Under the pieces are notes generated by a model that had not been told where the DNA came from, made no database searches, and saw only the letters and a list, made by a program, of their open reading frames with translations. This document shows positions 1 through 64,000 of a stretch of DNA of 64,000 bases, piece by piece. Each line of letters begins with the position of its first letter. Within the stretch, counting starts at the first letter, position 1. A program made the position numbers and the translations under genes. This DNA is from a virus (taxonomy: Duplodnaviria; Heunggongvirae; Uroviricota; Caudoviricetes), in the IMG/VR virus record IMGVR_UViG_3300028534_000514, positions 192,001 through 256,000 of that record; one strand, given 5' to 3'.

Positions 1-3
1 TGG

Positions 4-999
4 ATGGGTGATAGAATAAGAGATATAGCAAGATTAACTAGGAATATCTACACATTTATGGTATATATTCTTGTTACCCCGGCTACCTTTTTATTAGGAA
101 GTGGTTCTCGAGCAGCTGATGCATATCTAGCCGCTTATGATGGACGAGCTCCCACTGGAATTAACCCGAGTCTTAGAAAATTCTATGATTTTATTGAATC
201 GGTTACCCCGGTAAATTATATATTTAAATTTTTAAATAAAGACTTATATGATGTTGCTGTTTTACTCAAAAAAGTAAATAATTTAGAAGACGATTATTTA
301 CAAGATATCATGAAAGAAATGAAATCAGATCCAAATAAAATTATCAAAAAATGTTGGGATAAAAACAAGCATCAGTTAAATGTTAGTAATCCATCAGAAG
401 CTAAAATTGGCGATTTAATGACTCATCTTTTTAACGGTAAAGGTCTAGCCAATTTCCTAAGGGATCCATTTTATAATAATGAAACACAAATCGCACTTAT
501 TTTAAAAGAGGATGCTGCTAATCCAAAATATCAAAAAATGTTTTTTGATTTTAGAACATGTGTATATGAAAAAATATTCGAAATTATTTTAGGATTTGCG
601 AAAACTATATACAGTATGGATGACGCAAGTTATGAAGTAATTAAGGCTGCCAATGAAGCACATAAACAAAAGAACTTCAAAGCCTTCTTTGATCTGAGAC
701 CAAAACAAGAGAATGAAGAAGCTATGTTTAAAATTATGCGGGCCTTGGTTGCTATCGATAGTATAGCTAATGCCCTGGAAAAAAGGAAGGGACATCTGGT
801 TGCAGATAAATATATAGATAAGTTTGTGGATTTTTTGAGACAAAATATAAAACAGGTTTATCAAGAATTGGATGAGATGGCTAATCAGAGAAAATATAAT
901 GAAGATCGCTATAATGAGGATGACCCAACTGATGAAGAAAAAATTGAAGCTATTCAAAAAGAAAGATTTGATGCTAAGAAATCTATTTTTTCATCGTAA
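4..999 (+). CDS. Hypothetical protein, probably virion-associated; may be 5'-truncated
   Basis: 331-aa ORF; frame is open from base 1; lies in the + strand structural block. Confidence 0.75.
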   Translation: MGDRIRDIARLTRNIYTFMVYILVTPATFLLGSGSRAADAYLAAYDGRAPTGINPSLRKFYDFIESVTPVNYIFKFLNKDLYDVAVLLKKVNNLEDDYLQDIMKEMKSDPNKIIKKCWDKNKHQLNVSNPSEAKIGDLMTHLFNGKGLANFLRDPFYNNETQIALILKEDAANPKYQKMFFDFRTCVYEKIFEIILGFAKTIYSMDDASYEVIKAANEAHKQKNFKAFFDLRPKQENEEAMFKIMRALVAIDSIANALEKRKGHLVADKYIDKFVDFLRQNIKQVYQELDEMANQRKYNEDRYNEDDPTDEEKIEAIQKERFDAKKSIFSS

Positions 1000-1029
1000 T
1001 TAATAAATAATTTATAAAAGGAGAATAAC

Positions 1030-1248
1030 ATGGCTGTACAACAGAGCATGGTAATGCGTTCGATGCAAGCAAAGAAAAATGCTGCGTTGGCTGCTATCGC
1101 CGTTTCAATTGCAAGACAAAAAAATGATGTTCTATATCATAAACTTAAAAAATATAGAAAACTTTGGAAAGATACTAAGAATCAAATTGTTCAGAAATAT
1201 GGATCTGCCGCGACGCAGAAGTGGGCTCAGAATCAATCTAAAGGATAG
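1030..1248 (+). CDS. Small basic protein, probable jumbo-phage virion protein
   Basis: SD aaaaggag; 72 aa, K/R-rich helix ARQKNDVLYHKLKKYRK...KYG. Confidence 0.75.
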   Translation: MAVQQSMVMRSMQAKKNAALAAIAVSIARQKNDVLYHKLKKYRKLWKDTKNQIVQKYGSAATQKWAQNQSKG

Positions 1249-1251
1249 AAT

Positions 1252-1779
1252 ATGGAATATGTTGAAAAGAAGATAGAAAAACTTCTATTAGAATTTATAG
1301 ATATTGATCCAAATATTTCTCTAAATGCTGATAATTGGGGTAGTGGAAATGGTCCTTTGGATGCTGATAGTTGGGATAAGGTTTCTAATCCAAATCCAAA
1401 CAAAGTTGGAATGTGGAATTCCCGATTGAGACCAGCTGTGAATGGTATTCAATACGATGAATCCCTACCACTTTATAGAGATTATGAAGCAAATGATTAT
1501 GTAAATCAACAAGGAAAAGTTTTTAGACCACCGCTTGATGGAATTGTAGATCAAGAAAAAACCGATTTATATAAGCAATGGAATAGTCAGAATGATGCAA
1601 ACAACTTTATTCAGGCAAAAAAAGACATTCAAAATACGAATGATTTTATAGATAAAATTAATAAAATTAATAATTCAAAATCTAATAATAACCTTTTGAA
1701 TTTAGGTATAGAAGGTTTAGGCGCGGGTGCTCTTGGTGCTGGCGCCCTCACTTATACAAATAGACAAAAGAAAAAATAA
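1252..1779 (+). CDS. Putative internal head protein
   Basis: SD aagga; N-terminus VEKKIEKLLLE shared with 7569..7970; C-terminal glycine zipper GLGAGALGAGAL followed by a basic tail. Confidence 0.65.
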   Translation: MEYVEKKIEKLLLEFIDIDPNISLNADNWGSGNGPLDADSWDKVSNPNPNKVGMWNSRLRPAVNGIQYDESLPLYRDYEANDYVNQQGKVFRPPLDGIVDQEKTDLYKQWNSQNDANNFIQAKKDIQNTNDFIDKINKINNSKSNNNLLNLGIEGLGAGALGAGALTYTNRQKKK

Positions 1780-2519
1780 TGTCTTTTTTAAAGGATTTTA
1801 GTCCCAAGAGGACAAGAAAAATAAAGAGCGAACCTCAAAGGGATATTCCTGAGGTTCGCTCTGGTCCTGTGCAAGAAATTAAACCAGTACAGAAACCAGA
1901 GGTCACCGAAAAACTACTTGAGCAATATTCGTATAAAGCTGAAAATAAAATAGAAAATGATAAAATTGAAAGTGAAAATAAAACAGAAGATTATTTTCGA
2001 GCAATTGCTCAAAAGGAGCAAAAGGAGCAAAACACTGGCACAAAAACATTTGGGCTACATGAACTCTATTTGCAATGTGAAGAACATCTTATTAATTTTT
2101 TATACGGGCCTCAAGATTTAAAATTTCAGAAGATCTATGAACTCGAGAGAGAATATCTAAATCAAAAATTGGGGATTCTAGCCGAATATAAAAAAGAATA
2201 CTCATTTGGTAGTTTTAAAGATAATTTATATTATTATAGAGGAGAAGTTATTATACCAGAAGAGTATATATCTTTAACTGGCTTTCTAAGAGAATATTTT
2301 CAATTAGAAAAAGTAGCAGTTTTGTATGCTACTGGTGAAATACTTTTAATTAAAACGAAATACTGCAATTTTTGGTTTAAAAATAGATTAGAGACAATTA
2401 TGAGCGGCAAATTAAGATCATTATCCAGAACTGAAATCCAGAATGAGGAAAAATGTTTATCTTGCATATTTAATTGGAACTGTCCTTTTGCCCGAGTTCA
2501 ACAAATGTCTAATGACTAA
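1779..2519 (+). CDS. Hypothetical protein with a Cas4/AddB-like cysteine pattern
   Basis: TAATG coupling to the upstream gene; LYLQCEE plus C-terminal CLSCIFNWNC (C...CxxC-x5-C). Confidence 0.55.
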   Translation: MSFLKDFSPKRTRKIKSEPQRDIPEVRSGPVQEIKPVQKPEVTEKLLEQYSYKAENKIENDKIESENKTEDYFRAIAQKEQKEQNTGTKTFGLHELYLQCEEHLINFLYGPQDLKFQKIYELEREYLNQKLGILAEYKKEYSFGSFKDNLYYYRGEVIIPEEYISLTGFLREYFQLEKVAVLYATGEILLIKTKYCNFWFKNRLETIMSGKLRSLSRTEIQNEEKCLSCIFNWNCPFARVQQMSND

Positions 2520-2539
2520 TAAATTTAAAAGGAAAATTA

Positions 2540-5500
2540 ATGAAGAAGATATCCTTCGGTAGCTTCCCCTTGACGGAAATACAACCAAAAGATAGAAAAT
2601 GTCTCGACAGATATTTAATTAAAACATTTAGTGATAATATTTCAATCAGTGATGCAATTAGAAATTTATCAATGACAAAAAATTTAATGTATATCACACC
2701 TGATGCATTAATGAAAACCTGGTTGGAAAATAAAAATTTTTTTAATGAGGACGATAAAAATCCTATGAGGGATAGAACCTCAAATTCTTTATATGAGCAG
2801 ACTCTTAAAAGAGCTTTTTTTATTTTAAAAGAATTCTATAAAAAAATAAAGAATGCCCCTTTTTATAAAGACTTTGTGTATTATCCAATATACGTTGAAA
2901 AAATTGATAGAATCGATGTTGGCGGCTCGCTTGCAAAAGATAAAATGTATACTGAAATTCAAATGAATTATAGTTTTGTCATTTTATCAAATGACCTAAC
3001 CAAAAATCTTAAAATCGATGAGATACGATATGATGAGAATGCATCATTAAATTTTTTATTTTTATTCGTTGAATTTTTTAGTGGATCTAAATTTGGAATG
3101 TCAATCCATGATTTTAATAAAGATCATTATGAATTTTTAGTTAAACTCTATCAGTTTATTGAACAGTCTGGCAAAGAACCTTTTAAATTGGTACTTGATT
3201 TATATAAATTACTCGGGTTGGTTAAAGAGGCATCTGATGAAAGAAGTAAAGGCCGAAATCCTGGATTAGAATTTACTAATAAAGTAGGAAAAAAAGTTGA
3301 TGAGTTTAGTGCTTCTAATTTGAAAAAGTATAAAGGGATGATTAAACACCAGATTATACCATTAATCGAAAAGAATGCAAGCGCGACTACACTATCTTAT
3401 AGAAATCTTGAATTATATCAGAGAGCATTTATTGATTTAATGGAGGCCATTTTTAAATCTGAAGGGCTTAGTGGGTTATACGATGGAGTAGAACCGGATG
3501 CTGATATTTCTCAGAGATTTAGATACACCTATAATGTTTCAAAATATAGAGAAATACTTAATTTAGCAGAACAGTTAGTTGATTATAATAAATTGAAATG
3601 TGATAAAATTGTAACAAGTGATCCAATTGATTTTGATTTTAAAGTCGAAAGTGGAGAATATACTGTGGATGTTCAAAGTCAGGTAATTTCCCAAAAATAT
3701 CAGGATTTTTTTAAAAATTACGTTTCGAGTATTAATGATTATTTAGAAAATTTAATACAAGCTATTATTATTGGGCTCGATATTCCAAAAAGAATCGAAA
3801 AAAGTTTAAAGCCTCATACAACCTCAATTGGGGTGGATATACAAAAATTAGAGGCAGAACATAGAAAGATAGAAAAAGAAGCAAATACCTTAGCGGCTGA
3901 AATTCAGGATGCATACACTGAAGCAAATAATGCAGCTGCTATTGGGGATGCTAACGCGCAACAAGCATGGTTAGATACAGCAAGCAATCTTGAGGATGAA
4001 TTTGATTTGAGGGTAAGAAGAATGACCCAAATAGATGCTGAAATCCAACAGCGCCGCATATCAGAAGATATTTTAAATAAAGTTCCTGATAATATTAGAG
4101 ATGAATTGTCCTCTGGAGTTAAAATTAATAGTAATACTGATGCTTTTAAAAAGATAAAAGATGCAGTTTTGTCAACCTTAGCAAACGATTTAACTTTTAT
4201 ATATGATGATGGTAAACGATTTTTTACGAATGAGTTAGTTGCTCAAGGTTTTATAAACCTTTCAAAAGATGGGACGACCCCAAATATTTTGGATGGTGAT
4301 GGATTTCAAGAAATAGCTAATAAAGCTAATACCTCGTATCCGGAATTTATCGAAAAAGCCGAAAAAGGTTTTGTAAGAAAAGAACCAAATCCAGATTATT
4401 ATGCAGCACAAGTTGTTAAATCATTACAGGATGGTTTTGATATGATGGCTGAGGATACCATTACTGCTTTAGGTGATAACCTAGCTCCAATTATAAGAGA
4501 AACATTAGCTCATCTCCAAACAAAAATTGTTAACAATCCTAGTTCTAACTCAAAAAAAGATTTAATAGAAGATATTTTTGAGGAAGTTGTTGATATAGCT
4601 CTCGGTCTTAATTTTAAAATTGATAAAAATGACGAGGTAGTTAAAAATTTAAGAACTTTAATTTATAGAAATAGATTTATAAATAATGTTCTTATACATT
4701 TTAAACGTATGTTTAGAGTTCGTCATTTAGATAAAGTTATTGAATTTGATCAGAGTATTTCTCAACTTCACCCATTAATTAAGAAACTACTTAAAAATGG
4801 ACAAGATTGTCAATATTTTAAATCGTTTATTATTGATTTTGATACAGTAATGAGTCTATATAATCTTAAATTTATGGTTGATACTAAAAAGTTTATTTAC
4901 GGGCTAATTAATAAACCTCCAAAAAAATATAATAATGTTATGTCAAAATTACAAGTCGTTTTATTTGAATACCTCGGATTAAAAAATAATCCAGTATGGA
5001 TTATTTCAAAAACAGATGTATTTTTAAGTATGCCCGACGACCTATCTTTGACAAATACTAGTGTATTAAGTAAAATCCCTAAAACAGATTTAGCAAAGGT
5101 ATGTGAAATTAAACCGAGCGACTATTGGAATGAAAATACACTTGGTAAAGTTACACAGATTGGTAATAAAAAATTAAGCGAGCTCTATAAGAAATTAAAA
5201 GAGGCTCAAAGTAATTTGAATACCATTAAAAATAAATCCTTTAGTGGTAAAGATAGTAAAAAGAAAAAAGAAGAGGCTATCAAAAAAGCTCAGAAAAAAA
5301 TCGATGATATTGAAGAGAGAATTGCAAAGGTCAAAGACGAAGAAAAAAATGTAGTTCCTAATGCCTTTTTATTTGCTGATGATGATCCGAACAAGGCAGA
5401 AAAAACTAATTTATTGACAGATGCAGAAAGACAAGATCTTGATAAGAATAAAGAGCAAATGCGGGAAAAACTTTTGAATCTTAATCCTTTTGATGATAAG

Positions 5501-5689
5501 GAAGTAGAGACCATGGAGAAAGCTGCAGAAAGTCAAAAGATCGGGGGAACTCACCCATTCGATTTTATGGATAATGAAGCTCAAGATACCAAAGAAGAAA
5601 AAGACGAAAAAATATATAACCCAGACAGCGAAGAAAAAGCATTTGAAGAATTCTTAAGACGAAGAGAACAATTCAATAAGCGTAATTGA
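2540..5689 (+). CDS. Large hypothetical protein with coiled coils, probably structural
   Basis: 1049-aa ORF, SD aaagga; no recognised catalytic motif. Confidence 0.8.
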   Translation: MKKISFGSFPLTEIQPKDRKCLDRYLIKTFSDNISISDAIRNLSMTKNLMYITPDALMKTWLENKNFFNEDDKNPMRDRTSNSLYEQTLKRAFFILKEFYKKIKNAPFYKDFVYYPIYVEKIDRIDVGGSLAKDKMYTEIQMNYSFVILSNDLTKNLKIDEIRYDENASLNFLFLFVEFFSGSKFGMSIHDFNKDHYEFLVKLYQFIEQSGKEPFKLVLDLYKLLGLVKEASDERSKGRNPGLEFTNKVGKKVDEFSASNLKKYKGMIKHQIIPLIEKNASATTLSYRNLELYQRAFIDLMEAIFKSEGLSGLYDGVEPDADISQRFRYTYNVSKYREILNLAEQLVDYNKLKCDKIVTSDPIDFDFKVESGEYTVDVQSQVISQKYQDFFKNYVSSINDYLENLIQAIIIGLDIPKRIEKSLKPHTTSIGVDIQKLEAEHRKIEKEANTLAAEIQDAYTEANNAAAIGDANAQQAWLDTASNLEDEFDLRVRRMTQIDAEIQQRRISEDILNKVPDNIRDELSSGVKINSNTDAFKKIKDAVLSTLANDLTFIYDDGKRFFTNELVAQGFINLSKDGTTPNILDGDGFQEIANKANTSYPEFIEKAEKGFVRKEPNPDYYAAQVVKSLQDGFDMMAEDTITALGDNLAPIIRETLAHLQTKIVNNPSSNSKKDLIEDIFEEVVDIALGLNFKIDKNDEVVKNLRTLIYRNRFINNVLIHFKRMFRVRHLDKVIEFDQSISQLHPLIKKLLKNGQDCQYFKSFIIDFDTVMSLYNLKFMVDTKKFIYGLINKPPKKYNNVMSKLQVVLFEYLGLKNNPVWIISKTDVFLSMPDDLSLTNTSVLSKIPKTDLAKVCEIKPSDYWNENTLGKVTQIGNKKLSELYKKLKEAQSNLNTIKNKSFSGKDSKKKKEEAIKKAQKKIDDIEERIAKVKDEEKNVVPNAFLFADDDPNKAEKTNLLTDAERQDLDKNKEQMREKLLNLNPFDDKEVETMEKAAESQKIGGTHPFDFMDNEAQDTKEEKDEKIYNPDSEEKAFEEFLRRREQFNKRN

Positions 5690-5744
5690 AAAAATTAACA
5701 AAAAAATAATTTAGGGGCTTTTGCCCCATTAATAGGAGAAAATA

Positions 5745-7556
5745 ATGTTACAGACAAATCTGATTTTTGGTATACAAAAAAAGATTAAAGCGGGTTCTAA
5801 ACATGCTCATAAAATGGGGCTGGTAGAAGAAGCAACTGAGGTTACCGAAGCAAAACAAGAGGTTAAAAATAGCGAGCCTATACTAGAATCGAGTTTTGTT
5901 GCTGGTATTTATCAACAAGCATCTGCAGCTAAGAAAAAAGAAGAATCTAAAAAAACATTGGTTACAGAATCTTTTCATCTTTCGAAAGCTAGAAAAAAAC
6001 TCGAGAAGGATATAAATTACTTTAACTATCTCTATGAAAATTTTGTAGATGAAGTTTTTAAAGATCAATACAAAACTTTACTAGAGAGTGTTTTTGAGGA
6101 CACGATTAGGCTTTATCAGGAATGTGATGTAACCCCTAGGTTAATATCTCCTTCTTTGGATAGTGTCGAGTTAAATGAAAACCAAATAATTGATATTTAT
6201 AAAAATCGTTTAAATGAAACAATTAAAAATAATTATACAAAACCTCTTTTGAGTGGCGAAATCACTGAAATTTATGAAAATGAAATTAGAACCCTTACCA
6301 AAAAATTAATAACCGAAGGTTCTGATTTGGATATGGAACAAGTTCGTGTTTATATGCCATTTGAAGAAACAGTATATCAATTTAATAAAAGTATTCTTGT
6401 TCCTGAGATTGCTGAAAAGAGAGTAGAGGCATTTATGGAATCCATGACACCAGAATATCTTGAGTTTATCGAGGAATCTGCAGAAGATATTCTAAGAATG
6501 ATTGAGAAAAAAATTAAATTATTATCTTCTTTAATTGCTCCTAAAATGTTTGAAAAAGCAGTAGAAGCAGAGGGGGTAGACGCTCCTAAAATGGCCGGAA
6601 TAACCATAGCAGTCGATAAAAATTTTGATGAGGATAATGATTGCGATGATGGAATTTGTCCAGATGAAGTAGCTATTAGTGATCCAGAGGCTGCTGAAGA
6701 AATGGCGGACGAAGAAGAAGCGGAAGAACTAGAAGCTTCAACTGGGGATATTAATGACGTTGAAAATAAAGTACGCGCAGAAATGGAACTAGCAACCGAT
6801 GAAGAAGACCTCGAGGGTGAAGAAGCAGAGGAAGAAGCAAGCGAATCTGCAGCAGAGGAAACAGCTGAACATCCAAATCAACCAGGGGCTGTTGAATTGG
6901 ATATGTCCCTAGAAGATGGTAATCTAGATCCAAATACCGGGCTAGCTGCTAATGCTGATGATGTTGAATTACAAGGAGACGGTAATGATTACGGTATCGA
7001 TCCTTCTGATGGTGCGAAATTACCTGGCGATACAGAAAGCGTCGGGAAAGAAACGGATTCTGACGATATTGGTGACGAAATTGATGAACTTCAAGCTAAG
7101 GAAGAAGTAGATTCTGATGATAGTGAATTATCTGAGGATGAAGAGGAAAAAGAAGAAGTCGAAGAGGGAACAACTCAAGATAAAAAACCGCAGCCTCAAA
7201 ATACTCATGGAAATCGTGGAACAATGCCTAATGGTGGGACTACTCAAGATAAAGGAATAGCAAAAGCTAATGGTGCTAGTAATAGTGCTGGTAGTATGCC
7301 AGGTGGTGGAGTCAAAGATGACAAATCATTATCTAAAGGTCAAGGCGGAGCCCCTAAGTCTAAAGGAACAATGCCTAATGGTGGGACTACTCAAGACAGA
7401 GGTATATCCGGTGCAAAAAATGCTAGCAATAGTAAAGGTGCATCTAATCCAGGAAAAGTAACTCAAGATAAACATCCTGGTAGTCAAGGTGGAGCTCCCA
7501 ATAAATCTGGGTCAATGCCAGGTGGCAGAACAACCCAAGATAAACACCTTTCATAA
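5745..7556 (+). CDS. Putative prohead core/scaffold protein with acidic middle and repetitive basic C-terminus
   Basis: SD aggag; many L/V/I-x-E-S motifs; long D/E-rich tract; about five C-terminal repeats of G(T/S)MPxGxTTQDK. Confidence 0.65.
   Translation: MLQTNLIFGIQKKIKAGSKHAHKMGLVEEATEVTEAKQEVKNSEPILESSFVAGIYQQASAAKKKEESKKTLVTESFHLSKARKKLEKDINYFNYLYENFVDEVFKDQYKTLLESVFEDTIRLYQECDVTPRLISPSLDSVELNENQIIDIYKNRLNETIKNNYTKPLLSGEITEIYENEIRTLTKKLITEGSDLDMEQVRVYMPFEETVYQFNKSILVPEIAEKRVEAFMESMTPEYLEFIEESAEDILRMIEKKIKLLSSLIAPKMFEKAVEAEGVDAPKMAGITIAVDKNFDEDNDCDDGICPDEVAISDPEAAEEMADEEEAEELEASTGDINDVENKVRAEMELATDEEDLEGEEAEEEASESAAEETAEHPNQPGAVELDMSLEDGNLDPNTGLAANADDVELQGDGNDYGIDPSDGAKLPGDTESVGKETDSDDIGDEIDELQAKEEVDSDDSELSEDEEEKEEVEEGTTQDKKPQPQNTHGNRGTMPNGGTTQDKGIAKANGASNSAGSMPGGGVKDDKSLSKGQGGAPKSKGTMPNGGTTQDRGISGAKNASNSKGASNPGKVTQDKHPGSQGGAPNKSGSMPGGRTTQDKHLS
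7218..7396 (+). repeat. 32-bp exact direct repeat inside the C-terminal repeat region
   Basis: ggaacaatgcctaatggtgggactactcaaga at 7218-7249 and 7365-7396, 147 bp (49 codons) apart. Confidence 0.9.
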
Positions 7557-7568
7557 GAGGAGATTAAT

Positions 7569-7970
7569 ATGAATATAAATGTCGAAAGAAAAATAGAGCA
7601 ATTATTAACCGAAGCCGATGCGCCTAGATTATTATCGGGTTACCATCCTTCGCCTGCTGCTATTGAGGCCGTCAGCAATGCGAGAACAATCAATGATCGG
7701 AATTCCTTTGATTCCTTTGACAGTAGGTTCTTAAATACACATGGAATTACAGATCCAATCCCAGGCTCTAAATTAATGCCTGTTAATCATTTTTATGGCC
7801 CACCCGAAGAAATAGAAAATAAAGTTTCTGCGATACGTGGATTTATTGGTGATAAACCAGCTGATCATATTTTGAAAGGTGTAATGAATAAACTAAAAGA
7901 GCAAGATAAGCTTTATGGTGACGTGAATGATAATACCGCCGAAGCTTATATGCAGCTTACGGGCCAATAG
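7569..7970 (+). CDS. Putative internal head protein
   Basis: SD gaggag; N-terminus VERKIEQLLTE resembles that of 1252..1779. Confidence 0.7.
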   Translation: MNINVERKIEQLLTEADAPRLLSGYHPSPAAIEAVSNARTINDRNSFDSFDSRFLNTHGITDPIPGSKLMPVNHFYGPPEEIENKVSAIRGFIGDKPADHILKGVMNKLKEQDKLYGDVNDNTAEAYMQLTGQ

Positions 7971-8088
7971 ATGGAAACACCTTTTATAGAAAGTTAAGAA
8001 GTAATTGGTTATAATGTTGTATTGGAAGCAAAGATATAAATTATTATAGACTTTGCTCCAACAACACAATAATATCCAGGAGATACAT

Positions 8089-8295
8089 ATGGCTAGGTTG
8101 ACCAATGGTGAATTTATAAAAAAGCAGATTTAATTCATAGTGGCAGATACAATTACTCTCAAGTTAGATATAAAAATTCGCATACTAAAATTAAAATTAT
8201 TTGTCTCGAATATGGGATTTTTATGCGACGCCAGCACACTCACCTCTATCAAAAACAGGATGTCCGAATTGTGCAATTAAAAAAAATAAATTAAG
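8089..8295 (+). pseudogene. Frameshifted remnant of a DUF723-type zinc-ribbon module found in phage homing endonucleases
   Basis: SD aggag + ATG; across frameshifts it reads MARLTNGEFIKK / ADLIHSGRYNYSQVRYKNSHTKIKIICLEYGIFM / TP...KTGCPNC. Confidence 0.75.
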
Positions 8296-8303
8296 GGATA
8301 ATT

Positions 8304-9506
8304 ATGAAATTAACTGAACAACAACGAAAAAAACTCCCACCGGAACTTCGAGTAATTTTAGAACGTTTTAATCATGAGCCACAATTGCTTATGAAATTAA
8401 AACAATATCTAAGTTTGGCCGCTCAGAAGATTGTTCAGCAATCTTTGAATCACGATACCTTCTGCGATTTTTTCCAACCACCTAATAAATTACCAGGTGA
8501 GTTACTCAAGTTATATGGACTAACATCAAAAGAATTAAAAAATGCATTACGTAAAGTAGGATTTGATGAGAGGAATGCTATGTACGATAGCACGTACTAT
8601 CAAACATTTGTAATTGCTTATCTTATTGGATTGGAATTTGATGATGAAAATATTCGAAAACTAGCTCTTCTTATGATAGCTATTAGAATTTGGAATGGAA
8701 GAAAGAAAAAATCATTTCCTAGTCATTGTGATCCCGATATAGCTAGATATGTTTTAAATTATGTGCTACAAGGTAATCATACTCTAAAAAAAGCTGGCTC
8801 GGCATTCGAGTATATTGATCAGTATAGTATTCCTCAAATTGATAAAGTTTATAAAGAAAGAATTGCTGATAATCTTGATAATGATAGAGAGGGGTTGCGT
8901 AAACTTATCGAAACTATATGGTCAAGATATGAACAACTTTTTAGAAGTATACGTAACGCATATTATCGAACTCATAAAGAAGGTAAAAAAGAGATCATTT
9001 CAGATAAATATTCGCAGCAATATGGAAATGGAGATATGGTTGAATCAAAAGAATCGTTTAGTGGAAATATTGAAAGATTAATTGATAAGATTGAAAAAAA
9101 TGCTATGCTTAAGAAAAACGTTCTAATTAAACCAGAGGCGATACAAGTATTTAAAAATAGATTTAATGTCAGTACTGCTGGAATACAAAAGATCAATGAT
9201 TGGGTGGAAGATGAAGAAAATCAGGACGAACTTAAATATTTTTATGAATTGGTATTTACAACTCTAAAACCAAAAACAGAACAGGATATTTGTCAGTATG
9301 ATGTTCAGAATTTAGCATATAAAGTTACAGGCGCTAAAAAAGATCCGAATCTTTTAAAAGCCAAAGAAATTATTAATCATACCTTAGAAGAAATTCTCGG
9401 TGAAAAGTATCGAACATTGGGGTCACAATCATTATATGGTTATAGACCTCTTATCGCATACGCATTTATTATTTACGCAAAGATTATGCTTTGTAAAAAA
9501 TTATAA
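8304..9506 (+). CDS. Helical hypothetical protein
   Basis: 400-aa ORF with SD aaggga, followed by a terminator. Confidence 0.8.
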   Translation: MKLTEQQRKKLPPELRVILERFNHEPQLLMKLKQYLSLAAQKIVQQSLNHDTFCDFFQPPNKLPGELLKLYGLTSKELKNALRKVGFDERNAMYDSTYYQTFVIAYLIGLEFDDENIRKLALLMIAIRIWNGRKKKSFPSHCDPDIARYVLNYVLQGNHTLKKAGSAFEYIDQYSIPQIDKVYKERIADNLDNDREGLRKLIETIWSRYEQLFRSIRNAYYRTHKEGKKEIISDKYSQQYGNGDMVESKESFSGNIERLIDKIEKNAMLKKNVLIKPEAIQVFKNRFNVSTAGIQKINDWVEDEENQDELKYFYELVFTTLKPKTEQDICQYDVQNLAYKVTGAKKDPNLLKAKEIINHTLEEILGEKYRTLGSQSLYGYRPLIAYAFIIYAKIMLCKKL

Positions 9507-9509
9507 TTT

Positions 9510-9540
9510 AAAGGATGGAGTCGTACGACTCCATCCTTTT
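9510..9540 (+). terminator. Intrinsic terminator
   Basis: Perfect palindrome aaaggatggagtcgtacgactccatccttt ending in a T run just after the stop at 9506. Confidence 0.8.
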
Positions 9541-9584
9541 CCTGTTGAACAAATGCTTACTAAATATAAAAAGGAAAGATTATT

Positions 9585-10529
9585 ATGGCAGATACAGATA
9601 CTACCCCCAAATTTTTTGATAGTGTGCCAGGCATACTCAAAGGTGTGTATAATGCTGAACAAGGAAAAGATAGAACATGGGATAATATTGTTGCCGAAAA
9701 AATTAAGGCACTGGCTGATAGTTATGATATAAATAATGATAAAATTACTAATATTTTATATGATTGGCACAGACAAGTAACCATTGGATATAAACATGAT
9801 CAAAATTTTGCTCCTCATGTGAATGGTTTTTACATGATTTTTATGGTACATGGTACTTGGTATGAACAATATAAAAAGTATGTTGCCCCTAATGGATCAA
9901 ACGACGCTGGATTATCAAAATTACCAGATGGAGATTTGCATTTCGATAATCCAGGAAGTTATTTTAATATGCTAGCTACTGATATAGATGTCCCGGATAT
10001 TACTGAAGAATATACTTCTGTGAGCTCGAGATTAAGAAACAGCTTTGTTCCGTCTAGAAATTATTTTGTATCAGACTTTAGTATAAGTTATATTGAAAAT
10101 ATTAATTTAGATATAATGAGATACCATGAAGGATGGCATAAATATTTAAATTTGGTTCGTCGTGGGGAGGTTAATCCTTATGAAGGTTCAAGTAAAGAAT
10201 GTCGAAATAATAACAATGGTTATTTTGTCGAAGTTCCCTATTCAAATGCGGTATGGGTCGCTGTCTTTAAACCGTTCACAACTGAAATTCAACTATTAAT
10301 AAAATTAATAGGTGTAATGCCAGTATCGATGCCGTTAAAACAGATTGTCGGTAATAGAAGCGCATCAAAAATGACAGTATTAAATATGTCATATAAAGCA
10401 GCTGATTTATTCTATAAATTTTATAATAATACAAAAGAATTTCTTGATGATGATGGAAATTTAGCGACAGCTTTTCGCTCTGAAGTTATGAACGCTTCCA
10501 ATGCATCATCATCCGCCACCAATATTTAA
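9585..10529 (+). CDS. Tail-tube-fold protein (gp19/gp48/gp54-like tube or tube initiator)
   Basis: DIDVPDIT...DFSISYIE...IMRYHEGW...LIGVMPVSMP fits the tail-tube pattern; adjacent to the baseplate gene. Confidence 0.55.
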   Translation: MADTDTTPKFFDSVPGILKGVYNAEQGKDRTWDNIVAEKIKALADSYDINNDKITNILYDWHRQVTIGYKHDQNFAPHVNGFYMIFMVHGTWYEQYKKYVAPNGSNDAGLSKLPDGDLHFDNPGSYFNMLATDIDVPDITEEYTSVSSRLRNSFVPSRNYFVSDFSISYIENINLDIMRYHEGWHKYLNLVRRGEVNPYEGSSKECRNNNNGYFVEVPYSNAVWVAVFKPFTTEIQLLIKLIGVMPVSMPLKQIVGNRSASKMTVLNMSYKAADLFYKFYNNTKEFLDDDGNLATAFRSEVMNASNASSSATNI

Positions 10530-10546
10530 AGGACAAAGGAGATTAA

Positions 10547-13048
10547 ATGGCATTAATTACATATAACGCCACCCTAACCGAATGGGAAAATATAATTAGA
10601 GTTAAACTTAAGGTTGCAAATCCTGCTTTAATTAAATCAGGAGCCTTAGGGGTATTAGTTAATTATTTAGCAGGAATTAAATATGATACTTTACAATTTT
10701 ATACAAAAACTTTTCAAGAGACAAATGTAGGTTTAGCTCAAGATTTTAATAGTATGTTATACCATAGCACTATTTTTGGGACAGAACTTGAATTTGCAGT
10801 ACCTGCTACTTTAAGCTCAAGTATTGTGGTACCCGAAGTTTCAGTAGCAGGTACTGACGTACTAATATATACTATTCCAAGATATACTCCATTTGTAGAT
10901 ATTAATGGTCTAAATTATATTTTTATATCTGAAATTAAAATGGAATTTAGTGCCGCCGGCTTAAAAGCGACTGCGTGGAACCCACAGAGCGGTACCAGAA
11001 AATTAACTGTTACTAAAACAGCTAATCCAAATGTGCCAGGAGCCAATGTATACTTAGTACACAATTCGGATGCTCAACAATTTAAAAGAGATTTCTGGTA
11101 TTATAATGTGCCTGAATATAATGTAGGCGAATCATTTTCCGCTTCCATAGGAATAGAAAATATAGTTGAGTTGAAGGAAATAAACGCATGGGTAAATACT
11201 GGAGTACCATTAACACAACAGCAAAAATATGAAATCGAATTAATGGATCCAGATAAAGTTGAGGGTGCATTTTATGAAGATGGCGTTGATCTAAAAAGAT
11301 TAAATATTAAATTCTATAAATTTGATAGTTCTGCTAGAGACAACGATATATTTTTTGATATTTATGAAACAAGTATTAAATTTGAGACAGGAGATGGGAC
11401 ACATGGAAGTGTACTTCCAGCTAATTCCGAATTAATTATAGACGTTCAAAATACAAAAGGTGAACAGGGAAATGTTTCGAATTCGGAATTTTTATTAACA
11501 GACGTTTCAATAAGTGATGGTGATTATAAAACAACTCTTAACGGAGTTAGTACCACTGGGAGTTATGGCGGAAAGAATATTGAGCAAATAGATGGGATTA
11601 GAGAAAATATTTTTAATCAGATTACCATTAGAAATAGTGTTATCACAGAAAATGACTATGAAAGATTATTTAAATATCAGGACATCAAACCATTTGTCGA
11701 TGCAAAATTTTTAGATGCAAAAGCATTTGTTTTTCTTTTTAACGTCATCCACGATAATGACCAAGTAGTAGAAACAATGGCATTTAATTATAAAGAATCA
11801 GATTTAATTAAAACTCCTTTTTATCCAATATATAGTTATAGTGGACGAGAATTGGTAAGCCCATTTTATTATAAAGCTCGTGACATAAATACAGTCGATG
11901 CTTATATCGTAAATCCACAGGTAACCTTTACTTTAAATCCGTCTACAGATTCGCCAACCCAAACCGCACTTGCAGATTATAGAATTGATTTAGCGCTTAC
12001 CTATGAATTTCAAAGAACTCAAAGTGGTATGACCGGCCTTTCATTTATAGAGATAATAAGTGATGTTAATCCAGATTACGAATATAGATTTTATTGTTCT
12101 TGGTTGGGCGCCGGTGGATACATTACATTAAATTCTGGAAATGATTTTAAGTATGAAATTAATACAATGTATACTGATCCATATTGTATTGTTCGTGATA
12201 TTACTAAAGATATTCGCGTAGAGGTTTATGACTTAACAACTAATACTGAAAATAATTATACACAAGAACTTTTAGTTATATTTACTGATAGTATGGAATA
12301 CCATCAGCTTATAAAAAAACAAACTTTTTATAAGTATTATAGAGATGCTGAAATAATTGATACCACTACAACATCTGATTCAGTAGCTTATTTAGATAAT
12401 CAATTGTCGAATTTAATGGCGACAACTACCGATGTATTTGAGGTTAGCGAAGAAACCAATAGCGAGGCTTACCTATTAAGGGTCCCATTTATAAATTTAG
12501 AATGGTTTTTTGGAAAAAACGCAAATGAAACATTCGAAATTATGGATGACTATTTTATTGTCGAATATATTGGAAATAATATTAATTATAATACACAACT
12601 AATTCAAACTTTTCATAATACTATTGATATTCCTTCAAAATATTATCCTTATTTATTTGAAGAAAATACTATGCCAATCCTTGATAAACCGATGATGGAT
12701 ATTAAGATAGAACTATTTGTGGATAGAAATATCTTCATAACGTCAGAGTATTCAACGGTTACTGATTTGGAATTAGCGGTCAAGATTCTTGCTATTAAAT
12801 ACTTAAAGAATAAAGAAGGATTTATGGTCGATTATTTTGAAACTGATCTCGAAAAAGCAATATATAATGAATTTTCACCATTAATTCTAAATGTAAAGGT
12901 TGGTAATCCAACTATGTTTCGGGTAAATACCCCGGATACGATATATGATGGAATTCAAAAAAATCTAGATTTTGAGGATATACTTGATTTTATTCCTCCA
13001 TATTTCTTCTACGATTATAATAATATATTCGTAGATATTAAAATGTAA
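10547..13048 (+). CDS. Baseplate wedge protein (T4 gp6 / baseplate J-like)
   Basis: IKFETGDGTHG...TKGEQGNV and SYGGKNIEQIDGIRE...RNSVITENDYE match gp6/J motifs. Confidence 0.75.
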   Translation: MALITYNATLTEWENIIRVKLKVANPALIKSGALGVLVNYLAGIKYDTLQFYTKTFQETNVGLAQDFNSMLYHSTIFGTELEFAVPATLSSSIVVPEVSVAGTDVLIYTIPRYTPFVDINGLNYIFISEIKMEFSAAGLKATAWNPQSGTRKLTVTKTANPNVPGANVYLVHNSDAQQFKRDFWYYNVPEYNVGESFSASIGIENIVELKEINAWVNTGVPLTQQQKYEIELMDPDKVEGAFYEDGVDLKRLNIKFYKFDSSARDNDIFFDIYETSIKFETGDGTHGSVLPANSELIIDVQNTKGEQGNVSNSEFLLTDVSISDGDYKTTLNGVSTTGSYGGKNIEQIDGIRENIFNQITIRNSVITENDYERLFKYQDIKPFVDAKFLDAKAFVFLFNVIHDNDQVVETMAFNYKESDLIKTPFYPIYSYSGRELVSPFYYKARDINTVDAYIVNPQVTFTLNPSTDSPTQTALADYRIDLALTYEFQRTQSGMTGLSFIEIISDVNPDYEYRFYCSWLGAGGYITLNSGNDFKYEINTMYTDPYCIVRDITKDIRVEVYDLTTNTENNYTQELLVIFTDSMEYHQLIKKQTFYKYYRDAEIIDTTTTSDSVAYLDNQLSNLMATTTDVFEVSEETNSEAYLLRVPFINLEWFFGKNANETFEIMDDYFIVEYIGNNINYNTQLIQTFHNTIDIPSKYYPYLFEENTMPILDKPMMDIKIELFVDRNIFITSEYSTVTDLELAVKILAIKYLKNKEGFMVDYFETDLEKAIYNEFSPLILNVKVGNPTMFRVNTPDTIYDGIQKNLDFEDILDFIPPYFFYDYNNIFVDIKM

Positions 13049-13057
13049 AGGATAGAT

Positions 13058-13588
13058 ATGTGTCCAAATATAGCATTGCTAAAAACATATAAAGTTTATC
13101 CAAGAAAAATAGAATTTAATTATTTAAAAGATAAATTTTTTATTTATATATATTTAAATCCATTTGTGGAATACAAACGCGCAAAATCTTATAAAATAGA
13201 TAATAAAGAATTTTGTTTTGCGTATGAGCCAATTTATATTGGTAAAGGGACTGGAGCTGGTTATAGACAACATCAGCATTTAACTGCCTTTTTAAAAGGC
13301 AGAGAGAATAACTCATATAAAACAAAAATTCTCGATCAAATAAGTGATGGCATGGCAAAGGCCGCAGCCACAGGTGATCACACAAAACCCTGGAACTGGA
13401 AAGAATACCAAACTGGATATATTGTGGTTTTAGAAACGTTTAATGATCCTAAACAATTATTAAAATTTGAAATGAAATTAATTAATAGTATCGGGACAAT
13501 CTTCGATCATTCTGGACCATTATCGAATAAAATAAAAAATGCTTACAGTTTTGAAAATTTAAGCACAGGAAAACAACCGCTATTATAG
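13058..13588 (+). CDS. Stand-alone GIY-YIG (LEM-3-like) nuclease
   Basis: FIYIYLNP...PIYIGKG...R..QH...E..LI...LSN. Confidence 0.65.
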   Translation: MCPNIALLKTYKVYPRKIEFNYLKDKFFIYIYLNPFVEYKRAKSYKIDNKEFCFAYEPIYIGKGTGAGYRQHQHLTAFLKGRENNSYKTKILDQISDGMAKAAATGDHTKPWNWKEYQTGYIVVLETFNDPKQLLKFEMKLINSIGTIFDHSGPLSNKIKNAYSFENLSTGKQPLL

Positions 13589-13600
13589 CGGTTGTTTTTT
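13570..13600. terminator. Bidirectional intrinsic terminator at the strand switch
   Basis: 13-bp stem aaaacaaccgcta / tagcggttgtttt with A/T runs on both sides, between convergent genes. Confidence 0.85.
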
Positions 13601-13610
13601 CCAGTCTAGT

Positions 13611-14006
13611 TTAAGCGTAGTTTTGCTTCCACCAAATCCAACGCTCTCTTGTCATTTTAACTGATATTTTAAACCCATCGATAAGAACTACTCTAATTAT
13701 GACTTGCTCCTGGGGACCATGGACAGGTTCCTCTTCTATAATCATTATATTATTTAAATTAATAAAAAGATCCTCTGTTAAAGGTACAAAATTATATTGT
13801 TTAAAATAATTAGTAGGCTTAAATTGTTCGTCTCCGACAATAATCGTTTCCGTCCTTATGGATGCCTTATATTTCCATTTAACTTCTACTAGGAAATCAG
13901 TCTCTCTTTTTTGTATAGTAAAATAACCAATATTTCTCCAATTCACGCGCAGACCATTTTTGGTAAGAACTGTCCGCGCTCGTGTAACATTTGAACTATT
14001 TCTCAT
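13611..14006 (-). CDS. Hypothetical protein, possibly LytTR-like DNA-binding
   Basis: FVPLTEDLFINLNNI...VVLIDGFKISV resembles the LytTR beta pattern; SD gagga. Confidence 0.5.
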   Translation of the reverse strand: MRNSSNVTRARTVLTKNGLRVNWRNIGYFTIQKRETDFLVEVKWKYKASIRTETIIVGDEQFKPTNYFKQYNFVPLTEDLFINLNNIMIIEEEPVHGPQEQVIIRVVLIDGFKISVKMTRERWIWWKQNYA

Positions 14007-14061
14007 ATATTCTTCCTCGATTTTTCATTTATATTTAGCCAATAACCTAATATTTTCATAT

Positions 14062-15516
14062 CTAAATATTCAGAAAATTTGCACGACGAATGCTCGAGGT
14101 ATCTAATGATTTTTTCATTAAAATAATAAATTTTTCGATAGTTAAGAGATATTCATCATATGAAAACCCAAGAGGTTTAAAATTTTCATCAAGATAATGA
14201 CCAAGATTTAGTTTTTGCACAAGGTCTTTCGCCATAGCGTCTAAAATTTCATTGACCGTTTCCTCGTCCCGGAAATAGATATAAAACGACTCAAAAAAGT
14301 GTTTTACTAAAAGATCTTTTATAATCATTTTATTCTTTTTAAGAATATTTTTCTTAAAAAAATCACTTGAAATTTTATAATAATTTCCTTCTTTTAAAAT
14401 ACTATTTCTAGTATATTTTAGATTGGTGGTATAGAAAAATAAATGATCTAAAAAAGCCATATTTGAATCTTTTCTATATGAACTAAAAACATCGAAGTAG
14501 TTTGGCTCTAAAAAATTTTGAGTATATTCATCACTCAATAAACTAAAATTCGATTTCAAATATCTTTTATTTTTTAATATATAATTAAAAATTAAAGAGG
14601 TCATTATGAATTTTTTAGGATTTGCCTGCTTTCCCTGATCAAAAATTAAATCAAAATTTTCAGTAAATAAACCTTCTAATGATTTAAAATAACCGAGTTT
14701 GATTTTGGTTAAATTAGTTGCGTAAAAACTAAATAAATTTTTATGTATTAATGTAATATAAGAACTAAAAATAGCTCTAAGAACAAACGGATTTTTATTT
14801 CGTATCGCTGTAAATAACATATACTTTAGAATTTTTTCAACAATAACATCTGGTGTAATCATTAATACATCATAATAAAATTCTGAAATTTTGGTTTTGG
14901 CATTATATTTTCCAAGCCATTGTTCTATTAACGATTTAATAGTTAAAGTAAATCGTGTGAGTTCCTGATTATAAGCAATAATATTATATAACTCATTAAT
15001 AAATAATTCTGTCGGATTTTTAGTTCCGTTGATATTCTTTATGGTATTAGCTGTCATATATGTTTCAGCTAATCTATTAATAACTTTAAGCAGATAGTGA
15101 TATGAAACTAGTGTAACTCTTTGTACACCATCTTCAAACATTGTTAATGGTATAGGATCCATAACATTTTTAAAAATTTCTTCGAAATGATCGGCGTGCA
15201 ATTGACCAACATTCTTTCGAAGAAAAGCTATTTCATCTTGTTTATATCTATCCAATCGCTCCTGAACTTTTCTCTGCAATTCAAGAAAAAGATCTTCACC
15301 AAATTGCAGAACATGCTTTTTCTTACCAGCTTTTAAATTTTTGGTAACCTGATTCCAATCAATAGTTTTTTCTAACTTTTCCTGAAGCCAAGTTTCAATT
15401 TCATTATCAATATTCCATCTTTCCAAAAATTCGGTAGTAATTTTTTCGACTACTCTATAATCCAAAGAGAGTTTTTTTTCGCGATTGTTATCTAATTTTT
15501 TTCTAACAATTTTCAC
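14062..15516 (-). CDS. Hypothetical protein; candidate promoter-specificity subunit of a non-virion RNA polymerase (AR9 gp226 / phiKZ gp68-like)
   Basis: 484 aa, helical; size and segments resemble AR9 gp226 as recalled, not searched. The CDS is solid; the function is tentative. Confidence 0.4.
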   Translation of the reverse strand: MKIVRKKLDNNREKKLSLDYRVVEKITTEFLERWNIDNEIETWLQEKLEKTIDWNQVTKNLKAGKKKHVLQFGEDLFLELQRKVQERLDRYKQDEIAFLRKNVGQLHADHFEEIFKNVMDPIPLTMFEDGVQRVTLVSYHYLLKVINRLAETYMTANTIKNINGTKNPTELFINELYNIIAYNQELTRFTLTIKSLIEQWLGKYNAKTKISEFYYDVLMITPDVIVEKILKYMLFTAIRNKNPFVLRAIFSSYITLIHKNLFSFYATNLTKIKLGYFKSLEGLFTENFDLIFDQGKQANPKKFIMTSLIFNYILKNKRYLKSNFSLLSDEYTQNFLEPNYFDVFSSYRKDSNMAFLDHLFFYTTNLKYTRNSILKEGNYYKISSDFFKKNILKKNKMIIKDLLVKHFFESFYIYFRDEETVNEILDAMAKDLVQKLNLGHYLDENFKPLGFSYDEYLLTIEKFIILMKKSLDTSSIRRANFLNI

Positions 15517-16064
15517 GAATCAGCTCCCTCAATAAAGGTATTCCAAGGAAAGTCCAGCCAGGTTTTAAGCTCACCTTTTTTAATATATTTACCAACAACA
15601 ATTCCTTGAGTTTTTACTTCACTCTTCGGTTGTTGGCTATATAATACGGTTGGGATTACTTTGATTGCTTTACGATCATCGCGCAATTCCATTGACATTT
15701 CCTCCATAATCTCCCAAAGAACTGTTATAGTGGTTCCTGTATCAATTAAATCATCAACAAGAATAATATTATCAAAGGAATCATAATCAAGCATAAGAGC
15801 ACCGGAAACTTCCATTTTGGCTTTCTCACCAATTTCTGTGCCCTCATATAATTTAGACTGAATAACAGAGATATTCCTAATACCTAGCCCATAGGCAATA
15901 TATTGTGCAGGAATTAATCCTCCTCTTCCAATACCAACGACTAATGTTTTTTTAGTATTAAGTTTTTTCTTTCTTAATTTCTTTACAACTTTACAAGCAG
16001 CTTCTTCAATATCATTCGAAGATAGCTCTATTTTTTTAAATTTAGGAGATTTATTTTTAGCCAT
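15513..16064 (-). CDS. Purine phosphoribosyltransferase (Gpt/Hpt-like type I PRTase)
   Basis: VVGIGRGGLIPA, PRPP-binding motif ILVDDLIDTGTT, C-terminal WLDFPW. Confidence 0.9.
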   Translation of the reverse strand: MAKNKSPKFKKIELSSNDIEEAACKVVKKLRKKKLNTKKTLVVGIGRGGLIPAQYIAYGLGIRNISVIQSKLYEGTEIGEKAKMEVSGALMLDYDSFDNIILVDDLIDTGTTITVLWEIMEEMSMELRDDRKAIKVIPTVLYSQQPKSEVKTQGIVVGKYIKKGELKTWLDFPWNTFIEGADS

Positions 16065-16467
16065 TATTTTTATCCTCGTTATTAGAGCCTTCTTTTGCTT
16101 CGAGATACCCTTCAGGCATTTCTGGAAAATCAGATTTAATTACCGGAAATCCATTCTCTTTAAGAATTTCTTGAATACTTTCACCTAATTCAAATGCGTC
16201 TATATCATCCAATCTATCTGGATCAACACTTCTTAATTTAGATTTATTTTCAGTATAACTTACTCGAACGATATAAGGTTCAGTTAGATCTTCAATTAAA
16301 TACGTTTTATGTTTTACAATATCATTGTACAGAGTTTCCGCCTCGTCCACATTAGCAGGCATCTCTTTTAATTTAATAACCTCTAAGGAAACAAGCCCTC
16401 TGGTATACACATCTTTAACTTTTTCTTTATTAATTTTAATATCATTAATTTGAAGTTCACTTCCCAT
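16057..16467 (-). CDS. Hypothetical protein
   Basis: 136 aa, SD aagga, overlaps the next gene's start. Confidence 0.75.
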   Translation of the reverse strand: MGSELQINDIKINKEKVKDVYTRGLVSLEVIKLKEMPANVDEAETLYNDIVKHKTYLIEDLTEPYIVRVSYTENKSKLRSVDPDRLDDIDAFELGESIQEILKENGFPVIKSDFPEMPEGYLEAKEGSNNEDKNNG

Positions 16468-16579
16468 TTATTATCCTTTTTTTCAATTTTTTAGTATAAA
16501 TTATTTTAGTAGTAATATATGATTATATATGTATTTGCTGGTTCATAGCAGCAAAAAACTTTTCTATAAAAATTGAGAC

Positions 16580-16618
16580 AAAAAAATAAAGAGAGAGGGT
16601 TACCTCTCTCTTTATTTT
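16580..16618 (-). terminator. Intrinsic terminator
   Basis: 16-bp stem aaaataaagagagagg / cctctctctttatttt with a U run on the - strand. Confidence 0.8.
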
Positions 16619-16743
16619 GCATCTTCGAACCGAAGATCAATCGGCGTAACTTCTCGAGGAAGTATTACCGTCTTAGATTTTATATCCGAATGGGAATGAT
16701 TAAGTTTTTTAAACCATTCCTTGAGTTTAATTAAATAACTCAA
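16612..16743 (-). CDS. Small protein (43 aa) absent from the ORF track
   Basis: SD aaaggag + TTG; (M)SYLIKLKEWFKKLNHSHSDIKSKTVILPREVTPIDLRFEDAK; stop lies inside the terminator stem. Confidence 0.6.
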   Translation of the reverse strand: MSYLIKLKEWFKKLNHSHSDIKSKTVILPREVTPIDLRFEDAK

Positions 16744-16775
16744 AATTACTCCTTTCGAATTTAATCGATTTAAAT

Positions 16776-18590
16776 TTAATTAGGAATTACCCCTAATCCT
16801 TGGCATGTTTGGCACTCGCACAATGAGTACTCGTTGTCTAGAGCCTCTCTAGATTTATTAAAATCAGCTAGCTGATTATTTAGATAATTAATTTTGGTTT
16901 GTAAATCTAAGAAATTATAAAAATCAATTAAACCCTCAATTTTTGGAATTAGTTGAATGATAGTTTTTGTTTTTTCTTTATAAATTTTGGATGATTCTGT
17001 TATTTTGATAAAATCAGAAATAGAAGTTATCGAATTAACATTATCGACTAGTCGTTCAATTAATTCTTTTTGAGTATTATTGTATTCTACTTTGTTTCTC
17101 AATTTATTAATAGAACCCTCTGTCTCTTTTAGCCAACTTATTCCGTCTACCAAAGATGTAAAAATTTGTATTTTTTCTACTATCTGTTCTAGTGATTTTG
17201 ACTTGACCGAAAACCTATTTAATTGCGAAGATAGTTCTTTAAACTCCTCGATTAATTTAACATAGTATAATTTTAAATAATAATCGACTTGAATTTTGGC
17301 CTTGGTTAATTCTTCATTAGATTCAACAAGAGCTATTTGTAAATCTTTATGCTCTTTAGCCATCTCCTGCATTTCCTCTTTTGATTGAGCAATAGCTAAC
17401 GCAATATTTTCTGTATTAAATAAAAAAGAAAAAATCTTTTCACTATCACTCGCTTTTGAACCGATAAGAAATAAACCATCATACTGATTTGTATACGCGA
17501 TTCTCTCCGTCTGTTCCTTTAGTGTTCCTTTAAAATTCTTATACATTTTTTTTACATCAATATATCGAAAACCAATTTCTTCAACAGCTTCCTTTAATTT
17601 ATCGGCTGCTAGTGATTTGCCAAAATACTCTTCGCCTTCGATAATAAACATAACCTTACCAGATTTAAACCTAAGACCTATCTCCTTTTTCGTACTCTCA
17701 CCAACATAACCAAAAGTAATCTCGGTAGTAAGTTTCTTACCATTCGGATTTTTTCTTGGATAACTATCAGTCTTGAAATTATTAAAAAGGATTGCTTCAA
17801 TTGCTCTTAAACTCGCTGATTTACCACTATTATTTGGTCCTCTTATAATAGTAAATCCTTTAAATATAAAAGATTGATCTTTTATGGATTGAAAATTTTT
17901 GATATGACTGTAGAAATAATTTTCGGTCGGCCTTTCCCCTATAATATTATCAATCTCTAAAACTGGTACATTTTTTTCATCAATGGCTGCAGAAACTTCA
18001 TATACAATATCTGCATGTTCTTCTAATTCTTCTGTTTGAGATACAATAACTAAAGTAAATCCATACTTTTCACAAAAAACCTTTAAAAATTTAGAAAGTC
18101 TTTTTCTATATTGGGGACTAACTTGGCTTAAGGCTTCATCAAAAATATAAAATTTATTTTTAGAATACAAGTACCCGATAAGTATTTTAAAAAATAAACT
18201 AGCAATTGAAAGAACACCTCCTCCATTAGAAGTTAGTAATTCGTCATTTCTTGCGATCTCAATACCATTCTGATAAAAGATTATATCATACTTTTGGGTA
18301 CTTGCTGCAGATTTCCCTTTAGTCTCTCTTGGTTGTATATCTAATTTATAATCGCTTTCAAAAATATCGCGCATAGCACTATTAATAATTCCAAGTATAA
18401 AATCTTTTCTTTTTTCTAATTTATAATTTTTAAGATATTCTAATAAAGTTTTTGCTCCATTCCAATTTTGCAAATCTGTATCTAATGATTGTAATCTTGT
18501 AGTTAAGTCCAAAATATTATTTTGTAAGCGTTGAACATTTGAATTAGCTACCCTCCATTTTACCAGGATCTCATCCGATTTATGATTCAT
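16776..18590 (-). CDS. SbcC/Rad50/gp46-like ABC ATPase, circularly permuted
   Basis: Signature-like SNGGG (aa 121) and Walker B YIFDE (148) precede IKNFQS (230) and Walker A GPNNSGKS (251); terminal CxxC. Confidence 0.85.
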   Translation of the reverse strand: MNHKSDEILVKWRVANSNVQRLQNNILDLTTRLQSLDTDLQNWNGAKTLLEYLKNYKLEKRKDFILGIINSAMRDIFESDYKLDIQPRETKGKSAASTQKYDIIFYQNGIEIARNDELLTSNGGGVLSIASLFFKILIGYLYSKNKFYIFDEALSQVSPQYRKRLSKFLKVFCEKYGFTLVIVSQTEELEEHADIVYEVSAAIDEKNVPVLEIDNIIGERPTENYFYSHIKNFQSIKDQSFIFKGFTIIRGPNNSGKSASLRAIEAILFNNFKTDSYPRKNPNGKKLTTEITFGYVGESTKKEIGLRFKSGKVMFIIEGEEYFGKSLAADKLKEAVEEIGFRYIDVKKMYKNFKGTLKEQTERIAYTNQYDGLFLIGSKASDSEKIFSFLFNTENIALAIAQSKEEMQEMAKEHKDLQIALVESNEELTKAKIQVDYYLKLYYVKLIEEFKELSSQLNRFSVKSKSLEQIVEKIQIFTSLVDGISWLKETEGSINKLRNKVEYNNTQKELIERLVDNVNSITSISDFIKITESSKIYKEKTKTIIQLIPKIEGLIDFYNFLDLQTKINYLNNQLADFNKSREALDNEYSLCECQTCQGLGVIPN

Positions 18591-18897
18591 GATTATCCTT
18601 TACGATATTAGTTAAAAGGGTTACTGCCAGAAAATTATGAGCGGAAATTGCCTCCTCGAACGTTACAAATCGAAAACCAATGACCTCAAGATTTTTTGTT
18701 ATACCCTTTTCGAGTTTAAGAATAGACGCCTTGGTAATTAGAGTGACAACCCATTGTTCGTTTTCCGTTATTAATCCAACATTAATAATATTTGCTTTTC
18801 TGAGATCGATATTATCGCCACTCATTTCTACAGTACCGTCATCTCTTAGGATATATTCCCCTATTTTTATACTTGTAGTGTACGGTGTGTCCGACAT
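18580..18897 (-). CDS. Hypothetical protein
   Basis: 105 aa, overlapping both sbcD and sbcC. Confidence 0.7.
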   Translation of the reverse strand: MSDTPYTTSIKIGEYILRDDGTVEMSGDNIDLRKANIINVGLITENEQWVVTLITKASILKLEKGITKNLEVIGFRFVTFEEAISAHNFLAVTLLTNIVKDNHES

Positions 18898-19934
18898 TAT
18901 TGTAAAAGCTCCTTTGCTATTTTTACGGATTCTTCCGTTATATTTCTCTGTTTAGCGATTGTAGCTAAAAGAAGTTCATCATCATTCAATTCTTCATCTT
19001 GCTCAAGATTAATCTCTTCAAAAAATTTAAATCCATCTTTTCCCAATTCTTGTAACATATTTATAATATCTGTATTAAACGCTTCACTAAAAGGTAGAGT
19101 CTCAAGTTGAATCTCTTTAAAATCCGTTATAAATTCATTTCCTATATTAACAATATTACCATGTATAAAGGAAGGTTTATGCTCATCGAGCTTTACATGA
19201 TATTCCCTCATAACTCTTGTCAAGTTCCACGGATTAAGAAAGACTGTATTATTTACTGTTTGTATAGCTCCACCTGACGGTTGGAGATGCCAATGCCCGC
19301 ATCCAATAACATTAAAACCATATTGAGAAAGTTGATTATATGTAAAATCGGTTAATCTCGTTTGTTCATCTGTTATATTTGAATGCATTAAAAGAATTTT
19401 AAAGGTATTTGTATTTGAATTATTTTTCCGTTCTAATTCTTCAATTACTTTATCGATCGATTGATGGTGATCAATTCCATATAATTCCACTAATATATTT
19501 TCATCTGTTTCCGATAGATAAAAATTAATTGGTGGTGTATTCGTCCCGATATAATTAATTAAACCTAATTCTACCATTTCACCAAAAACTGTGCCGGCGA
19601 TACTTTCATAACCATCAAAATAATCATGATTGCCCGAATTAGAATAGATAGTTAACCCAGCCCTCTTAAATTTTAAAAGACGTTCTTTATTGGCCTGCAT
19701 TTGATTAAAGGACCAATCTTTCTTCTTACTTTTTTCAAAAACATCTCCGGTGAAAAAAATATTTTTAATATTATTGGCTATCGCATATGAAATAATTTGA
19801 TCCAATTTATTATCGATTGCTCTTTCCCAACCATGTTTTCGAATATTACTTCTAAACCCAAACATAAGATGAGGGTCCTTTACTAAAATAAAATCAAATG
19901 CCATCGGTTTTTGATTAGTATTGGAAATACTCAT
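18897..19934 (-). CDS. SbcD/Mre11/gp47-like metallophosphoesterase nuclease
   Basis: DPH, GDVFE, GNHD, MHS and GHWH motifs; co-operonic with the SbcC-like gene. Confidence 0.9.
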   Translation of the reverse strand: MSISNTNQKPMAFDFILVKDPHLMFGFRSNIRKHGWERAIDNKLDQIISYAIANNIKNIFFTGDVFEKSKKKDWSFNQMQANKERLLKFKRAGLTIYSNSGNHDYFDGYESIAGTVFGEMVELGLINYIGTNTPPINFYLSETDENILVELYGIDHHQSIDKVIEELERKNNSNTNTFKILLMHSNITDEQTRLTDFTYNQLSQYGFNVIGCGHWHLQPSGGAIQTVNNTVFLNPWNLTRVMREYHVKLDEHKPSFIHGNIVNIGNEFITDFKEIQLETLPFSEAFNTDIINMLQELGKDGFKFFEEINLEQDEELNDDELLLATIAKQRNITEESVKIAKELLQ

Positions 19935-20323
19935 TGATTCTCCATTAAAATATATTCATGCTTATCCGATACCAAAAAACGTTTGCATGTTAATTCATCG
20001 AAATAAATTACAGGTATTTCTTTCGGAAGAACATCCCTAATCATATTTGTAATAATAGTTCCTAGTCTACTAAATTCGCGGAATTCATCAGATGAATGTA
20101 TTTTGGCATACCTATCCGGATAACTTTCTTCGCTATTCCAAAAATCAAATTCCTCGTACATTGCTTGCCACTTATCTATTAATGATTTTAAATATTTTGT
20201 CTCTTTAGACGGCAGATTGAATTTTTCTGATAATTCTTCTATATCGATAGCTGCTCCATCACACCATAAACCATCTGCTAAATAATCACAAAAAACTTCT
20301 ATTTTTTTACATCGACTTTTCAT
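19931..20323 (-). CDS. Hypothetical protein
   Basis: 130 aa, SD gaggt, ATGA overlap with sbcD. Confidence 0.75.
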   Translation of the reverse strand: MKSRCKKIEVFCDYLADGLWCDGAAIDIEELSEKFNLPSKETKYLKSLIDKWQAMYEEFDFWNSEESYPDRYAKIHSSDEFREFSRLGTIITNMIRDVLPKEIPVIYFDELTCKRFLVSDKHEYILMENQ

Positions 20324-20380
20324 TTATATTACCTCATTATTCATATATATACTGTGTTCAAAAAAAATCTAAAAAATAAA

Positions 20381-20410
20381 AAAATAAGAGGGGGAATACC
20401 CCCCCCACTT
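20381..20410 (-). terminator. Probable intrinsic terminator after the E1/E2/JAB operon
   Basis: ggggg-aata-ccccc hairpin followed by a U-rich run on the - strand. Confidence 0.55.
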
Positions 20411-20415
20411 AGTAT

Positions 20416-21924
20416 CTACTTGGGATCTGTTTTGCTCGGTTTAACGCTATCAGCGTAATACATTTCCAAAGCATTATTTGGATATTCACATTCTCTGAAT
20501 AAATTTCTTATTTCGATATCCGTGTATCCTGCTTCTTTCATCGCTGTAGCGATTGAGATAATATCTTCATGGGATGTTGACCCATCAATATCCGGATATT
20601 GCTTCAAATCGATTTTATGTACTCGAAGTTTTCCAAGGGTTTGTGTCTTTCTCCAAGGCGGGCGAGTAAGAATATCTCTTTCTTTTTTTGTGGTTCCACT
20701 TGGAAGACGAGTTTCATCCTCGAAATCATCTTCCACATCATATGCCCAACTCAGATAATCATCATCATCATCCAACTCATTATAATACTCAGTATCATAT
20801 ACATTATAAGTATTTTTTCTGGCCTTATTAGTTTTATCACTTTTGTATTTATTACGGTAATTATAATATGAAACTTCTTGTTCAATCAGTTCTGGATCAA
20901 TGATAAGCATTGGTTCATACTTGAATTCGGATAGAAAAGCGTTAAATATCTCTTTGATTTGTGGATACTCGCCTCCCACCCATTTCTGATCAACTTTATA
21001 TTCGATTTCAGTTTTATCTTCTGATACTCCGCCGAAGAATTCTTCGAATCCAATTCTCTGGACTTCATCCTGGATAATATAACTAATTGTAGGAGTTTCA
21101 AGGTACTGACCTTCAATACCACCATCCTCTAAAGGGGATACAGTAACCCCACGTGTTTCCGTTACTACAATTTTAACGCTTTGGTTATATGGTAGATACA
21201 TAACAGAATCGACCTGAATTTTATCCTCGCATCCAAGGTTTCTAAAGATAACACCTGGTTTTTCAACCTGATTATCTAGATCTGTAGCGGAAAATCCAAA
21301 ATCTCCAGGATGTCGGTGAATACTTCCCATTTCAAGTTCTCTCGCTGTGACCTTAAAACCTTGCGCTTCAAAGAAAGGCAGAGGAAAATGAGCATGAAAT
21401 TCTTTCGCGAGTTCCAGCGAAATTGGAGCAACTTGCTCCGAGATTTCGGCTACCTCATTAAGGTTAAAATCTACGCTGGCCGCAGTAACCTTTTGGGGCA
21501 TATTGAAAAAAACCGTTGGAATGGTAAATACCAATCTTTTATTTGAATTTGGTTTCTCAATAACATATTGTACACCTCTAAAATGTACCTGGAATTCAGA
21601 TGCATTTGCGGCAGGTTTACAAATTCGTGCAATTTCATCGAGTGTGCTCTGATTGTATAAAACAACTGATAGCGTTTCCGGATCTTTACCAACAATCGGC
21701 TTTGTTTTTTTCGACTGCCAAAACGATCTTTTTTTTGTACCAGTTTTTTGAACTTTAGGTTCAGGCTTCCCGATAATCCCCGGTGTTTTGCTTCTTTCTT
21801 TAACGCCAGTCTCAGTACCTTCATTCTTTTTGAATATATCGAACATCTCATCTCCTTGAGTATTTTTTAACTTTTTTGACTCTTTTAACTTTTTTTTCTT
21901 ATCTTTTTTAGATTTTTTGGACAT
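20416..21924 (-). CDS. JAB/MPN+ metallo-isopeptidase
   Basis: Upstream E (SEFQ) and JAMM motif GSIHRHPGDFGFSATD (HxH-x7-S-x2-D). Confidence 0.75.
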   Translation of the reverse strand: MSKKSKKDKKKKLKESKKLKNTQGDEMFDIFKKNEGTETGVKERSKTPGIIGKPEPKVQKTGTKKRSFWQSKKTKPIVGKDPETLSVVLYNQSTLDEIARICKPAANASEFQVHFRGVQYVIEKPNSNKRLVFTIPTVFFNMPQKVTAASVDFNLNEVAEISEQVAPISLELAKEFHAHFPLPFFEAQGFKVTARELEMGSIHRHPGDFGFSATDLDNQVEKPGVIFRNLGCEDKIQVDSVMYLPYNQSVKIVVTETRGVTVSPLEDGGIEGQYLETPTISYIIQDEVQRIGFEEFFGGVSEDKTEIEYKVDQKWVGGEYPQIKEIFNAFLSEFKYEPMLIIDPELIEQEVSYYNYRNKYKSDKTNKARKNTYNVYDTEYYNELDDDDDYLSWAYDVEDDFEDETRLPSGTTKKERDILTRPPWRKTQTLGKLRVHKIDLKQYPDIDGSTSHEDIISIATAMKEAGYTDIEIRNLFRECEYPNNALEMYYADSVKPSKTDPK

Positions 21925-23054
21925 TATGCCTCCTCTAACTCTTTCTTTTTTTCTTCAACTATTACTCCAAAAATATCCGCAGCAACTTTCTTTGAAGCTT
22001 TAATAAACGGAAATACATGCTCTCTTGAAATAACATCACTATAGTACATACTATCTAGATTTACACGCGATAGTGTAAACCAACCCTTTGGGAGAATCGA
22101 ATTTTCGGAACCGGTACATACATTTGAGCTATTACCTGATTCATAAAAGTTTTTAAAACTTCTTTCACCCTCTCTATGACATTGACTAATATTTCCGGTA
22201 ACCATTGGTCCAAGACCAAACCCTCTAATTTCATCATTTGTCGGCTTAGTAATACAAGATAATCCATAATAAGGAGAGAGTGTTCCATCAACAATCAATT
22301 GATGAGGAATGGCCAATGTTTTGATTTTTCCCAAATCTGTTCTACCGGTATCACTTTTATGGATTTGAATAATAGTTTGAATATTTTCGATAAATGGATC
22401 CTCAATAATAGAAGCTACTTCGTGATCACTCACTGAAGCAGTCTGCTTTATAGTAACCGGTTCTTTTACAATCTGAGGGGATAGCCCAAAAAAGTCAGTA
22501 TAATCCTCAATGTATTTCTCGATATATGATGGTTTTTCTGATTTGTCTTTAATGTATCTCAACGCAGAAGGCTTCCACTCAAAAATATGGAGTTTTCCTC
22601 TTTTTGGTAATTCTAGCAAATTTGCCGAAATAAGAAAGGCTACCATCGGATGAAGAGGGTTTATCGCAAAGGAACCACTATCCTTTTGAAGTACTACACC
22701 ATAGACTGATTCTTCTTCAGCCAGCTGCTTCAAAAATGATTCAAGTGGCACGCTTTCATCAAAGGTTACCGTCGTAATATTGGGGTCAATGTACTCACGT
22801 TTAAAATCTTGAAAATACATTGGCGTTTCAAATGTTTTGCTTCCATCATCTTTTGGGTAAAACGTTGGAAAAGTTTGCTCTAAGGGTGAGCACCTCTCAG
22901 AAAATGGAATATAGATATCTCCATTTTCATTAATGAATTGGACAGAATCGTCGACCATGTCTTCGACATTATTACGAACGATCATATCCTTTACTGAATT
23001 TAACAGTGAATAACTCATAACGGAGACCCCACGCATCGAATCATTAAACATCAT
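21924..23054 (-). CDS. Prokaryotic E2-like (UBC-fold) protein, tentative
   Basis: GNIS...SSNVCTG recalls the HPNI...ICLG active-site Cys motif; lies between ThiF and JAB genes. Confidence 0.5.
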   Translation of the reverse strand: MMFNDSMRGVSVMSYSLLNSVKDMIVRNNVEDMVDDSVQFINENGDIYIPFSERCSPLEQTFPTFYPKDDGSKTFETPMYFQDFKREYIDPNITTVTFDESVPLESFLKQLAEEESVYGVVLQKDSGSFAINPLHPMVAFLISANLLELPKRGKLHIFEWKPSALRYIKDKSEKPSYIEKYIEDYTDFFGLSPQIVKEPVTIKQTASVSDHEVASIIEDPFIENIQTIIQIHKSDTGRTDLGKIKTLAIPHQLIVDGTLSPYYGLSCITKPTNDEIRGFGLGPMVTGNISQCHREGERSFKNFYESGNSSNVCTGSENSILPKGWFTLSRVNLDSMYYSDVISREHVFPFIKASKKVAADIFGVIVEEKKKELEEA

Positions 23055-24021
23055 AAACCTCCTTTAAAATCGATGGATTTTCTTCGATATATTTTTTCAT
23101 ATCGAAATCTAAAAGCCTTTGATCTGGCTGATATTCTTCATCACTAGCCAAAACTTTAATGAAAGCAGCAGTAGCCAATTGAAGATTAATTAGGAGTACT
23201 GGGATATCAATCGATCCGTACGTCTCCACAGCTAGACCGGAGATAGATTGTGGACTATAAGTAATATCTACTTCGTAGTCGCTATGTCCGAGAAAAAAGA
23301 ATTTTTTATCGGATAGCATCTGTCTTGTTTCTAGGGTAGGTGCACCGACAAAAATATAATTCTTTTTGTCGAGAAAAGCTGCTGCCTCGCTATCCAACCA
23401 ATCGACAAACATAATAGACTTACGTTCTTTACTGAGCTCACGTTCGGTGCTTAACATACTGATTTTTTTCAGCGTTTTGATATTTGGAACTTCTTTATCA
23501 TATTTTCGAATATAGTCAGGACTATAGTCAAAAACCACTGGTTTTCCCATCCGTAGAAGATTAGTAAAGTCCAAATCATCTTTCTCGAAAATAACAAGCT
23601 TTTCAAATACTTTGGTTTGGCTCAATTCCATCGACCACAGATACATATTGTAAAGCATATTTACCATTGCGCCGCCATAACCGACAACACAAAGCTTTAC
23701 CCCTTTTTCTTTAATTTTTTTAAAATCTTCCTCTGTTGGACGAATGTCCAGTTCATCGAGTAGATGTTGCATTAACGGATCCTCGAATGATGCAGGATTT
23801 CCGCTTTTTCTCGCCGGTACGTTTTTAACTAAAAGGTATGATGACTTTAAGATATTTTCGTTCATCACCCTTAATTTATTTGCTTCGTTTTTTGAAAAAG
23901 GCTCTTTAAAAAATCGATGAATAATTCGATTATCATCGTAAGGTAGTATACTCTCAGTGGAGTATCTCATTCGGATTTCATTATCCAAATAGTCTGTTAA
24001 TTTTTCTTGGTTTTCACTCAT
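23044..24021 (-). CDS. ThiF/E1-like adenylating enzyme
   Basis: LCVVGYGG Rossmann loop, FEKDDLDFTNLLR, downstream K and ETR. Confidence 0.7.
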   Translation of the reverse strand: MSENQEKLTDYLDNEIRMRYSTESILPYDDNRIIHRFFKEPFSKNEANKLRVMNENILKSSYLLVKNVPARKSGNPASFEDPLMQHLLDELDIRPTEEDFKKIKEKGVKLCVVGYGGAMVNMLYNMYLWSMELSQTKVFEKLVIFEKDDLDFTNLLRMGKPVVFDYSPDYIRKYDKEVPNIKTLKKISMLSTERELSKERKSIMFVDWLDSEAAAFLDKKNYIFVGAPTLETRQMLSDKKFFFLGHSDYEVDITYSPQSISGLAVETYGSIDIPVLLINLQLATAAFIKVLASDEEYQPDQRLLDFDMKKYIEENPSILKEVYDV

Positions 24022-24030
24022 CTTTTTCCT

Positions 24031-24126
24031 TTATATAAATGTGATTATTCCAGTATCTTCATCGTCTGAACCATCATATACATATGTACCATGCGATTCG
24101 ATTTGGACTATCTTTGGTAAAAGCAT
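24031..24126 (-). CDS. Small acidic peptide (31 aa) heading the E1/E2/JAB operon
   Basis: SD aaagga + ATG; MLLPKIVQIESHGTYVYDGSDDEDTGIITFI; stop abuts the ThiF SD. Confidence 0.55.
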   Translation of the reverse strand: MLLPKIVQIESHGTYVYDGSDDEDTGIITFI

Positions 24127-24199
24127 ATTATTCCTTTTATTTAAAAATAAATAGAAATAGAAATAAAAATATTTTGATCCAAAATTAGAATCAATGGTA

Positions 24200-24739
24200 T
24201 TAAGATAGTTGTCTTAAATCATTATACCTTGCTAGTCCTTTGATTCCCTCGTATCGGGTGGCGCGATATAACAGATCTATCAATGCCTTATCCTTTTTTT
24301 TATTAGGTGGCAATAATATCCACTCTGGAAAAGGTTTTAAGTCTTCTTTCATGGTAATCGGTTTACCAGATAATAACTTTGAAAGAATCTTTCTTAACCA
24401 TAATCTCGGGATTAAAGATATATTCTCACGTATTACCTCAAAGGCGTATGACGCAATATCCGGCTCCGGGTATATTTTTTCGGGTGGCTTTAATTTGCCT
24501 GTAATTTTGACCCCTACTGGTAAATCTTGTAAGACATCATCTTTTGGATAAAATCCTATCTTACCATTTGATAATCGAATTAAATAACCGGTGATATTAC
24601 CGTCGTCCGAAATTATATTCCCGATTACCATATTTGGAGTATAGAATGATTTTTTAGCCGCTATGGCTGCCTTTTTTAAATCATCTATTACCTTTGTCCA
24701 CCAAATTGGTGGTTGAGATTGTTTGGATTGGGGTTCCAT
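24200..24739 (-). CDS. Hypothetical protein (179 aa, start MEPQSKQ)
   Basis: SD aaagga before ATG 24739; the longer track start runs through the tRNA. Confidence 0.75.
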   Translation of the reverse strand: MEPQSKQSQPPIWWTKVIDDLKKAAIAAKKSFYTPNMVIGNIISDDGNITGYLIRLSNGKIGFYPKDDVLQDLPVGVKITGKLKPPEKIYPEPDIASYAFEVIRENISLIPRLWLRKILSKLLSGKPITMKEDLKPFPEWILLPPNKKKDKALIDLLYRATRYEGIKGLARYNDLRQLS

Positions 24740-24757
24740 ATTTATCCTTTTAAAAAA

Positions 24758-24831
24758 AATTCCGTCCTGGACTTGAACCAGGGTCCTCCCGGCTCTGTAG
24801 CCGGGCGCTCTACCAACTGAGCTAACGGAAT
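24758..24831 (-). tRNA. Atypical tRNA with 8-nt anticodon loop CUACAGAG; Cys(ACA)-like; CCA not encoded
   Basis: Acceptor ATTCCGT/ACGGAAT; D arm GCTC-AGTTGGTA-GAGC; anticodon stem CCCGG/CCGGG; T arm CCTGG-TTCAAGT-CCAGG; U73. Confidence 0.85.
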
Positions 24832-24881
24832 ATTGGTTGCCCATGAAGGGAAATAAAAATCTTTACTTCCCTTCAATCATA

Positions 24882-24892
24882 ATATATTTATA
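24882..24892 (-). promoter_or_regulatory. Putative phage promoter TATAAATATAT
   Basis: Exact 11-mer also at 31936, 45632 and 58658, each just upstream of a - strand unit; here upstream of the tRNA. Confidence 0.55.
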
Positions 24893-24902
24893 GTTTTCTA
24901 AG

Positions 24903-25166
24903 TTATTCTAAAGCACTATCCGATACTTTCCAATCTAAAAGATGTTGTAAATGTTTTTCTTTTTTCTTAATAGTCTGAAATATTACCGTTTCTAAATAAC
25001 TTTCTGGATATGGTAATTTTTTTCTTAAAGTTTTATCAAGATTAACTTTTAAAATGTCAATATCAACTTGAACCTTTTTGATAAGATCGTCAAGTTTCAG
25101 ATTATGCCATTTACAATATTCATCTAAGGAAATTCCATAGATATCATCGTAGGTATAGTTACTCAT
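24903..25166 (-). CDS. Hypothetical protein
   Basis: 87 aa, SD aagga. Confidence 0.7.
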   Translation of the reverse strand: MSNYTYDDIYGISLDEYCKWHNLKLDDLIKKVQVDIDILKVNLDKTLRKKLPYPESYLETVIFQTIKKKEKHLQHLLDWKVSDSALE

Positions 25167-25208
25167 TTATATCCTTTCATTCCAATCATACTAATCATAT
25201 TAATCATA

Positions 25209-26615
25209 CTAATAACTTAAGCCCTTCTTTTGAAGCTCAGGTGTAAGAATTTTTTTTAGTTCTTCCAATTCCTTAATATGAATATCTTCTATCGGCGTTT
25301 TTTCCAAGACTTGTAATTCTTTCTTTCTGTCTTTAATATTATTTAAAAATCTATCGATATTTTCTTGAGTTAATACATACATTTTCATACCTAATAAATA
25401 ATCATAGGAATCTTCAATTTTTTCATAACCCAATTCTTTTAATTCTTTTTCAAGATCTTTTTTCTTGCGCTTGACAATCGTAATCTCTTCATTATTGACT
25501 GCTTCAATAAATTTAACTTTTTCTTCTAAAATTAGAATTTCTTTTCTAAGTTTTTCTAATTGATATTCTTTTCTAATTTCGTAATAGCCTTGTCTTAGAT
25601 GAATAAAGTGTTTTAAATATTCGCCACTCGAATCAAATTTAACTACTGTATTTTTATGATCACCCTCCGGATTTAAAAAAGTAAAATTTTCTACAACTCT
25701 ATCGGTTAATCCTAAAAGTTCAAGCAAATCCTCTTCGGATTTTTTCCATAATTCTGGAGAAACCTTAATAGTGAATTTAAAATTATTTTTAACACAGGAC
25801 TCTGAATAATCTCTAATTAATCCTTTTTCCTGAAAACGTTTTAGTTTTTTGATATATCCTTCACGACTTATTTCTGGTGGAACATCTGTCACCTCAATTA
25901 TATTTCGTTTTTTACTTTTATGCAATTTACCAGTGAGAATCCAAGCACTATTATCAACATGCTCTTTATCATGAATTATGGTTCCTGTATAAAATGGGTA
26001 AGATGGCGGAATATCATCAATCTTATAATTATCCCAATTAGAATTCTTGCGTTTTCTGTATTTAAGAGCGGTTTGCATTTGCTCAATTATGTCAATCGGA
26101 TTTCTTGGTAGGAATTTAGAGGCGAACCCAACTGCGATAGCATTATACCCATTCACTAAACTTATTGGTAAAATAGGTAACATAAATTTAGGTTCAATTA
26201 ATTTTCCTTCAAATTCCTGTTCGGTAAGAATTGGGTTATCTTCCTTTTTAAAGATTGTTCTAGCGGCTTGGCTAAATCTTGTGCTCGTATATCTTGGAGC
26301 AGCGGCTCCTCGAGAGGTTCTATTACCAAAATCTCCTTCTGTTGTTAAAACATTAATATTATTTCCATAGGGTTTAGCCATATTTTCAACAACATTATAA
26401 ATAGACATATCTCCATGAAGATAAGATGTATTATCATAAACTTTTGAATATACCTCTGCTGTTTTGAATTTTTTTGATTCTGGATAATCTGCTAATGTAA
26501 ATAAAATTTTTCTTTGGGTTTGACCCAAAGTATCAATTATATGGGGTAGTCTTTGATAAATTCTATAAACAGCGTATGCAGTATAATCCTCATCAAGAAA
26601 CGTCTTTATGAACAT
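25209..26615 (-). CDS. Type IIA DNA topoisomerase, cleavage subunit (T4 gp52 / GyrA-ParC-like)
   Basis: QRKIL, YLHGD, GDFG and catalytic AAAPRYT, LVNG..IAVGF. Confidence 0.95.
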   Translation of the reverse strand: MFIKTFLDEDYTAYAVYRIYQRLPHIIDTLGQTQRKILFTLADYPESKKFKTAEVYSKVYDNTSYLHGDMSIYNVVENMAKPYGNNINVLTTEGDFGNRTSRGAAAPRYTSTRFSQAARTIFKKEDNPILTEQEFEGKLIEPKFMLPILPISLVNGYNAIAVGFASKFLPRNPIDIIEQMQTALKYRKRKNSNWDNYKIDDIPPSYPFYTGTIIHDKEHVDNSAWILTGKLHKSKKRNIIEVTDVPPEISREGYIKKLKRFQEKGLIRDYSESCVKNNFKFTIKVSPELWKKSEEDLLELLGLTDRVVENFTFLNPEGDHKNTVVKFDSSGEYLKHFIHLRQGYYEIRKEYQLEKLRKEILILEEKVKFIEAVNNEEITIVKRKKKDLEKELKELGYEKIEDSYDYLLGMKMYVLTQENIDRFLNNIKDRKKELQVLEKTPIEDIHIKELEELKKILTPELQKKGLSY

Positions 26616-26775
26616 CTTTTATTCTCCTTTTTAAAGCTTTATAACTTTCATAAGCCCTTCTTAACTGCTGGTCAATCGCCAGTCGATCGGGATACATATC
26701 CGCGGATGAGGCAAGTATTGTAGTAGCCGTCGCTATCCCATCTTGTGACTTAAGCCACTCATTATATGTCATCAT
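26593..26775 (-). CDS. Small hypothetical protein
   Basis: 60 aa, SD aagga; inserted between the topoisomerase subunits. Confidence 0.6.
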   Translation of the reverse strand: MMTYNEWLKSQDGIATATTILASSADMYPDRLAIDQQLRRAYESYKALKRRIKDVHKDVS

Positions 26776-26891
26776 ATTAATAATCCTTTATAATTTATTT
26801 AAATAGTAACCAACTTATGACTTCAGCTACCGTAAATACAGTAAAGCCTACCATCATAAATGACCAAAATGCATTATCTTTTTCTTCCCTA

Positions 26892-28802
26892 TTAAACCTT
26901 ATTGATATCAAAATCTTTAATACGATCGAGGATTTTTCCTTTACGGAAATCAGAGTTATCGGCCAGCCAATTTATCAACTCTTCGATTTCTGCTTTTGGG
27001 TCAGGACTATCCTTAATATGAAGTGGTTGGAGTAAATCCTCTAAATTAAACTGTTTAAATAATTCAGTCCACTCTTCCTCTTCCATTGAGCCCAATCCTT
27101 TTTTATAATCATAAATAAATTTATTTCCTTTTGGATCATATTTTTCTCTAAATGTTTCATATTCTTCCATTGAAAACATAAATTTAATTTCATTCTTTTT
27201 ATTTTTTATGGTAACTAGAGGTGTAATAAATAAAAAGATTTTCCCTCGTTTTAAATACTCGGGTGAATAAGTAAGAAATAGTCCTAGTAAAATTCCAGCA
27301 ATATGAGAACCATCTACATCTCTATCAGAAGCAATTACAATATTTTCGTAACTAAGTTCTGGATTTACATTCGTACTAAGATCTATATCGAGTATAGAAG
27401 CGATCTGTTTGATCTCAGCATTCTTTGCTACCTTAGACCGATCTTTTACAACATTTAATGGTACCCCCTTCAGAGGGAAAAATCCATTATATTCCCTCCC
27501 TAACTCTGCTGTAATCGCTCCAATAGCTGAGTCTCCTTCTGATAAGAATAGATATTTATTACCTTTGATAGCTGGCCAATATTTTTCAGGCGTATCCTGT
27601 TTTTTAGTAGCTTCCTTAAGTTTTTTCTTTTCTTCAATAAGCATTTTAGCATTATAAAGATCGGTAATAGGATCAATAATAGATTTATTTTTATACAGCT
27701 TTGTAGTGAATTTTTCCCAGTCTTTTTTATTTTGCGGGTCATTGAAATTTAAGAAACTTGTGATTTCTTTTTGAGTATTCGTCAAAAATTCTTTTGTCTG
27801 CCCATCAAACTTAGCATTTGGAAAATTTCTAAAGAAAATTACAGTTGATATTTTATTTTTAATATCTCCTGGTTTTATACTTTTATATTTTCTAACAAGT
27901 CTGTTCCTAAGGTCGTCCACAATCTTTCCAGTTAAGAAAGAGACGTGGTTTCCACCCTTTTCAAGCCAAAGACTATTTACATAAGTATGAAATGCGAAAT
28001 CAGCAGCTTCATTAGGAAAAACCCCTATCAGATAGTTATCTTCTTCGATATATTCAAAGGTATCACTAAACATACCCAAGAATTTCTTTGCGTCTAATTT
28101 AACAACTCTCTTATTGAATTTAAAACGTATTTCGGGATATAAAACACTTAAATTTAAAATTCTTTGATGAATTAATGATTTATGAAGTTCATCCATTACT
28201 TCCATTCCAAATCTTTCAAGATCTGGAAAAAAGGAAACGGAAGTCCCCGGATTTGTACCGGGCGGTAGTAATACTGTATCACATGATTCCGAATTATTTT
28301 TAAATTTAACTACCATTTTATTTTTACCGTCATCAGTTGTACCAATAAATCTTTTACTAAAAACTGTTGTCGCAAACGAACCAATCCCATTCATGCCCGC
28401 TGATACACGCTCTTCATCGTCTTCAAAGTTAGAACCGGCCCTTGCTCTACCCCAAGCAATTTCAGGAAGCCATGAACCATCTTCGGTTTTTTCAACAGGT
28501 ATCCCAAATCCATTATCAGATATGACTACTTTTTTATCATCTATTTCTACTGAAATTTCATTAGCAAATTTAAAATCGCTTTTAATAGCGACATCAATAC
28601 TATTATCAAGAATCTCATTAATTATTTTAATTAGTCCCGGAACATATTCATACTCCGTCCATTTAAATTTTTTTTCGTTTGGATCGAAAAGAAACGCTTG
28701 TTGTTTTATGGGCTGGAGGGAGCCGATAATATTATGACCACGTATTAAAAGCCAATCTCGATCGCTTAATTCTTTAATTGCATTAGAATTCTTTTTTGAC
28801 AT
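26892..28802 (-). CDS. Type IIA DNA topoisomerase, ATPase-TOPRIM subunit (gp39+gp60 / GyrB-like)
   Basis: EILDNSID, GMNGIG, EGDSA, PLKG, DRDVDGSHI, KGLG. Confidence 0.95.
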   Translation of the reverse strand: MSKKNSNAIKELSDRDWLLIRGHNIIGSLQPIKQQAFLFDPNEKKFKWTEYEYVPGLIKIINEILDNSIDVAIKSDFKFANEISVEIDDKKVVISDNGFGIPVEKTEDGSWLPEIAWGRARAGSNFEDDEERVSAGMNGIGSFATTVFSKRFIGTTDDGKNKMVVKFKNNSESCDTVLLPPGTNPGTSVSFFPDLERFGMEVMDELHKSLIHQRILNLSVLYPEIRFKFNKRVVKLDAKKFLGMFSDTFEYIEEDNYLIGVFPNEAADFAFHTYVNSLWLEKGGNHVSFLTGKIVDDLRNRLVRKYKSIKPGDIKNKISTVIFFRNFPNAKFDGQTKEFLTNTQKEITSFLNFNDPQNKKDWEKFTTKLYKNKSIIDPITDLYNAKMLIEEKKKLKEATKKQDTPEKYWPAIKGNKYLFLSEGDSAIGAITAELGREYNGFFPLKGVPLNVVKDRSKVAKNAEIKQIASILDIDLSTNVNPELSYENIVIASDRDVDGSHIAGILLGLFLTYSPEYLKRGKIFLFITPLVTIKNKKNEIKFMFSMEEYETFREKYDPKGNKFIYDYKKGLGSMEEEEWTELFKQFNLEDLLQPLHIKDSPDPKAEIEELINWLADNSDFRKGKILDRIKDFDINKV

Positions 28803-30207
28803 TCTTTATTTCTCCCATTCCTTTATTAAATAATTGTGATTCCGTAATAAATTCTTTTGTAGAACCATTCCATTGTTTTATTGTTTTGGCCTTACGTATA
28901 TTTTTTGATTTTCCTGAGGAAATAGCACTTTCAAGTATTATTTTTAAAATTTGAGGATTAGTAGATATATATGAGGCATGCAGACTTATAAAATATGCAA
29001 TATTCTCCAAGATATAATATGGATCCTGAAAAGTAAATCCTTTAGCCATATATTTTTCAATTCTCTTGGCTAAAATATTTTGGGTGGTATAACATTTATC
29101 GATTAAGCGATTAAGTGTCTCCTGTCCAATATTGGAAAAGGCTTCCTCGGCTCGCACCCGACCATCATTAATTTGATTATTAAATCCAAGCAGATTCTCT
29201 AGGGTTCCTCTCCCTATAATCTGTTCACTTAAAGTTAGGGTATTTTTCTTAGAAGTTTTTAAAAGAAAATTTTCATTTTTGTCAGATAGTCTTCTTTTCG
29301 CTGATTTAATTCTCCGCTCGAATTCCATTGAAGAAAGGTTATCGTCTATTTTAGATAATTCAACCTCAAATTTACTTAATAGGATATCGGCTGCCGCATA
29401 CACTGTAATTGGCTGCTGCAACTCAAAGGAGTAAATATACCTTAATTCTAAAATATCGAAGGTATTATAAATAAAATTTATTGGAACGGTTCGTGGGTAA
29501 ATTTCTAAAAGGTTTTGATTTAGTTTAAACTTCTCCGTTTTCTTATCAATATCGGAGAAGTTTATGCCCATCCTATTGAAAACCCAATATCTTTTAGAGT
29601 CCTTATCAATCGAGTGTATAAATTGATCGTTATACAGAGTTATGTCATCCTCTCTAAAATTTTTAAAAGTGTCCTCGAATTCGACAAAAATAAAATTTAA
29701 AGAAAACCCTCCGCTTTCGTCAAAAATAAATCTGGAAGTAGAAATTTTATAAGAATGCTTTTTAAAACCATATTCACCCGAACTGGTTAAATAATAATAA
29801 CCATTTGGAAAAGCCCAGATGCTGTCTGGTATCTCAGATAGGTATATTTTTTTAAATTCTGTAAAAATGGGTTTGTAATCCCCATTATTAAAAAAATTAT
29901 TTATAATTTTTTTATTTTCTGAAGTATTTTCTATAAATAAATCTATATCACCTGGATTAATATCAACATCTAATCTATATTCCAATATAGAACTACCAGA
30001 GATAGCACATCTATTTAAATCTGTCACTAGATTCTTAAAATTAAAAAATGGAGTTTGTTTTTCGAGTGGGAGATTCTCACTAACTTCTTTGCCTACAAAG
30101 TTTAAAAATTTTAAAAATGTTTTAAATCGGGTAGGTCTTTTTTTACGATCTGGCTTCTCTGACTCCAAACTTGGGGAAGAAAGTATCTCTTGCATTGCCT
30201 CAATCAT
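28783..30207 (-). CDS. Pol-beta-superfamily nucleotidyltransferase-like protein
   Basis: AISGSSIL...PGDIDLFI (hGS...DhD) with downstream LNFIF and FDI. Confidence 0.55.
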   Translation of the reverse strand: MIEAMQEILSSPSLESEKPDRKKRPTRFKTFLKFLNFVGKEVSENLPLEKQTPFFNFKNLVTDLNRCAISGSSILEYRLDVDINPGDIDLFIENTSENKKIINNFFNNGDYKPIFTEFKKIYLSEIPDSIWAFPNGYYYLTSSGEYGFKKHSYKISTSRFIFDESGGFSLNFIFVEFEDTFKNFREDDITLYNDQFIHSIDKDSKRYWVFNRMGINFSDIDKKTEKFKLNQNLLEIYPRTVPINFIYNTFDILELRYIYSFELQQPITVYAAADILLSKFEVELSKIDDNLSSMEFERRIKSAKRRLSDKNENFLLKTSKKNTLTLSEQIIGRGTLENLLGFNNQINDGRVRAEEAFSNIGQETLNRLIDKCYTTQNILAKRIEKYMAKGFTFQDPYYILENIAYFISLHASYISTNPQILKIILESAISSGKSKNIRKAKTIKQWNGSTKEFITESQLFNKGMGEIKNVKKEF

Positions 30208-30430
30208 TTAATTGTCCTTCAATCGATTCAATTTCTTGGAGATAACTATTAGCGATCTCCTGCAATTTGTCTAAATCGGTGGTTCCAAAAGCTTGTTCAA
30301 TTTTCTCTTTATATTGATTGTATTGCTCTTCAAGTATAATAAGTTGTCTTTCAATTTCTTGTTTTTTCGTTTGAAGATGTTCAAGTTTGGTTTTATATAA
30401 AGCAGCTTTATGTTTAATATCTGTTTCCAT
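30200..30430 (-). CDS. Small coiled-coil protein
   Basis: 76 aa with a heptad pattern; SD aagga. Confidence 0.75.
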   Translation of the reverse strand: METDIKHKAALYKTKLEHLQTKKQEIERQLIILEEQYNQYKEKIEQAFGTTDLDKLQEIANSYLQEIESIEGQLND

Positions 30431-30441
30431 ATTATTTTCCT

Positions 30442-30651
30442 TTATATTTCTTTTTTATCATTTTTAAGGATATCGAAATAATCTTCGATGTCCTTAAAAG
30501 TTCGAAATATATAAATCTTTAAAGGATTATCTAGCTCTTGAACTAGATATCCTTCCGGTACTATAGTATATCGGACTTCCGTACCAAAAAAACTTTTTTG
30601 GGTAAAAAAAGAGATTTCTCCATATTTAAATTCTTCTTGTTCATTGCTCAT
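30442..30651 (-). CDS. Small hypothetical protein (likely start MSNEQEE)
   Basis: Overlaps the end of the polB palm gene. Confidence 0.6.
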   Translation of the reverse strand: MSNEQEEFKYGEISFFTQKSFFGTEVRYTIVPEGYLVQELDNPLKIYIFRTFKDIEDYFDILKNDKKEI

Positions 30652-31876
30652 ATTTTTTTTCCTTTTCACCAAGTATATTTACGGTTACCGCTTGGAATAA
30701 TTTAATACCGTATATCTTTCCTGCATTTGTAATTGCGTTTCCAATTAATGGGCTTGCGAATGGCCAAGTAATTAATCCAAAAATTCCGTAAGCAGAGTTT
30801 GCCGCAACTTTGATTCCCAATTGTACAATATTTAATTGGGATGTTCGTAGCACTGCGAATTGTTTTGGCTCCATTTTTAAATCTTTAAAAAACCATTCTA
30901 CATCAGTTAAAGCTTTTATTCTTTTTTCGCGCGGTTCGCCATCTTGAATATCAGTTAATATTCGATCGGCAGAACTTTTGGTTAGATGCTCACCGGCGTC
31001 TAAACTATAAATATCTTCTAAACTTTCCTTAGAGAGCTTATCCCAATGCTCAGTTATAGCCTCCAAAACTAACATTTGATTTTTAATTATTCTTCTTTTT
31101 GCAAGAGCCTCGATTAATAATCCGACATCGTACGCAAGATTATCTTCGTGCTTATCAAAAAGAATACCATACGGGTTAACAATATATTTTTTAAATAATG
31201 TTAATCCTTCTTCAAAAGTAAGTTTTTTAAATTTAAGTTTAGTTGAATTTACTTCCTCGAATATATAAATATCTCTTGGTTTTTGTAAAAACGTGTCGTT
31301 AAAAAATACATATTCAACCATCATTTGATTATAACCTCTATTCTGAGGACTTAACCATGTAATTGCCTCTAATAATGGGTATAAACAGCTTCTAAGTAGA
31401 TAATATGTTTTATCATCTTTTGGTTCAAAAATGTCCTCCAATTTCCCTTCATATCTTAAAATTTTTGAAAGAAGTTTTGGATAAAAAGCTAGCGTGAATT
31501 CACGAGCATCCTTTTTATTTTGAACACTTTTTGTTTTAAAATATTCTTTGAGTACTTGATCTAATGCATTTTCAAATCCGAATATGGCAGAATTGATAGC
31601 AGTCGGATCACTCTCTTTAATTTCAAATACTTTTTCTATTAATCCAATTATATTTTTAATGATAAATGGATCGTAAACTCTATGCCGAATTGTGTCAAAA
31701 CCAATATTACTAAATATGATTCCGGTTGGATATAGAGCTGCTGCATCATTTGAACTTATTAAAGTATTCTTATCGAGCCCAACAATTGATGGGACAGGCT
31801 GTTGGACATAAGCTCCAAGTACCTTTAAATGCCAACCATACAGCTTAATATTATCCAAATTTAATACGTCTTCGAT
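30641..31876 (-). CDS. Family B DNA polymerase, palm/fingers piece (motifs A and B); start uncertain (ATC 31876 or TTG 31858)
   Basis: GAYVQQP, DAAALYPT (motif A), KVAANSAYG (motif B), GNAITNAGK; no DTDS and no exonuclease domain. Confidence 0.85.
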   Translation of the reverse strand: MEDVLNLDNIKLYGWHLKVLGAYVQQPVPSIVGLDKNTLISSNDAAALYPTGIIFSNIGFDTIRHRVYDPFIIKNIIGLIEKVFEIKESDPTAINSAIFGFENALDQVLKEYFKTKSVQNKKDAREFTLAFYPKLLSKILRYEGKLEDIFEPKDDKTYYLLRSCLYPLLEAITWLSPQNRGYNQMMVEYVFFNDTFLQKPRDIYIFEEVNSTKLKFKKLTFEEGLTLFKKYIVNPYGILFDKHEDNLAYDVGLLIEALAKRRIIKNQMLVLEAITEHWDKLSKESLEDIYSLDAGEHLTKSSADRILTDIQDGEPREKRIKALTDVEWFFKDLKMEPKQFAVLRTSQLNIVQLGIKVAANSAYGIFGLITWPFASPLIGNAITNAGKIYGIKLFQAVTVNILGEKEKKYEQ

Positions 31877-31898
31877 TGGTTCCTCCTTATTTGATGGT

Positions 31899-31932
31899 TT
31901 GCTCTATTCGAGCAATTGCTCCTTTTGAGCAA
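31899..31932. promoter_or_regulatory. Perfect double palindromic site (TTGCT-N7-AGCAA)x2
   Basis: ttgct-ctattcg-agcaa-ttgct-ccttttg-agcaa, between the promoter motif at 31936 and the polB SD. Confidence 0.75.
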
Positions 31933-31935
31933 ACC

Positions 31936-31946
31936 ATATATTTATA
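31936..31946 (-). promoter_or_regulatory. Putative phage promoter TATAAATATAT
   Basis: Repeated intergenic 11-mer, upstream of the polB palm gene. Confidence 0.55.
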
Positions 31947-31950
31947 ATCT

Positions 31951-32838
31951 TTAACCGAAGATCCACATTTTAATTGTTTCGAAGAATCCTCTCTTTGTAG
32001 ATTTAACTCTTTGCTCATCATTAGTCAAAGATTTAGTTTCCACCGCGGATTCCTGCTTCTCATTTATTTTTAAATCAGGTTTATTGCTTTTATTTGCGGG
32101 TAATTTTCCTGTTGTAAGAATATACTTTCGGATTCTATTAGCCTCCATAAACATCTCTTTTTCATTTGAAAAATCTTTTTCAAATAGTTCAACTTTTTGC
32201 TGACCGTTGCTGGTTGTGATACGAACTAATAGTTTCGAACCCTTTTTAGTATTATAATATGTAAAATATCTTGGATCTAAAGTTAAACCCAATTCCTTAA
32301 TTTTTTCTTCGGCGCTATGTTTTCCTTTTTTCTTTTTAATAGCGGCTGATCTTGGGTTAACTATACCTTTATCAAGAGCCTCTTTAATTATTTTCTGAAA
32401 TGTTTCATCTTGTGGCTTACCAATATCAGTTAATTTCGGTGCGTTAGTTGTAATAGTAATTCCCTCCTCTCTTGGTTTTAATTCTGGGGGTTCTTTAAAA
32501 GGTTTAGCTAAATGGTGTTTGGTTTTTTTTCTATATCTCTTTTTCCAAATCTCTTTTGTTTTTTCTGCGTTAATAGCACGATTTAAAATCTGATTTCTTG
32601 CTTTTTTATCCGGTCGTTTTCCCGTTCTAGATATATAATTTCTAATACCTGCTGCCGCATAAAACATAACTTTATGATCTCCGGCTTTAGAAGCACTAAT
32701 ATAAACAGGTTTTCCTTCTTTGTCTTTAACATACGCTCTATCATCTTTTGATGCATAGTAAATACCGCTTGGATTAATTTCTGCTCCTGACTCTTTAATT
32801 CTTTTCAATGTCTCAGTATTTTTTCTTCCTCTTGCCAT
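31951..32838 (-). CDS. Very basic hypothetical protein, probably nucleic-acid binding
   Basis: 295 aa, K/R-rich; SD aagga. Confidence 0.75.
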   Translation of the reverse strand: MARGRKNTETLKRIKESGAEINPSGIYYASKDDRAYVKDKEGKPVYISASKAGDHKVMFYAAAGIRNYISRTGKRPDKKARNQILNRAINAEKTKEIWKKRYRKKTKHHLAKPFKEPPELKPREEGITITTNAPKLTDIGKPQDETFQKIIKEALDKGIVNPRSAAIKKKKGKHSAEEKIKELGLTLDPRYFTYYNTKKGSKLLVRITTSNGQQKVELFEKDFSNEKEMFMEANRIRKYILTTGKLPANKSNKPDLKINEKQESAVETKSLTNDEQRVKSTKRGFFETIKMWIFG

Positions 32839-32889
32839 TATAAATCCTTTTGGTTTTTTAGTTTTTTTAGTTTTTTATTATTAGCTTAA

Positions 32890-33336
32890 TTAAATTTGTG
32901 TTTTGTCATCAAGGTCAGAATGCCATGGACAGATTGATGAGTATATCTTATATGGTATACCACTTCTTTCCATATTATCCATCCGCGGACATTCACAACC
33001 AGGCATATCCAACCACCAATTATGGAAGGTTACATCCTGTGGAAATCCCCAGACTTTCTGAGCAGCGAATTCAAGATCAGTTAAATCCTCATCAAATTTT
33101 TCAACAATTTCTTTATCTTTATCATCAATGTAGCCTTTATCAGCAAATTCATATAATAATGATTTTGCCTCATTAAAAAGCTTAAGTTTTTGACCATGTA
33201 ATGAAAAAATTTCACCGACTTTTATTCTAGTTAGTCCTTGAGAATTAATTAATTCATTATTTAAAGTTATTCCATAACTGATCTCCGGAAGTTTTTTCCA
33301 TTTCATCACTGTATTTGGTGTTAGTGTTATTTTCAT
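32890..33336 (-). CDS. Phage hypothetical protein with a Cys/His cluster
   Basis: QKVWGFPQD..FH.WW..PGCECPRMDN...CPWH. Confidence 0.75.
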   Translation of the reverse strand: MKITLTPNTVMKWKKLPEISYGITLNNELINSQGLTRIKVGEIFSLHGQKLKLFNEAKSLLYEFADKGYIDDKDKEIVEKFDEDLTDLEFAAQKVWGFPQDVTFHNWWLDMPGCECPRMDNMERSGIPYKIYSSICPWHSDLDDKTQI

Positions 33337-33482
33337 TGTTATCCTTTTATTATTTTAAATTTTAACAATTCTGGTTTAATTTATCAAGTCCATTCGAAAT
33401 AATTATTATACGAACCTCCTTCTTTAAGAAACTGGTTTTTAAAAGAGTGTCTTCTAAAGATTAAGTAATTTTTCTATAATCT

Positions 33483-33698
33483 TTACCAATTTTCATATAT
33501 ATTTAGTAAGGCTGCAACTATTGAAAAGGATGTAATGAAAGTTAAAATTCCATAACCAATTCCATACTCTTGGAAAACAAAAGAGGTTCCCACTAAAATA
33601 CTAACAGCCAATACCATAATAAAAATCATTACAAGCGATATTTTTATACCAAATATAAAACCCTCCTTAAAATTTTTAAAAATTCTAATTTTTTTCAT
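33483..33698 (-). CDS. Small membrane protein (2 TM)
   Basis: Two hydrophobic segments; SD aggag. Confidence 0.7.
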   Translation of the reverse strand: MKKIRIFKNFKEGFIFGIKISLVMIFIMVLAVSILVGTSFVFQEYGIGYGILTFITSFSIVAALLNIYENW

Positions 33699-34216
33699 TT
33701 TATATCTCCTTTATTTTCTGATAGATAAATTCTTCTTTGACATGCACGAATTTTTGTCATGGTTAATGATACATCATTGTGTGTTAAACCAATCTGAGGA
33801 TTAATTTCAATAACATTAAGTTTATGTATTGTATCGCATTTTTCTCCACAAACATCATCTATCTCATCTTCCAGCACAACATAACACTTTACTTCTGGAT
33901 GAGAATTTAGGTACTCCTGTATCTCCTCTCCTCGATGCATTAAAACTGTAGTTTTACCTTCAACTCTATTCCAGTATTTAAATCCAGCTTTTTCCAGTTG
34001 TTCTTTTAAATCCTGCATATCATGACGCCAACTTGAACTAATAACAATATTTGCTTCAACCCGCTCAAGTAACCAATTCAAACGTTGAACCAGATGTGGT
34101 TCGATATACATAACCGAACCGTCGTTTTTATAAGTATTAGTATAATAACTTGGACTATTGATATTAACAACGCCATCAATATCTAAAAATATTACTGCTT
34201 TTATATTATCCTCCAT
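33695..34216 (-). CDS. HAD-superfamily protein (HAD_SAK_2-type)
   Basis: IFLDIDGV, IVISSSWR, RGEEI, VVLEDE, GLT. Confidence 0.85.
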   Translation of the reverse strand: MEDNIKAVIFLDIDGVVNINSPSYYTNTYKNDGSVMYIEPHLVQRLNWLLERVEANIVISSSWRHDMQDLKEQLEKAGFKYWNRVEGKTTVLMHRGEEIQEYLNSHPEVKCYVVLEDEIDDVCGEKCDTIHKLNVIEINPQIGLTHNDVSLTMTKIRACQRRIYLSENKGDIK

Positions 34217-34253
34217 ATTTTAATCCTTTTGGTTTATTCTAGAATTTCTACTG

Positions 34254-34454
34254 TTATTTTGATTTCCTTTCTATTTCATAAATTTCACGTATCTCATACA
34301 CAAGGCTAACCGGAATATTATAAATAGATGATATAATATCCGGATCCCCGACTGAGTTCGCTATTCTTTCGTACCAATTTTCTACATTTAAAGTTGGGTC
34401 ATCAAAAGCTATTTTTCTTAGTCTGTCTAAGACTATACTTTTTCTTGCTTTCAT
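34254..34454 (-). CDS. Hypothetical protein
   Basis: 66 aa, SD aggag. Confidence 0.65.
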   Translation of the reverse strand: MKARKSIVLDRLRKIAFDDPTLNVENWYERIANSVGDPDIISSIYNIPVSLVYEIREIYEIERKSK

Positions 34455-34465
34455 TAATTTCTCCT

Positions 34466-34897
34466 TTATAAAACTTGCATAATAATAATATCTAATTCGG
34501 ACAACGCCTTAAGATTTTCGAGATCAGCAACCCATATATTTTTGGTCGGATCAATAAAATCTTTTTCTAATTGGTCCCATTCTTTTTGAAATTTTGTATG
34601 CATTCCAAAGGCAACGTTAGCCTGATAACATCTGGGATTTAATTGAATACGAACTCCAGTCTTTTTAAAAAATTCATCCTTAATTTCATGATATCTTTTA
34701 CCTAATTCTGAGGCAATATCCAAAAAAATTTTATCTTCTATTGATACATTATCATAAAAAAGATCTCCCGGTTCTATACCATTTTCAAATCGATTTACAA
34801 TATAATCATTATCTATTGTTGGAACTTTTTTTTCTCTATCAAAAATCCAAGATACTGTCTTGGGCATATTTTCGATATTTTTTCTTCCGGTATCCAA
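34466..34897 (-). CDS. Hypothetical protein; start uncertain
   Basis: 143-aa ORF in operon orientation. Confidence 0.65.
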   Translation of the reverse strand: MDTGRKNIENMPKTVSWIFDREKKVPTIDNDYIVNRFENGIEPGDLFYDNVSIEDKIFLDIASELGKRYHEIKDEFFKKTGVRIQLNPRCYQANVAFGMHTKFQKEWDQLEKDFIDPTKNIWVADLENLKALSELDIIIMQVL

Positions 34898-34961
34898 GCA
34901 ATTACCATTGATTCCATTATTTCACCTTTAATATTTTTAAGACAAAAAATGAGGTTAGGGA

Positions 34962-35732
34962 TTATGTATCCCTAACCTCTCTTCTTATATCTGGATCGTT
35001 AAATTCACCACCATAATATTCAGTAGTAAACGAACCATCTTTTGCTTGAGAACCTCTAAGAGATTCACAGGTATGGCTTATATTTGCCAACTTAACATAA
35101 ACAGATTCTGTTTCAGCTGCTTCAGAAACAGCCTTAAATATTTCTTGAGTAAGTTCTTCTTGAAGCCAACCTCTTCTTGCAATCCAATCAACAACTCTTT
35201 GAAGTTTAGATATACCAAGGACTTTTTTATCAGGAATGTAACTGACAATAGCGTAAGCATCATCCCTAAAAAACGATGAAAAAGGTGCAATATGATGTGA
35301 ACAAACTGCGACTAAATCAACTCTTTTGGTGATAGGTAGCTTCTGCTTATGGGTATTGGGAAAACTCGCAATACGAGGCGGTTTTGTCCATCTACCACTA
35401 AGTAATTCCGCGTCATCACTCAGACTAGAACCCACCCACATTTTAGCAACACGACCCGGTGTACCTATATTGCCTTCAGACAACTCCTCAGTTGTATTTG
35501 CATCCTTTAAATCAATCTTCATAGCTTTAAAAGCGGCCGTAAGATGATATTGCGTAACAAGACGTACTATTAATTGAACTTCTTGATTATATACCTCCGT
35601 AACTTCGAATACATTTTGATTAAGACGAAACTCAGGAATTTCTAAATAAAGTTTCCATGCTTCCTCAAAAGGAATACTCCCCTTATATCTATTTTCTACG
35701 AATAATTTAATGTCATCATTAATTATTTCCAT
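34962..35732 (-). CDS. folE: GTP cyclohydrolase I
   Basis: TPGRVAKMW, CSHH, GISKLQR, QEELT, HTCESLRG. Confidence 0.95.
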   Translation of the reverse strand: MEIINDDIKLFVENRYKGSIPFEEAWKLYLEIPEFRLNQNVFEVTEVYNQEVQLIVRLVTQYHLTAAFKAMKIDLKDANTTEELSEGNIGTPGRVAKMWVGSSLSDDAELLSGRWTKPPRIASFPNTHKQKLPITKRVDLVAVCSHHIAPFSSFFRDDAYAIVSYIPDKKVLGISKLQRVVDWIARRGWLQEELTQEIFKAVSEAAETESVYVKLANISHTCESLRGSQAKDGSFTTEYYGGEFNDPDIRREVRDT

Positions 35733-36078
35733 CTAGTTCTTCCTCATTTAGGGTTGATGGGGATGTTGTTGTCTGGTCAATTGTATCCGGTTGTTCGGTT
35801 ACGGCCTTTTCAATAGTCGATACCAAGAAATCCATAACATCTTGAAGAACTTGTTTCGCTTCTTCATCAGTATATTCATCCGGACCTTCAAACATCATTT
35901 CCATAACATCTTCATCATCTTTGCGAGTAATTAACTTTATTACCACTTCAATTTCTGGATGTATATCATGTTTAATTCTAAAATCAATATCACCACTTTC
36001 CTGATCGGGAAGCATCTCAATAATTTCAAAATTGGAGTTCATCAACTCCTCCGTTACAAAATCTGTATTAACTGCCAT
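35719..36078 (-). CDS. Acidic hypothetical protein
   Basis: 119 aa, SD aagga. Confidence 0.75.
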   Translation of the reverse strand: MAVNTDFVTEELMNSNFEIIEMLPDQESGDIDFRIKHDIHPEIEVVIKLITRKDDEDVMEMMFEGPDEYTDEEAKQVLQDVMDFLVSTIEKAVTEQPDTIDQTTTSPSTLNEEELDGNN

Positions 36079-36088
36079 TTTTATTTCC

Positions 36089-36523
36089 TTAAACTAAATT
36101 TTCTAAATTATCAGGTCGTGTACTGTAGGGTACCTGGCCTAAATTCATTCTGCTATTATCATCTATATTTCTGTTATTATGTTTGGTACCATCAATCTGA
36201 ACACCATTCAATTCTTTATTCTCATCCGTCAACAATTTAATTTCTGTATAGTCATTACCATTTTTATAAATTCTAAATACATTTTCTTGTGGGAAAAATA
36301 CTATACTATTATTTAAGTTTTCGGTATTATCTATATATAATTCTGAGGTATTAGTCCCCATAAATATAATCCTTTTTGGATAACCAACGCCAGATTGATC
36401 AAGAATGTAATTATCTCTCACATCCGGAAAATCTTCAAAGCCATTAAAATTATATTCAATTTCCGGTCGTAAAATACTCTCCATATTATCCGGGGTTAAT
36501 CCTTCATTTATTAAACGAGCCAT
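36089..36523 (-). CDS. Hypothetical protein
   Basis: 144 aa; TAATG-coupled to the small upstream ORF. Confidence 0.75.
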   Translation of the reverse strand: MARLINEGLTPDNMESILRPEIEYNFNGFEDFPDVRDNYILDQSGVGYPKRIIFMGTNTSELYIDNTENLNNSIVFFPQENVFRIYKNGNDYTEIKLLTDENKELNGVQIDGTKHNNRNIDDNSRMNLGQVPYSTRPDNLENLV

Positions 36524-36660
36524 TATTTTTTAAACATTTTTTGCATAATCATATTGGCAAATTGATTCTGTTTATCGTGAATTGGATCAATCCACATTGG
36601 CCAGATAACACGCGCTGCTATAATACTAAGTCTAATTCGTTTTTTTGTCGGCTGTTCCAT
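36523..36660 (-). CDS. Small basic protein (45 aa) absent from the ORF track
   Basis: SD aagga + ATG; MEQPTKKRIRLSIIAARVIWPMWIDPIHDKQNQFANMIMQKMFKK; fills the gap exactly with a TAATG overlap. Confidence 0.6.
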   Translation of the reverse strand: MEQPTKKRIRLSIIAARVIWPMWIDPIHDKQNQFANMIMQKMFKK

Positions 36661-37117
36661 CTATTTCCTTTCCATAAAATTCTTTTATTTTTTGAATCTG
36701 TTTTATTTGGCATTCATCAATGCATTCAATAATATCTGGAACATTATCATGATATTTTTCATGACAATGTTTGCATAAAACAATATACATAACCTTTTTA
36801 TGAAAATGCAGATCCATAATTTCCTGACATATATCAAAATCCGTATAGTCATCTAGATTATTTAGATCAATGTGTTTTTGGAGCACACCTTCAACTATAT
36901 CAAAAAGTGTTTGCGGATGGTGATGAGTTTCTGGTTTTACATATTCGAAACTTTCCCCACATGTGGGGCATTCGCTTACCGCGTATTTGGTACGCTTTTG
37001 CCAGCTATCGTAACTCATACTTTTCCTAACTAAAAACTCTAATTGTTTTATACATCTGACAAATTGTGCTTCATTACCCATATCATATTTATACCAAATA
37101 GGACTACCCGATGCCAT
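36632..37117 (-). CDS. HNH-fold zinc-binding protein
   Basis: CPTC...ETHHHP...LCKHCHEKYH. Confidence 0.65.
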   Translation of the reverse strand: MASGSPIWYKYDMGNEAQFVRCIKQLEFLVRKSMSYDSWQKRTKYAVSECPTCGESFEYVKPETHHHPQTLFDIVEGVLQKHIDLNNLDDYTDFDICQEIMDLHFHKKVMYIVLCKHCHEKYHDNVPDIIECIDECQIKQIQKIKEFYGKEIDGTADKKTN

Positions 37118-37952
37118 TTACAATCCTTTTATATGAATCATTTAACATATATTTCAAACGCGTATAATTTTGAATATTATTAATAATATATCCATTAAAC
37201 TTTTCGTCAGTTATTTCTTCGATATAATCATTATTAATTACACCGTCCTGCTTGGAAATAAAAATTTTCGCAGAGAATGGTTGTAAATAATATTTCTTAT
37301 GATTATTTTTATCAATAAAAATAAATAAAATTTGATTTCTTTTTTTTAAAAGACTTATATCAAATAAAATCAATTCCTGTTCGTCAATAATTTTTTGGGT
37401 TATTTCTCTTAAATAAATACCATTTTTAGGAATCTCTTTTTTCTTTTTGCTATCTTCCTGTTCCAATATAGCCTTAATGAATTTTTTATCTTCTTGAGTA
37501 GTTGCCTGTCTGACAGCAGCTTTTGTTGCCTTCTGTCTCTTATAGGATTCCTGGGAAGCTATGGCTCCAAATTTGCGCCTAAGGATAATCTCTTTTCCCC
37601 TCGCATTTCCCTCATCATAATCTTCTTTCTCCATAATCTCTTTAATTATATCTGGTTTAAAGGTCGGCATCTTTTGATATAGATCCCATTTTGTAATACC
37701 TCTAATTTTAAAAAGTTTTTTTAAGAAATAAAGATGTTCTATCGGATCAGGAATTGAAAATAAATCATTTGTAAATTTATTAAGATAATTTACTAGATTT
37801 GGATTTAACCATAATTGCTCCGTTATATAAGGAACTAATGAATTAAGTTTATTTTTCTGTTCGAGGAATCGTTCTGGGATTTGGTCATCTGGACCAATAA
37901 GCCAATTTACTATTTCATATATTTTAATTGGTTTTTGTTTTTCCTTTGACAT
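37104..37952 (-). CDS. Hypothetical protein; C-terminus may resemble the PolB N-terminal domain
   Basis: 282 aa, TAATG-coupled; see findings. Confidence 0.7.
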   Translation of the reverse strand: MSKEKQKPIKIYEIVNWLIGPDDQIPERFLEQKNKLNSLVPYITEQLWLNPNLVNYLNKFTNDLFSIPDPIEHLYFLKKLFKIRGITKWDLYQKMPTFKPDIIKEIMEKEDYDEGNARGKEIILRRKFGAIASQESYKRQKATKAAVRQATTQEDKKFIKAILEQEDSKKKKEIPKNGIYLREITQKIIDEQELILFDISLLKKRNQILFIFIDKNNHKKYYLQPFSAKIFISKQDGVINNDYIEEITDEKFNGYIINNIQNYTRLKYMLNDSYKRIVNGIG

Positions 37953-38179
37953 TATGCCGAACCTTCAAGCATTCCTTCGTTAAATGAATTCATATGTGTT
38001 AGCTCAAGTAGATTAAGAAGAGCCTCTTTATCGCCTGATAAAGCTTTATCCGCCAAATCAGTAACAGCCTGATTCCAATCACTAAAATCGAATTCAGGGT
38101 GCATTGTTTCAAATACCATTTTTACCATATCCGATTCTGGGATATATCTTTGTAGATCTGCGTATTGCTCTTGTGTCAT
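37952..38179 (-). CDS. Hypothetical protein
   Basis: 75 aa, SD aagga. Confidence 0.7.
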   Translation of the reverse strand: MTQEQYADLQRYIPESDMVKMVFETMHPEFDFSDWNQAVTDLADKALSGDKEALLNLLELTHMNSFNEGMLEGSA

Positions 38180-38191
38180 TTTAAATCCTTT

Positions 38192-38866
38192 TTATTGATA
38201 GGTATTTTTATTAAAATTGTGGTTTGCTATTAAATTTGGACGTTTTGTCCCTTTATGAAATGAAAGAAAATCTGTCAGATCAATAGTATTAGTAATTGGA
38301 TCATAAGCGAAACTGCCGACCCAATTATCGGTATCCTCCCCAAATTCAGCATATGGGTATTCAAAACCATATGATTTGTATTTATCCCCTTCAGCTATTG
38401 ATCGAATAGGAGCCGAAGCTTTAAATTTTCTAAGTTTATAGGTAGGACATATTTTAACCTTTACTACTTCATTGTAATTATCTTGATCTTTTTTCCCAAA
38501 AAAAGATTTTTGTAATACAGCGTAATAATGTGAACTTGATAATGATAAACCAGATTCTTTAAGAATTGGACTACCATCCTCTCGATTACCTATTACCCTA
38601 TGAGTTTCTACAAAAAACTTTTTACTTGGATTTCCTGTATATTTTATCTCGAGGAGGGTACCGTCTCTATATTGAACATCCCATTCCGGTGCATAACCAG
38701 ACGATAAAGATAATATTTCAGAATTAAAAGCGTCCTTTAATAGATTACCAACCCTCTCTTCAAACCAAGTATGAAAAATAGTAGTTCTTGGGTCATCCCA
38801 ATTATTTAAAAGTTCGATTGGGGCTTTATTATCTATAAGCCAAGGGCAATCTGTTGAAGAGTTCAT
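38192..38866 (-). CDS. PD-(D/E)xK nuclease-like protein
   Basis: FEE...PEWDV...LLEIKY...FFVET. Confidence 0.6.
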   Translation of the reverse strand: MNSSTDCPWLIDNKAPIELLNNWDDPRTTIFHTWFEERVGNLLKDAFNSEILSLSSGYAPEWDVQYRDGTLLEIKYTGNPSKKFFVETHRVIGNREDGSPILKESGLSLSSSHYYAVLQKSFFGKKDQDNYNEVVKVKICPTYKLRKFKASAPIRSIAEGDKYKSYGFEYPYAEFGEDTDNWVGSFAYDPITNTIDLTDFLSFHKGTKRPNLIANHNFNKNTYQ

Positions 38867-39498
38867 ACTTCACATCTTACATGTGATTTTGGAGTTTCCC
38901 AATACTCAACAGCTTTAACTCGAACGTTTGGCAAATCCTCCATTTTTTTCTGAGCAATTTCCAGAAGCCACGCTGAAAGATTTTCGGAGGTCGGGACAAA
39001 ATCTACGAAAACCATTCCCTCATATTTTTCAAAGATTGCTTGTGCCTCTTTTTCATCAAAATTATAAGAAGAAATGTATTTATCGAGGGTTTCCCGGATA
39101 ATGGTTAAATCTGGAACCCAATATCCTTCTGGCATTTTCTGAACAAGCTCCATAGCAAATTCACCATCATCATCCAAAAGATAAGAACATTCTTCTTTAA
39201 GAAGTGGATCCTTTAAATCAAGAATCATTTTATGGTCAAGGACATCGTCCAAAAAGTTTTTAAACCATCCGAGGTGTTTAAAGTCTGTAACCATACCCAT
39301 TTTTTCAACATTTGAAATTTCTCTAGAATCTGAATTATAATCCTCTTCCAAAAATACCTTGACCAGTCCTTCATGTCCATGAAGATGTCTGCACGCTAGG
39401 CAGGCATCCCCGCTCTCTGTAAATCTGGTATCCAATCGTTGATTATGAACTCTATGGCCATAACAGAAGCTAAAGCTTTTATCGATGATATGCTTCAT
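38863..39498 (-). CDS. queD: 6-carboxy-5,6,7,8-tetrahydropterin synthase
   Basis: FCYGHR, CRHLHGH, MVTDF, LDHK, PTSENL, WETP; start MKHIIDK with SD aggag. Confidence 0.9.
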   Translation of the reverse strand: MKHIIDKSFSFCYGHRVHNQRLDTRFTESGDACLACRHLHGHEGLVKVFLEEDYNSDSREISNVEKMGMVTDFKHLGWFKNFLDDVLDHKMILDLKDPLLKEECSYLLDDDGEFAMELVQKMPEGYWVPDLTIIRETLDKYISSYNFDEKEAQAIFEKYEGMVFVDFVPTSENLSAWLLEIAQKKMEDLPNVRVKAVEYWETPKSHVRCEV

Positions 39499-39499
39499 T

Positions 39500-39988
39500 T
39501 TACTTCTCTCCTTCAAGATTTTGATCTTCTGGTTCATTCGTCGTATTATTAGATTCCTGCGATTCCTCTTCTGCAAACTCAATAACACTTTGAGTTACAG
39601 TTTGTAAGGCAGGATAAATTACAGAATCACAAAAACCTTCTGAATAAAGCTGTTTTGCTATATCAAAATGTATTTCTTCAACCCATGATGAAATCTCTGC
39701 GACGTCTGGTACAGGCATTAATTCGCCAAGATCTTTACTATTTTTGATATAGATATCAACAACTTCATTTTGAAGTCTACTTACTGAGGCATTTGCTGCA
39801 TCAATTAAAGCATAAGCTTCTTTAGAATAAAGAGAGCCAATAAAAATTTCATTAACCTGCCCTAGTATTGCTTCCAATAATGATATTTTCATAACAATAT
39901 CATTAAACTCTTTTTCGTCTTTACAAAATGATTGTATTTCTTCAAATTTAGATTTATTTTCTTCAAAATTTATTGCTGGTGTTTCCAT
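39500..39988 (-). CDS. Acidic hypothetical protein between dpdA and queD
   Basis: 162 aa, TAATG-coupled to dpdA. Confidence 0.75.
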   Translation of the reverse strand: METPAINFEENKSKFEEIQSFCKDEKEFNDIVMKISLLEAILGQVNEIFIGSLYSKEAYALIDAANASVSRLQNEVVDIYIKNSKDLGELMPVPDVAEISSWVEEIHFDIAKQLYSEGFCDSVIYPALQTVTQSVIEFAEEESQESNNTTNEPEDQNLEGEK

Positions 39989-41193
39989 TAGATTTCTCCT
40001 GTTTTTGATGGGGTGTCGCTATAATAATTTGCTATAATTTTTTTGGTATGTTCGTGAATACCTTGAAAATTATTACTGTCGTAGTATGGTTTAAGATCGC
40101 GAATCAATCTCATATTATTAGCCATTTCAGAAGCCAATCTTCCTATTTTAAATATAGGGTGAAATTCTTCAAAATCATCTTTAGACCATTTAATAATATT
40201 CTCAATCGGATGCTCATTGACTAAATGATCACCAAACTCCATAAGATTATTTATATTTTGGCAGATTAGTTCGACGAAAGTTTGGTTTGAAACTTTTCCT
40301 TTTAGAAGTTCACGTTTCATTTCTTCGATTTCATTATGAGCACGGGGATCTGAATGAGATTCGATCATACTAGTCATTTCTTCAAGATTAGTAACTATAT
40401 TAAAACCATTCTTTTTATGAATCATGGGTACTTTATATGTTATTGGACTAAATCTAATAATTTCACTAGAATCCATTGTTATTTTAACATTAAATAACTT
40501 TTCAAGAATAATCCCAGTAAGAATTGCTACTCTGGAGGACTGCCCCAACATATGTATCTGTTGAGGAGCATCATGCTTTCTATTTTTAAGATAAGTCATT
40601 AACCATATAGTCATTGGGACAAAATGATTAAAGTGGCTTCTTACCTCTGATTTTAATCCAACTAGCCCTCCAAAAGAATATAATTTAAAGCTTGATCCGA
40701 TATCATGTTTATCCATAAGAATTAACCAGTCCTCTAAAATATGAGGAAATCTGCTCTGAACTACAAATAATTGTTTATCTCTAATCTCAGGATATTTTTT
40801 GTGTAGTTTCATACTTTCGTCGATGCTATAGTCATTATACTTTATAAGCTTTTCTTTAGAAAATTTGGGAGTATTTATATCCAATGAGAAAATAGCATCA
40901 ATCTTATCTCTAAAATTTTCTAATATAAAATGATAAACGTCGGTGAACTCTTTTATTCTTCTTTCTGTAATATGACCGGTTATAATTTGATAACCACCAG
41001 AATCGAGATAAAGCTTCATATTTTCTAATCGAAGTTTTTCGATTTTTCGCATCTGTTTTACAATATCTTGCAGCGACCAATTACGACTTGTTGTTGGTTC
41101 TGCTATTGATATCAAATAATCATTAAAATAATGAGTTACTGGAACCAACGTCGATTCGGAAGGAGATACTCCTAAAACTGGTACATAATCCAT
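39988..41193 (-). CDS. dpdA: TGT-family transglycosylase, probable DNA 7-deazaguanine insertase (DpdA-like)
   Basis: LYLDSGGYQ, SLD, VVQ, FGGLVG, IHMLG, MDSS; co-occurs with folE, queD, queE and queC. Confidence 0.75.
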   Translation of the reverse strand: MDYVPVLGVSPSESTLVPVTHYFNDYLISIAEPTTSRNWSLQDIVKQMRKIEKLRLENMKLYLDSGGYQIITGHITERRIKEFTDVYHFILENFRDKIDAIFSLDINTPKFSKEKLIKYNDYSIDESMKLHKKYPEIRDKQLFVVQSRFPHILEDWLILMDKHDIGSSFKLYSFGGLVGLKSEVRSHFNHFVPMTIWLMTYLKNRKHDAPQQIHMLGQSSRVAILTGIILEKLFNVKITMDSSEIIRFSPITYKVPMIHKKNGFNIVTNLEEMTSMIESHSDPRAHNEIEEMKRELLKGKVSNQTFVELICQNINNLMEFGDHLVNEHPIENIIKWSKDDFEEFHPIFKIGRLASEMANNMRLIRDLKPYYDSNNFQGIHEHTKKIIANYYSDTPSKTGEI

Positions 41194-41240
41194 ATTCGCC
41201 CTTTGTTTTTATTAATTTAGGTTTTCTTTTAATATTTAGA

Positions 41241-42248
41241 TTATTGCTTGAGCGGAGCAATAAGAAATTCTTTTCCTGGGTCGAATCCAGTCGTTAGAGT
41301 TAATTCTTCCTCGGTATCTAAAAGTTCATACAATTTACGAATTAGTTTTCCAAAATCACTAATAATTTTCTTTTTATTATTTTCGAATATTTTTTCTGGT
41401 AGAGCTTCTGTATCTATTTCTATTCCTAAATTAGCAGAGGTCTTTTTTAAAGTTTCGAAGTAAGAATCTGCATTATATGTATTTAGTTTACCATTAAAAG
41501 TCTCTAAATCTTTTGAAAAGGTTAATAAGCTTATAGCAAAAGATTGTAGAACATGTCTTCTTTCTGAAACCTCACCTTCTTTTACAATATAGTCTGATAT
41601 AATATCTATATTTTTACCAATATTATATAAAGTCTTTAAAAAAAATTTATCTTTTGTAAATAAAATATTTAGATTTATACCATGTTTAGATATTTCCTCC
41701 AATGTATTCCGAGCTATGGTCGAGTCTATCCCGCGCACTACCTCATAAAATATAGTTTCAACCGGGTTTTTAGAACTCGCGGTTATTTTAAAGGATTTCC
41801 CAAATCGAATTATATCACGGTCAATCAAATAAGTTAATACCTCGGATTCAATCATTAAAAGAGACAAAGGCATTGAATTTAAGGTTAGTACCTTTTCCGG
41901 CATAAACCTTCCATTTTTTTCGAGAGATATTACTTCATCCAAAAATTTTTTTAAAAAATAAAGCTGAGCAATAGATATTGGATAATACCAGTAATCAATA
42001 TTTTTTTTTCTTAGATAGATTGTATACGAATTATTACCCCATGTTTTAGTTTTTAGAAATATTTGAAATACTGCTCTAAATAGTTGTCTTCTTTTATCTT
42101 TTGGCCAATTTGCCGTTTGTTTAATATTTAATGTAAGGGTAAAATCGTTTGCGGTATATAAGGAATGGCATATATGATTAACTCTTTCCTCTACCATTTC
42201 TTTAGTAATTTTTTCTTTAGCTCGTTTATTCAATTTAGTCATTGACAA
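41241..42248 (-). CDS. Hypothetical protein
   Basis: 335-aa ORF. Confidence 0.75.
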   Translation of the reverse strand: MSMTKLNKRAKEKITKEMVEERVNHICHSLYTANDFTLTLNIKQTANWPKDKRRQLFRAVFQIFLKTKTWGNNSYTIYLRKKNIDYWYYPISIAQLYFLKKFLDEVISLEKNGRFMPEKVLTLNSMPLSLLMIESEVLTYLIDRDIIRFGKSFKITASSKNPVETIFYEVVRGIDSTIARNTLEEISKHGINLNILFTKDKFFLKTLYNIGKNIDIISDYIVKEGEVSERRHVLQSFAISLLTFSKDLETFNGKLNTYNADSYFETLKKTSANLGIEIDTEALPEKIFENNKKKIISDFGKLIRKLYELLDTEEELTLTTGFDPGKEFLIAPLKQ

Positions 42249-42666
42249 ATCCTTTAATCATATCGATATTTTTTTCGTAATTTTTTATAAACCTTAAAAA
42301 AGGATAAAGGGCTTCTTCTACAGTCAGTACAGTATTATCTGATATATGCACCTGATAATTCATACATATTTTTTGAATAATATATTCAGTAGCAGTTAAA
42401 ATCTCTTGTAGTTCGTCTGCTGATGACGGTATTTCGATACTCATTATATCTGGTAAATTCTCATATTCAATAAAATATACTACATTTTTTCCAAAACCAT
42501 AGATTCCATCCTTTATCTCATCACCCACCATAATACTGGTTGCATATATTAGAGCACCGTTATATTTAAATGGAAGCAAATTCGAAAAAATCTCTTCTTT
42601 TGAAATACTGATTATAATTTTAGAGATATTATCTATATTATCAGTTTGGGTTATACTCATTTTCAT
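42235..42666 (-). CDS. Hypothetical protein
   Basis: 143-aa ORF with SD aagga. Confidence 0.7.
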   Translation of the reverse strand: MKMSITQTDNIDNISKIIISISKEEIFSNLLPFKYNGALIYATSIMVGDEIKDGIYGFGKNVVYFIEYENLPDIMSIEIPSSADELQEILTATEYIIQKICMNYQVHISDNTVLTVEEALYPFLRFIKNYEKNIDMIKGFVND

Positions 42667-42711
42667 CCTTTAAAATAAAAAATAATAGAAATAAAAATAA
42701 AAATAAAAAAC

Positions 42712-42747
42712 ATGATTATTTTAGAGCAATTGCTCTAAAATAATCAT
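42712..42747. repeat. 36-bp perfect palindrome centred on AGCAATTGCT; may also act as terminator of the vWA gene
   Basis: atgattattttagagcaa|ttgctctaaaataatcat, followed by a U run on the - strand. Confidence 0.8.
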
Positions 42748-42752
42748 TGGCG

Positions 42753-44282
42753 TTAATGTTGTAAAAGACCTTGTTCGAGAGAAATTTGCATACCAGGAAC
42801 CTTCACTGGAACCCCGCCTGAAGTCATTATCCAATAAGCAGGAATTCCTTTAAAAATTTCTTCTGAATAAGCATGTTCAATATCTGAATAATTATCACTA
42901 AAACTTAGATAGATTAATTTTCTTGTTTTACTTTCGTTTTTAATCTGATCTATAACCTCGAATACCTCTTTATGGGAAGTTCCTCCACAGGCAACTCTAT
43001 TGGTTACAAATTCCCGGATTCCCTTAAATTTTTTACCGGTAAATCTTTTACGTTCTGCAACCTTGGTATCATGCAGGATTATCTCAGTAAATACTGATTT
43101 CTTGGCGAGTTGGGAAACAACATAGTTAATCTTTTCAAGATCAGAATCGGACATTGAGCCAGATTGATCAATCGATACTATAACAGCCATTTCTTTTTCG
43201 TAATGAATTCTTCCAGGCATTGGTGCTATGTGTCTCATTTTATTTTTAAGTTTTGACCAAGTTTGATCATAGTGTTGTGTATACTTTTGGCTAAGTGTAA
43301 ATAACGAACTTTTAAGATATTTAAACCAGTCTATAGGAACACTACAATCAACACCAAGTTCTCGAAAAGTACTTTGACCATTTGCTCCTTTGGATTTCTC
43401 AATAAGATCCTGACGCGTGTTAGATAATACCTCATCAATCTCTTGAGTATTACCATCGCTCTCATCAATATTAGAACTATCGATTTGATGATTACCTTCT
43501 AGTTCAATTGAAGTCGAACGGTTACCATTGATTGTAATAGTTGTTGCCGTCCCCCAAACTTCACCATTCCCATCAAGTATTTCCTGCTTTTCAAATTTTG
43601 CTTCTTCCGCCAATTTTATAACAATTTCCTGTTGAGTCATGTTATTATTATTTGGGGAAAGATTTGGATCATATAATCCGGAAAAATCTCCTGAGGTTCT
43701 GAAGGATGATATCGGAGTAGATGATTTTGCATTTTCGAGCAAATACGCATTAATCCAATAATCAAATGCGTGATTAAGAAGCTCTGAGATTTGCTCTTCG
43801 TCGAATTCAGGACGAATATTTCTAACTATTTGATAGTAAACCTGATTTAGATAGAAGTCAAAGTGCTTCATTAAAATATGCATCGCCTCATGTAGATATA
43901 CAAATGCTACCATATTTTGAAAATGTTTTCCATTATTATGGACTAATTTTGCAAAGAAATCATCCCATGACATATTGATATCTTTTGTAAAAACAAGATG
44001 GACAATTAAACGATTCGGATTTCCATTTTCAGTATCTCTTACAATATAACCACCTATAGCAATTTGCTCAAGAGATAACTGGTGACCGTTTTTATCTTTA
44101 TGTTTAGAAAGATCTATTTCTTTAAATTTTGGATTAATAGGTAACGCCATAAGCAGATCAATTAGATGCATGTTATCGTACGTTTCTCCGATAATCCTAA
44201 CAGATTTCGAGACCAGCCTCGAAATTGCCCAGGAGTATTCCTCCTGGATTTTTTGGTGTTCTTTAAGGCTAATTTCAGCCAT
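42753..44282 (-). CDS. vWA-domain protein with N-terminal HExxH metallopeptidase-like domain (DUF2201-type)
   Basis: YLHEAMHIL, N.AFDYWIN, MIDAS DQSGSMS, GGTS, FSD. Confidence 0.85.
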   Translation of the reverse strand: MAEISLKEHQKIQEEYSWAISRLVSKSVRIIGETYDNMHLIDLLMALPINPKFKEIDLSKHKDKNGHQLSLEQIAIGGYIVRDTENGNPNRLIVHLVFTKDINMSWDDFFAKLVHNNGKHFQNMVAFVYLHEAMHILMKHFDFYLNQVYYQIVRNIRPEFDEEQISELLNHAFDYWINAYLLENAKSSTPISSFRTSGDFSGLYDPNLSPNNNNMTQQEIVIKLAEEAKFEKQEILDGNGEVWGTATTITINGNRSTSIELEGNHQIDSSNIDESDGNTQEIDEVLSNTRQDLIEKSKGANGQSTFRELGVDCSVPIDWFKYLKSSLFTLSQKYTQHYDQTWSKLKNKMRHIAPMPGRIHYEKEMAVIVSIDQSGSMSDSDLEKINYVVSQLAKKSVFTEIILHDTKVAERKRFTGKKFKGIREFVTNRVACGGTSHKEVFEVIDQIKNESKTRKLIYLSFSDNYSDIEHAYSEEIFKGIPAYWIMTSGGVPVKVPGMQISLEQGLLQH

Positions 44283-44294
44283 GTTCTGCTCCTT

Positions 44295-45491
44295 TTAGGA
44301 TTGAATATCGAGTAGACAATCCATTACAATATCTACCAGCTCGCTATCTATCGCATCTTCGGACGTCAAAATTTCGGAAAGATGTGTAAAACCTTCCAGT
44401 GTTTTTGGATCACTGATTGTTTCCAGATTACGATAGATAGTTACAAACTCATTTATAAGAACCGAAATAAAAGTTCTTCTTTGAGAATTATTCTCGAGAA
44501 TAACTTTAATGTAGTCTGCATCTTCTTTGGAACGAAGATATCTAATAATAAAAGCCGTTAAAATTTGATCAGAAATATCATCAGAAATTTTAAATTCTGG
44601 ATCTCGTTCTCTAAGAAGTGATTCAAAATCAAATTTCTGGAACAGTTTTACGTGATTCATAAATTCAACTGCTGCCGTGTGTCCAACGCGGGACTCTGCC
44701 ACCATACTTAATCTTTTATTGATCTCTGATGGTTCGTTAAAAGATTTTTCCAAAATTGGAATCATAGCACTCAGCTCAGTCCATGCACGAGGGGATGGTG
44801 ACGCTTCATCTGTAGCATTCGCACCGACAAAATAACGATCGTTTGGACCGCTCGCGAAAGATGCAACATATGGGTGAAGGGTATGACCAATATTCTCATA
44901 CCAGTACTCTTTGTCGAATTCGGCGAAATAGAATGCCATTCTATTGATAACAGCAGATAAAAATCCTTCGAGTCCAGCGGAATCTTTTCCGTTCATCGCT
45001 GCTACCAAATATGATTTTTCATGTAGCTTAAAGTTCTGAAGAGTTTTATTCTGGAAAAACTCGAATAGATACTTTTGTACAATCGGTTCAACAAGGTGAA
45101 CATCATCAAGAAGAACCATTAGTCCCTCTTTGCCATTTTCAAGAGCCTTTTCCGTTCTTGAGTTGATTGACCTTACTAGGTCAGACATCGTCCATTCTGT
45201 TACTCGAATTTCAGTTTTACCTTCAGAGTGCCACTCAGCTTTGATTTCCTCCGATCTGAAATCAGGCAAACCCGAGAACCATTCCATTGGAAGGGCTCCC
45301 AAAGAAATAATATATGAATCGAGATTCATCTTATCAGCCAATGCTTTCAAACTCGCTGATTTACCAATTCCCGGATCCCCAATAATCGTCGGTACTGTAG
45401 TTGTTGCACCTGAGGATGATGCCATAATCTCAAGCCCAATCAATTCCATTACGTTACCCATAGGATAACTTCTTCCATTAAGTTCTGCCAT
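44295..45491 (-). CDS. MoxR-like AAA+ ATPase
   Basis: Walker A GDPGIGKS, Walker B LLDD, AAMN sensor 1, NR finger, SPRAW sensor 2; paired with the vWA gene. Confidence 0.85.
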   Translation of the reverse strand: MAELNGRSYPMGNVMELIGLEIMASSSGATTTVPTIIGDPGIGKSASLKALADKMNLDSYIISLGALPMEWFSGLPDFRSEEIKAEWHSEGKTEIRVTEWTMSDLVRSINSRTEKALENGKEGLMVLLDDVHLVEPIVQKYLFEFFQNKTLQNFKLHEKSYLVAAMNGKDSAGLEGFLSAVINRMAFYFAEFDKEYWYENIGHTLHPYVASFASGPNDRYFVGANATDEASPSPRAWTELSAMIPILEKSFNEPSEINKRLSMVAESRVGHTAAVEFMNHVKLFQKFDFESLLRERDPEFKISDDISDQILTAFIIRYLRSKEDADYIKVILENNSQRRTFISVLINEFVTIYRNLETISDPKTLEGFTHLSEILTSEDAIDSELVDIVMDCLLDIQS

Positions 45492-45631
45492 GTTTGTCCT
45501 TTAAAAGTTTTTAATTTTTCCTTGCGCAAGGAAATAAAATTTTACCAGTGAGTTCATTTCCTCACCAGCTTTACCATCTCAGGTATTGCTATTCTTGACC
45601 AAAGACAATATGAGTGTCTCTTCTAATGTTA

Positions 45632-45642
45632 ATATATTTATA
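45632..45642 (-). promoter_or_regulatory. Putative phage promoter TATAAATATAT
   Basis: Repeated intergenic 11-mer, upstream of the MoxR leader. Confidence 0.55.
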
Positions 45643-45681
45643 GTATTTGAAGTAATTCTAAAATAGAAATTAATCTAAAAA

Positions 45682-46047
45682 TTAGGTAGATACTAACTCT
45701 TTATCAAAACTTTGAGAAATATTATCGCATTGTTGAGTTATATCTATCCCAATATCTGAAATATCCAAACAGTTTTTTTTAATCATGTCATCAGATATGG
45801 ACCAACCAGCCGTTGTGGTTGGTTCTAAATTATCATCAAATTGTATCGTATAATTTGCTACTATTTTACCATCATCGACCGCGTGAATATTCCTTTCAAT
45901 TATTTTTCCTTTTCTTCCGCAGAAATGTTCCATTGTTGAATTAAAGCCATACCTTATCCCAGAATATCCATATCCTGATTCGTCGCCGAACTCCTGTTTT
46001 AATTCATTTTTAGTTTTAAAAATAATATTCTGATTAACTCGTAACAT
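45682..46047 (-). CDS. Hypothetical protein (SH3/KOW-like beta pattern)
   Basis: FNSTMEHFCGRKGKI...Y.I...WSISDDMI. Confidence 0.7.
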   Translation of the reverse strand: MLRVNQNIIFKTKNELKQEFGDESGYGYSGIRYGFNSTMEHFCGRKGKIIERNIHAVDDGKIVANYTIQFDDNLEPTTTAGWSISDDMIKKNCLDISDIGIDITQQCDNISQSFDKELVST

Positions 46048-46070
46048 TTTTTAGCCTTTCATTTTTTAAT

Positions 46071-46104
46071 TTGCTATTTTCGAGCAATTGTTCGAAACTA
46101 GTCT
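46071..46104. promoter_or_regulatory. Double palindromic site, second unit degenerate
   Basis: ttgct-attttcg-agcaa-ttgtt-cgaaact-agtct; intergenic. Confidence 0.6.
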
Positions 46105-46105
46105 T

Positions 46106-46414
46106 TTATTTTTTTCTCGCTGCCGGTGGGGACCAATCCTCCGGAGGACATCTACTTAAATCCTTAAAATCAAGAAATAATTCATTATCTCTTTCTATGA
46201 TTTTGGTTTTAAGAATTTCAACCTTTTCTTCTTCTAAGTCTTTATAAAAACCACCAGCGGAATCGTAAAAAAATTCCTGATATTTATTGCATTCCACACA
46301 ATATCGATATTTGCTTTCGATTTTTTTTTCAATTCTTTGCCCAAGAAAACACTCTTGGGCAATCTGATAAATTGGAATCCAACTATGAAAAATATGTTTT
46401 CCGAATATTGTCAT
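46106..46414 (-). CDS. Hypothetical protein with an H.W...CxxC motif
   Basis: 102 aa, SD aagga. Confidence 0.7.
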   Translation of the reverse strand: MTIFGKHIFHSWIPIYQIAQECFLGQRIEKKIESKYRYCVECNKYQEFFYDSAGGFYKDLEEEKVEILKTKIIERDNELFLDFKDLSRCPPEDWSPPAARKK

Positions 46415-46432
46415 TATTAATCCTTTAATTTA

Positions 46433-46684
46433 TCAATCTATTCTTTTAATAGATTTCACAAAAACACCCAAATGTATTTTTGCGTATACAAGAATACCAA
46501 GAATAAGTCCAATTATTACACAAATCATTCCAAAAATATCTTCTTGTTTATACGCAAGTATTGCCCACATAATATCTGCTAAAGCATATATACTAACCGA
46601 CCATAATAAATTGCCTTTATATAAAGCAAATGCTCCCATAATTAATAAAATTCCACCTATAGTACCAGGTTCAAACCAACTCAT
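46433..46684 (-). CDS. Small membrane protein (3 TM)
   Basis: Hydrophobic segments; ATGA overlap with upstream gene. Confidence 0.7.
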   Translation of the reverse strand: MSWFEPGTIGGILLIMGAFALYKGNLLWSVSIYALADIMWAILAYKQEDIFGMICVIIGLILGILVYAKIHLGVFVKSIKRID

Positions 46685-47073
46685 CCAATTTCCTTTTGTA
46701 TATATTTTGTAAAGGTTGGTGTAAAATTTCCACGATCATAAAGCCACATAAATGAAGCAATTACCACTTCCGCTTCGGTTGGGGCCACTAATAATCCCCA
46801 GGAATTATCATCTTCTTCTTCATATGTTGAAGCATTATAGCATTCAGCATGCGCCACTCCTCCTCTAACCCATGACGAAATTACGCAATTATTTTCATCA
46901 GAAAAATTTTTTATTTTATCAGCCAATATTAATAAAGTTTTATTACAAGGCTGATTCAAAAGTTTAACATCTATATCTGTTATTTCTTTTAGAACATTGC
47001 ATGCTCGCTCTATAATTTTTTGACTCAATTTCGAATCTATTTCTATTCCTTCGTAATTATATAAATTTTCCAT
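46681..47073 (-). CDS. Hypothetical protein
   Basis: 130 aa, SD gaggt. Confidence 0.7.
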   Translation of the reverse strand: MENLYNYEGIEIDSKLSQKIIERACNVLKEITDIDVKLLNQPCNKTLLILADKIKNFSDENNCVISSWVRGGVAHAECYNASTYEEEDDNSWGLLVAPTEAEVVIASFMWLYDRGNFTPTFTKYIQKEIG

Positions 47074-47075
47074 AA

Positions 47076-47384
47076 TTATACCTCGTTAAATTTTTCAAGA
47101 ATTTTAATTCGATTTTCTAATTCTTCTAGTTTTTGAGTTAGTTCCTGATAAGTTGGACGCCTTATAATACTTTTTCTGAATTCAACATATTCTGGTTGCA
47201 ATCCTCTTTCCTTATATTCCTCTCGTAAATATGGAATTGGTTCTTCGCCAGAGGCAAAGAATTTTCTAATAATATTTTTTAGATGATCATCCTTTATATC
47301 CTTAAGTTTAATTTTTCTACCATCTGATGTGCGCCATATAAATTTTGATTTGGCTGAGAGTGACATAATCAAACCTCCTGCCAT
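47076..47384 (-). CDS. Hypothetical protein (likely start MSLSAK at 47366)
   Basis: WRTSDGRKIKLKDIKDDHLKNII motif seen in small phage proteins; SD ggaggt before ATG 47366. Confidence 0.7.
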   Translation of the reverse strand: MAGGLIMSLSAKSKFIWRTSDGRKIKLKDIKDDHLKNIIRKFFASGEEPIPYLREEYKERGLQPEYVEFRKSIIRRPTYQELTQKLEELENRIKILEKFNEV

Positions 47385-47659
47385 TGCTTTAATTTTTTAA
47401 TTTCTTCCTGAAGTTTTTTTATCTCCTCTTTCATTTCTATTATCTCTTTAAGTGTTATTTGTAAATTACCATCTTTAAAACATAATCCATTAATATCGAT
47501 TGGGTTAGCTTCTACAACATAAGATTGACTACTATCATCTATAGTGCTCGCCTCTACTATTCTTGGTTGCTCTGCCGTATCTATCAAAAAATCCGCAGCT
47601 TCCTGAAATATCGATTGCAACTCAGCTGCAACATCTTCATCGCTTCTTATTGGTGTCAT
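47369..47659 (-). CDS. Hypothetical protein
   Basis: 96 aa with a C-terminal coiled coil; SD aagga. Confidence 0.7.
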   Translation of the reverse strand: MTPIRSDEDVAAELQSIFQEAADFLIDTAEQPRIVEASTIDDSSQSYVVEANPIDINGLCFKDGNLQITLKEIIEMKEEIKKLQEEIKKLKQWQEV

Positions 47660-47693
47660 ATATTATCCTTTATGTTTTTAATTTAAGACAGGA

Positions 47694-47719
47694 AAAGATA
47701 AGCCAGAAGGCTTATCTTT
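47694..47719 (-). terminator. Intrinsic terminator after the TonB-dependent receptor gene
   Basis: 11-bp stem aaagataagcc / ggcttatcttt with a 4-nt loop. Confidence 0.75.
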
Positions 47720-49472
47720 AAAAATTATATTTATAACCTGCTCTTAATCTTCTCTCATTAAAATCTACTGCCGATCCGTATACCCGCCCCCGATTATCGA
47801 AAGCATTATCTAGATATAAACTAAATTCATGATCTTTATAATTATATATATATCCAAAATTTACGATATTATAACCATAATGATGTTCTGATGTTCGAAT
47901 ATCACTAAAATCACGGTAAGCCATTTTATCTTCTGGTATTTCTGGCGCATAAAGCCATTCTACAAATCCACCAAAATATGTAATTTTACTTTCAAGAGTT
48001 ATTGGTTGAACTTTGGATAAATATCCATAATCATAGGTTTTTGCGTCCACGTATTCTCCAGCTAAATGCAAGTCTACTTCTCCGATGGTTCTATTATATG
48101 CAATAGATATTCCCTTGATTCTTCCATCAGCATTTACATAAATATCGGTACCATCGTAACCGTCTGAACTTTTTATGTATTCTCTGGTGATCATATCTTT
48201 AACCTCTTTATAAAAAAGGGATAACTCTGCTCCTTGATAGAATATTCCAATTCGATAGGTCAGAGCTTGTTCTTTTGTCAAAAAAGCATTTGATACTTCT
48301 GGAATACTATCATATTTTCTAGCCTCTGCTAGATCTGTAATAGTTGGAAATTTAAAATTGGTATTAATACTCGAATAGATAAAACCATCTTTAGTGTATT
48401 TATATTTAGTAGAAATACCGAAGGCACTACCAGTCATCGATTTATCAATATTATTATCACCTTTGGTTTTCATCCATGAAAAATTATAAGTAATGGTATA
48501 ATCCCAATTCTTTGATAAAGGTGCATTATATTTGGTCCAAACGGACAATGTATTGTAATAATATTTATTATTTTTAGACGGAGTTCCATCGATATTTTCT
48601 TGGTATTGTAAATCTTCGTAATGTTCGGTTAATCCATAACTAAAAACATCTTCCGTTTGGATTAATCCTCTATGAAAATTACTAACGTTTAAACCAAGGA
48701 TATCATTTGTATTTTTATTATACGATACATCAATACCATCATTTTTCTTATCATAGGTGTAACTATCATTAAAGTGTTGGTAACTTGGTTGGATAACGAT
48801 ATTAGTATTTGGGATATTATACGTATGTGAAATCATAACATATCGTTGTAAATCAAATACATAATAATCCCCTTTTTGAAATTTATCATTTCTTGGGATA
48901 TCATCTGATTCACTAAAAATAAATTTTGTTTTCCCATATATAGTATTTAATCCAAGATAAATTCCTTTTTGGTTATAATCTGAGTGTTCTACTTTACCTT
49001 CTGGTGTAACCACATCGCCATTTTCCGTGATACTTACCCCGAATTCGAGGGTTTCATCACCATATCCTAAAAATGTGTGAAAAGTATTTTCACTTACATT
49101 TACGGAGAACTCATTTTCGGAAATACCAATTTTTCGTTCGATTGTTCCGCCCAATGAATTATTTAAAAGCGTATCATTAATTGAATTATACAATACAAAA
49201 TCATCCGGAACCCAGGAATAATATTGATTTGGTCCGGATCTAAACATAGCATTAGTAAATCTATTTCCATCAAGGGTTATAAGGATCTTATCACCCATTA
49301 ATCCATCAATAACGGGTTGCTTTAATCCAGGGGAAGTCTCTTGCATTTGAAGGACCTCTCCCTCAGAGGTCAATGGCGTAATATTGGTTGCCTCTACTGT
49401 AATCTCAGCAAGGGTTGCCTCAGAGGCAAAAATACTCAAGGTAAAAAATATTCCAATTAAAATCTTTTTCAT
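47718..49472 (-). CDS. TonB-dependent outer-membrane receptor
   Basis: Signal peptide, TonB-box-like EITVEA, plug motif TSPG...P.IDGL...ILITLDG.RF...RSGPNQY, amphipathic beta strands, LDNAFD, terminal YKYNF. Confidence 0.85.
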   Translation of the reverse strand: MKKILIGIFFTLSIFASEATLAEITVEATNITPLTSEGEVLQMQETSPGLKQPVIDGLMGDKILITLDGNRFTNAMFRSGPNQYYSWVPDDFVLYNSINDTLLNNSLGGTIERKIGISENEFSVNVSENTFHTFLGYGDETLEFGVSITENGDVVTPEGKVEHSDYNQKGIYLGLNTIYGKTKFIFSESDDIPRNDKFQKGDYYVFDLQRYVMISHTYNIPNTNIVIQPSYQHFNDSYTYDKKNDGIDVSYNKNTNDILGLNVSNFHRGLIQTEDVFSYGLTEHYEDLQYQENIDGTPSKNNKYYYNTLSVWTKYNAPLSKNWDYTITYNFSWMKTKGDNNIDKSMTGSAFGISTKYKYTKDGFIYSSINTNFKFPTITDLAEARKYDSIPEVSNAFLTKEQALTYRIGIFYQGAELSLFYKEVKDMITREYIKSSDGYDGTDIYVNADGRIKGISIAYNRTIGEVDLHLAGEYVDAKTYDYGYLSKVQPITLESKITYFGGFVEWLYAPEIPEDKMAYRDFSDIRTSEHHYGYNIVNFGYIYNYKDHEFSLYLDNAFDNRGRVYGSAVDFNERRLRAGYKYNF

Positions 49473-49493
49473 ATTTACTCCAAATTTCGCTGG

Positions 49494-50114
49494 TTAACCA
49501 GCGAAATTATTTCTTTCTGTTTCAAATTTTTTCTTAAGAGTTTCGTCTGCCAAGGTTTTAAGTTGGCCGGCTAGTCCGATGGCATGCCATTTTTCTAAAG
49601 CAAGCGTCACTTTATTTTGACCTTTATAATTTAAGAAAATTTTTACTTTTCCATTATTACCCATGGCAGTACCAACAGATACTTGTTTTGTCTGGCCTTG
49701 ACCCTGAGCAGTACCTGCGAATTTAGAACTATCTGTAAATACAACGAAATCTGGAGATTGACCGTATACCGCTGCAAAATTTAATGCTTCAGAAAGAGCA
49801 TATAGATCTCTTACATTAATTTTCATAATTTCTTTTCTGCTTTGGTCATAAGTTCTCCCTGACTGTTTTGATTGGTCTGGGATACCAGGGACAAACATAA
49901 GAAAGGAGTTTGCTGTTGGAAATTGTTTTCCAATATCAATAAATCCAGTTGCTTCAAATAATTGAGTCGCCGGGAAGTTTACTCTTCCAACTACAGAAAT
50001 GGTATTACCTGATTTTGGTTGTTCGGTGGGTACCTCTACTGGAGCTGCGGCTGTTGAGTATCCCTCTGGGGCTGCTGGTGGTACTGGTGGTTGTGGCATA
50101 GTTGTGTTTTCCAT
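49494..50114 (-). CDS. Hypothetical protein, possibly Whirly/PC4-like ssDNA-binding
   Basis: Pro-rich N-terminus then two beta-beta-beta-alpha-like units (YD..RKEIMKINVRDL; KVTLALEKWH). Confidence 0.5.
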   Translation of the reverse strand: MENTTMPQPPVPPAAPEGYSTAAAPVEVPTEQPKSGNTISVVGRVNFPATQLFEATGFIDIGKQFPTANSFLMFVPGIPDQSKQSGRTYDQSRKEIMKINVRDLYALSEALNFAAVYGQSPDFVVFTDSSKFAGTAQGQGQTKQVSVGTAMGNNGKVKIFLNYKGQNKVTLALEKWHAIGLAGQLKTLADETLKKKFETERNNFAG

Positions 50115-50154
50115 TTTTTATTTCCTTTATTTTATATTATAATTTTATATTTTT

Positions 50155-50568
50155 TTAAAAAAGATCACTTACATCGATTTTTTCATTTGGATCGAAAGTT
50201 GGTTCATTGGTAAATGCTTCTAGCGCTTTCGCGACCGAGGATTCCTTACCAAATTCTTTTGAATAGGTTCTGGATGGATCCCCTTCATATTTTTTTAAAT
50301 ATTTATCAAGGTCTACAAAGAAAGCATCTTCCAAAGTATCCTTTAACTTTTGATGTTTCTCATCTTTTTTTACTGGGATAACTATTAGATCATATCCCAT
50401 TTCATCACATAGATTCTCCATTAACTTTTTAGATGGAGTTGGTTTACGTCCTTGCATAAAATACCTAAAACCAGAGTAACTAATGTTGAAACCAAGGTCT
50501 TTTAAAAATCTAGCTTTAATTGGTATTTTATCAAAAACAACCTTTAATTTTGAAAAGAAGGTATTCAT
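50155..50568 (-). CDS. Xre/Cro-like HTH DNA-binding protein
   Basis: LGFNISYSGFRYFMQGRKPTPSKKLMENLCDEMG. Confidence 0.55.
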   Translation of the reverse strand: MNTFFSKLKVVFDKIPIKARFLKDLGFNISYSGFRYFMQGRKPTPSKKLMENLCDEMGYDLIVIPVKKDEKHQKLKDTLEDAFFVDLDKYLKKYEGDPSRTYSKEFGKESSVAKALEAFTNEPTFDPNEKIDVSDLF

Positions 50569-50589
50569 CTTTATTCCTTTATTATTGTT

Positions 50590-50623
50590 TTGCTATTTTA
50601 TAGCAATTGCTATGAAATAGCAC
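50590..50623. promoter_or_regulatory. Double palindromic site directly upstream of the HTH gene
   Basis: ttgct-attttat-agcaa-ttgct-atgaaat-agcac. Confidence 0.7.
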
Positions 50624-51175
50624 TTAAATCCCTGGATAATTTTGCCTTTCCAAATAGGACTCCATTTCGTCCAAGAATAGTTGCCCGTCATAATTGTTCG
50701 ATTCATCACCGCTAAAAAATTGCTGACCTCTCATATTTCTTTTTACCGTCTCATCGGTTACTTGCTCGTTATTTTTCGCAGCTTCAATAATTTTTGAAGC
50801 TCCCATAGCTCCTTGATTCCAAGCAAGATACATATTAAACTTGGTGGGTGCTACTCCATAATGGCTCATTTGAGAAAGAGTGTCATTAAAATACCAATTA
50901 CACATTTCATCCTGTAATTGTTTACATTCCGGTTCAGTACTATTTTTACAATTCGACCAGAGCTCTAGCGCTTCCTCGGTTGAACTTGCCCTGCCCATAC
51001 CCGTTAAGGTATAGGCAGCCGTTTTATCTACGAATTGATATCTTCCCGCGGCAGTTGTTTTATCATTTTGTGCATCATAACCGCCACTTCCTTCACCGGT
51101 TGCCATAAGATTACAACCGTCGGTTGGTTCAACTATATCTTCACATACTATTTTTTCAACTTCATTGTCTGGCAT
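50624..51175 (-). CDS. Lysozyme-like / lytic transglycosylase
   Basis: Catalytic E (GEGSGGY), TAAGRYQF, YLAWNQG. Confidence 0.75.
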   Translation of the reverse strand: MPDNEVEKIVCEDIVEPTDGCNLMATGEGSGGYDAQNDKTTAAGRYQFVDKTAAYTLTGMGRASSTEEALELWSNCKNSTEPECKQLQDEMCNWYFNDTLSQMSHYGVAPTKFNMYLAWNQGAMGASKIIEAAKNNEQVTDETVKRNMRGQQFFSGDESNNYDGQLFLDEMESYLERQNYPGI

Positions 51176-51197
51176 TTTTTTCCTTATTTTTTAAATA

Positions 51198-53291
51198 TTA
51201 AGTACTTGGGTCAACTGGTAAAATTCTAAAAATCATTGTTGGTTTACCGAGAACATGCTCATATGATTTAAAATCTGCTACAGCAGCCCCTTTACCGTTG
51301 GTAACTGTAGAATGCATAAATTGTGTATTATCTAACGCTATACCAGTATGCCCATTATCTCTCCCTTGGCTATGGAAGAATACAATATCTCCTGGTTGTA
51401 TCTTATCAACACTTTCAACAAGAACGACACCATTTGATTTATATTTCATAAACCAGTTTGTCTGGTTAATTGTTCCATCAGGATATGGTTCTTTTCCTCG
51501 ATCAGCTCCAGCGGCACGGACGGCTCTCATTGTGAAATTAGAGCAATCACTTTGAGCATAGGTAAATCCTTGTTTAATTAATTTTGCACCCTCAACCGCT
51601 ATCTGTGTATTTGCAGACGAATTTGGTCCGGCAACCGGGATAGAATCAAGATCTATATTTACGGAATGAGCTGGATCTCCACAGAGTATATCTGAAGTAT
51701 TATTATATAACTGCTGTTCAGTCAGAGTAGCTTCTTGATAAGGACTATTACGTGTAGTTGTAAAATATTCAGCAAGAGTATTTGGAGCCTTATCTACCAT
51801 TAAAAAAGAAATCTCAGTTTCTAATGAAAACACTGGAGTAATTAATTGTTCTGCCTCAGAGGCATTCTGTTTTTCTTTTAATAGATTCAGGATGGCGTCT
51901 GTAGGTTTTACTTGTTTAAAAGTATGAGATACTTGATAACCGGTTCCAATCCGATCATATTTATTACCGCTTGGTTTTTCATAAACCTCATATTCATTAA
52001 ATACCTCTGCTTTTAAGGAAACGACAGTATGTAAATCAATTTGTCCAACCCAAAGATTATTGAAACTATAAGTTACAATATCTGGATGCAAACTCATAAA
52101 AATATTATAAAAGGTTTGCATCTGTTGAATCTCTTCGCTAGAAAGAAATGTTACATAATATTTATACATTGGGTTGCTCATTTTTTTAAGCTTAATATAA
52201 CCATTGGTACTAGTTAAAACATAATTATGTTTGTGAACCTGGTTCCAAACCCCAAGATTAATTGGATTTCCAGTAACCATGTCTTCTGCATATATTTTCG
52301 GAAAATTATCGCGAAACATATATCGCCCAGTATTAAAGTAGGTATCTCTTTTAATCATTTTAAAATCGACTGATTTAAAAGATTCCATTGTTGTTTCGAC
52401 ATTATCAGATGATTTGCCCATCATAAAGTTAGATAATTGAATATCAGTATACGGTTCCCATGTTTGATATTTAGCAAGATCTAGGATCTTAATAACACTC
52501 GATCTTTCGCTAAGATGACCATCATTTTTTGTACTAAAATCATCAATAACCCAAGCATATGGTGTTTTAAAAAGAGGATACTGGTCGAAAAAATAACCTA
52601 ATACCTCAAAATTAGTATTGGCTTCCATCTGATACCCAGTCACAGGCGCACTATTAATTATAGAATCGCTCCCAACTTTATTTGGAGTATAATCAAGATC
52701 CAACATTATATTTGAATTTGAATTATTTGCAGGTTGAGGGGTATATGTTTCAGTTAAAGTTTTACCAAAATCACCAAGTAAAAAATCTAAAGGTTTTTGA
52801 CCAGTTCCTAATGGATCAAATTGCGGGCTTTTTCCACCAAGGGTAAATGCAAAATTATTTTCTACTTTCATGCGCTCCAATGTTATAGAACTCAATGTCA
52901 ATGTTGTTTTTAAAGCAGGATATGTACCTGCAACCCTTGAAACTGTTGGTGGGGGATTTAAATCAGTACACATAAAAAAGTTTGCAAATTGGGCGTTACC
53001 CGAACTACTTTTTACAAGTGGTTCGACCAAAATATAAACCAACATTTTGCCTTCTGCAAGAGCAGAAGCAGTATTATTATCCATATCAATAACATGCAAA
53101 CGAACACGGGTGTCATTTGTAGCATATGATTTAAAAATTTCTAATTCAAGGATTTGATTTGGGGTTATAGTCGACGATTGCTTAGAAAGCAAATCACCGT
53201 CCGATGCCCGGATTTCCTGGTACATCGGATTCGGTATTACCTCAACTTTTATCTCATTAAATTTAAAGTCGACGTTTGTATTTTGTGGCAT
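51198..53291 (-). CDS. Probable tail/baseplate-hub protein with C-terminal NlpC/P60 hydrolase
   Basis: DCSNFT, PGDIVFF, HTGI, FMHS; long N-terminal region; adjacent to the lysozyme-like gene. Confidence 0.7.
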   Translation of the reverse strand: MPQNTNVDFKFNEIKVEVIPNPMYQEIRASDGDLLSKQSSTITPNQILELEIFKSYATNDTRVRLHVIDMDNNTASALAEGKMLVYILVEPLVKSSSGNAQFANFFMCTDLNPPPTVSRVAGTYPALKTTLTLSSITLERMKVENNFAFTLGGKSPQFDPLGTGQKPLDFLLGDFGKTLTETYTPQPANNSNSNIMLDLDYTPNKVGSDSIINSAPVTGYQMEANTNFEVLGYFFDQYPLFKTPYAWVIDDFSTKNDGHLSERSSVIKILDLAKYQTWEPYTDIQLSNFMMGKSSDNVETTMESFKSVDFKMIKRDTYFNTGRYMFRDNFPKIYAEDMVTGNPINLGVWNQVHKHNYVLTSTNGYIKLKKMSNPMYKYYVTFLSSEEIQQMQTFYNIFMSLHPDIVTYSFNNLWVGQIDLHTVVSLKAEVFNEYEVYEKPSGNKYDRIGTGYQVSHTFKQVKPTDAILNLLKEKQNASEAEQLITPVFSLETEISFLMVDKAPNTLAEYFTTTRNSPYQEATLTEQQLYNNTSDILCGDPAHSVNIDLDSIPVAGPNSSANTQIAVEGAKLIKQGFTYAQSDCSNFTMRAVRAAGADRGKEPYPDGTINQTNWFMKYKSNGVVLVESVDKIQPGDIVFFHSQGRDNGHTGIALDNTQFMHSTVTNGKGAAVADFKSYEHVLGKPTMIFRILPVDPST

Positions 53292-53300
53292 AGAAATCCT

Positions 53301-54131
53301 TTAATCAAGTTTTCTATCGATATGAATCCTTGGACTATATCTAATTCCCAATTCAAGAGCTTTTCTTGAGGTGGCATCCTTCGATTTATTCCAGAATTCA
53401 GCATCTTCCCCAATTGGATCATTTGGGGTAAATGGCATGAGCATGATGTTTTTACGCTCAACATTTAACTCATCTAATAGATAATCAATAAATATTTTTT
53501 CGTGCTCAAAATCAATAATTTCTTCTGTAAAATCATAAATAAATTTAAAATAAACAGGGTATTGTCTTAGATAATCAGCGATATTTTTAAAAGTATCAAA
53601 ATACATTTTATCTACTTCCTGCTGGGTTAATTGATCTTCGTAGCATGTTTTAGCATCCAATTTAGGACTGACTGTTAGAGTCGGCACCACATCAAATTCA
53701 GAAATAATTTCATTAAAACTCTGAATAAGATGCATGCAGTTTTCTTTATCTTTTAGAAGATTCCCATTCGATTCAATACCAAAGAAATCTAATCCAACTG
53801 GCGAGATGGAATTAACCCACCTAAAAATATCTGGAAAATGCTCCATAAAATGCAGGGGTTCCCCTCCGGTAACGGTCATTCTTTTCGGAGTCATTACCTG
53901 AAGCTGTTCTGCTAATTTAATGGTAATACCTCTGCCGGCCAGTTCATCAAAATTAGGGGCTTCCCCCCAAGAGAATTTTGTGTCACAAAAAGAACAGGCT
54001 GCGGAGTAACATCCTGCGAGTCGAATATAAATAGATGGTTGTCCGATCGCGTCGCCTTCTCCTTCTAACGATACGAACCATTGAGATATTTTTGGAGGGT
54101 TTGTACTCAGATCAAAGTTAAGTTGTTTCAT
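53301..54131 (-). CDS. queE: 7-carboxy-7-deazaguanine synthase (radical SAM)
   Basis: SLEGEG...G.P.IYIRLAGC-YSAA-CSFCDT, TGGEP, ESNG, SPK, SPRIH; start MKQLNF with SD aagga. Confidence 0.9.
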   Translation of the reverse strand: MKQLNFDLSTNPPKISQWFVSLEGEGDAIGQPSIYIRLAGCYSAACSFCDTKFSWGEAPNFDELAGRGITIKLAEQLQVMTPKRMTVTGGEPLHFMEHFPDIFRWVNSISPVGLDFFGIESNGNLLKDKENCMHLIQSFNEIISEFDVVPTLTVSPKLDAKTCYEDQLTQQEVDKMYFDTFKNIADYLRQYPVYFKFIYDFTEEIIDFEHEKIFIDYLLDELNVERKNIMLMPFTPNDPIGEDAEFWNKSKDATSRKALELGIRYSPRIHIDRKLD

Positions 54132-55149
54132 TATTATCCTTATGTTTATGTAGTATGTCTTCTTTAAAGAATTCAGTCCGTCCACCTTTAGTTTCAGGCC
54201 AGCTGGGGTTCTCGCATCTATATGGTGCAAAAGCTTCTAATATTTCTTGTTCAGCTAGATATGCGTCCAAGCCGTTATCAAAATGGGTTTGCTCTAATAT
54301 AGCAATTGCTCTGTTTGAGCAAAACTCTTTACCGAAACGTTCTTCTACTGTTTTATTTGTAATGCCTATTTTATATAGATCTTCTTGTGGATCGTATAGG
54401 TAATATAAAACAGCTGGAACGTCTGGATTAAAACAAGATTTTTTATAGGTTATATCAATAGAAAATTTTCTTATTGTTGTATATGCAAAATCTGCGGAAC
54501 ATGAATAATATTCCATAAATTTTTTTATATCTAGATGATTATCATCATCAATAAAATTATCAATAATAAATTGTTTATTAATATCCTTTACATTAGCAAG
54601 TTTTTTTTGCATAACGTTAGAACCAAGTCCAGACTCAAGTAATTTTTGATTGGTGGTCTCTCTTGTTTTTTCTTTTTTATCTTTAATATACTCGAGTTTA
54701 CTGATATTATCAACACCATATTTTTCACGGACTGTTTGTTTAACCTGTAATTGTTTATCCGGATTTTCAAAATTAGTTCGGTAACCGGTACGTGTTAAAC
54801 ACGCTTTTTCTCTGGCTAATCTATGTAATCGTTTATAACATTCTATATGTTCATCATCTTTTTTATTACATAATAATTTGAAGTATCCTGCACTCCTAGT
54901 GGTTCTTTCCCGAGGATTATTGCATCCATTAACAGGACATTTCCAATCGTTTTTGATACCACTTTCGATAACATATAATCTATATATCAGATCCATATCT
55001 TCCGGGAGAAATGATGTCAATTCCTTTAATTTTTTTTCATACATTTTAAATTTCGATAGCCGCTCGTCCTCCCATTTTTTAGAAGGTTTTATAAGTTGAC
55101 CAGTGTTATTAATAAATCCATCTTTTTTTAGTGATGATATAATATCCAC
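54118..55149 (-). CDS. Free-standing homing-endonuclease-like protein with C-terminal GIY-YIG/T5orf172-type domain
   Basis: CPVNGC, repeats such as KQTVREKYGVDN, then LYYL...YKIGIT...EERF...EQEIL...GGRTEFF. Confidence 0.7.
   Translation of the reverse strand: MDIISSLKKDGFINNTGQLIKPSKKWEDERLSKFKMYEKKLKELTSFLPEDMDLIYRLYVIESGIKNDWKCPVNGCNNPRERTTRSAGYFKLLCNKKDDEHIECYKRLHRLAREKACLTRTGYRTNFENPDKQLQVKQTVREKYGVDNISKLEYIKDKKEKTRETTNQKLLESGLGSNVMQKKLANVKDINKQFIIDNFIDDDNHLDIKKFMEYYSCSADFAYTTIRKFSIDITYKKSCFNPDVPAVLYYLYDPQEDLYKIGITNKTVEERFGKEFCSNRAIAILEQTHFDNGLDAYLAEQEILEAFAPYRCENPSWPETKGGRTEFFKEDILHKHKDNNETT
54289..54322. promoter_or_regulatory. Perfect double palindromic site inside a CDS
   Basis: ttgct-ctaatat-agcaa-ttgct-ctgtttg-agcaa. 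Confidence 0.7.
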
Positions 55150-55212
55150 GTTTTTTCCTTAATAATAACTTGCGGTAACATATAATTTAGATGCTTGCTA
55201 ATAAATAGCAAA

Positions 55213-55677
55213 TTAATCCCAAAATTTTCTATGGTGTCTATCTAGCCTACTAAAAAACCTTTTGGAACGTTTTTTATACTCTTCATTGTATCCATCTTTA
55301 AATTCATTATCATCATCTAGCATCCATTCTAAATCAGCTATAAGATCTTTGAGAACATCTTTTTCTTTATAATCGTTGACATAATGAGTATCTCTGCCCC
55401 AATGCTCCTCCATATCCCGAAGTTTAAATCTAAGCATTTCCAGTAGATAATAATAATCCCACCATCGATCTTTCCAGATAATTTTTCGCCATTTCCAAAG
55501 ATTAGAAATACCTTTTTTAAATGATCGAGTTGGATATATAATTGAATGATTCCACCAATAATTAATATTAAATTTAAGTTCTTCCCACCATTTTTTATAA
55601 AAAGGCAGTTGAGGTTCATCCGTTGTCTCGAGATTTTCAATCCACTTTAAAATATCTTTTTCTTTAAATTCATTCAT
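55213..55677 (-). CDS. Trp-rich phage hypothetical protein
   Basis: NLWKWRKIIWKDRWWDY...KFWD. Confidence 0.75.
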   Translation of the reverse strand: MNEFKEKDILKWIENLETTDEPQLPFYKKWWEELKFNINYWWNHSIIYPTRSFKKGISNLWKWRKIIWKDRWWDYYYLLEMLRFKLRDMEEHWGRDTHYVNDYKEKDVLKDLIADLEWMLDDDNEFKDGYNEEYKKRSKRFFSRLDRHHRKFWD

Positions 55678-55679
55678 TT

Positions 55680-56750
55680 TTATTCCTCCAATGGATAAAA
55701 TATTTCTCTTCCGAATGTTTTGGTTCTTACCGCCTGATTTCTTCTGGTATATATTAAATCATTTCTATATCTATACATAATTGATCTTCCTCTAATAGCA
55801 GAGCCAATTGGGGCGTCATTATATTTGGCAAGCATCCAATTTAATTCTAGAAATTGCAATTTTTCGTCTAGCTTAAAAGTTAAAAGAGTATCCAGAAGGT
55901 TATATGCTAAAAATCTAGGAAGATCTTCCTGATAAACTCTATTCATATCATCAAGATCTAATTTTTTAATTTTAAGTTCAACCTCTGCAACAGTATCCAA
56001 TTTATAATTTGGAAGAGATTTACCGAGTCCATTACCACCTTGATCCACCGGTTTATAAAGTGTCAGTAAATCAACTTTGGTATAGTCAGGCCACTCATAA
56101 GATAATTCACCAAATTTCTGAACTTCACCAAATTCCGACATATAGTCGTATATTGATTCTCCAATAAGGTTTAATCCTCTATTTACAACATACGGGTCAT
56201 CAAATAAACTACTATTGAATCCAATTAAAAATAAGGAATATACCTCTCTAAGATATAAGAAAAAAGCGGCTAATAATTCGCTCTCGTTTTTAAAAACCCG
56301 TACTTCGATTTCAAGCCCATCAATATCATACGTTTGATTTTCAGTAACCAGATCCGCATAAATCTTTTCCACTTCAACCTGAAGAGTTTCCTGTTCAATA
56401 ATATTACAGGTACCCTGTTTGCCTGTAACAGGATGTGTCCAAAATGGACATGTAAAAATAACTGCTTTATTCTTAAGATTATTATAAACAGCAATCGAGT
56501 TAACCATATATGCAGCTTTCTTAGAATCTGGGAATACCGAGGGATCATAAAATACCTCGATATCGTAATAGGATTTATTCAATATTTTCTTAGTTGAATC
56601 CCCTTCTTTAAAGTTTAGCATATATTCTTGAAACTGATATTCGTCCGCACTAAAATCAATATTATAAAATTGATAAAATTTTAAATCATTTCTTTTAAGT
56701 GCTCCAAATAGTTTTTTAACCCCATCCGTATCAATTGTGGAGAAATTCAT
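55680..56750 (-). CDS. Family B DNA polymerase, 3'-5' exonuclease piece
   Basis: ExoI YYDIEV, ExoII GFNSSLFDDPYVVNR, VDLLTLYK, YKLDTVA, ExoIII YNLLD. Confidence 0.85.
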   Translation of the reverse strand: MNFSTIDTDGVKKLFGALKRNDLKFYQFYNIDFSADEYQFQEYMLNFKEGDSTKKILNKSYYDIEVFYDPSVFPDSKKAAYMVNSIAVYNNLKNKAVIFTCPFWTHPVTGKQGTCNIIEQETLQVEVEKIYADLVTENQTYDIDGLEIEVRVFKNESELLAAFFLYLREVYSLFLIGFNSSLFDDPYVVNRGLNLIGESIYDYMSEFGEVQKFGELSYEWPDYTKVDLLTLYKPVDQGGNGLGKSLPNYKLDTVAEVELKIKKLDLDDMNRVYQEDLPRFLAYNLLDTLLTFKLDEKLQFLELNWMLAKYNDAPIGSAIRGRSIMYRYRNDLIYTRRNQAVRTKTFGREIFYPLEE

Positions 56751-57540
56751 TATTTGCTACCGCTTCTGATAAAATATCAGTTACTTGTTCCATAGCTTCA
56801 TTCTGTTCTTCGATGATATCAGCCATAACATCAATGCCAAAAATGAAAGATTCGGAAATACTCGAAACTTTAATACCTTGTTTTTTTGCAAGTTTTTTGG
56901 CTTTTTTTAGGGCTTTAAGATACCTTTTGGCAGGAATCATAATACCGTCGATATTAACATGTGTTGCTATTCCACGTTCGCACATTTCTTTTGCACCAAA
57001 CCACCATTCTTTTCCATCCAACATCTTTTGCATTTCCGTTTCGGATAGTCCGATAACATGTCCTCTAAAAAACGAAGTTATATTTTTGGTTATATGTTTA
57101 AGATGATCCTTCATTTCATGGCCCTTACCAATAATTCCACCACTAAAATTATGAAACATTAAACTTGAATTTTCGTAAATAATTCTTCTATCGCCAATAC
57201 AAAACATAATGGCTGCCATGGAGGACGCCTCTGATAAAAGTTCAGTTTGAATATCTGCGCCGGTATTCTTAACCGCATTAATAATTGCTCTTCCTTCAGA
57301 AACTAGCCCGCCAGGACTATTAAAAATAAGGGTAATTCTATCATCAGGGGTTAGTTGCCGAATATCCTCTAATAGTACCGCCAGACTTGGTTTTGATTCA
57401 GTAAACGTTGAAAGATAAAAAACAGCCGATCTAATAATTGGAATATTAATTTTATACTTCGGTATTTCCTTAAGAAACCAAACATGCTTTTCTCCGCTTT
57501 TTGGTGCATTTGTCGGTCTATTTTCATTTTTTCTACTCAT
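56731..57540 (-). CDS. ClpP-like serine protease
   Basis: FNSPGG.V.EG, ASSMA (Ser), MFH (His), EWWF. Confidence 0.85.
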   Translation of the reverse strand: MSRKNENRPTNAPKSGEKHVWFLKEIPKYKINIPIIRSAVFYLSTFTESKPSLAVLLEDIRQLTPDDRITLIFNSPGGLVSEGRAIINAVKNTGADIQTELLSEASSMAAIMFCIGDRRIIYENSSLMFHNFSGGIIGKGHEMKDHLKHITKNITSFFRGHVIGLSETEMQKMLDGKEWWFGAKEMCERGIATHVNIDGIMIPAKRYLKALKKAKKLAKKQGIKVSSISESFIFGIDVMADIIEEQNEAMEQVTDILSEAVANNEFLHN

Positions 57541-58321
57541 TTATGTCCTTTGGGTTTTCTTTGTAAATTGAATCTTCAAATAAAAATTTATGCTCTGGTG
57601 GTAATGAATCGTAGACTTCATATGCAAGATCTCGAATCTCCCAGAGTGCTGCTTTATTGGTGCGAAGTGCTAAAAAATTCTGAAGGGATCTAGCATTGAT
57701 CGACCAAGCGAGCTCCGTCTTATAATTCTCGGGAATAGCATACTTAGCAATATCATTTGAAATACCTTTTTTAATAAGCCGTCTTAAATCTTCGAGATGA
57801 TGAAAAACAATTTCATCAACATCTGAATCCCCTGTCCATACTAGATATTTACTAGCTCTCTCATAATCTTTTATATGATGATAATCGTTAAACGATTCTT
57901 CATTCTTAAGTTCTTTGAGGGTGTAACGTGTTGATTTAACGCTTGGACTTGCTATTCGATGTCTAGCCAGTTCTTGAAGACAAGCGCGTGATATGCCACT
58001 AATATGAAAGTTATAATATAGATGTTCAAGAGTACTAGCATGCTTGAATTTATTACCAACCCTATCTATTAAGGCCTTATCAGATTCTCCTGTTTTTTTA
58101 TAAAAAGAAACATCACCTGATTTACACTTAGGGCAGTAATGTCTACCAAATTCATCATACGGAAATTCTCCTTCGTTTATTGGTGAAATAAACCCGCAAT
58201 CTGCACATTCATATACTTCTTGTGTATCACTTTTATCGAACGATGCCCAACAAGTTCGTGTGCCATCCGCAGCCACCCACAGGGGTGTATGATGCAATAA
58301 TTCTACTTCGCATTGTTTCAT
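57533..58321 (-). CDS. thyX: Flavin-dependent thymidylate synthase with zinc-ribbon insertion
   Basis: KHASTLEH, SRACLQELARHR...SVKSTRY, NARSLQNFLALR, WEIR. Confidence 0.95.
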   Translation of the reverse strand: MKQCEVELLHHTPLWVAADGTRTCWASFDKSDTQEVYECADCGFISPINEGEFPYDEFGRHYCPKCKSGDVSFYKKTGESDKALIDRVGNKFKHASTLEHLYYNFHISGISRACLQELARHRIASPSVKSTRYTLKELKNEESFNDYHHIKDYERASKYLVWTGDSDVDEIVFHHLEDLRRLIKKGISNDIAKYAIPENYKTELAWSINARSLQNFLALRTNKAALWEIRDLAYEVYDSLPPEHKFLFEDSIYKENPKDINE

Positions 58322-58455
58322 TGTCTTTCCTTTCTAAAATCTTTACAACTATCTTTTTTATCCATACTGATATTATGCAATTTGCAATAAACATAAGATT
58401 TATTATAAATTAATTCTGAATGGCGGCAATTAGCGCATATCTTTTCAATATTCAT
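58318..58455 (-). CDS. Small four-cysteine protein (45 aa) absent from the ORF track
   Basis: MNIEKICANCRHSELIYNKSYVYCKLHNISMDKKDSCKDFRKERQ; overlaps both neighbours (ATGA with thyX). Confidence 0.65.
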   Translation of the reverse strand: MNIEKICANCRHSELIYNKSYVYCKLHNISMDKKDSCKDFRKERQ

Positions 58456-58642
58456 CTGATTCCTTCTTTTTAATTTCTCTTTCAAATATTGTATCATAAA
58501 TAAGTTCGGCCATCTTTATATCAAATGAACTACCGTATTTAGATTTCATGCTGAATAGAACACTTGACTTATTTTTCCAAGTATTTAATCCAAATTTTTT
58601 AAAATTATCTTCCATAATTTCAGACAATTTTTCAAATGTCAT
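58445..58642 (-). CDS. Small hypothetical protein
   Basis: 65 aa, SD aagga. Confidence 0.65.
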   Translation of the reverse strand: MTFEKLSEIMEDNFKKFGLNTWKNKSSVLFSMKSKYGSSFDIKMAELIYDTIFEREIKKKESDEY

Positions 58643-58657
58643 TTTATATTTCCTTCA

Positions 58658-58668
58658 ATATATTTATA
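58658..58668 (-). promoter_or_regulatory. Putative phage promoter TATAAATATAT
   Basis: Repeated 11-mer, upstream of the thyX-clpP-exonuclease unit. Confidence 0.5.
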
Positions 58669-59608
58669 TAGCGAGTCTTATTGTCTCTTCGCTAAAAAGT
58701 TTTTTAAATTGATCAAGTTTTTTATTTACATTAAAATCAAGAATAGTTCTTAAATCAAATTGTATATTATTTTCTTGAAATATTCTTCTAGCCTCTTCGA
58801 TATCGGACTCTGAGCCAAAATCAGTTGGCCAGGAAAGGGTATTAGTTTTAGATGTTATTAACTCCTTCGGTATTTGGTATTCCGTACTCGGAGATTTTTT
58901 ATCCATTTCCTGCAGTAATTTTTCAGGATTAATAATAATCTGAGTTTGAAGAATACTTTCACCGGGTCTAAAAATATCTCGAAATAAATAATTATAGAGC
59001 ATTGCGCCTTCGACCTGTTTTGGTATGGTTTTAAGGGTTTTAAGACTCCATTTCTTTGGAATTCCAAATTCATGAACATTGAACGTCTCAACAGCTTTTT
59101 CAACTCGCTTTATGTATTTTTGGCGAATATCAAAAAATATTTTACGATAGAGTTCTATTTCGTTTACAATACTAAAATCTAACAATAAAACATTATAAAC
59201 TTCTGTTAGCAAGTCCAAAACTATAGGGGTTGAATCAGCTTTTACAATTTGACCCCCAGTTTTTTTAACTTCTGGTGGATCATAAAAGGTACCCTCATCC
59301 CATAATTTTGTCAATCCATAATATTTTTTAGCATTAAAAAATCCACGGTAGGCTACAATTTCTGATTTGAAATCCATAAAATTATATTTTGGATCAACAT
59401 TTCCAAATTTAACAACAGTATCATTAAATATTTTCATATATGCTTCATTCAATTCGTGGGCTATATTCTGAGCATATTCTACAGTTTTATGTTGATCCTC
59501 GAATTTATCGAATGGTAGAGGTACCATAGAATAACTGGAGTCTGTATCACTATATAATGTAAATTTACTGCCGTCAACCTTCTCAATAAATCCTGGTTCA
59601 AGTATCAC
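58664..59608 (-). CDS. Family B DNA polymerase, C-terminal piece (motif C + thumb)
   Basis: LYSDTDS, FKSE, AKKYY, KKTGGQIVKADST, GAMLYN. Confidence 0.85.
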   Translation of the reverse strand: MILEPGFIEKVDGSKFTLYSDTDSSYSMVPLPFDKFEDQHKTVEYAQNIAHELNEAYMKIFNDTVVKFGNVDPKYNFMDFKSEIVAYRGFFNAKKYYGLTKLWDEGTFYDPPEVKKTGGQIVKADSTPIVLDLLTEVYNVLLLDFSIVNEIELYRKIFFDIRQKYIKRVEKAVETFNVHEFGIPKKWSLKTLKTIPKQVEGAMLYNYLFRDIFRPGESILQTQIIINPEKLLQEMDKKSPSTEYQIPKELITSKTNTLSWPTDFGSESDIEEARRIFQENNIQFDLRTILDFNVNKKLDQFKKLFSEETIRLAI

Positions 59609-59849
59609 AAGGTTTCCTTGTTAGGTCGTATGGGCTTACCCAAAAACTAACTAATTCAAACTTTCCATTATTTTCAGATAGACCTTGAATTCTAACTGTA
59701 TTCCGATTATTAAAAGCGTTTAGTTTATTTAGGACAAGAACTTGAGTATTTTGAAATTCCTTGAAATACCTAAACGAACAGCCGACCTTACTTTTTTTAT
59801 CTGATTTTAATATATAATATTCTCCAACATATATATCTTTAACTCTCAT
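59598..59849 (-). CDS. Small hypothetical protein (SH3-like beta pattern)
   Basis: 83 aa, SD aagga. Confidence 0.65.
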   Translation of the reverse strand: MRVKDIYVGEYYILKSDKKSKVGCSFRYFKEFQNTQVLVLNKLNAFNNRNTVRIQGLSENNGKFELVSFWVSPYDLTRKPCDT

Positions 59850-59851
59850 TT

Positions 59852-62608
59852 TTATTCCTTTTGATATGCTTCCTCCAATAATTGGAATTTAATGTTCATC
59901 GTGCTTAATTCCCCGCGAATTAAATTATTTAATAGTTCATTGACTTCTTCATTATTTAAATTTTTCATGTTGCTGGTATATAGCAAATCCATTATCCGCT
60001 CAAACAATATATCTAATTTAAAGAAGTTTTGCGAGTGGCGATGAATAATATTTTTTGATTTTATTCCCAAATAACTTTTTTCGAATTTAGAAAGTATACG
60101 TGTTCTTTCTTTTATATCGTAAGGTGCCTTAATTTTTGAGTAAATAATCTTTCCGATACTCCCTTCCGGTTCATGCATAAACGTACTACGCACAGCGGTG
60201 CGTACGGCATAACTGTCCGCCTTAAAAGTATCACTATTTATTCTTTTTAAAAAATATTCTGGTACCTTAAGCAAAATATCATATATTATAGAGATTACTT
60301 CTTCAGGAAGACTTTGAATAAGCATATTAGTATAATCCCAGCAGAAATTTTTATTTGGTAAAAAATCTTTAATAGTTTGATTATATTCAAGGGTTGGACC
60401 AATAAATTCATAGGCTAAAATCTCTTCAAATTTACTCATATTTAGTAATTCTGATTTTGAATAAACGAAATAATCATCGTATATTTTGGCCATTTCATTT
60501 TGAAATTCCTCAGTCTCAATATAATTCTCTAAAAGAATAGTTTCTTCGCCATAAAACTGTTTTATTTTCTTAAGCTCACTCTTAGACAAAAAATATATCT
60601 TTTTTTTTGGATATTTTTCCAACATCGGTATTAAAAATTCAGTACTTAAATCCCTAATCGGGTAAGGACTACCTCTAAAAATAAATTCTTTTTTAGTTAC
60701 ATGAAATTCTACAAATAAAGATGATTCCATATTAAATGAATCCATTTTTTTCGCGAAGCTTTCACCGGACTTAGTATTTATAATACCTGTTCCTGTATAT
60801 ATTGAAACTGTCTCCGGTAAAAATTCTCTTTTTTTTGAAGTTGGTTTTATATCAATAGAACCTTCAAAATCACTATATAATATAACATGCGAAGCCAACT
60901 TTTTGAGTTTTTTAAGCATCATCAATTCAAATTTATCAGTAGTCCCAATAATAGTTACCAAATTTGCCCCATTTTTTTTTAGCCTTGAAGCGAATATACG
61001 AGTTTTATTCTTCCAAGCCTGAGTTGTCCCGCTATCATTTATAATAATATAATTATCATATTTTGAACATTTTGCCTCTTTATAGGCAACTGAGCTAATG
61101 AAGGATGCATCAGAATATGACGGATAGAACATTTCAGCTTTGGAGTAATAATATTCCTTACGCTCTTTTATAGCTTTGAGAGATAGAGTTTCTTTTTCGA
61201 GACGGCCATTTGAAAAGATATAAGGGGTATCTGATACATTAAATAATATATCAAAAAATTTAGAAATTTGGTTTGTTCCAAAAAAATCATCAAAAGAACC
61301 GTAGGTTTCATTAAAATAATCAATTATTGGAAAAAAGCTTTTTGTAAAATGTTTATATTCATTTGCGTGAGACGAATTAATAATAAAATATTTTTGAATA
61401 AATTTTAAAGCCAGAAAATTTTCATCAACTGGTTTCGGTTTATATAAACTTCTATATTTTTTAATAACCTTTTCCCATTTAGCTTTGTAAAAGCTTAGAA
61501 TATTACCATAAAGATCAGCATTTATTTCTTGTATTTCTTCAAGGGTAATTGGTTTATTTGGAATGGATAATGTTAAAAATTCGATAGAGGGTACCATTCT
61601 CTTAGCAAGAATTAATTTCCTTTCATTATCCTCTTTTGATCTACCAAAATCCAAAGTTTCAAAAGAATTAACATGTATAATCTGATCATTTAATTTTGCG
61701 ATCATCATATTATATGAAAATCTATTTAATGGATCTGAAAAATTTTTTTTAAAAAACTCCTCGTATTTAAGATCAGAAATTATTTCATAATTCTCTTTTT
61801 TAAAGTCCGGATATCTGGTTATCTCCAATTCATTTAAACTATGATATGGATAGAAGCTTTCTCTTTCATTAAAATCCTGGAAATAAATAATATTATCCAG
61901 GTCTATACGTTCTATTAACCCTTTTTTATATAAAATTTCATTTAATATTTTTAGGGTCATCGTTTTAAAAAGAGGTGCGTTTCTACTTAATAGGTGGTTG
62001 GAATATTTTGACAGCTTACAAAATTTTTCATATATTTCGTGATCAGCGAGTATTCCTAAATTTTGCATATTAAAATCAAATTCCTTAATATTAAAATAAT
62101 AATTTGGAATATGCACACTAAATATAAGGGAAACATGTCCATATTCAGAACCAAATGCATAATTTTCTTTATAAAGTTTTTCTGTAATTTCTCCTTGGGT
62201 ATCTAAATTTAAAACTTTTCCTTGTATCGACTCATTTATTTTAAAATTCTTAATTGCGAATATATCTTTATTCTTGGTGGCTACCTGTATAATAGGCTCA
62301 CCCGCCATACATTCGGAAACAAGATAATCATTTAGTTCTGTATCCTCTATTTTAAAGGTTTTATTTAAAATTTCACTCTGATCTATATTAAGCGGTATTT
62401 CTACTATTGATGTGTTATTTGATTGGCCCCGCTTATCATGGGCTGCTCTATCCGCAGTTAATAAATAGTATGGGGCGGTATAACTACTACCTCTTATATT
62501 TCTAGCACTTGACTTTGCTTCGAAAAAATAAATTTTTTTATTATCTAACTGTACTTTTTCCAATAACTTAAATATACCTAAATAATCTGATGTTCCTGAG
62601 ATTGTCAT
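59852..62608 (-). CDS. Large hypothetical protein
   Basis: 918 aa, TAATG-coupled to gat-queC; no recognised motif. Confidence 0.8.
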   Translation of the reverse strand: MTISGTSDYLGIFKLLEKVQLDNKKIYFFEAKSSARNIRGSSYTAPYYLLTADRAAHDKRGQSNNTSIVEIPLNIDQSEILNKTFKIEDTELNDYLVSECMAGEPIIQVATKNKDIFAIKNFKINESIQGKVLNLDTQGEITEKLYKENYAFGSEYGHVSLIFSVHIPNYYFNIKEFDFNMQNLGILADHEIYEKFCKLSKYSNHLLSRNAPLFKTMTLKILNEILYKKGLIERIDLDNIIYFQDFNERESFYPYHSLNELEITRYPDFKKENYEIISDLKYEEFFKKNFSDPLNRFSYNMMIAKLNDQIIHVNSFETLDFGRSKEDNERKLILAKRMVPSIEFLTLSIPNKPITLEEIQEINADLYGNILSFYKAKWEKVIKKYRSLYKPKPVDENFLALKFIQKYFIINSSHANEYKHFTKSFFPIIDYFNETYGSFDDFFGTNQISKFFDILFNVSDTPYIFSNGRLEKETLSLKAIKERKEYYYSKAEMFYPSYSDASFISSVAYKEAKCSKYDNYIIINDSGTTQAWKNKTRIFASRLKKNGANLVTIIGTTDKFELMMLKKLKKLASHVILYSDFEGSIDIKPTSKKREFLPETVSIYTGTGIINTKSGESFAKKMDSFNMESSLFVEFHVTKKEFIFRGSPYPIRDLSTEFLIPMLEKYPKKKIYFLSKSELKKIKQFYGEETILLENYIETEEFQNEMAKIYDDYFVYSKSELLNMSKFEEILAYEFIGPTLEYNQTIKDFLPNKNFCWDYTNMLIQSLPEEVISIIYDILLKVPEYFLKRINSDTFKADSYAVRTAVRSTFMHEPEGSIGKIIYSKIKAPYDIKERTRILSKFEKSYLGIKSKNIIHRHSQNFFKLDILFERIMDLLYTSNMKNLNNEEVNELLNNLIRGELSTMNIKFQLLEEAYQKE

Positions 62609-63957
62609 TATGATTCCTTAATATTTTGAATTGCTTTTTGTCTCAATATACATGAGCCACATTGGCCGCACGGGCTTCCATCTTTATTTGGATAATAACA
62701 ACTTTTGCTTAAAAGTAGCAATTGCTCCAATGTAGCAATCCCATGTAATATGCTAAATGATTTTAGCATATTAGATTTAGTTTTTTGGAAGTATGGTGAG
62801 ACTACGTTATAGGTCCCAGATAATTGGTAATCTTTTCCTCCATAAATAACGGTTTTATTTATTGTATCTAACCATCCTTCAGAATTATCCATATATACCA
62901 TGCCCTCTGATAAATTTAATCCAAATAAAAAATCAACATTTTTTAAATTAAGAGCTTCTGCTCTGCTCGCTAATAGAAGAGCAAATTGTGAATTTCTATA
63001 TGGTACATATGCTATTGGTGATTCTGTTTCTTTGATTTCTCCGGTATAAAAAGGACTATTCTTAGAAATTTTTGGGATGGGAGCTTTATTTAATTTGAAA
63101 TATTCATCAAAATATTGCTGAGCCTCAAGAATTTCGATTTCAATTGGAATATTAAATTCAGAACTATAAAAATCCTTGAATTTTTCCAAAGTAGTTATTT
63201 CTTCTTTTTCTGCGATGCTACCCCACGCAAAATAATAAAGAACTGCTTTTTTATAATTTCCTTTTTTTAATTGATCATAGGTTGATAAGGCAATATCCAT
63301 ACCACCAGAAAAAGATGCAAAAAGTATTCTCTCTTCTGTATCCTGAGGAATATCAATTACTACAGGATCAAATATTGTTAAATCTGTAGTTGCGAATATG
63401 TCACCAAGATATTCCCCGGATGATATGATTCTATTACTCCATATTTTTAATCCATGTTCATATTTAAATACTCTATTATCCTTAAGTCCGAGAATACAAA
63501 AAGTTCCTTCTGCTTCACTCCAATTGGATATTGGTATACTTTTTAGTATTTCAGTATCTGCCCGAATTTCGGCATTATATTTTTTTGATAACTCCTGATC
63601 ATTATGAATTGTCCCATGAACCGCAAAAAAAGTTCCACCTTCTATATTGTGAAGATAAGGTTGTTCTTCAACGGTTGAGTTTTCCATTTCTGGCTGCTGC
63701 CTAGAAAAAAGAAGAATAGACATCTCTTGATCCTCGATATCCATATTTTTAAATATTTTTAAGGCCTCTGAAAATAATGGAGCAGCATCCATTGGGTTAG
63801 ATAGTATTAAATTTGAATTATTTATAGAAACACATAAACTAAAATAATCGCCTCCTTTATCATCCAATATATTATTTAAAATACTTACATATAATCTATC
63901 TTTTGCCAATGTTTTAAATTTTTCGACTGTTGTTTGTAATGCAATGATTTGACACAT
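62608..63957 (-). CDS. queC: Gat-QueC fusion (Ntn glutamine amidotransferase + preQ0 synthase; archaeosine-forming type)
   Basis: N-terminal M-C nucleophile, HGTIHN, DTE; then SGGMD, VPYRN, SCY...PCGQCGSCILR. Confidence 0.9.
   Translation of the reverse strand: MCQIIALQTTVEKFKTLAKDRLYVSILNNILDDKGGDYFSLCVSINNSNLILSNPMDAAPLFSEALKIFKNMDIEDQEMSILLFSRQQPEMENSTVEEQPYLHNIEGGTFFAVHGTIHNDQELSKKYNAEIRADTEILKSIPISNWSEAEGTFCILGLKDNRVFKYEHGLKIWSNRIISSGEYLGDIFATTDLTIFDPVVIDIPQDTEERILFASFSGGMDIALSTYDQLKKGNYKKAVLYYFAWGSIAEKEEITTLEKFKDFYSSEFNIPIEIEILEAQQYFDEYFKLNKAPIPKISKNSPFYTGEIKETESPIAYVPYRNSQFALLLASRAEALNLKNVDFLFGLNLSEGMVYMDNSEGWLDTINKTVIYGGKDYQLSGTYNVVSPYFQKTKSNMLKSFSILHGIATLEQLLLLSKSCYYPNKDGSPCGQCGSCILRQKAIQNIKES
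62705..62738. promoter_or_regulatory. Perfect double palindromic site inside gat-queC
   Basis: ttgct-taaaagt-agcaa-ttgct-ccaatgt-agcaa. Confidence 0.7.
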
Positions 63958-64000
63958 ATTTGATTCCTTTTTTAATTCTAATAAAAAATAAAAATAAAAT

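Follow-up and report, generated by a model that had tools for sequence, protein, structure and literature searches.

In an uncultured phage with a genome of 281 kb we have found a four-gene cassette that may be a peptide-tagging system, built on the logic of the ubiquitin pathway with a short unfolded peptide replacing the beta-grasp ubiquitin-like modifier (Ubl); we put the probability of this reading at about 45%. The cassette lies within a stretch of 64,000 nt (the window), with all four genes and the terminator on the minus strand:

24031-24126, minus strand: micro-ORF, 31 aa, candidate pro-peptide or modifier
23044-24021, minus strand: E1/ThiF-fold adenylating enzyme (P0001), 325 aa, assigned by predicted fold and family invariants
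21924-23054, minus strand: conserved-cysteine protein, 376 aa (possibly 375, if the second Met is the start), candidate thioester carrier or ligase (alignments A1 and A4)
20416-21924, minus strand: JAB/MPN+ metallopeptidase, 502 aa, assigned by JAMM residues
20406-20388, minus strand: intrinsic-terminator-like hairpin and T-run, directly after the last stop codon

In the proposed mechanism the 31-aa product of 24031-24126 would be a pro-peptide, which the JAB peptidase would cut after a conserved Gly, between Y-D-G and the acidic tail, leaving a C-terminal Gly. The Cys-less E1-like enzyme would then use ATP to adenylate the peptide carboxylate. The acyl group would pass to Cys313 of the middle protein, acting as a carrier and possibly as a ligase (a UBC fold is not demonstrable for it), and the peptide would be transferred to an amine on a phage or host target. 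Removal of the mark may be a further role of the JAB peptidase.

The genes, motifs, overlaps and terminator had been pointed out in an earlier reading of the DNA alone (the sequence-only reading), and all were found where it had placed them. The E1-like and conserved-cysteine genes overlap by 11 nt, the conserved-cysteine and JAB genes have one base in common, and the three genes are translationally coupled, with one terminator for all: a G+C-rich hairpin whose 8-bp stem (6 G-C pairs) is followed by the T-run. Terminator-like rows in the region numbered 11 against 3.1 expected from shuffles, most of the 11 being alternative descriptions of this one hairpin (20388-20406). The motifs of the cassette are not due to chance, since they are invariant across 30-121 homologues. 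The cassette is flanked by topoisomerase II on one side and by Mre11/Rad50 on the other, and all related loci of sufficient length share this arrangement; placed within a replication/recombination block, it belongs to the syntenic core of the phage clade and is not an accessory island.

The E1-like, conserved-cysteine and JAB proteins

The AF2 model of P0001 (pLDDT 89, pTM 0.90) makes this protein a predicted E1/ThiF-type adenylating enzyme without a conserved cysteine. All matches listed for it in a Foldseek search of the PDB are E1-like (PaaA, ThiF, Uba4, UBA5, MccB and MoeB, with E from ~3e-5 to 5e-4). VIA-align gave Z values of 10.3-11.7 over ~180-250 residues; the best match was Cap2 (Z 11.7, 182 aligned residues, rmsd 3.4), the longest aligned stretch was with the Bil E1 8tz0_B (246 residues, Z 11.3), and ThiF scored Z 11.1. 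The motifs G-Y-G-G (residues 114-117) and D-D-L-D-F-T-N-L-L-R (148-157) are present, and when the P0001 family was aligned by hhalign with Cap2-like E1 domains (E 8e-4), G-x-G-G and N-x-x-R coincided. Family invariants are R17, N31, G114/G116/G117, N121, N154, R157, G-A-P 226-228, R233, H246, E266, Y268, G269 and N279; the nucleotide-binding glycines (G114, G116, G117) and the N-x-x-R arginine finger (N154, R157) are invariant in 37 close and seven distant members. P0001 had no Pfam match, to ThiF (PF00899) or otherwise, at E up to 1, and the sole match of a six-frame ThiF search of the genome was weak (14 bits), unrelated and located elsewhere.

The sequence-only reading had described an E1 without a thioester cysteine, and this description holds. 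The single Cys, C111, is in the Rossmann strand at a position that varies among relatives; no conserved Cys column was found anywhere in the family alignment of close and distant members, and the canonical E1 catalytic cysteine was not found in or near the crossover loop. The invariant E-x-Y-G (E266, Y268, G269) falls in a low-confidence loop of the model, taken as the crossover loop by its position in the chain. In MoeB, the Mg-binding Asp is at the end of strand 4, in a T-D-N motif. The stretch of P0001 that matches the Mg-binding Asp of ThiF and MoeB, aligned by eye, has the invariant G-A-P and then T, D, N or G; because of this variation at the Mg-Asp position, adenylation activity of the E1-like protein is not assured.

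The third enzyme is, judged by its conserved residues, a predicted JAB peptidase with an intact active site. It carries H-R-H-P...S-A-T-D at residues 203-215, and the JAMM residues E110, H203, H205, S212 and D215 do not vary among 35 homologues or in five distant loci. Six residues lie between the second His and the Ser (seven in the textbook JAMM motif). The JAB assignment of the sequence-only reading, which had also noted K-rich and acidic extensions, agrees with these invariants and with the layout of the protein: a Lys-rich N-terminal part of ~80 aa, a core at ~90-290, an acidic stretch around residue 385 and, at the C-terminus, a region that is conserved. The five structural neighbours listed in the ESM Atlas (one for each family set among the 30 nearest models) are all of JAB/MPN families, with TM by target of 0.50 and 0.55 for two Prok-JAB clusters, values obtained with a poor model (pLDDT 0.38). 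In an hhalign comparison with five Cap3 JAB proteins exactly the H-x-H...S-x-x-D block was aligned, with E 0.008 and a probability of 5%. No match was found in Pfam (JAB, Prok-JAB, RadC), NCBIfam or PADLOC, and a profile search against the PDB was empty.

The middle gene encodes a protein of a large phage-only family, for which an exhaustive HMM search gave 306 representative clusters. Its N-V-C-T-G motif is at residues 311-315, and C313 is invariant in 121 diverse members, along with G119, N132, P261, G264, N288 and S335; H135, P136, Q252, Y263, G315 and N332 are nearly invariant. Seven further distant copies retain the Cys and the other invariants. Judged from sequence, a carrier role for Cys313 is plausible. 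Searches against Pfam, PHROGs, NCBIfam and PADLOC, and against the PDB by sequence, gave no match, and none of the 121 members matched a Pfam E2 family even with the E cut-off relaxed to 10. Comparison with five Cap2-like E2-E1 proteins by hhalign yielded E values of 0.61 and 0.18. Fold searches with the whole-chain model had no E2 among their matches: the best Foldseek E was 0.2, and VIA reached at best Z 3.7 against 48,161 chains (Z 3.4 in a second look). A single structural relative came up, an uncharacterised phage protein in BFVD. The motif on which the label 'E2-like' had been based is real, yet neither a UBC fold nor similarity to E2 profiles could be shown. The earlier E1-E2-JAB reading stands as to the E1 fold, the JAB site and an invariant-Cys protein between them, and falls short as to the UBC fold of the middle protein; a strict filing under E1-E2-JAB, which the sequence-only reading had itself tied to that fold, fails since the fold could not be shown.

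The micro-ORF and its counterparts in other phages

The micro-ORF has its own ribosome-binding site (AAGGA, 6 nt upstream), and its stop codon is 9 nt ahead of the ATG of the E1 gene. Its product consists of a hydrophobic N-terminal part, Y-D-G (Gly19) and an acidic tail of 12 residues whose end is hydrophobic, and in this resembles Ubl precursors with C-terminal extensions. Six independent related loci (L002-L007) have a like micro-ORF ahead of E1, with the near-clade pattern of a hydrophobic stretch, Y-[D/E]-G, an acidic tail and a hydrophobic end; the last residues are I, I, Y, T, I and M. The Y-[D/E]-G-acidic motif appeared in at most 1/2000 shuffles per locus and occurs once in the whole 281-kb genome.

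The gene order E1, conserved-cysteine protein, JAB is conserved across very distant phages, being retained in four of five IMG/VR contigs that are far more divergent; in L028, the fifth, the E1 and conserved-cysteine genes are adjacent and no JAB gene was found beside the pair. Four of the five also have a small ORF upstream of E1, with Ser-Gly near the end followed by 1-8 residues; these ORFs have no acidic or hydrophobic tail, and their last residues are I, K, K and C. In L028 the upstream gene encodes a leader and four tandem units of ~57 aa, each ending in K-S-G, with one extra final residue. The head-to-tail arrangement is like that of polyubiquitin; unlike the beta-grasp domains of polyubiquitin and Ubl precursors, the units are of low complexity and rich in Ser and Thr, and the near-clade product is a 31-mer. 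No clear peptide was found upstream of E1 in the contig L027. In the more distant L008/L009/L013 clade, where the E1 and conserved-cysteine genes are duplicated, a micro-ORF was looked for and none was seen.

The sequence-only reading had mentioned the 31-aa peptide as the only extra gene, which is true; comparison with related loci shows that it belongs to the conserved cassette. Its further statement that no modifier is visible, or that the modifier is derived from the host, is most likely wrong, given the conservation of the ORF, its ribosome-binding site and its distant counterparts with Gly near the end. The product of the micro-ORF is, from these sequence comparisons, the best candidate for the modifier. 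Several observations count against tagging. Ahead of the Gly, the near-clade peptide is poorly conserved and can be reduced to ~8 residues (L006), little for a tag to be recognised by; conservation is highest in the acidic tail, which would be unexpected if this segment is cut off and discarded; and the loci without a micro-ORF (L008/L009/L013), without a clear peptide (L027) or without an adjacent JAB gene (L028) count in the same direction, as do the failure to find a UBC fold or E2 profile similarity in the middle protein and the variable residue at the Mg-Asp position of the E1-like family.

Alternative readings and known systems

An alternative that we regard as unlikely is maturation of the RiPP type, in which the JAB peptidase would excise a core, the E1-like enzyme would modify it via carboxylate adenylation and the conserved-cysteine protein would add a step, so that the product would be a free peptide and not a tag. 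As with MccB (microcin C7) and PaaA (pantocin A), the gene of an E1-like enzyme without a conserved cysteine here stands beside a very short peptide gene, and PaaA is the top Foldseek match of the P0001 model, with MccB ranking high; in the Z ranking, however, neither is better than ThiF, Cap2 or Uba1. PaaA acts on Glu side chains, and the near-clade peptide has a conserved acidic cluster; a multi-unit precursor such as that of L028 is also typical of some RiPPs. On the other hand, the micro-peptide does not end in Asn, unlike MccB substrates; there are no exporter, immunity or tailoring genes nearby, the neighbours being topoisomerase II and Mre11/Rad50; and an invariant-Cys partner together with a JAB peptidase is a hallmark of conjugation, not of known E1-type RiPP clusters.

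We find it improbable that, along the lines of the sequence-only reading, an E1-E2-JAB set works on a folded Ubl whose gene is elsewhere in the phage or in the host, with the 31-aa ORF irrelevant or only regulatory. The phage does encode an E1-fold protein, a JAB and a Cys protein, and divergent Ubls can evade HMMs, as E1 and JAB did here. Yet it is the micro-ORF, not a Ubl, that stays beside E1 across clades, and Foldseek and VIA found no UBC fold for the middle protein. ThiS, ubiquitin and Multi_ubiq models run over the 281-kb genome found nothing. The genome has only three small ORFs ending in G-G plus 0-3 residues, all far from the cassette, in agreement with the earlier remark that no GG-ending modifier is adjacent.

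The peptide and the enzymes could also be functionally separate, which we hold to be similarly improbable. The acidic tail with its hydrophobic end, best conserved in the near clade, may resemble the acidic C-terminal tip of SSB; the peptide would, for example, mimic this tip and compete for replication or repair partners, or be a leader ORF, while the enzymes would process a protein C-terminus or a non-protein carboxylate (nucleotide or DNA-base modification). The location between topoisomerase II and Mre11/Rad50, in relatives long enough to show it, would suit such a role. The distant small ORFs, however, lack the acidic and hydrophobic tail yet have Gly near the end, and the tandem-unit gene of L028 argues for release of Gly-ending units.

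Least probable is a counter-defence deconjugase that strips host Bil, CBASS or Bub conjugates, with the E1-like and conserved-cysteine proteins as decoys or traps for host components: host ubiquitin-like defences exist (PMC11601596, PMC10097602) and the JAB active site is intact, but the strict co-conservation of peptide, E1 and conserved-cysteine protein is left unexplained, the JAB protein is not closely similar to Cap3 (hhalign probability of 5%), PADLOC defence models match none of the four cassette proteins, and the cassette is a core syntenic module, not a variable accessory gene.

The peptide-tagging reading can be set beside several known systems. In type II CBASS, Cap2 is an E2-E1 fusion and Cap3 a JAB protein, and they act on the C-terminus of the CD-NTase (PMC10097602). 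The cassette shares with it an E1-type adenylation domain, with Cap2 as the best VIA match, and a JAB partner; it differs in being phage-encoded, in having E1 and the Cys protein as separate genes, in an E1 without the catalytic Cys, in a Cys protein without similarity to the Cap2 E2 domain (hhalign) and in a candidate substrate that is a free micro-peptide needing trimming. Type I Bub operons encode BubAB (Ubl-E2), BubCD (JAB-E1) and BubE; the E1 has no catalytic cysteine, the JAB-E1 fusion cleaves the Ubl precursor, and the only invariant residue of the BubCD crossover loop is a Tyr (PMC11601596). The phage E1 likewise has no catalytic Cys and has the invariant Y268 in its presumed crossover loop, JAB and E1 are linked, and the precursor of the modifier would undergo cleavage before use. 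Bub differs in that its modifiers are beta-grasp Ubls, its E2 is recognisable as such and uses serine (oxyester) chemistry, and it has a DUF6527 protease, whereas the phage cassette has an invariant Cys on a protein without a fold match, no Ubl found and separate genes. Bil (BilABCD, ISG15-like) has the same gene-set logic of modifier, E2-like carrier, JAB and E1, but its modifier, BilA, is a folded Ubl and its carrier, BilB, an E2 of the UBC type, neither of which could be shown here.

Significance for phage biology

We found no paper describing a phage cassette of micropeptide, E1, Cys protein and JAB. A wider proposal, which we advance more tentatively than tagging by this one cassette, is that many uncultured tailed phages, from N4-sized podophages to the 281-kb jumbo phage, may use an unfolded-peptide modifier of ~15-60 residues, released by JAB from a pro- or poly-peptide and handled by a Cys-less E1 and a non-UBC Cys carrier; in the present phage the system would be integrated with the replication/recombination module and would have DNA-transaction proteins of the phage or the host as its targets.

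Should the tagging reading fail, the E1-like, conserved-cysteine and JAB proteins still make up a conserved module, widespread in phages, that has no assigned function. If the tagging reading is true, E1 adenylation, a Cys carrier and JAB trimming or removal can run without a beta-grasp modifier or a recognisable E2, and a large phage-specific enzyme family (306 clusters for the Cys protein alone) would join the ubiquitin-like world. The cassette would be a minimal, genetically compact peptide-ligation system and possibly a tool, and it would make testable what phages tag during replication. Ubiquitin-type chemistry would then be used by bacterial viruses too, and not only by host defence systems.

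The cassette and its three larger proteins

The motifs quoted in the sequence-only reading, which had described an E1(ThiF)-E2-JAB operon with no visible Ubl, were all found at 20416-24126 of the window, in a virus record of 281,455 bases that is complete according to CheckV. The unit consists of four ORFs and a closing hairpin:

24031-24126, minus strand, micro-ORF of 31 aa
23044-24021, minus strand, ORF of P0001 (325 aa), the E1-like protein
21924-23054, minus strand, ORF of P0002 (376 aa), the middle protein, here called the Cys-protein
20416-21924, minus strand, ORF of P0003 (502 aa), the JAB protein
20406-20388, minus strand, G+C-rich hairpin followed by a T-run, closing the unit

The genes for P0001 and P0002 share 11 nt, and those for P0002 and P0003 have one base in common. 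Searches of Pfam, PHROGs, NCBIfam and PADLOC gave zero matches for all four cassette proteins, a PDB sequence search found no match to them, and PDB sequence and profile searches with the E1-like, Cys-protein and JAB families gave nothing meaningful; we therefore based the assignments on alignments of the families, on predicted structure and on the context of the genes.

Metagenomes yielded 56 homologues of P0001 (alignment A2). When its AlphaFold2 model (pLDDT 89.4, pTM 0.90) was compared with the PDB by Foldseek, every match listed, with E-values from 3e-5 to 5e-4, was an E1-like adenylating enzyme (PaaA, ThiF, Uba4, UBA5, MccB, MoeB, AclA and NEDD8 E1). VIA-align gave Z values of 11.7 with Cap2 (rmsd 3.4, 182 residues aligned), 11.3 with the bacterial Bil E1 8tz0_B (246 residues aligned, model residues 12-315), 11.1 with ThiF and ∼11 with numerous Uba1 entries. 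These values are tied, so P0001 is E1-like in its predicted fold, with the E1 subfamily not settled. An hhalign comparison of the family with five Cap2-like E2-E1 proteins, taken from Bacteroidota genomes, aligned the G-x-G-G loop and the N-x-x-R finger (E-value 8e-4).

Residues N31, G114, G116, G117, N121, N154 and R157 are kept in 37 close and seven very distant members of the P0001 family, as are G226-A227-P228, R233, H246, E266, Y268, G269 and N279; R17 is kept in the 37 close members and in six of the seven distant copies. Where MoeB has its Mg-binding Asp, an alignment made by eye gives T, D, N or G in this family. The sole cysteine of P0001 (C111) is variable, and the earlier description of an adenylation-only E1 is borne out because the family has no conserved cysteine at all. 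The invariant E-x-Y-G motif lies in a low-confidence loop of the model (residues 261-270, pLDDT block 59), which from its position in the chain we take to be the putative crossover loop. In BubCD the E1 lacks a cysteine and a tyrosine is the only invariant residue of the crossover loop (PMC11601596); the E-x-Y-G motif of P0001 recalls that tyrosine, a link that we infer.

P0001 is undetected by the Pfam ThiF model. The only ThiF signal in the genome (14 bits, E-value 0.003) comes from a Rossmann-like stretch at 15861-15992 (minus strand) within an unrelated 183-aa protein (ORF 15513-16064, minus strand), which shows how far the true E1-like gene has diverged.

The middle protein had been read as an E2, a claim that was to fall if the protein lacked the UBC fold, and in its strict form it falls, in that no UBC fold could be shown: Foldseek, VIA-align, Pfam and hhalign all failed to yield an E2 match. 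The AF2 model of P0002 is reasonable (pLDDT 79, pTM 0.78); Foldseek found no match for it in the PDB (best E-value 0.2), VIA-align against 48,161 representative chains reached a best Z of 3.7 with zero chains at Z ≥5, and a second look with VIA gave a best Z of 3.4. A BFVD search returned an uncharacterised phage protein as the sole structural relative, and the ESM Atlas returned noise (scores <0.8). In Pfam scans of 121 diverse family members at E-values of 0.01 and 10 neither an E2 nor any recurring family appeared; the family profile found nothing in the PDB, and hhalign detected no E2 similarity to the same five Bacteroidota proteins. By eye, the P-Y-Y-G, T-G-N-I and Cys of P0002 recall the UBC series P-Y-x-G-G ... 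H-P-N-I ... Cys; none of the tests bore this likeness out, and we do not rely on it.

An exhaustive HMM search collected 306 representative clusters of the Cys-protein family (236 with E-value <1e-10). G119, N132, P261, G264, N288, C313 and S335 are invariant across the 121 members, with H135, P136, Q252, Y263, G315 and N332 nearly so. The family is large, confined to phages and marked by a single invariant cysteine; it is not a demonstrable E2.

We accept P0003 as a JAB/MPN+ peptidase with long extensions, as had been proposed, from three lines of evidence. The invariants of 35 homologues include E110, H203, H205, S212 and D215, the JAMM constellation, and these residues persist in five distant loci. 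The five structural neighbours listed by the ESM Atlas for a poor P0003 model (one for each family set, out of the 30 nearest models) are all JAB/MPN proteins (Prok-JAB, eIF3h, Toxin-JAB1 and CSN5 among them). Finally, hhalign of the family with five Cap3 proteins aligned exactly the H-x-H...S-x-x-D block, weakly (E-value 0.008). Both extensions noticed earlier in P0003, one a Lys-rich N-terminus and the other an acidic stretch, are real.

Small ORFs upstream of the E1-like gene

The micro-ORF of the window is equipped with an AAGGA ribosome-binding site, and 9 nt separate its end from the start of the E1-like gene. A metagenome scan for relatives of the E1-like gene produced nine loci; in six of these, that gene directly follows a small ORF that has a ribosome-binding site of its own. 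In the near clade the peptides follow a pattern of two or three hydrophobic or aromatic residues, [D/E/G]-G, an acidic cluster and, before the stop, a short hydrophobic end. The pattern is present in seven of seven upstream regions versus at most one in 2000 shuffles of each, figures to be read with the pattern having been written after the data were seen and with two of the loci (L006 and L007) being near-identical; it is absent elsewhere in the 281-kb genome. In these two loci (L006:5856-5983 and L007) a G+C-rich inverted repeat lies between the micro-ORF stop and the E1-like gene, and may decouple expression of the peptide from that of the enzymes, or regulate it.

Distant relatives of the Cys-protein (∼20% identical to P0002) were aligned as a subfamily, and this alignment, used as query, led to five IMG/VR contigs of 57-167 kb. 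Profiles from the three alignments placed an E1-like gene directly before the Cys-protein gene in each of the five contigs, and a JAB gene directly after it in four; the catalytic and invariant residues are all kept. The small ORF upstream of the E1-like gene encodes 38 aa ending in S-G-I in L025, 46 aa ending in S-G-S-G-A-K in L026, and 50 aa with an eight-residue acidic tail after S-G in L029. In the 167-kb contig L028 the gene directly upstream (2679-3419, plus strand) encodes a 20-residue leader ending in K-S-G, four tandem units of ∼57 residues, each ending in K-S-G, and then a single Lys; the repeat has a period of 171 nt with 95% matches, and the layout is that of a polyubiquitin gene. 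No JAB gene was found beside the E1/Cys-protein pair there. Across clades the micro-ORFs share a glycine with a short, dispensable tail after it.

In L025 (3427-3684) and L026 (2519-2806) the micro-ORF is itself immediately preceded by a conserved ORF of 85-95 aa that has no counterpart in the window; a small beta-rich domain could account for its size and alternating pattern.

A clade further removed has the order E1, Cys-protein, JAB, second E1, second Cys-protein (L008:4402-10010, L009 and L013/L014, from metagenomes and, on one contig, a Chlorobiota MAG). All invariant residues are kept in both copies. L008, L009 and L013 have no recognisable (acidic) micro-ORF; the first E1 gene of this clade comes after an ORF of 112 aa.

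Neighbourhood and distribution

All related loci that are long enough show one order: topoisomerase II subunits, o87, o214, (peptide), E1, Cys-protein, JAB, o130, Mre11/SbcD, o105 and Rad50, where o-numbers denote unnamed ORFs by length in aa. The cassette is thus core to the replication/recombination block of a jumbo-phage clade and not an accessory island. In the loci compared, a P0002-type gene sits between the E1-like and JAB genes, except in L028, where no JAB gene was found beside the pair. Within 18580-20323 of the window (minus strand), o130 (19931-20323) and o105 (18580-18897) flank the Mre11/SbcD gene; neither has a family match, o105 is syntenic throughout the relatives and o130 is syntenic in L005. 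On the other side, o214 (24200-24844, minus strand) is conserved beside the cassette, again with no family match. Its 5′ end is probably over-called, the likely start being Met36 at 24739, because relatives align only from about residue 39.

Neither DNA nor tblastn searches with five different queries matched the cassette family to GenBank phages, and the family was not found in 400 other Bacteroidota genomes. The single genome-collection match comes from a Chlorobiota MAG, on a 4-kb contig that is probably binned phage DNA.

A candidate peptide-conjugation pathway

We infer, with a probability of about 0.45 and with this extending to all chemical steps, that the four genes form a pathway of peptide trimming, activation, carriage and attachment. 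The JAB protein would trim the pro-peptide after the conserved Gly; the Cys-less E1 would adenylate the new C-terminus; the acyl group would then pass to C313 of P0002 and from there to the amine of a target; and the JAB protein might also remove the mark. This mechanism is reasonable because of precedents that include Bub systems, where a JAB-E1 fusion, its E1 lacking a catalytic cysteine, cleaves the precursor of the modifier (PMC11601596). Counting against it, the tail and not the pre-Gly part is best conserved in the near clade, the pre-Gly part can shrink to ∼8 residues, and in some relatives no peptide is visible or no JAB gene lies alongside.

Among the alternatives, RiPP-type maturation of the micro-ORF peptide is unlikely yet the strongest: PaaA is the top Foldseek match of P0001 and multi-unit precursors would fit, but the peptide has no terminal Asn, export and immunity genes are missing, and the partner with the invariant Cys would be left without a role. 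A classic system whose Ubl is hidden or encoded by the host has a slim probability; models of ThiS, ubiquitin and Multi_ubiq, used in a search for beta-grasp proteins, had no match in the phage genome. Equally slim is the idea that the peptide is independent (for example, an acidic SSB-tip mimic or a leader ORF) and the enzymes act on something else. A counter-defence deconjugase is the least probable.

The literature covers the bacterial Bil, Bub and CBASS systems, and a 2006 survey of prokaryotic E1/E2/JAB neighbourhoods reports, for phages, tail Ubl-JAB pairs only. Our literature search found no paper describing a micropeptide-E1-Cys-protein-JAB phage cassette, and a comparative review of jumbo phages makes no mention of JAB, E1-like or ThiF (PMC7824862). 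What the window adds is a jumbo-phage branch with a different type of peptide (Y-D-G and an acidic tail), the finding that the cassette has a fixed position within the replication/recombination module, and a measure of the size of the Cys-protein family.

Follow-up and report, generated by a model that had tools for sequence, protein, structure and literature searches.

A family B DNA polymerase of the T4/RB69 type is encoded in the 281-kb genome of this uncultured phage by three separate minus-strand ORFs in scrambled order, and the phage probably builds its replicative polymerase from three chains, each translated on its own and held to the others without covalent bonds. In textbooks a family B polymerase is a machine of one chain. 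In the direction of transcription the gene order is C, A, B, with intergenic gaps of 1,913 bp between C and A, 23,821 bp between A and B and 26,805 bp between C and B. C and A share a strand and belong to a dense run of genes. The chains encoded are 356 aa (A), 405 aa (B) and 314 aa (C) long. Positions are those of the window, which is the whole stretch of 64,000 nucleotides analysed, and the motif coordinates were checked by translation.

58664..59608, minus strand: piece C, second half of the palm (motif C YSDTDS, KKYY) and thumb
59537-59554, minus strand: motif C YSDTDS, in piece C
59318-59329, minus strand: KKYY, in piece C
within 58667-58723, minus strand: conserved C-terminal tail KKLDQFKKLF of piece C
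56731..58642, minus strand: 65-aa ORF, ThyX and ClpP-like protease, between C and A; not polymerase parts
55680..56750, minus strand: piece A, reduced N-terminal domain and 3'-5' exonuclease (Exo I-III)
56556-56564, minus strand: Exo I DIE, in piece A
56199-56216, minus strand: Exo II NSSLFD, in piece A
55890-55904, minus strand: Exo III YNLLD, in piece A
31899..31932, no strand assigned: tandem palindrome TTGCT-N7-AGCAA in two copies, from a pattern search and genome-wide mapping
30641..31858, minus strand: piece B, first half of the palm (motif A), extra segment of about 160 residues and fingers (motif B)
31727-31747, minus strand: motif A DAAALYP, in piece B
30785-30811, minus strand: motif B KVAANSAYG, in piece B

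The first-pass annotation had described the same three ORFs as parts of one polymerase, and all of them were recovered on the minus strand where it had placed them. Its end of B at about 31876 is only approximate: the frame is open to about 31903, and the 405-aa product given above runs from the first canonical start, a TTG; the start codon of B is uncertain. The annotation had also called the genes unlinked, which describes the dispersed B well but not C and A, which are separated by 1.9 kb here and, in most relatives, adjoin or overlap each other.

Piece A matched Pfam PF03104 at 5.9e-9, above the cut-off, and aligned to residues 105-355 of RB69 gp43 with an E of 1e-12. The Exo I (DxE), Exo II (NxxxFD) and Exo III (YxxxD) motifs are all present, and residues D63, E65, N179, D184, Y283 and D287 were invariant in alignment A2 (piece A, 16 homologues). 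The AF2 model of piece A had a confident core of approximately residues 55-315 and compared with RB69 96-357 at a Z of 26.2 and an rmsd of 3.2 Å over 247 residues. The end segments were of low confidence in this isolated model and are among the most conserved parts of piece A in alignment A2.

Piece B is divergent and was recognised only via a family profile, its match to Pfam PF00136 reaching only 1e-4, which is under the gathering cut-off. A profile made from 16 B homologues matched family B polymerases, in RB69 at residues 393-432 (motif A) and 476-591 (fingers) and in T4 gp43 at 376-430 and 467-591. Both motif A (DxxSLYPS) and motif B (KxxxNSxYG) of the T4/RB69-type family B polymerases were identified in piece B, and D38, L42, Y43, P44, K350, N354 and G358 were invariant in alignment A1. 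Relative to RB69 and T4, about 160 extra residues are located between motifs A and B, and these form helices in the model of P0114, a relative described below.

Piece C aligned to RB69 gp43 611-756 by phmmer and to a T4-like gp43 by tblastn over its residues 8-303, that is 94% of its length. Motif C (DTDS), KKxY and then the thumb follow one another as in T4/RB69-type family B polymerases, and S24, K94 and K95 were invariant in alignment A3. A clamp-binding role for the conserved tail KKLDQFKKLF is speculation, since no match to the Pfam gp45 clamp families was found for a gp45-type sliding clamp.

Together A, B and C tile RB69 gp43 without overlap. A natural in-frame fusion of B and C, P0114, was seen in three assemblies and is 42% identical to B and 49% identical to C. 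Its AF2 model (pLDDT 87.5) compared with RB69 385-896 at a Z of 21.4 and an rmsd of 5.0 Å over 444 residues; in the folding alignment (A4), about 35 residues at the end of the B-only rows are out of place, and the model is confident anyway. The B|C junction corresponds to a loop (residues 416-427) of the P0114 model, with a long helix on one side and the hairpin of motif C on the other. The overall fold, with N-terminal domain, exonuclease, palm, fingers and thumb, was thus found for A in its own model and for B and C by proxy, through a fusion with 42-49% identity. A complex prediction with A as the partner of B and C(1-238) gave scores of 0.10 and 0.09, the mark being 0.32, and these count neither for nor against an assembly of the three chains.

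With three separate genes the active site must come from two different protein chains, and the motif A and motif C aspartates do lie on different polypeptides, B having DAAALYP and C having YSDTDS, as the first-pass annotation had read them. The motif A aspartate would come from chain B, together with the first strands of the palm and the fingers that bind dNTP; chain C would contribute the aspartates of motif C, the KKxY motif that contacts the primer and also the thumb, so that one palm and one active site would be completed between them, like the two PhiKZ subunits. Chain A would bring the N-terminal domain and the proofreading exonuclease, docking via its two conserved end segments (1-54 and 317-356), the counterparts of the two halves of the RB69 N-terminal domain. 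The assembled enzyme would then be the active polymerase of the phage.

No other polymerase is encoded that could be recognised. The whole genome (CheckV 100%) contained one PF03104 match, one PF00136 match and one copy of each piece, and neither a second PolB, a PolA, a Pol III alpha nor paralogues were found in the 281 kb. A search for an intact polB elsewhere had been proposed with the first annotation, and none was found in the whole genome. When eight T4 replication and recombination proteins were compared with the genome by tblastn, a weak match for gp47 and one for the exonuclease portion of gp43 were the only results.

The three-gene layout is, judging from sequence comparison, common to a large clade of metagenomic relatives. 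As a stand-alone protein, piece A occurs in at least 158 clusters (about 345-370 aa), piece B in 113 clusters (about 400-460 aa) and piece C in most of the top 90 or so representatives (about 280-350 aa). Each piece keeps its ends and length, and a separate start and stop are conserved for each in more than 100 clusters. The catalytic residues are invariant in B down to 32% identity and in the aligned sets of A and C to approximately 43%, and for C lower still. Three long viral contigs (G001, G002 and G004) contained exactly one A, one B and one C each, and all three genes were retained in every sufficiently long relative. C was located directly upstream of A in 13 metagenome loci, the flanks being without B in 12 of the 13, and B sits 24-72 kb away in the window phage and its relatives. 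Pfam searches of the C-A interval in the window detected Thy1 (7e-39) and CLP_protease (7e-16). ThyX and ClpP-like genes upstream of A were also present in L024-L026 and in G001 (L012, L015), and in those loci they lie between C and A wherever the contig includes C; in the other relatives C and A are direct neighbours.

In 50,697 GenBank phage records no match was found for piece B, nor for two stand-alone C proteins belonging to other branches. The public labels of the pieces are piecemeal, being "DNA polymerase elongation subunit", "3'-5' exonuclease" or nothing, and an A homologue is labelled simply "3'-5' exonuclease" in one NCBI MAG record. Because of these labels, and because B is under the Pfam cut-off, polymerase surveys and marker trees of jumbo phages will miss or mis-score the whole clade.

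The evolutionary history of the three genes may be depicted from two relatives with other arrangements. L039, a 29%-identical relative, has two genes, C and then A+B, with A covalently fused to B, and the A|B cut is probably younger than the B|C cut for that reason. Among the stand-alone C proteins nests one B+C fusion. We infer that the first fission would have occurred at the B|C loop, giving the order C then A+B, that a second would have followed at the linker between the N-terminal domain and the palm, and that B would thereafter have been dispersed. On balance, and by a small margin over even chances, we favour the wider reading of a large and wholly uncultured jumbo-phage clade with an obligate three-chain PolB and permuted genes (C, A and a dispersed B), in which the fissions C|AB and then C|A|B were followed by a later B-C re-fusion in at least one lineage and the exonuclease chain would allow proofreading to be independently dosed or exchanged.

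A different division of labour was considered, in which B and C form a two-chain, exonuclease-free core and A is a free or transiently bound proofreader, comparable to epsilon with Pol III alpha. The continuity of B and C is independently backed by the natural fusion P0114 and that of A is without such backing, the homologue of A in the NCBI MAG record is named merely as an exonuclease, and the N- and C-terminal segments of A are not confidently folded alone. Against this, A retains both halves of the N-terminal domain, a domain which packs on the palm in RB69, and these halves are among its most conserved parts; the A gene adjoins or overlaps the C gene in most relatives, and A is covalently fused to B in L039. 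We consider a free proofreader unlikely. That the ORFs are decaying remnants of polB, with replication by a host polymerase or an unrecognised phage enzyme, would accord with the weak Pfam match of B and the undetected gp45-type clamp, but is very unlikely given catalytic residues invariant in homologues as far as 32% identity, lengths and ends kept in hundreds of clusters, the retention of all three genes in every sufficiently long relative and an in-frame natural B+C fusion in three assemblies. The genome is a metagenome assembly carrying the IMG/VR flag "provirus", and a chimeric or mis-joined contig could make a single gene appear scattered; the same layout recurs, however, in independent contigs from other samples, both in G001, G002 and G004 and in the 13 metagenome loci, and the identities of 29-75% exclude a shared mis-assembly, which leaves an assembly artefact with a negligible probability.

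Also very unlikely is the joining of the pieces into one conventional chain by RNA trans-splicing or by split-intein protein trans-splicing. Inteins do occur in the polymerase gene of relatives: a split intein divides the C piece of G002, with positions 5-93 of Intein_splicing matched by one ORF and 132-155 by the following one, and full inteins occupy motif C in P0118 and P0125 as well as motif A in L039. The same intein model that detects these gave no Pfam match (Intein_splicing, Hint) on A, B or C of the window at E<=0.1. Relative to T4 there are approximately 17 extra residues at the tail of A and 10 at the head of C, so that all four broken ends have too few for intein halves, and too few as well for clasps left by dead inteins; the breaks are not at intein insertion sites. 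No group I or group II intron was found by Rfam in the window, where the only match was one tRNA, and the start and stop belonging to each piece are kept across more than 100 clusters. The earlier reading that neither inteins nor introns separate the pieces was thereby borne out, and since the pieces are without intein parts and are broken away from intein sites, their joining must be non-covalent. Nor do three known kinds of divided polymerase gene describe this case. A split-intein PolB of the N. equitans or fractured-gene type is at odds with ends that are too short for intein halves and have no intein match; a gene interrupted by a group I or II intron is at odds with pieces which are out of order, 1.9-24 kb apart and separated by protein-coding genes; and a two-gene split PolB is at odds with the need for three cistrons here.

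The three-chain reading is best compared with RB69/T4 gp43, which all pieces match best in sequence and in structure and which shares with them the domain order along the protein as well as the motifs Exo I-III, A, B, C and KKxY. The gp43 protein is one chain of about 900 aa, whereas here there are chains of 356, 405 and 314 aa, encoded by genes in the order C, A, B with B dispersed, and the N-terminal domain is shorter.

Two-part family B polymerases, which the first-pass annotation had mentioned from some phages and archaea, are indeed published for Aeromonas phages 25 and 44RR, for PhiKZ and for Methanothermobacter thermautotrophicus. According to PMC2988022 and PMC2677866, which cite Petrov et al. 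2006, gp43A and gp43B of phages 25 and 44RR form a T4-like PolB from separate cistrons without protein splicing. The two genes are 2-3 kb apart in one locus, with an untranslated spacer or a GIY-YIG endonuclease gene between them. Phage 25 gp43A and gp43B co-purify and polymerise (PMC2988022), and such fissions can accordingly be functional; PolBs of two chains are known as stable, active enzymes. Compared with the Aeromonas proteins, the present polymerase has three pieces instead of two, the C-terminal piece comes first and the middle piece is 24-72 kb off in this phage and its relatives.

In PhiKZ, DNAP-N (gp82) and DNAP-C (gp50) are encoded by unlinked genes and have an RB69-like fold (cryo-EM, bioRxiv 2026, PMC13648687), and they form a stable 1:1 complex with an interdigitated interface (PMC13648687). 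The motif A and motif C aspartates are on different chains there as well, and catalytic aspartates on two chains are therefore not new in themselves (PMC13648687). PhiKZ differs in having two chains, with the exonuclease fused to motif A and the fingers going with motif C, and its cut is inside a large palm insertion after motif A, whereas here one cut precedes motif A and the other separates motif B from motif C.

Methanothermobacter thermautotrophicus and the group B1 magroviruses have a two-gene PolB with a fission of the catalytic domain and no inteins, as cited in PMC2677866 and PMC5434244; these are archaeal or archaeal-virus polymerases in two pieces, and a third cut is not described there. 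Split-intein or "fractured" PolB genes are known from Nanoarchaeum equitans (Dassa et al. 2009, PMC2677866) and from the PolB16 intein of a sheep-gut metagenome (PMC10189870). Relatives of the window phage carry such elements at motif C and motif A, which marks the gene family as a hot spot for mobile-element fission, whereas the three pieces in the window are without intein parts and are broken elsewhere than at intein sites. The first-pass annotation named no characterised three-part PolB, and no description of one was found in the open-access literature searched.

Natural two-chain forms of family B polymerases were only recently shown structurally, in PhiKZ. A conserved three-chain form would mean that cuts are tolerated at two further places, one in the linker that leads from the N-terminal domain into the palm and one in the loop that precedes motif C, and such natural break points may be usable for engineering split polymerases. 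It would also be a rare traceable case, within one family, of successive fissions, scrambled order and probable re-fusion. A separate exonuclease chain, if true, would let proofreading be dosed or exchanged apart from synthesis.

Sigma-70 promoter and terminator scans around both polymerase loci gave results no better than shuffles. The tandem palindrome precedes the start of piece B by 40 nt, inside a 92-nt intergenic gap, and is a candidate regulatory site. A similar double site, at 62705-62738, is 97 nt upstream of a 918-aa ORF but inside the 3' end of the preceding ORF. This 918-aa ORF is the first in the same-strand gene string to which C and A belong.

There may be extra polymerase subunits beyond A, B and C, since in several relatives A and B are each followed by small ORFs that are conserved; in the window such ORFs are at 55213-55677, after A, and at 30200-30430, after B. 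A search of the ESM Atlas with a conserved 154-aa ORF located after piece A returned viral hypothetical proteins only.

The family B DNA polymerase of this phage, of the T4/RB69 type, was found to be encoded by three separate genes, A, B and C. The source record (281,455 bp, window at 192001-256000; G+C 33%) is 100% complete according to CheckV. The genes are given here in their order.

58664-59608, minus strand: piece C (motif C and thumb), 314 aa, aligned to RB69 gp43 611-756
55680-56750, minus strand: piece A (N-terminal domain and exonuclease), 356 aa, Pfam DNA_pol_B_exo1 5.9e-9
30641-31858, minus strand: piece B (motif A and fingers motif B), 405 aa, divergent, Pfam DNA_pol_B 1e-4, under the cut-off

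All seven signature motifs of the three pieces translated correctly at the verified coordinates (7/7). The three ORFs reported in the first-pass annotation were confirmed, all on the minus strand of the window, as was its placement of the catalytic aspartates on different chains (motif A D38 in B, motif C D21 and D23 in C). Its description of three unlinked genes stood as regards their separateness and failed for C and A, which are linked. Piece A aligned to RB69 105-355 (E 1e-12) and residues 8-303 of piece C to a T4-like gp43. Piece B alone matched no polymerase in a phmmer search of PDB; a profile of 16 B homologues matched family B polymerases, with motif A at RB69 393-432 and the fingers at 476-591, and on T4 gp43 the B-homologue profile covered 376-430 and 467-591.

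An intact polB elsewhere in the genome, which the first-pass annotation had proposed to look for, was found neither by Pfam nor by tblastn. Pfam DNA_pol_B and DNA_pol_B_exo1 each had a single genome match, in pieces B and A respectively, DNA_pol_A and DNA_pol3_alpha had zero, and tblastn of the three pieces and T4 gp43 against the genome revealed no second copy of A, B, C or gp43. The pieces also carried no sign of being joined, in agreement with the earlier claim of no intein ends and no room for introns. No intein or Hint domain was detected on A, B or C by Pfam at E<=0.1, with an intein model that readily detects inteins in the polymerase proteins of relatives. Mapped to T4, A has only about 17 surplus residues at its tail and C about 10 at its head, too few for intein halves. 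No introns were found in the window, the sole Rfam match being one tRNA. Cis-splicing of the pieces is ruled out because the gene order is C, A, B, with gaps of 1.9 kb and 23.8 kb, and ThyX and ClpP-like genes lie between C and A.

The AlphaFold2 model of A had a confident exonuclease core and superimposed on RB69 96-357 (Z 26.2, rmsd 3.2 Å over 247 residues). The counterpart for the remaining pieces was P0114 (745 aa), a natural protein in which a B homologue (42% identity) is fused in frame, head to tail, to a C homologue (49% identity); it was found in 3 assemblies (cluster members P0384 and P0385). Its model (mean pLDDT 87.5) superimposed on RB69 385-896 (Z 21.4, rmsd 5.0 Å over 444 residues). 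By these two model matches, the pieces tile gp43 without remainder: A accounts for the N-terminal domain and the exonuclease, B and C together for palm, fingers and thumb. The A|B cut falls in the linker between N-terminal domain and palm. For B|C, the break is in a loop that connects the long helix following motif B to the motif C hairpin; motif A and motif C are therefore on different chains.

We propose that A, B and C form a non-covalent heterotrimer, in which B and C would together make up a single palm and a single active site, and A would dock via its two end segments. These segments, the counterparts of the two halves of the RB69 N-terminal domain, are among the most conserved parts of A (Y29, N30, G321, R322, S323, R342 and E349 invariant) and had pLDDT <50 when A was modelled alone. 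That such assemblies work is known from published two-chain PolBs: in Aeromonas phage 25, gp43A and gp43B co-purify and have polymerase activity (PMC2988022), and PhiKZ DNAP-N/C form a stable complex with motif A and motif C on separate chains (PMC13648687). Two-part PolBs, split-intein PolBs and 'fractured genes' are on record (PMC2988022, PMC2677866, PMC5434244, PMC6892783, PMC13648687, PMC10189870). Searches of open-access full texts turned up no family B polymerase in three parts, and the three-piece forms were absent from 50,697 GenBank phage records. The polymerase here is a conserved, order-scrambled PolB of three genes; the gene observation is confirmed and the three-chain interpretation supported.

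The three-gene split is conserved among relatives. Piece B had 113 homologous clusters (32-83% identity), nearly all of 400-460 aa and with shared ends; the clusters of piece A, with lengths of about 345-370 aa, numbered at least 158. C-type proteins of about 280-350 aa made up the majority of the top 90 representatives (50% clustering), and intact gp43-like proteins (830-870 aa) surfaced in the C search only at E around 1e-10 or weaker. Each of three long viral contigs carried a single copy of A, of B and of C, arranged as follows.

G001: C, A and B on the same strand, B 18 kb from A
G002: C and A overlapping by 4 nt, B 38 kb off
G004: C and A 13 nt apart, B 72 kb off on the opposite strand

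In 13 metagenome loci whose upstream DNA was long enough, C immediately precedes A in the same orientation, and B was missing from the flanks (up to 6 kb) in 12 of these. The ThyX and ClpP insertion is limited to the nearer relatives of the window.

The distant relative L039 (about 29% identity) has two polymerase genes, an intein-bearing C and, 5 nt after it, an 809-aa ORF with exonuclease, motif A intein and palm-fingers part. This makes the C-first order and the B|C cut old; the cut between A and B is probably the more recent one. A quick maximum-likelihood tree of 109 C domains placed the C of the window in a well-supported 16-row clade (SH-aLRT 99), in which all rows but the fused P0114 are stand-alone C, intein-bearing or not; L039 fell in a different clade of 65 rows. 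P0114 was the sister of the window's trio with moderate support (SH-aLRT 87). This nesting among stand-alone C proteins suggests that P0114 arose secondarily, when two products of fission were fused again, a single re-fusion being more parsimonious than multiple identical fissions.

The polymerase of this clade is an intein hot spot. In G002 (L017:800-2385) piece C is itself broken into an ORF with N-extein and N-terminal intein half, a 61-aa CxxC ORF, and a third with the C-terminal intein half and the remainder of C, which spreads the polymerase over four genes. P0118 and P0125 each have a full intein at DTD|S, the intein of P0151 has a LAGLIDADG domain, and in L039 (L039:1-3728) an intein lies within motif A. 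Residues 1-187 of P0149 are similar to PolB16, a published intein with an atypical split (PMC10189870), and the end of this segment matches the C-terminal intein motif.

Two small minus-strand ORFs accompany the pieces and may encode accessory subunits, or their position may simply reflect synteny: a W-rich 154-aa ORF (55213-55677), directly after A here and in at least seven other contigs, and a 76-aa ORF (30200-30430), coiled-coil-like by eye and slightly downstream of B also in G001, G003, G005, L008 and L010. A tandem palindrome (TTGCT-N7-AGCAA, twice) at 31899-31932 lies 40 nt upstream of B, and another at 62705-62738 lies 97 nt upstream of a 918-aa ORF heading the gene string that includes C and A; they are candidates for a possible co-regulation of both polymerase loci. 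Genome-wide there are 20 double palindrome sites, 9 of them intergenic. A double palindrome (genome position 246289) lies within the coding sequence of a T5orf172/MUG113-type (GIY-YIG-like) gene (54118-55149, minus strand), two genes downstream of A. Near-identical double sites at five other genome positions (148010, 149081, 260597, 268444, 269505) suggest a multi-copy endonuclease-like gene family, which could drive gene fission.

In the start region of B (31859-31903), a strong Shine-Dalgarno-like AAGGAGG lies about 22-28 nt upstream of the first canonical start, a TTG at 31858, and only 5 nt ahead of an in-frame ATC. Since B homologues also begin several residues before the TTG position, the true start may be non-canonical. 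The ThyX between C and A (57533-58321, minus strand) carries an N-terminal extension whose CxxC...CxxC pattern (CADCGF...CPKC) looks by eye like a zinc ribbon inserted ahead of the Thy1 domain; its Pfam match covers residues 77-239 only. Just downstream of the polymerase genes, L039 (4883-5680) encodes a QueD-type 6-pyruvoyl-tetrahydropterin synthase (Pfam PTPS 2e-17), and in G001 and G002 piece A is followed by ORFs that look QueE-like by eye; genes of the deazaguanine pathway thus tend to lie next to those of the polymerase in this clade.
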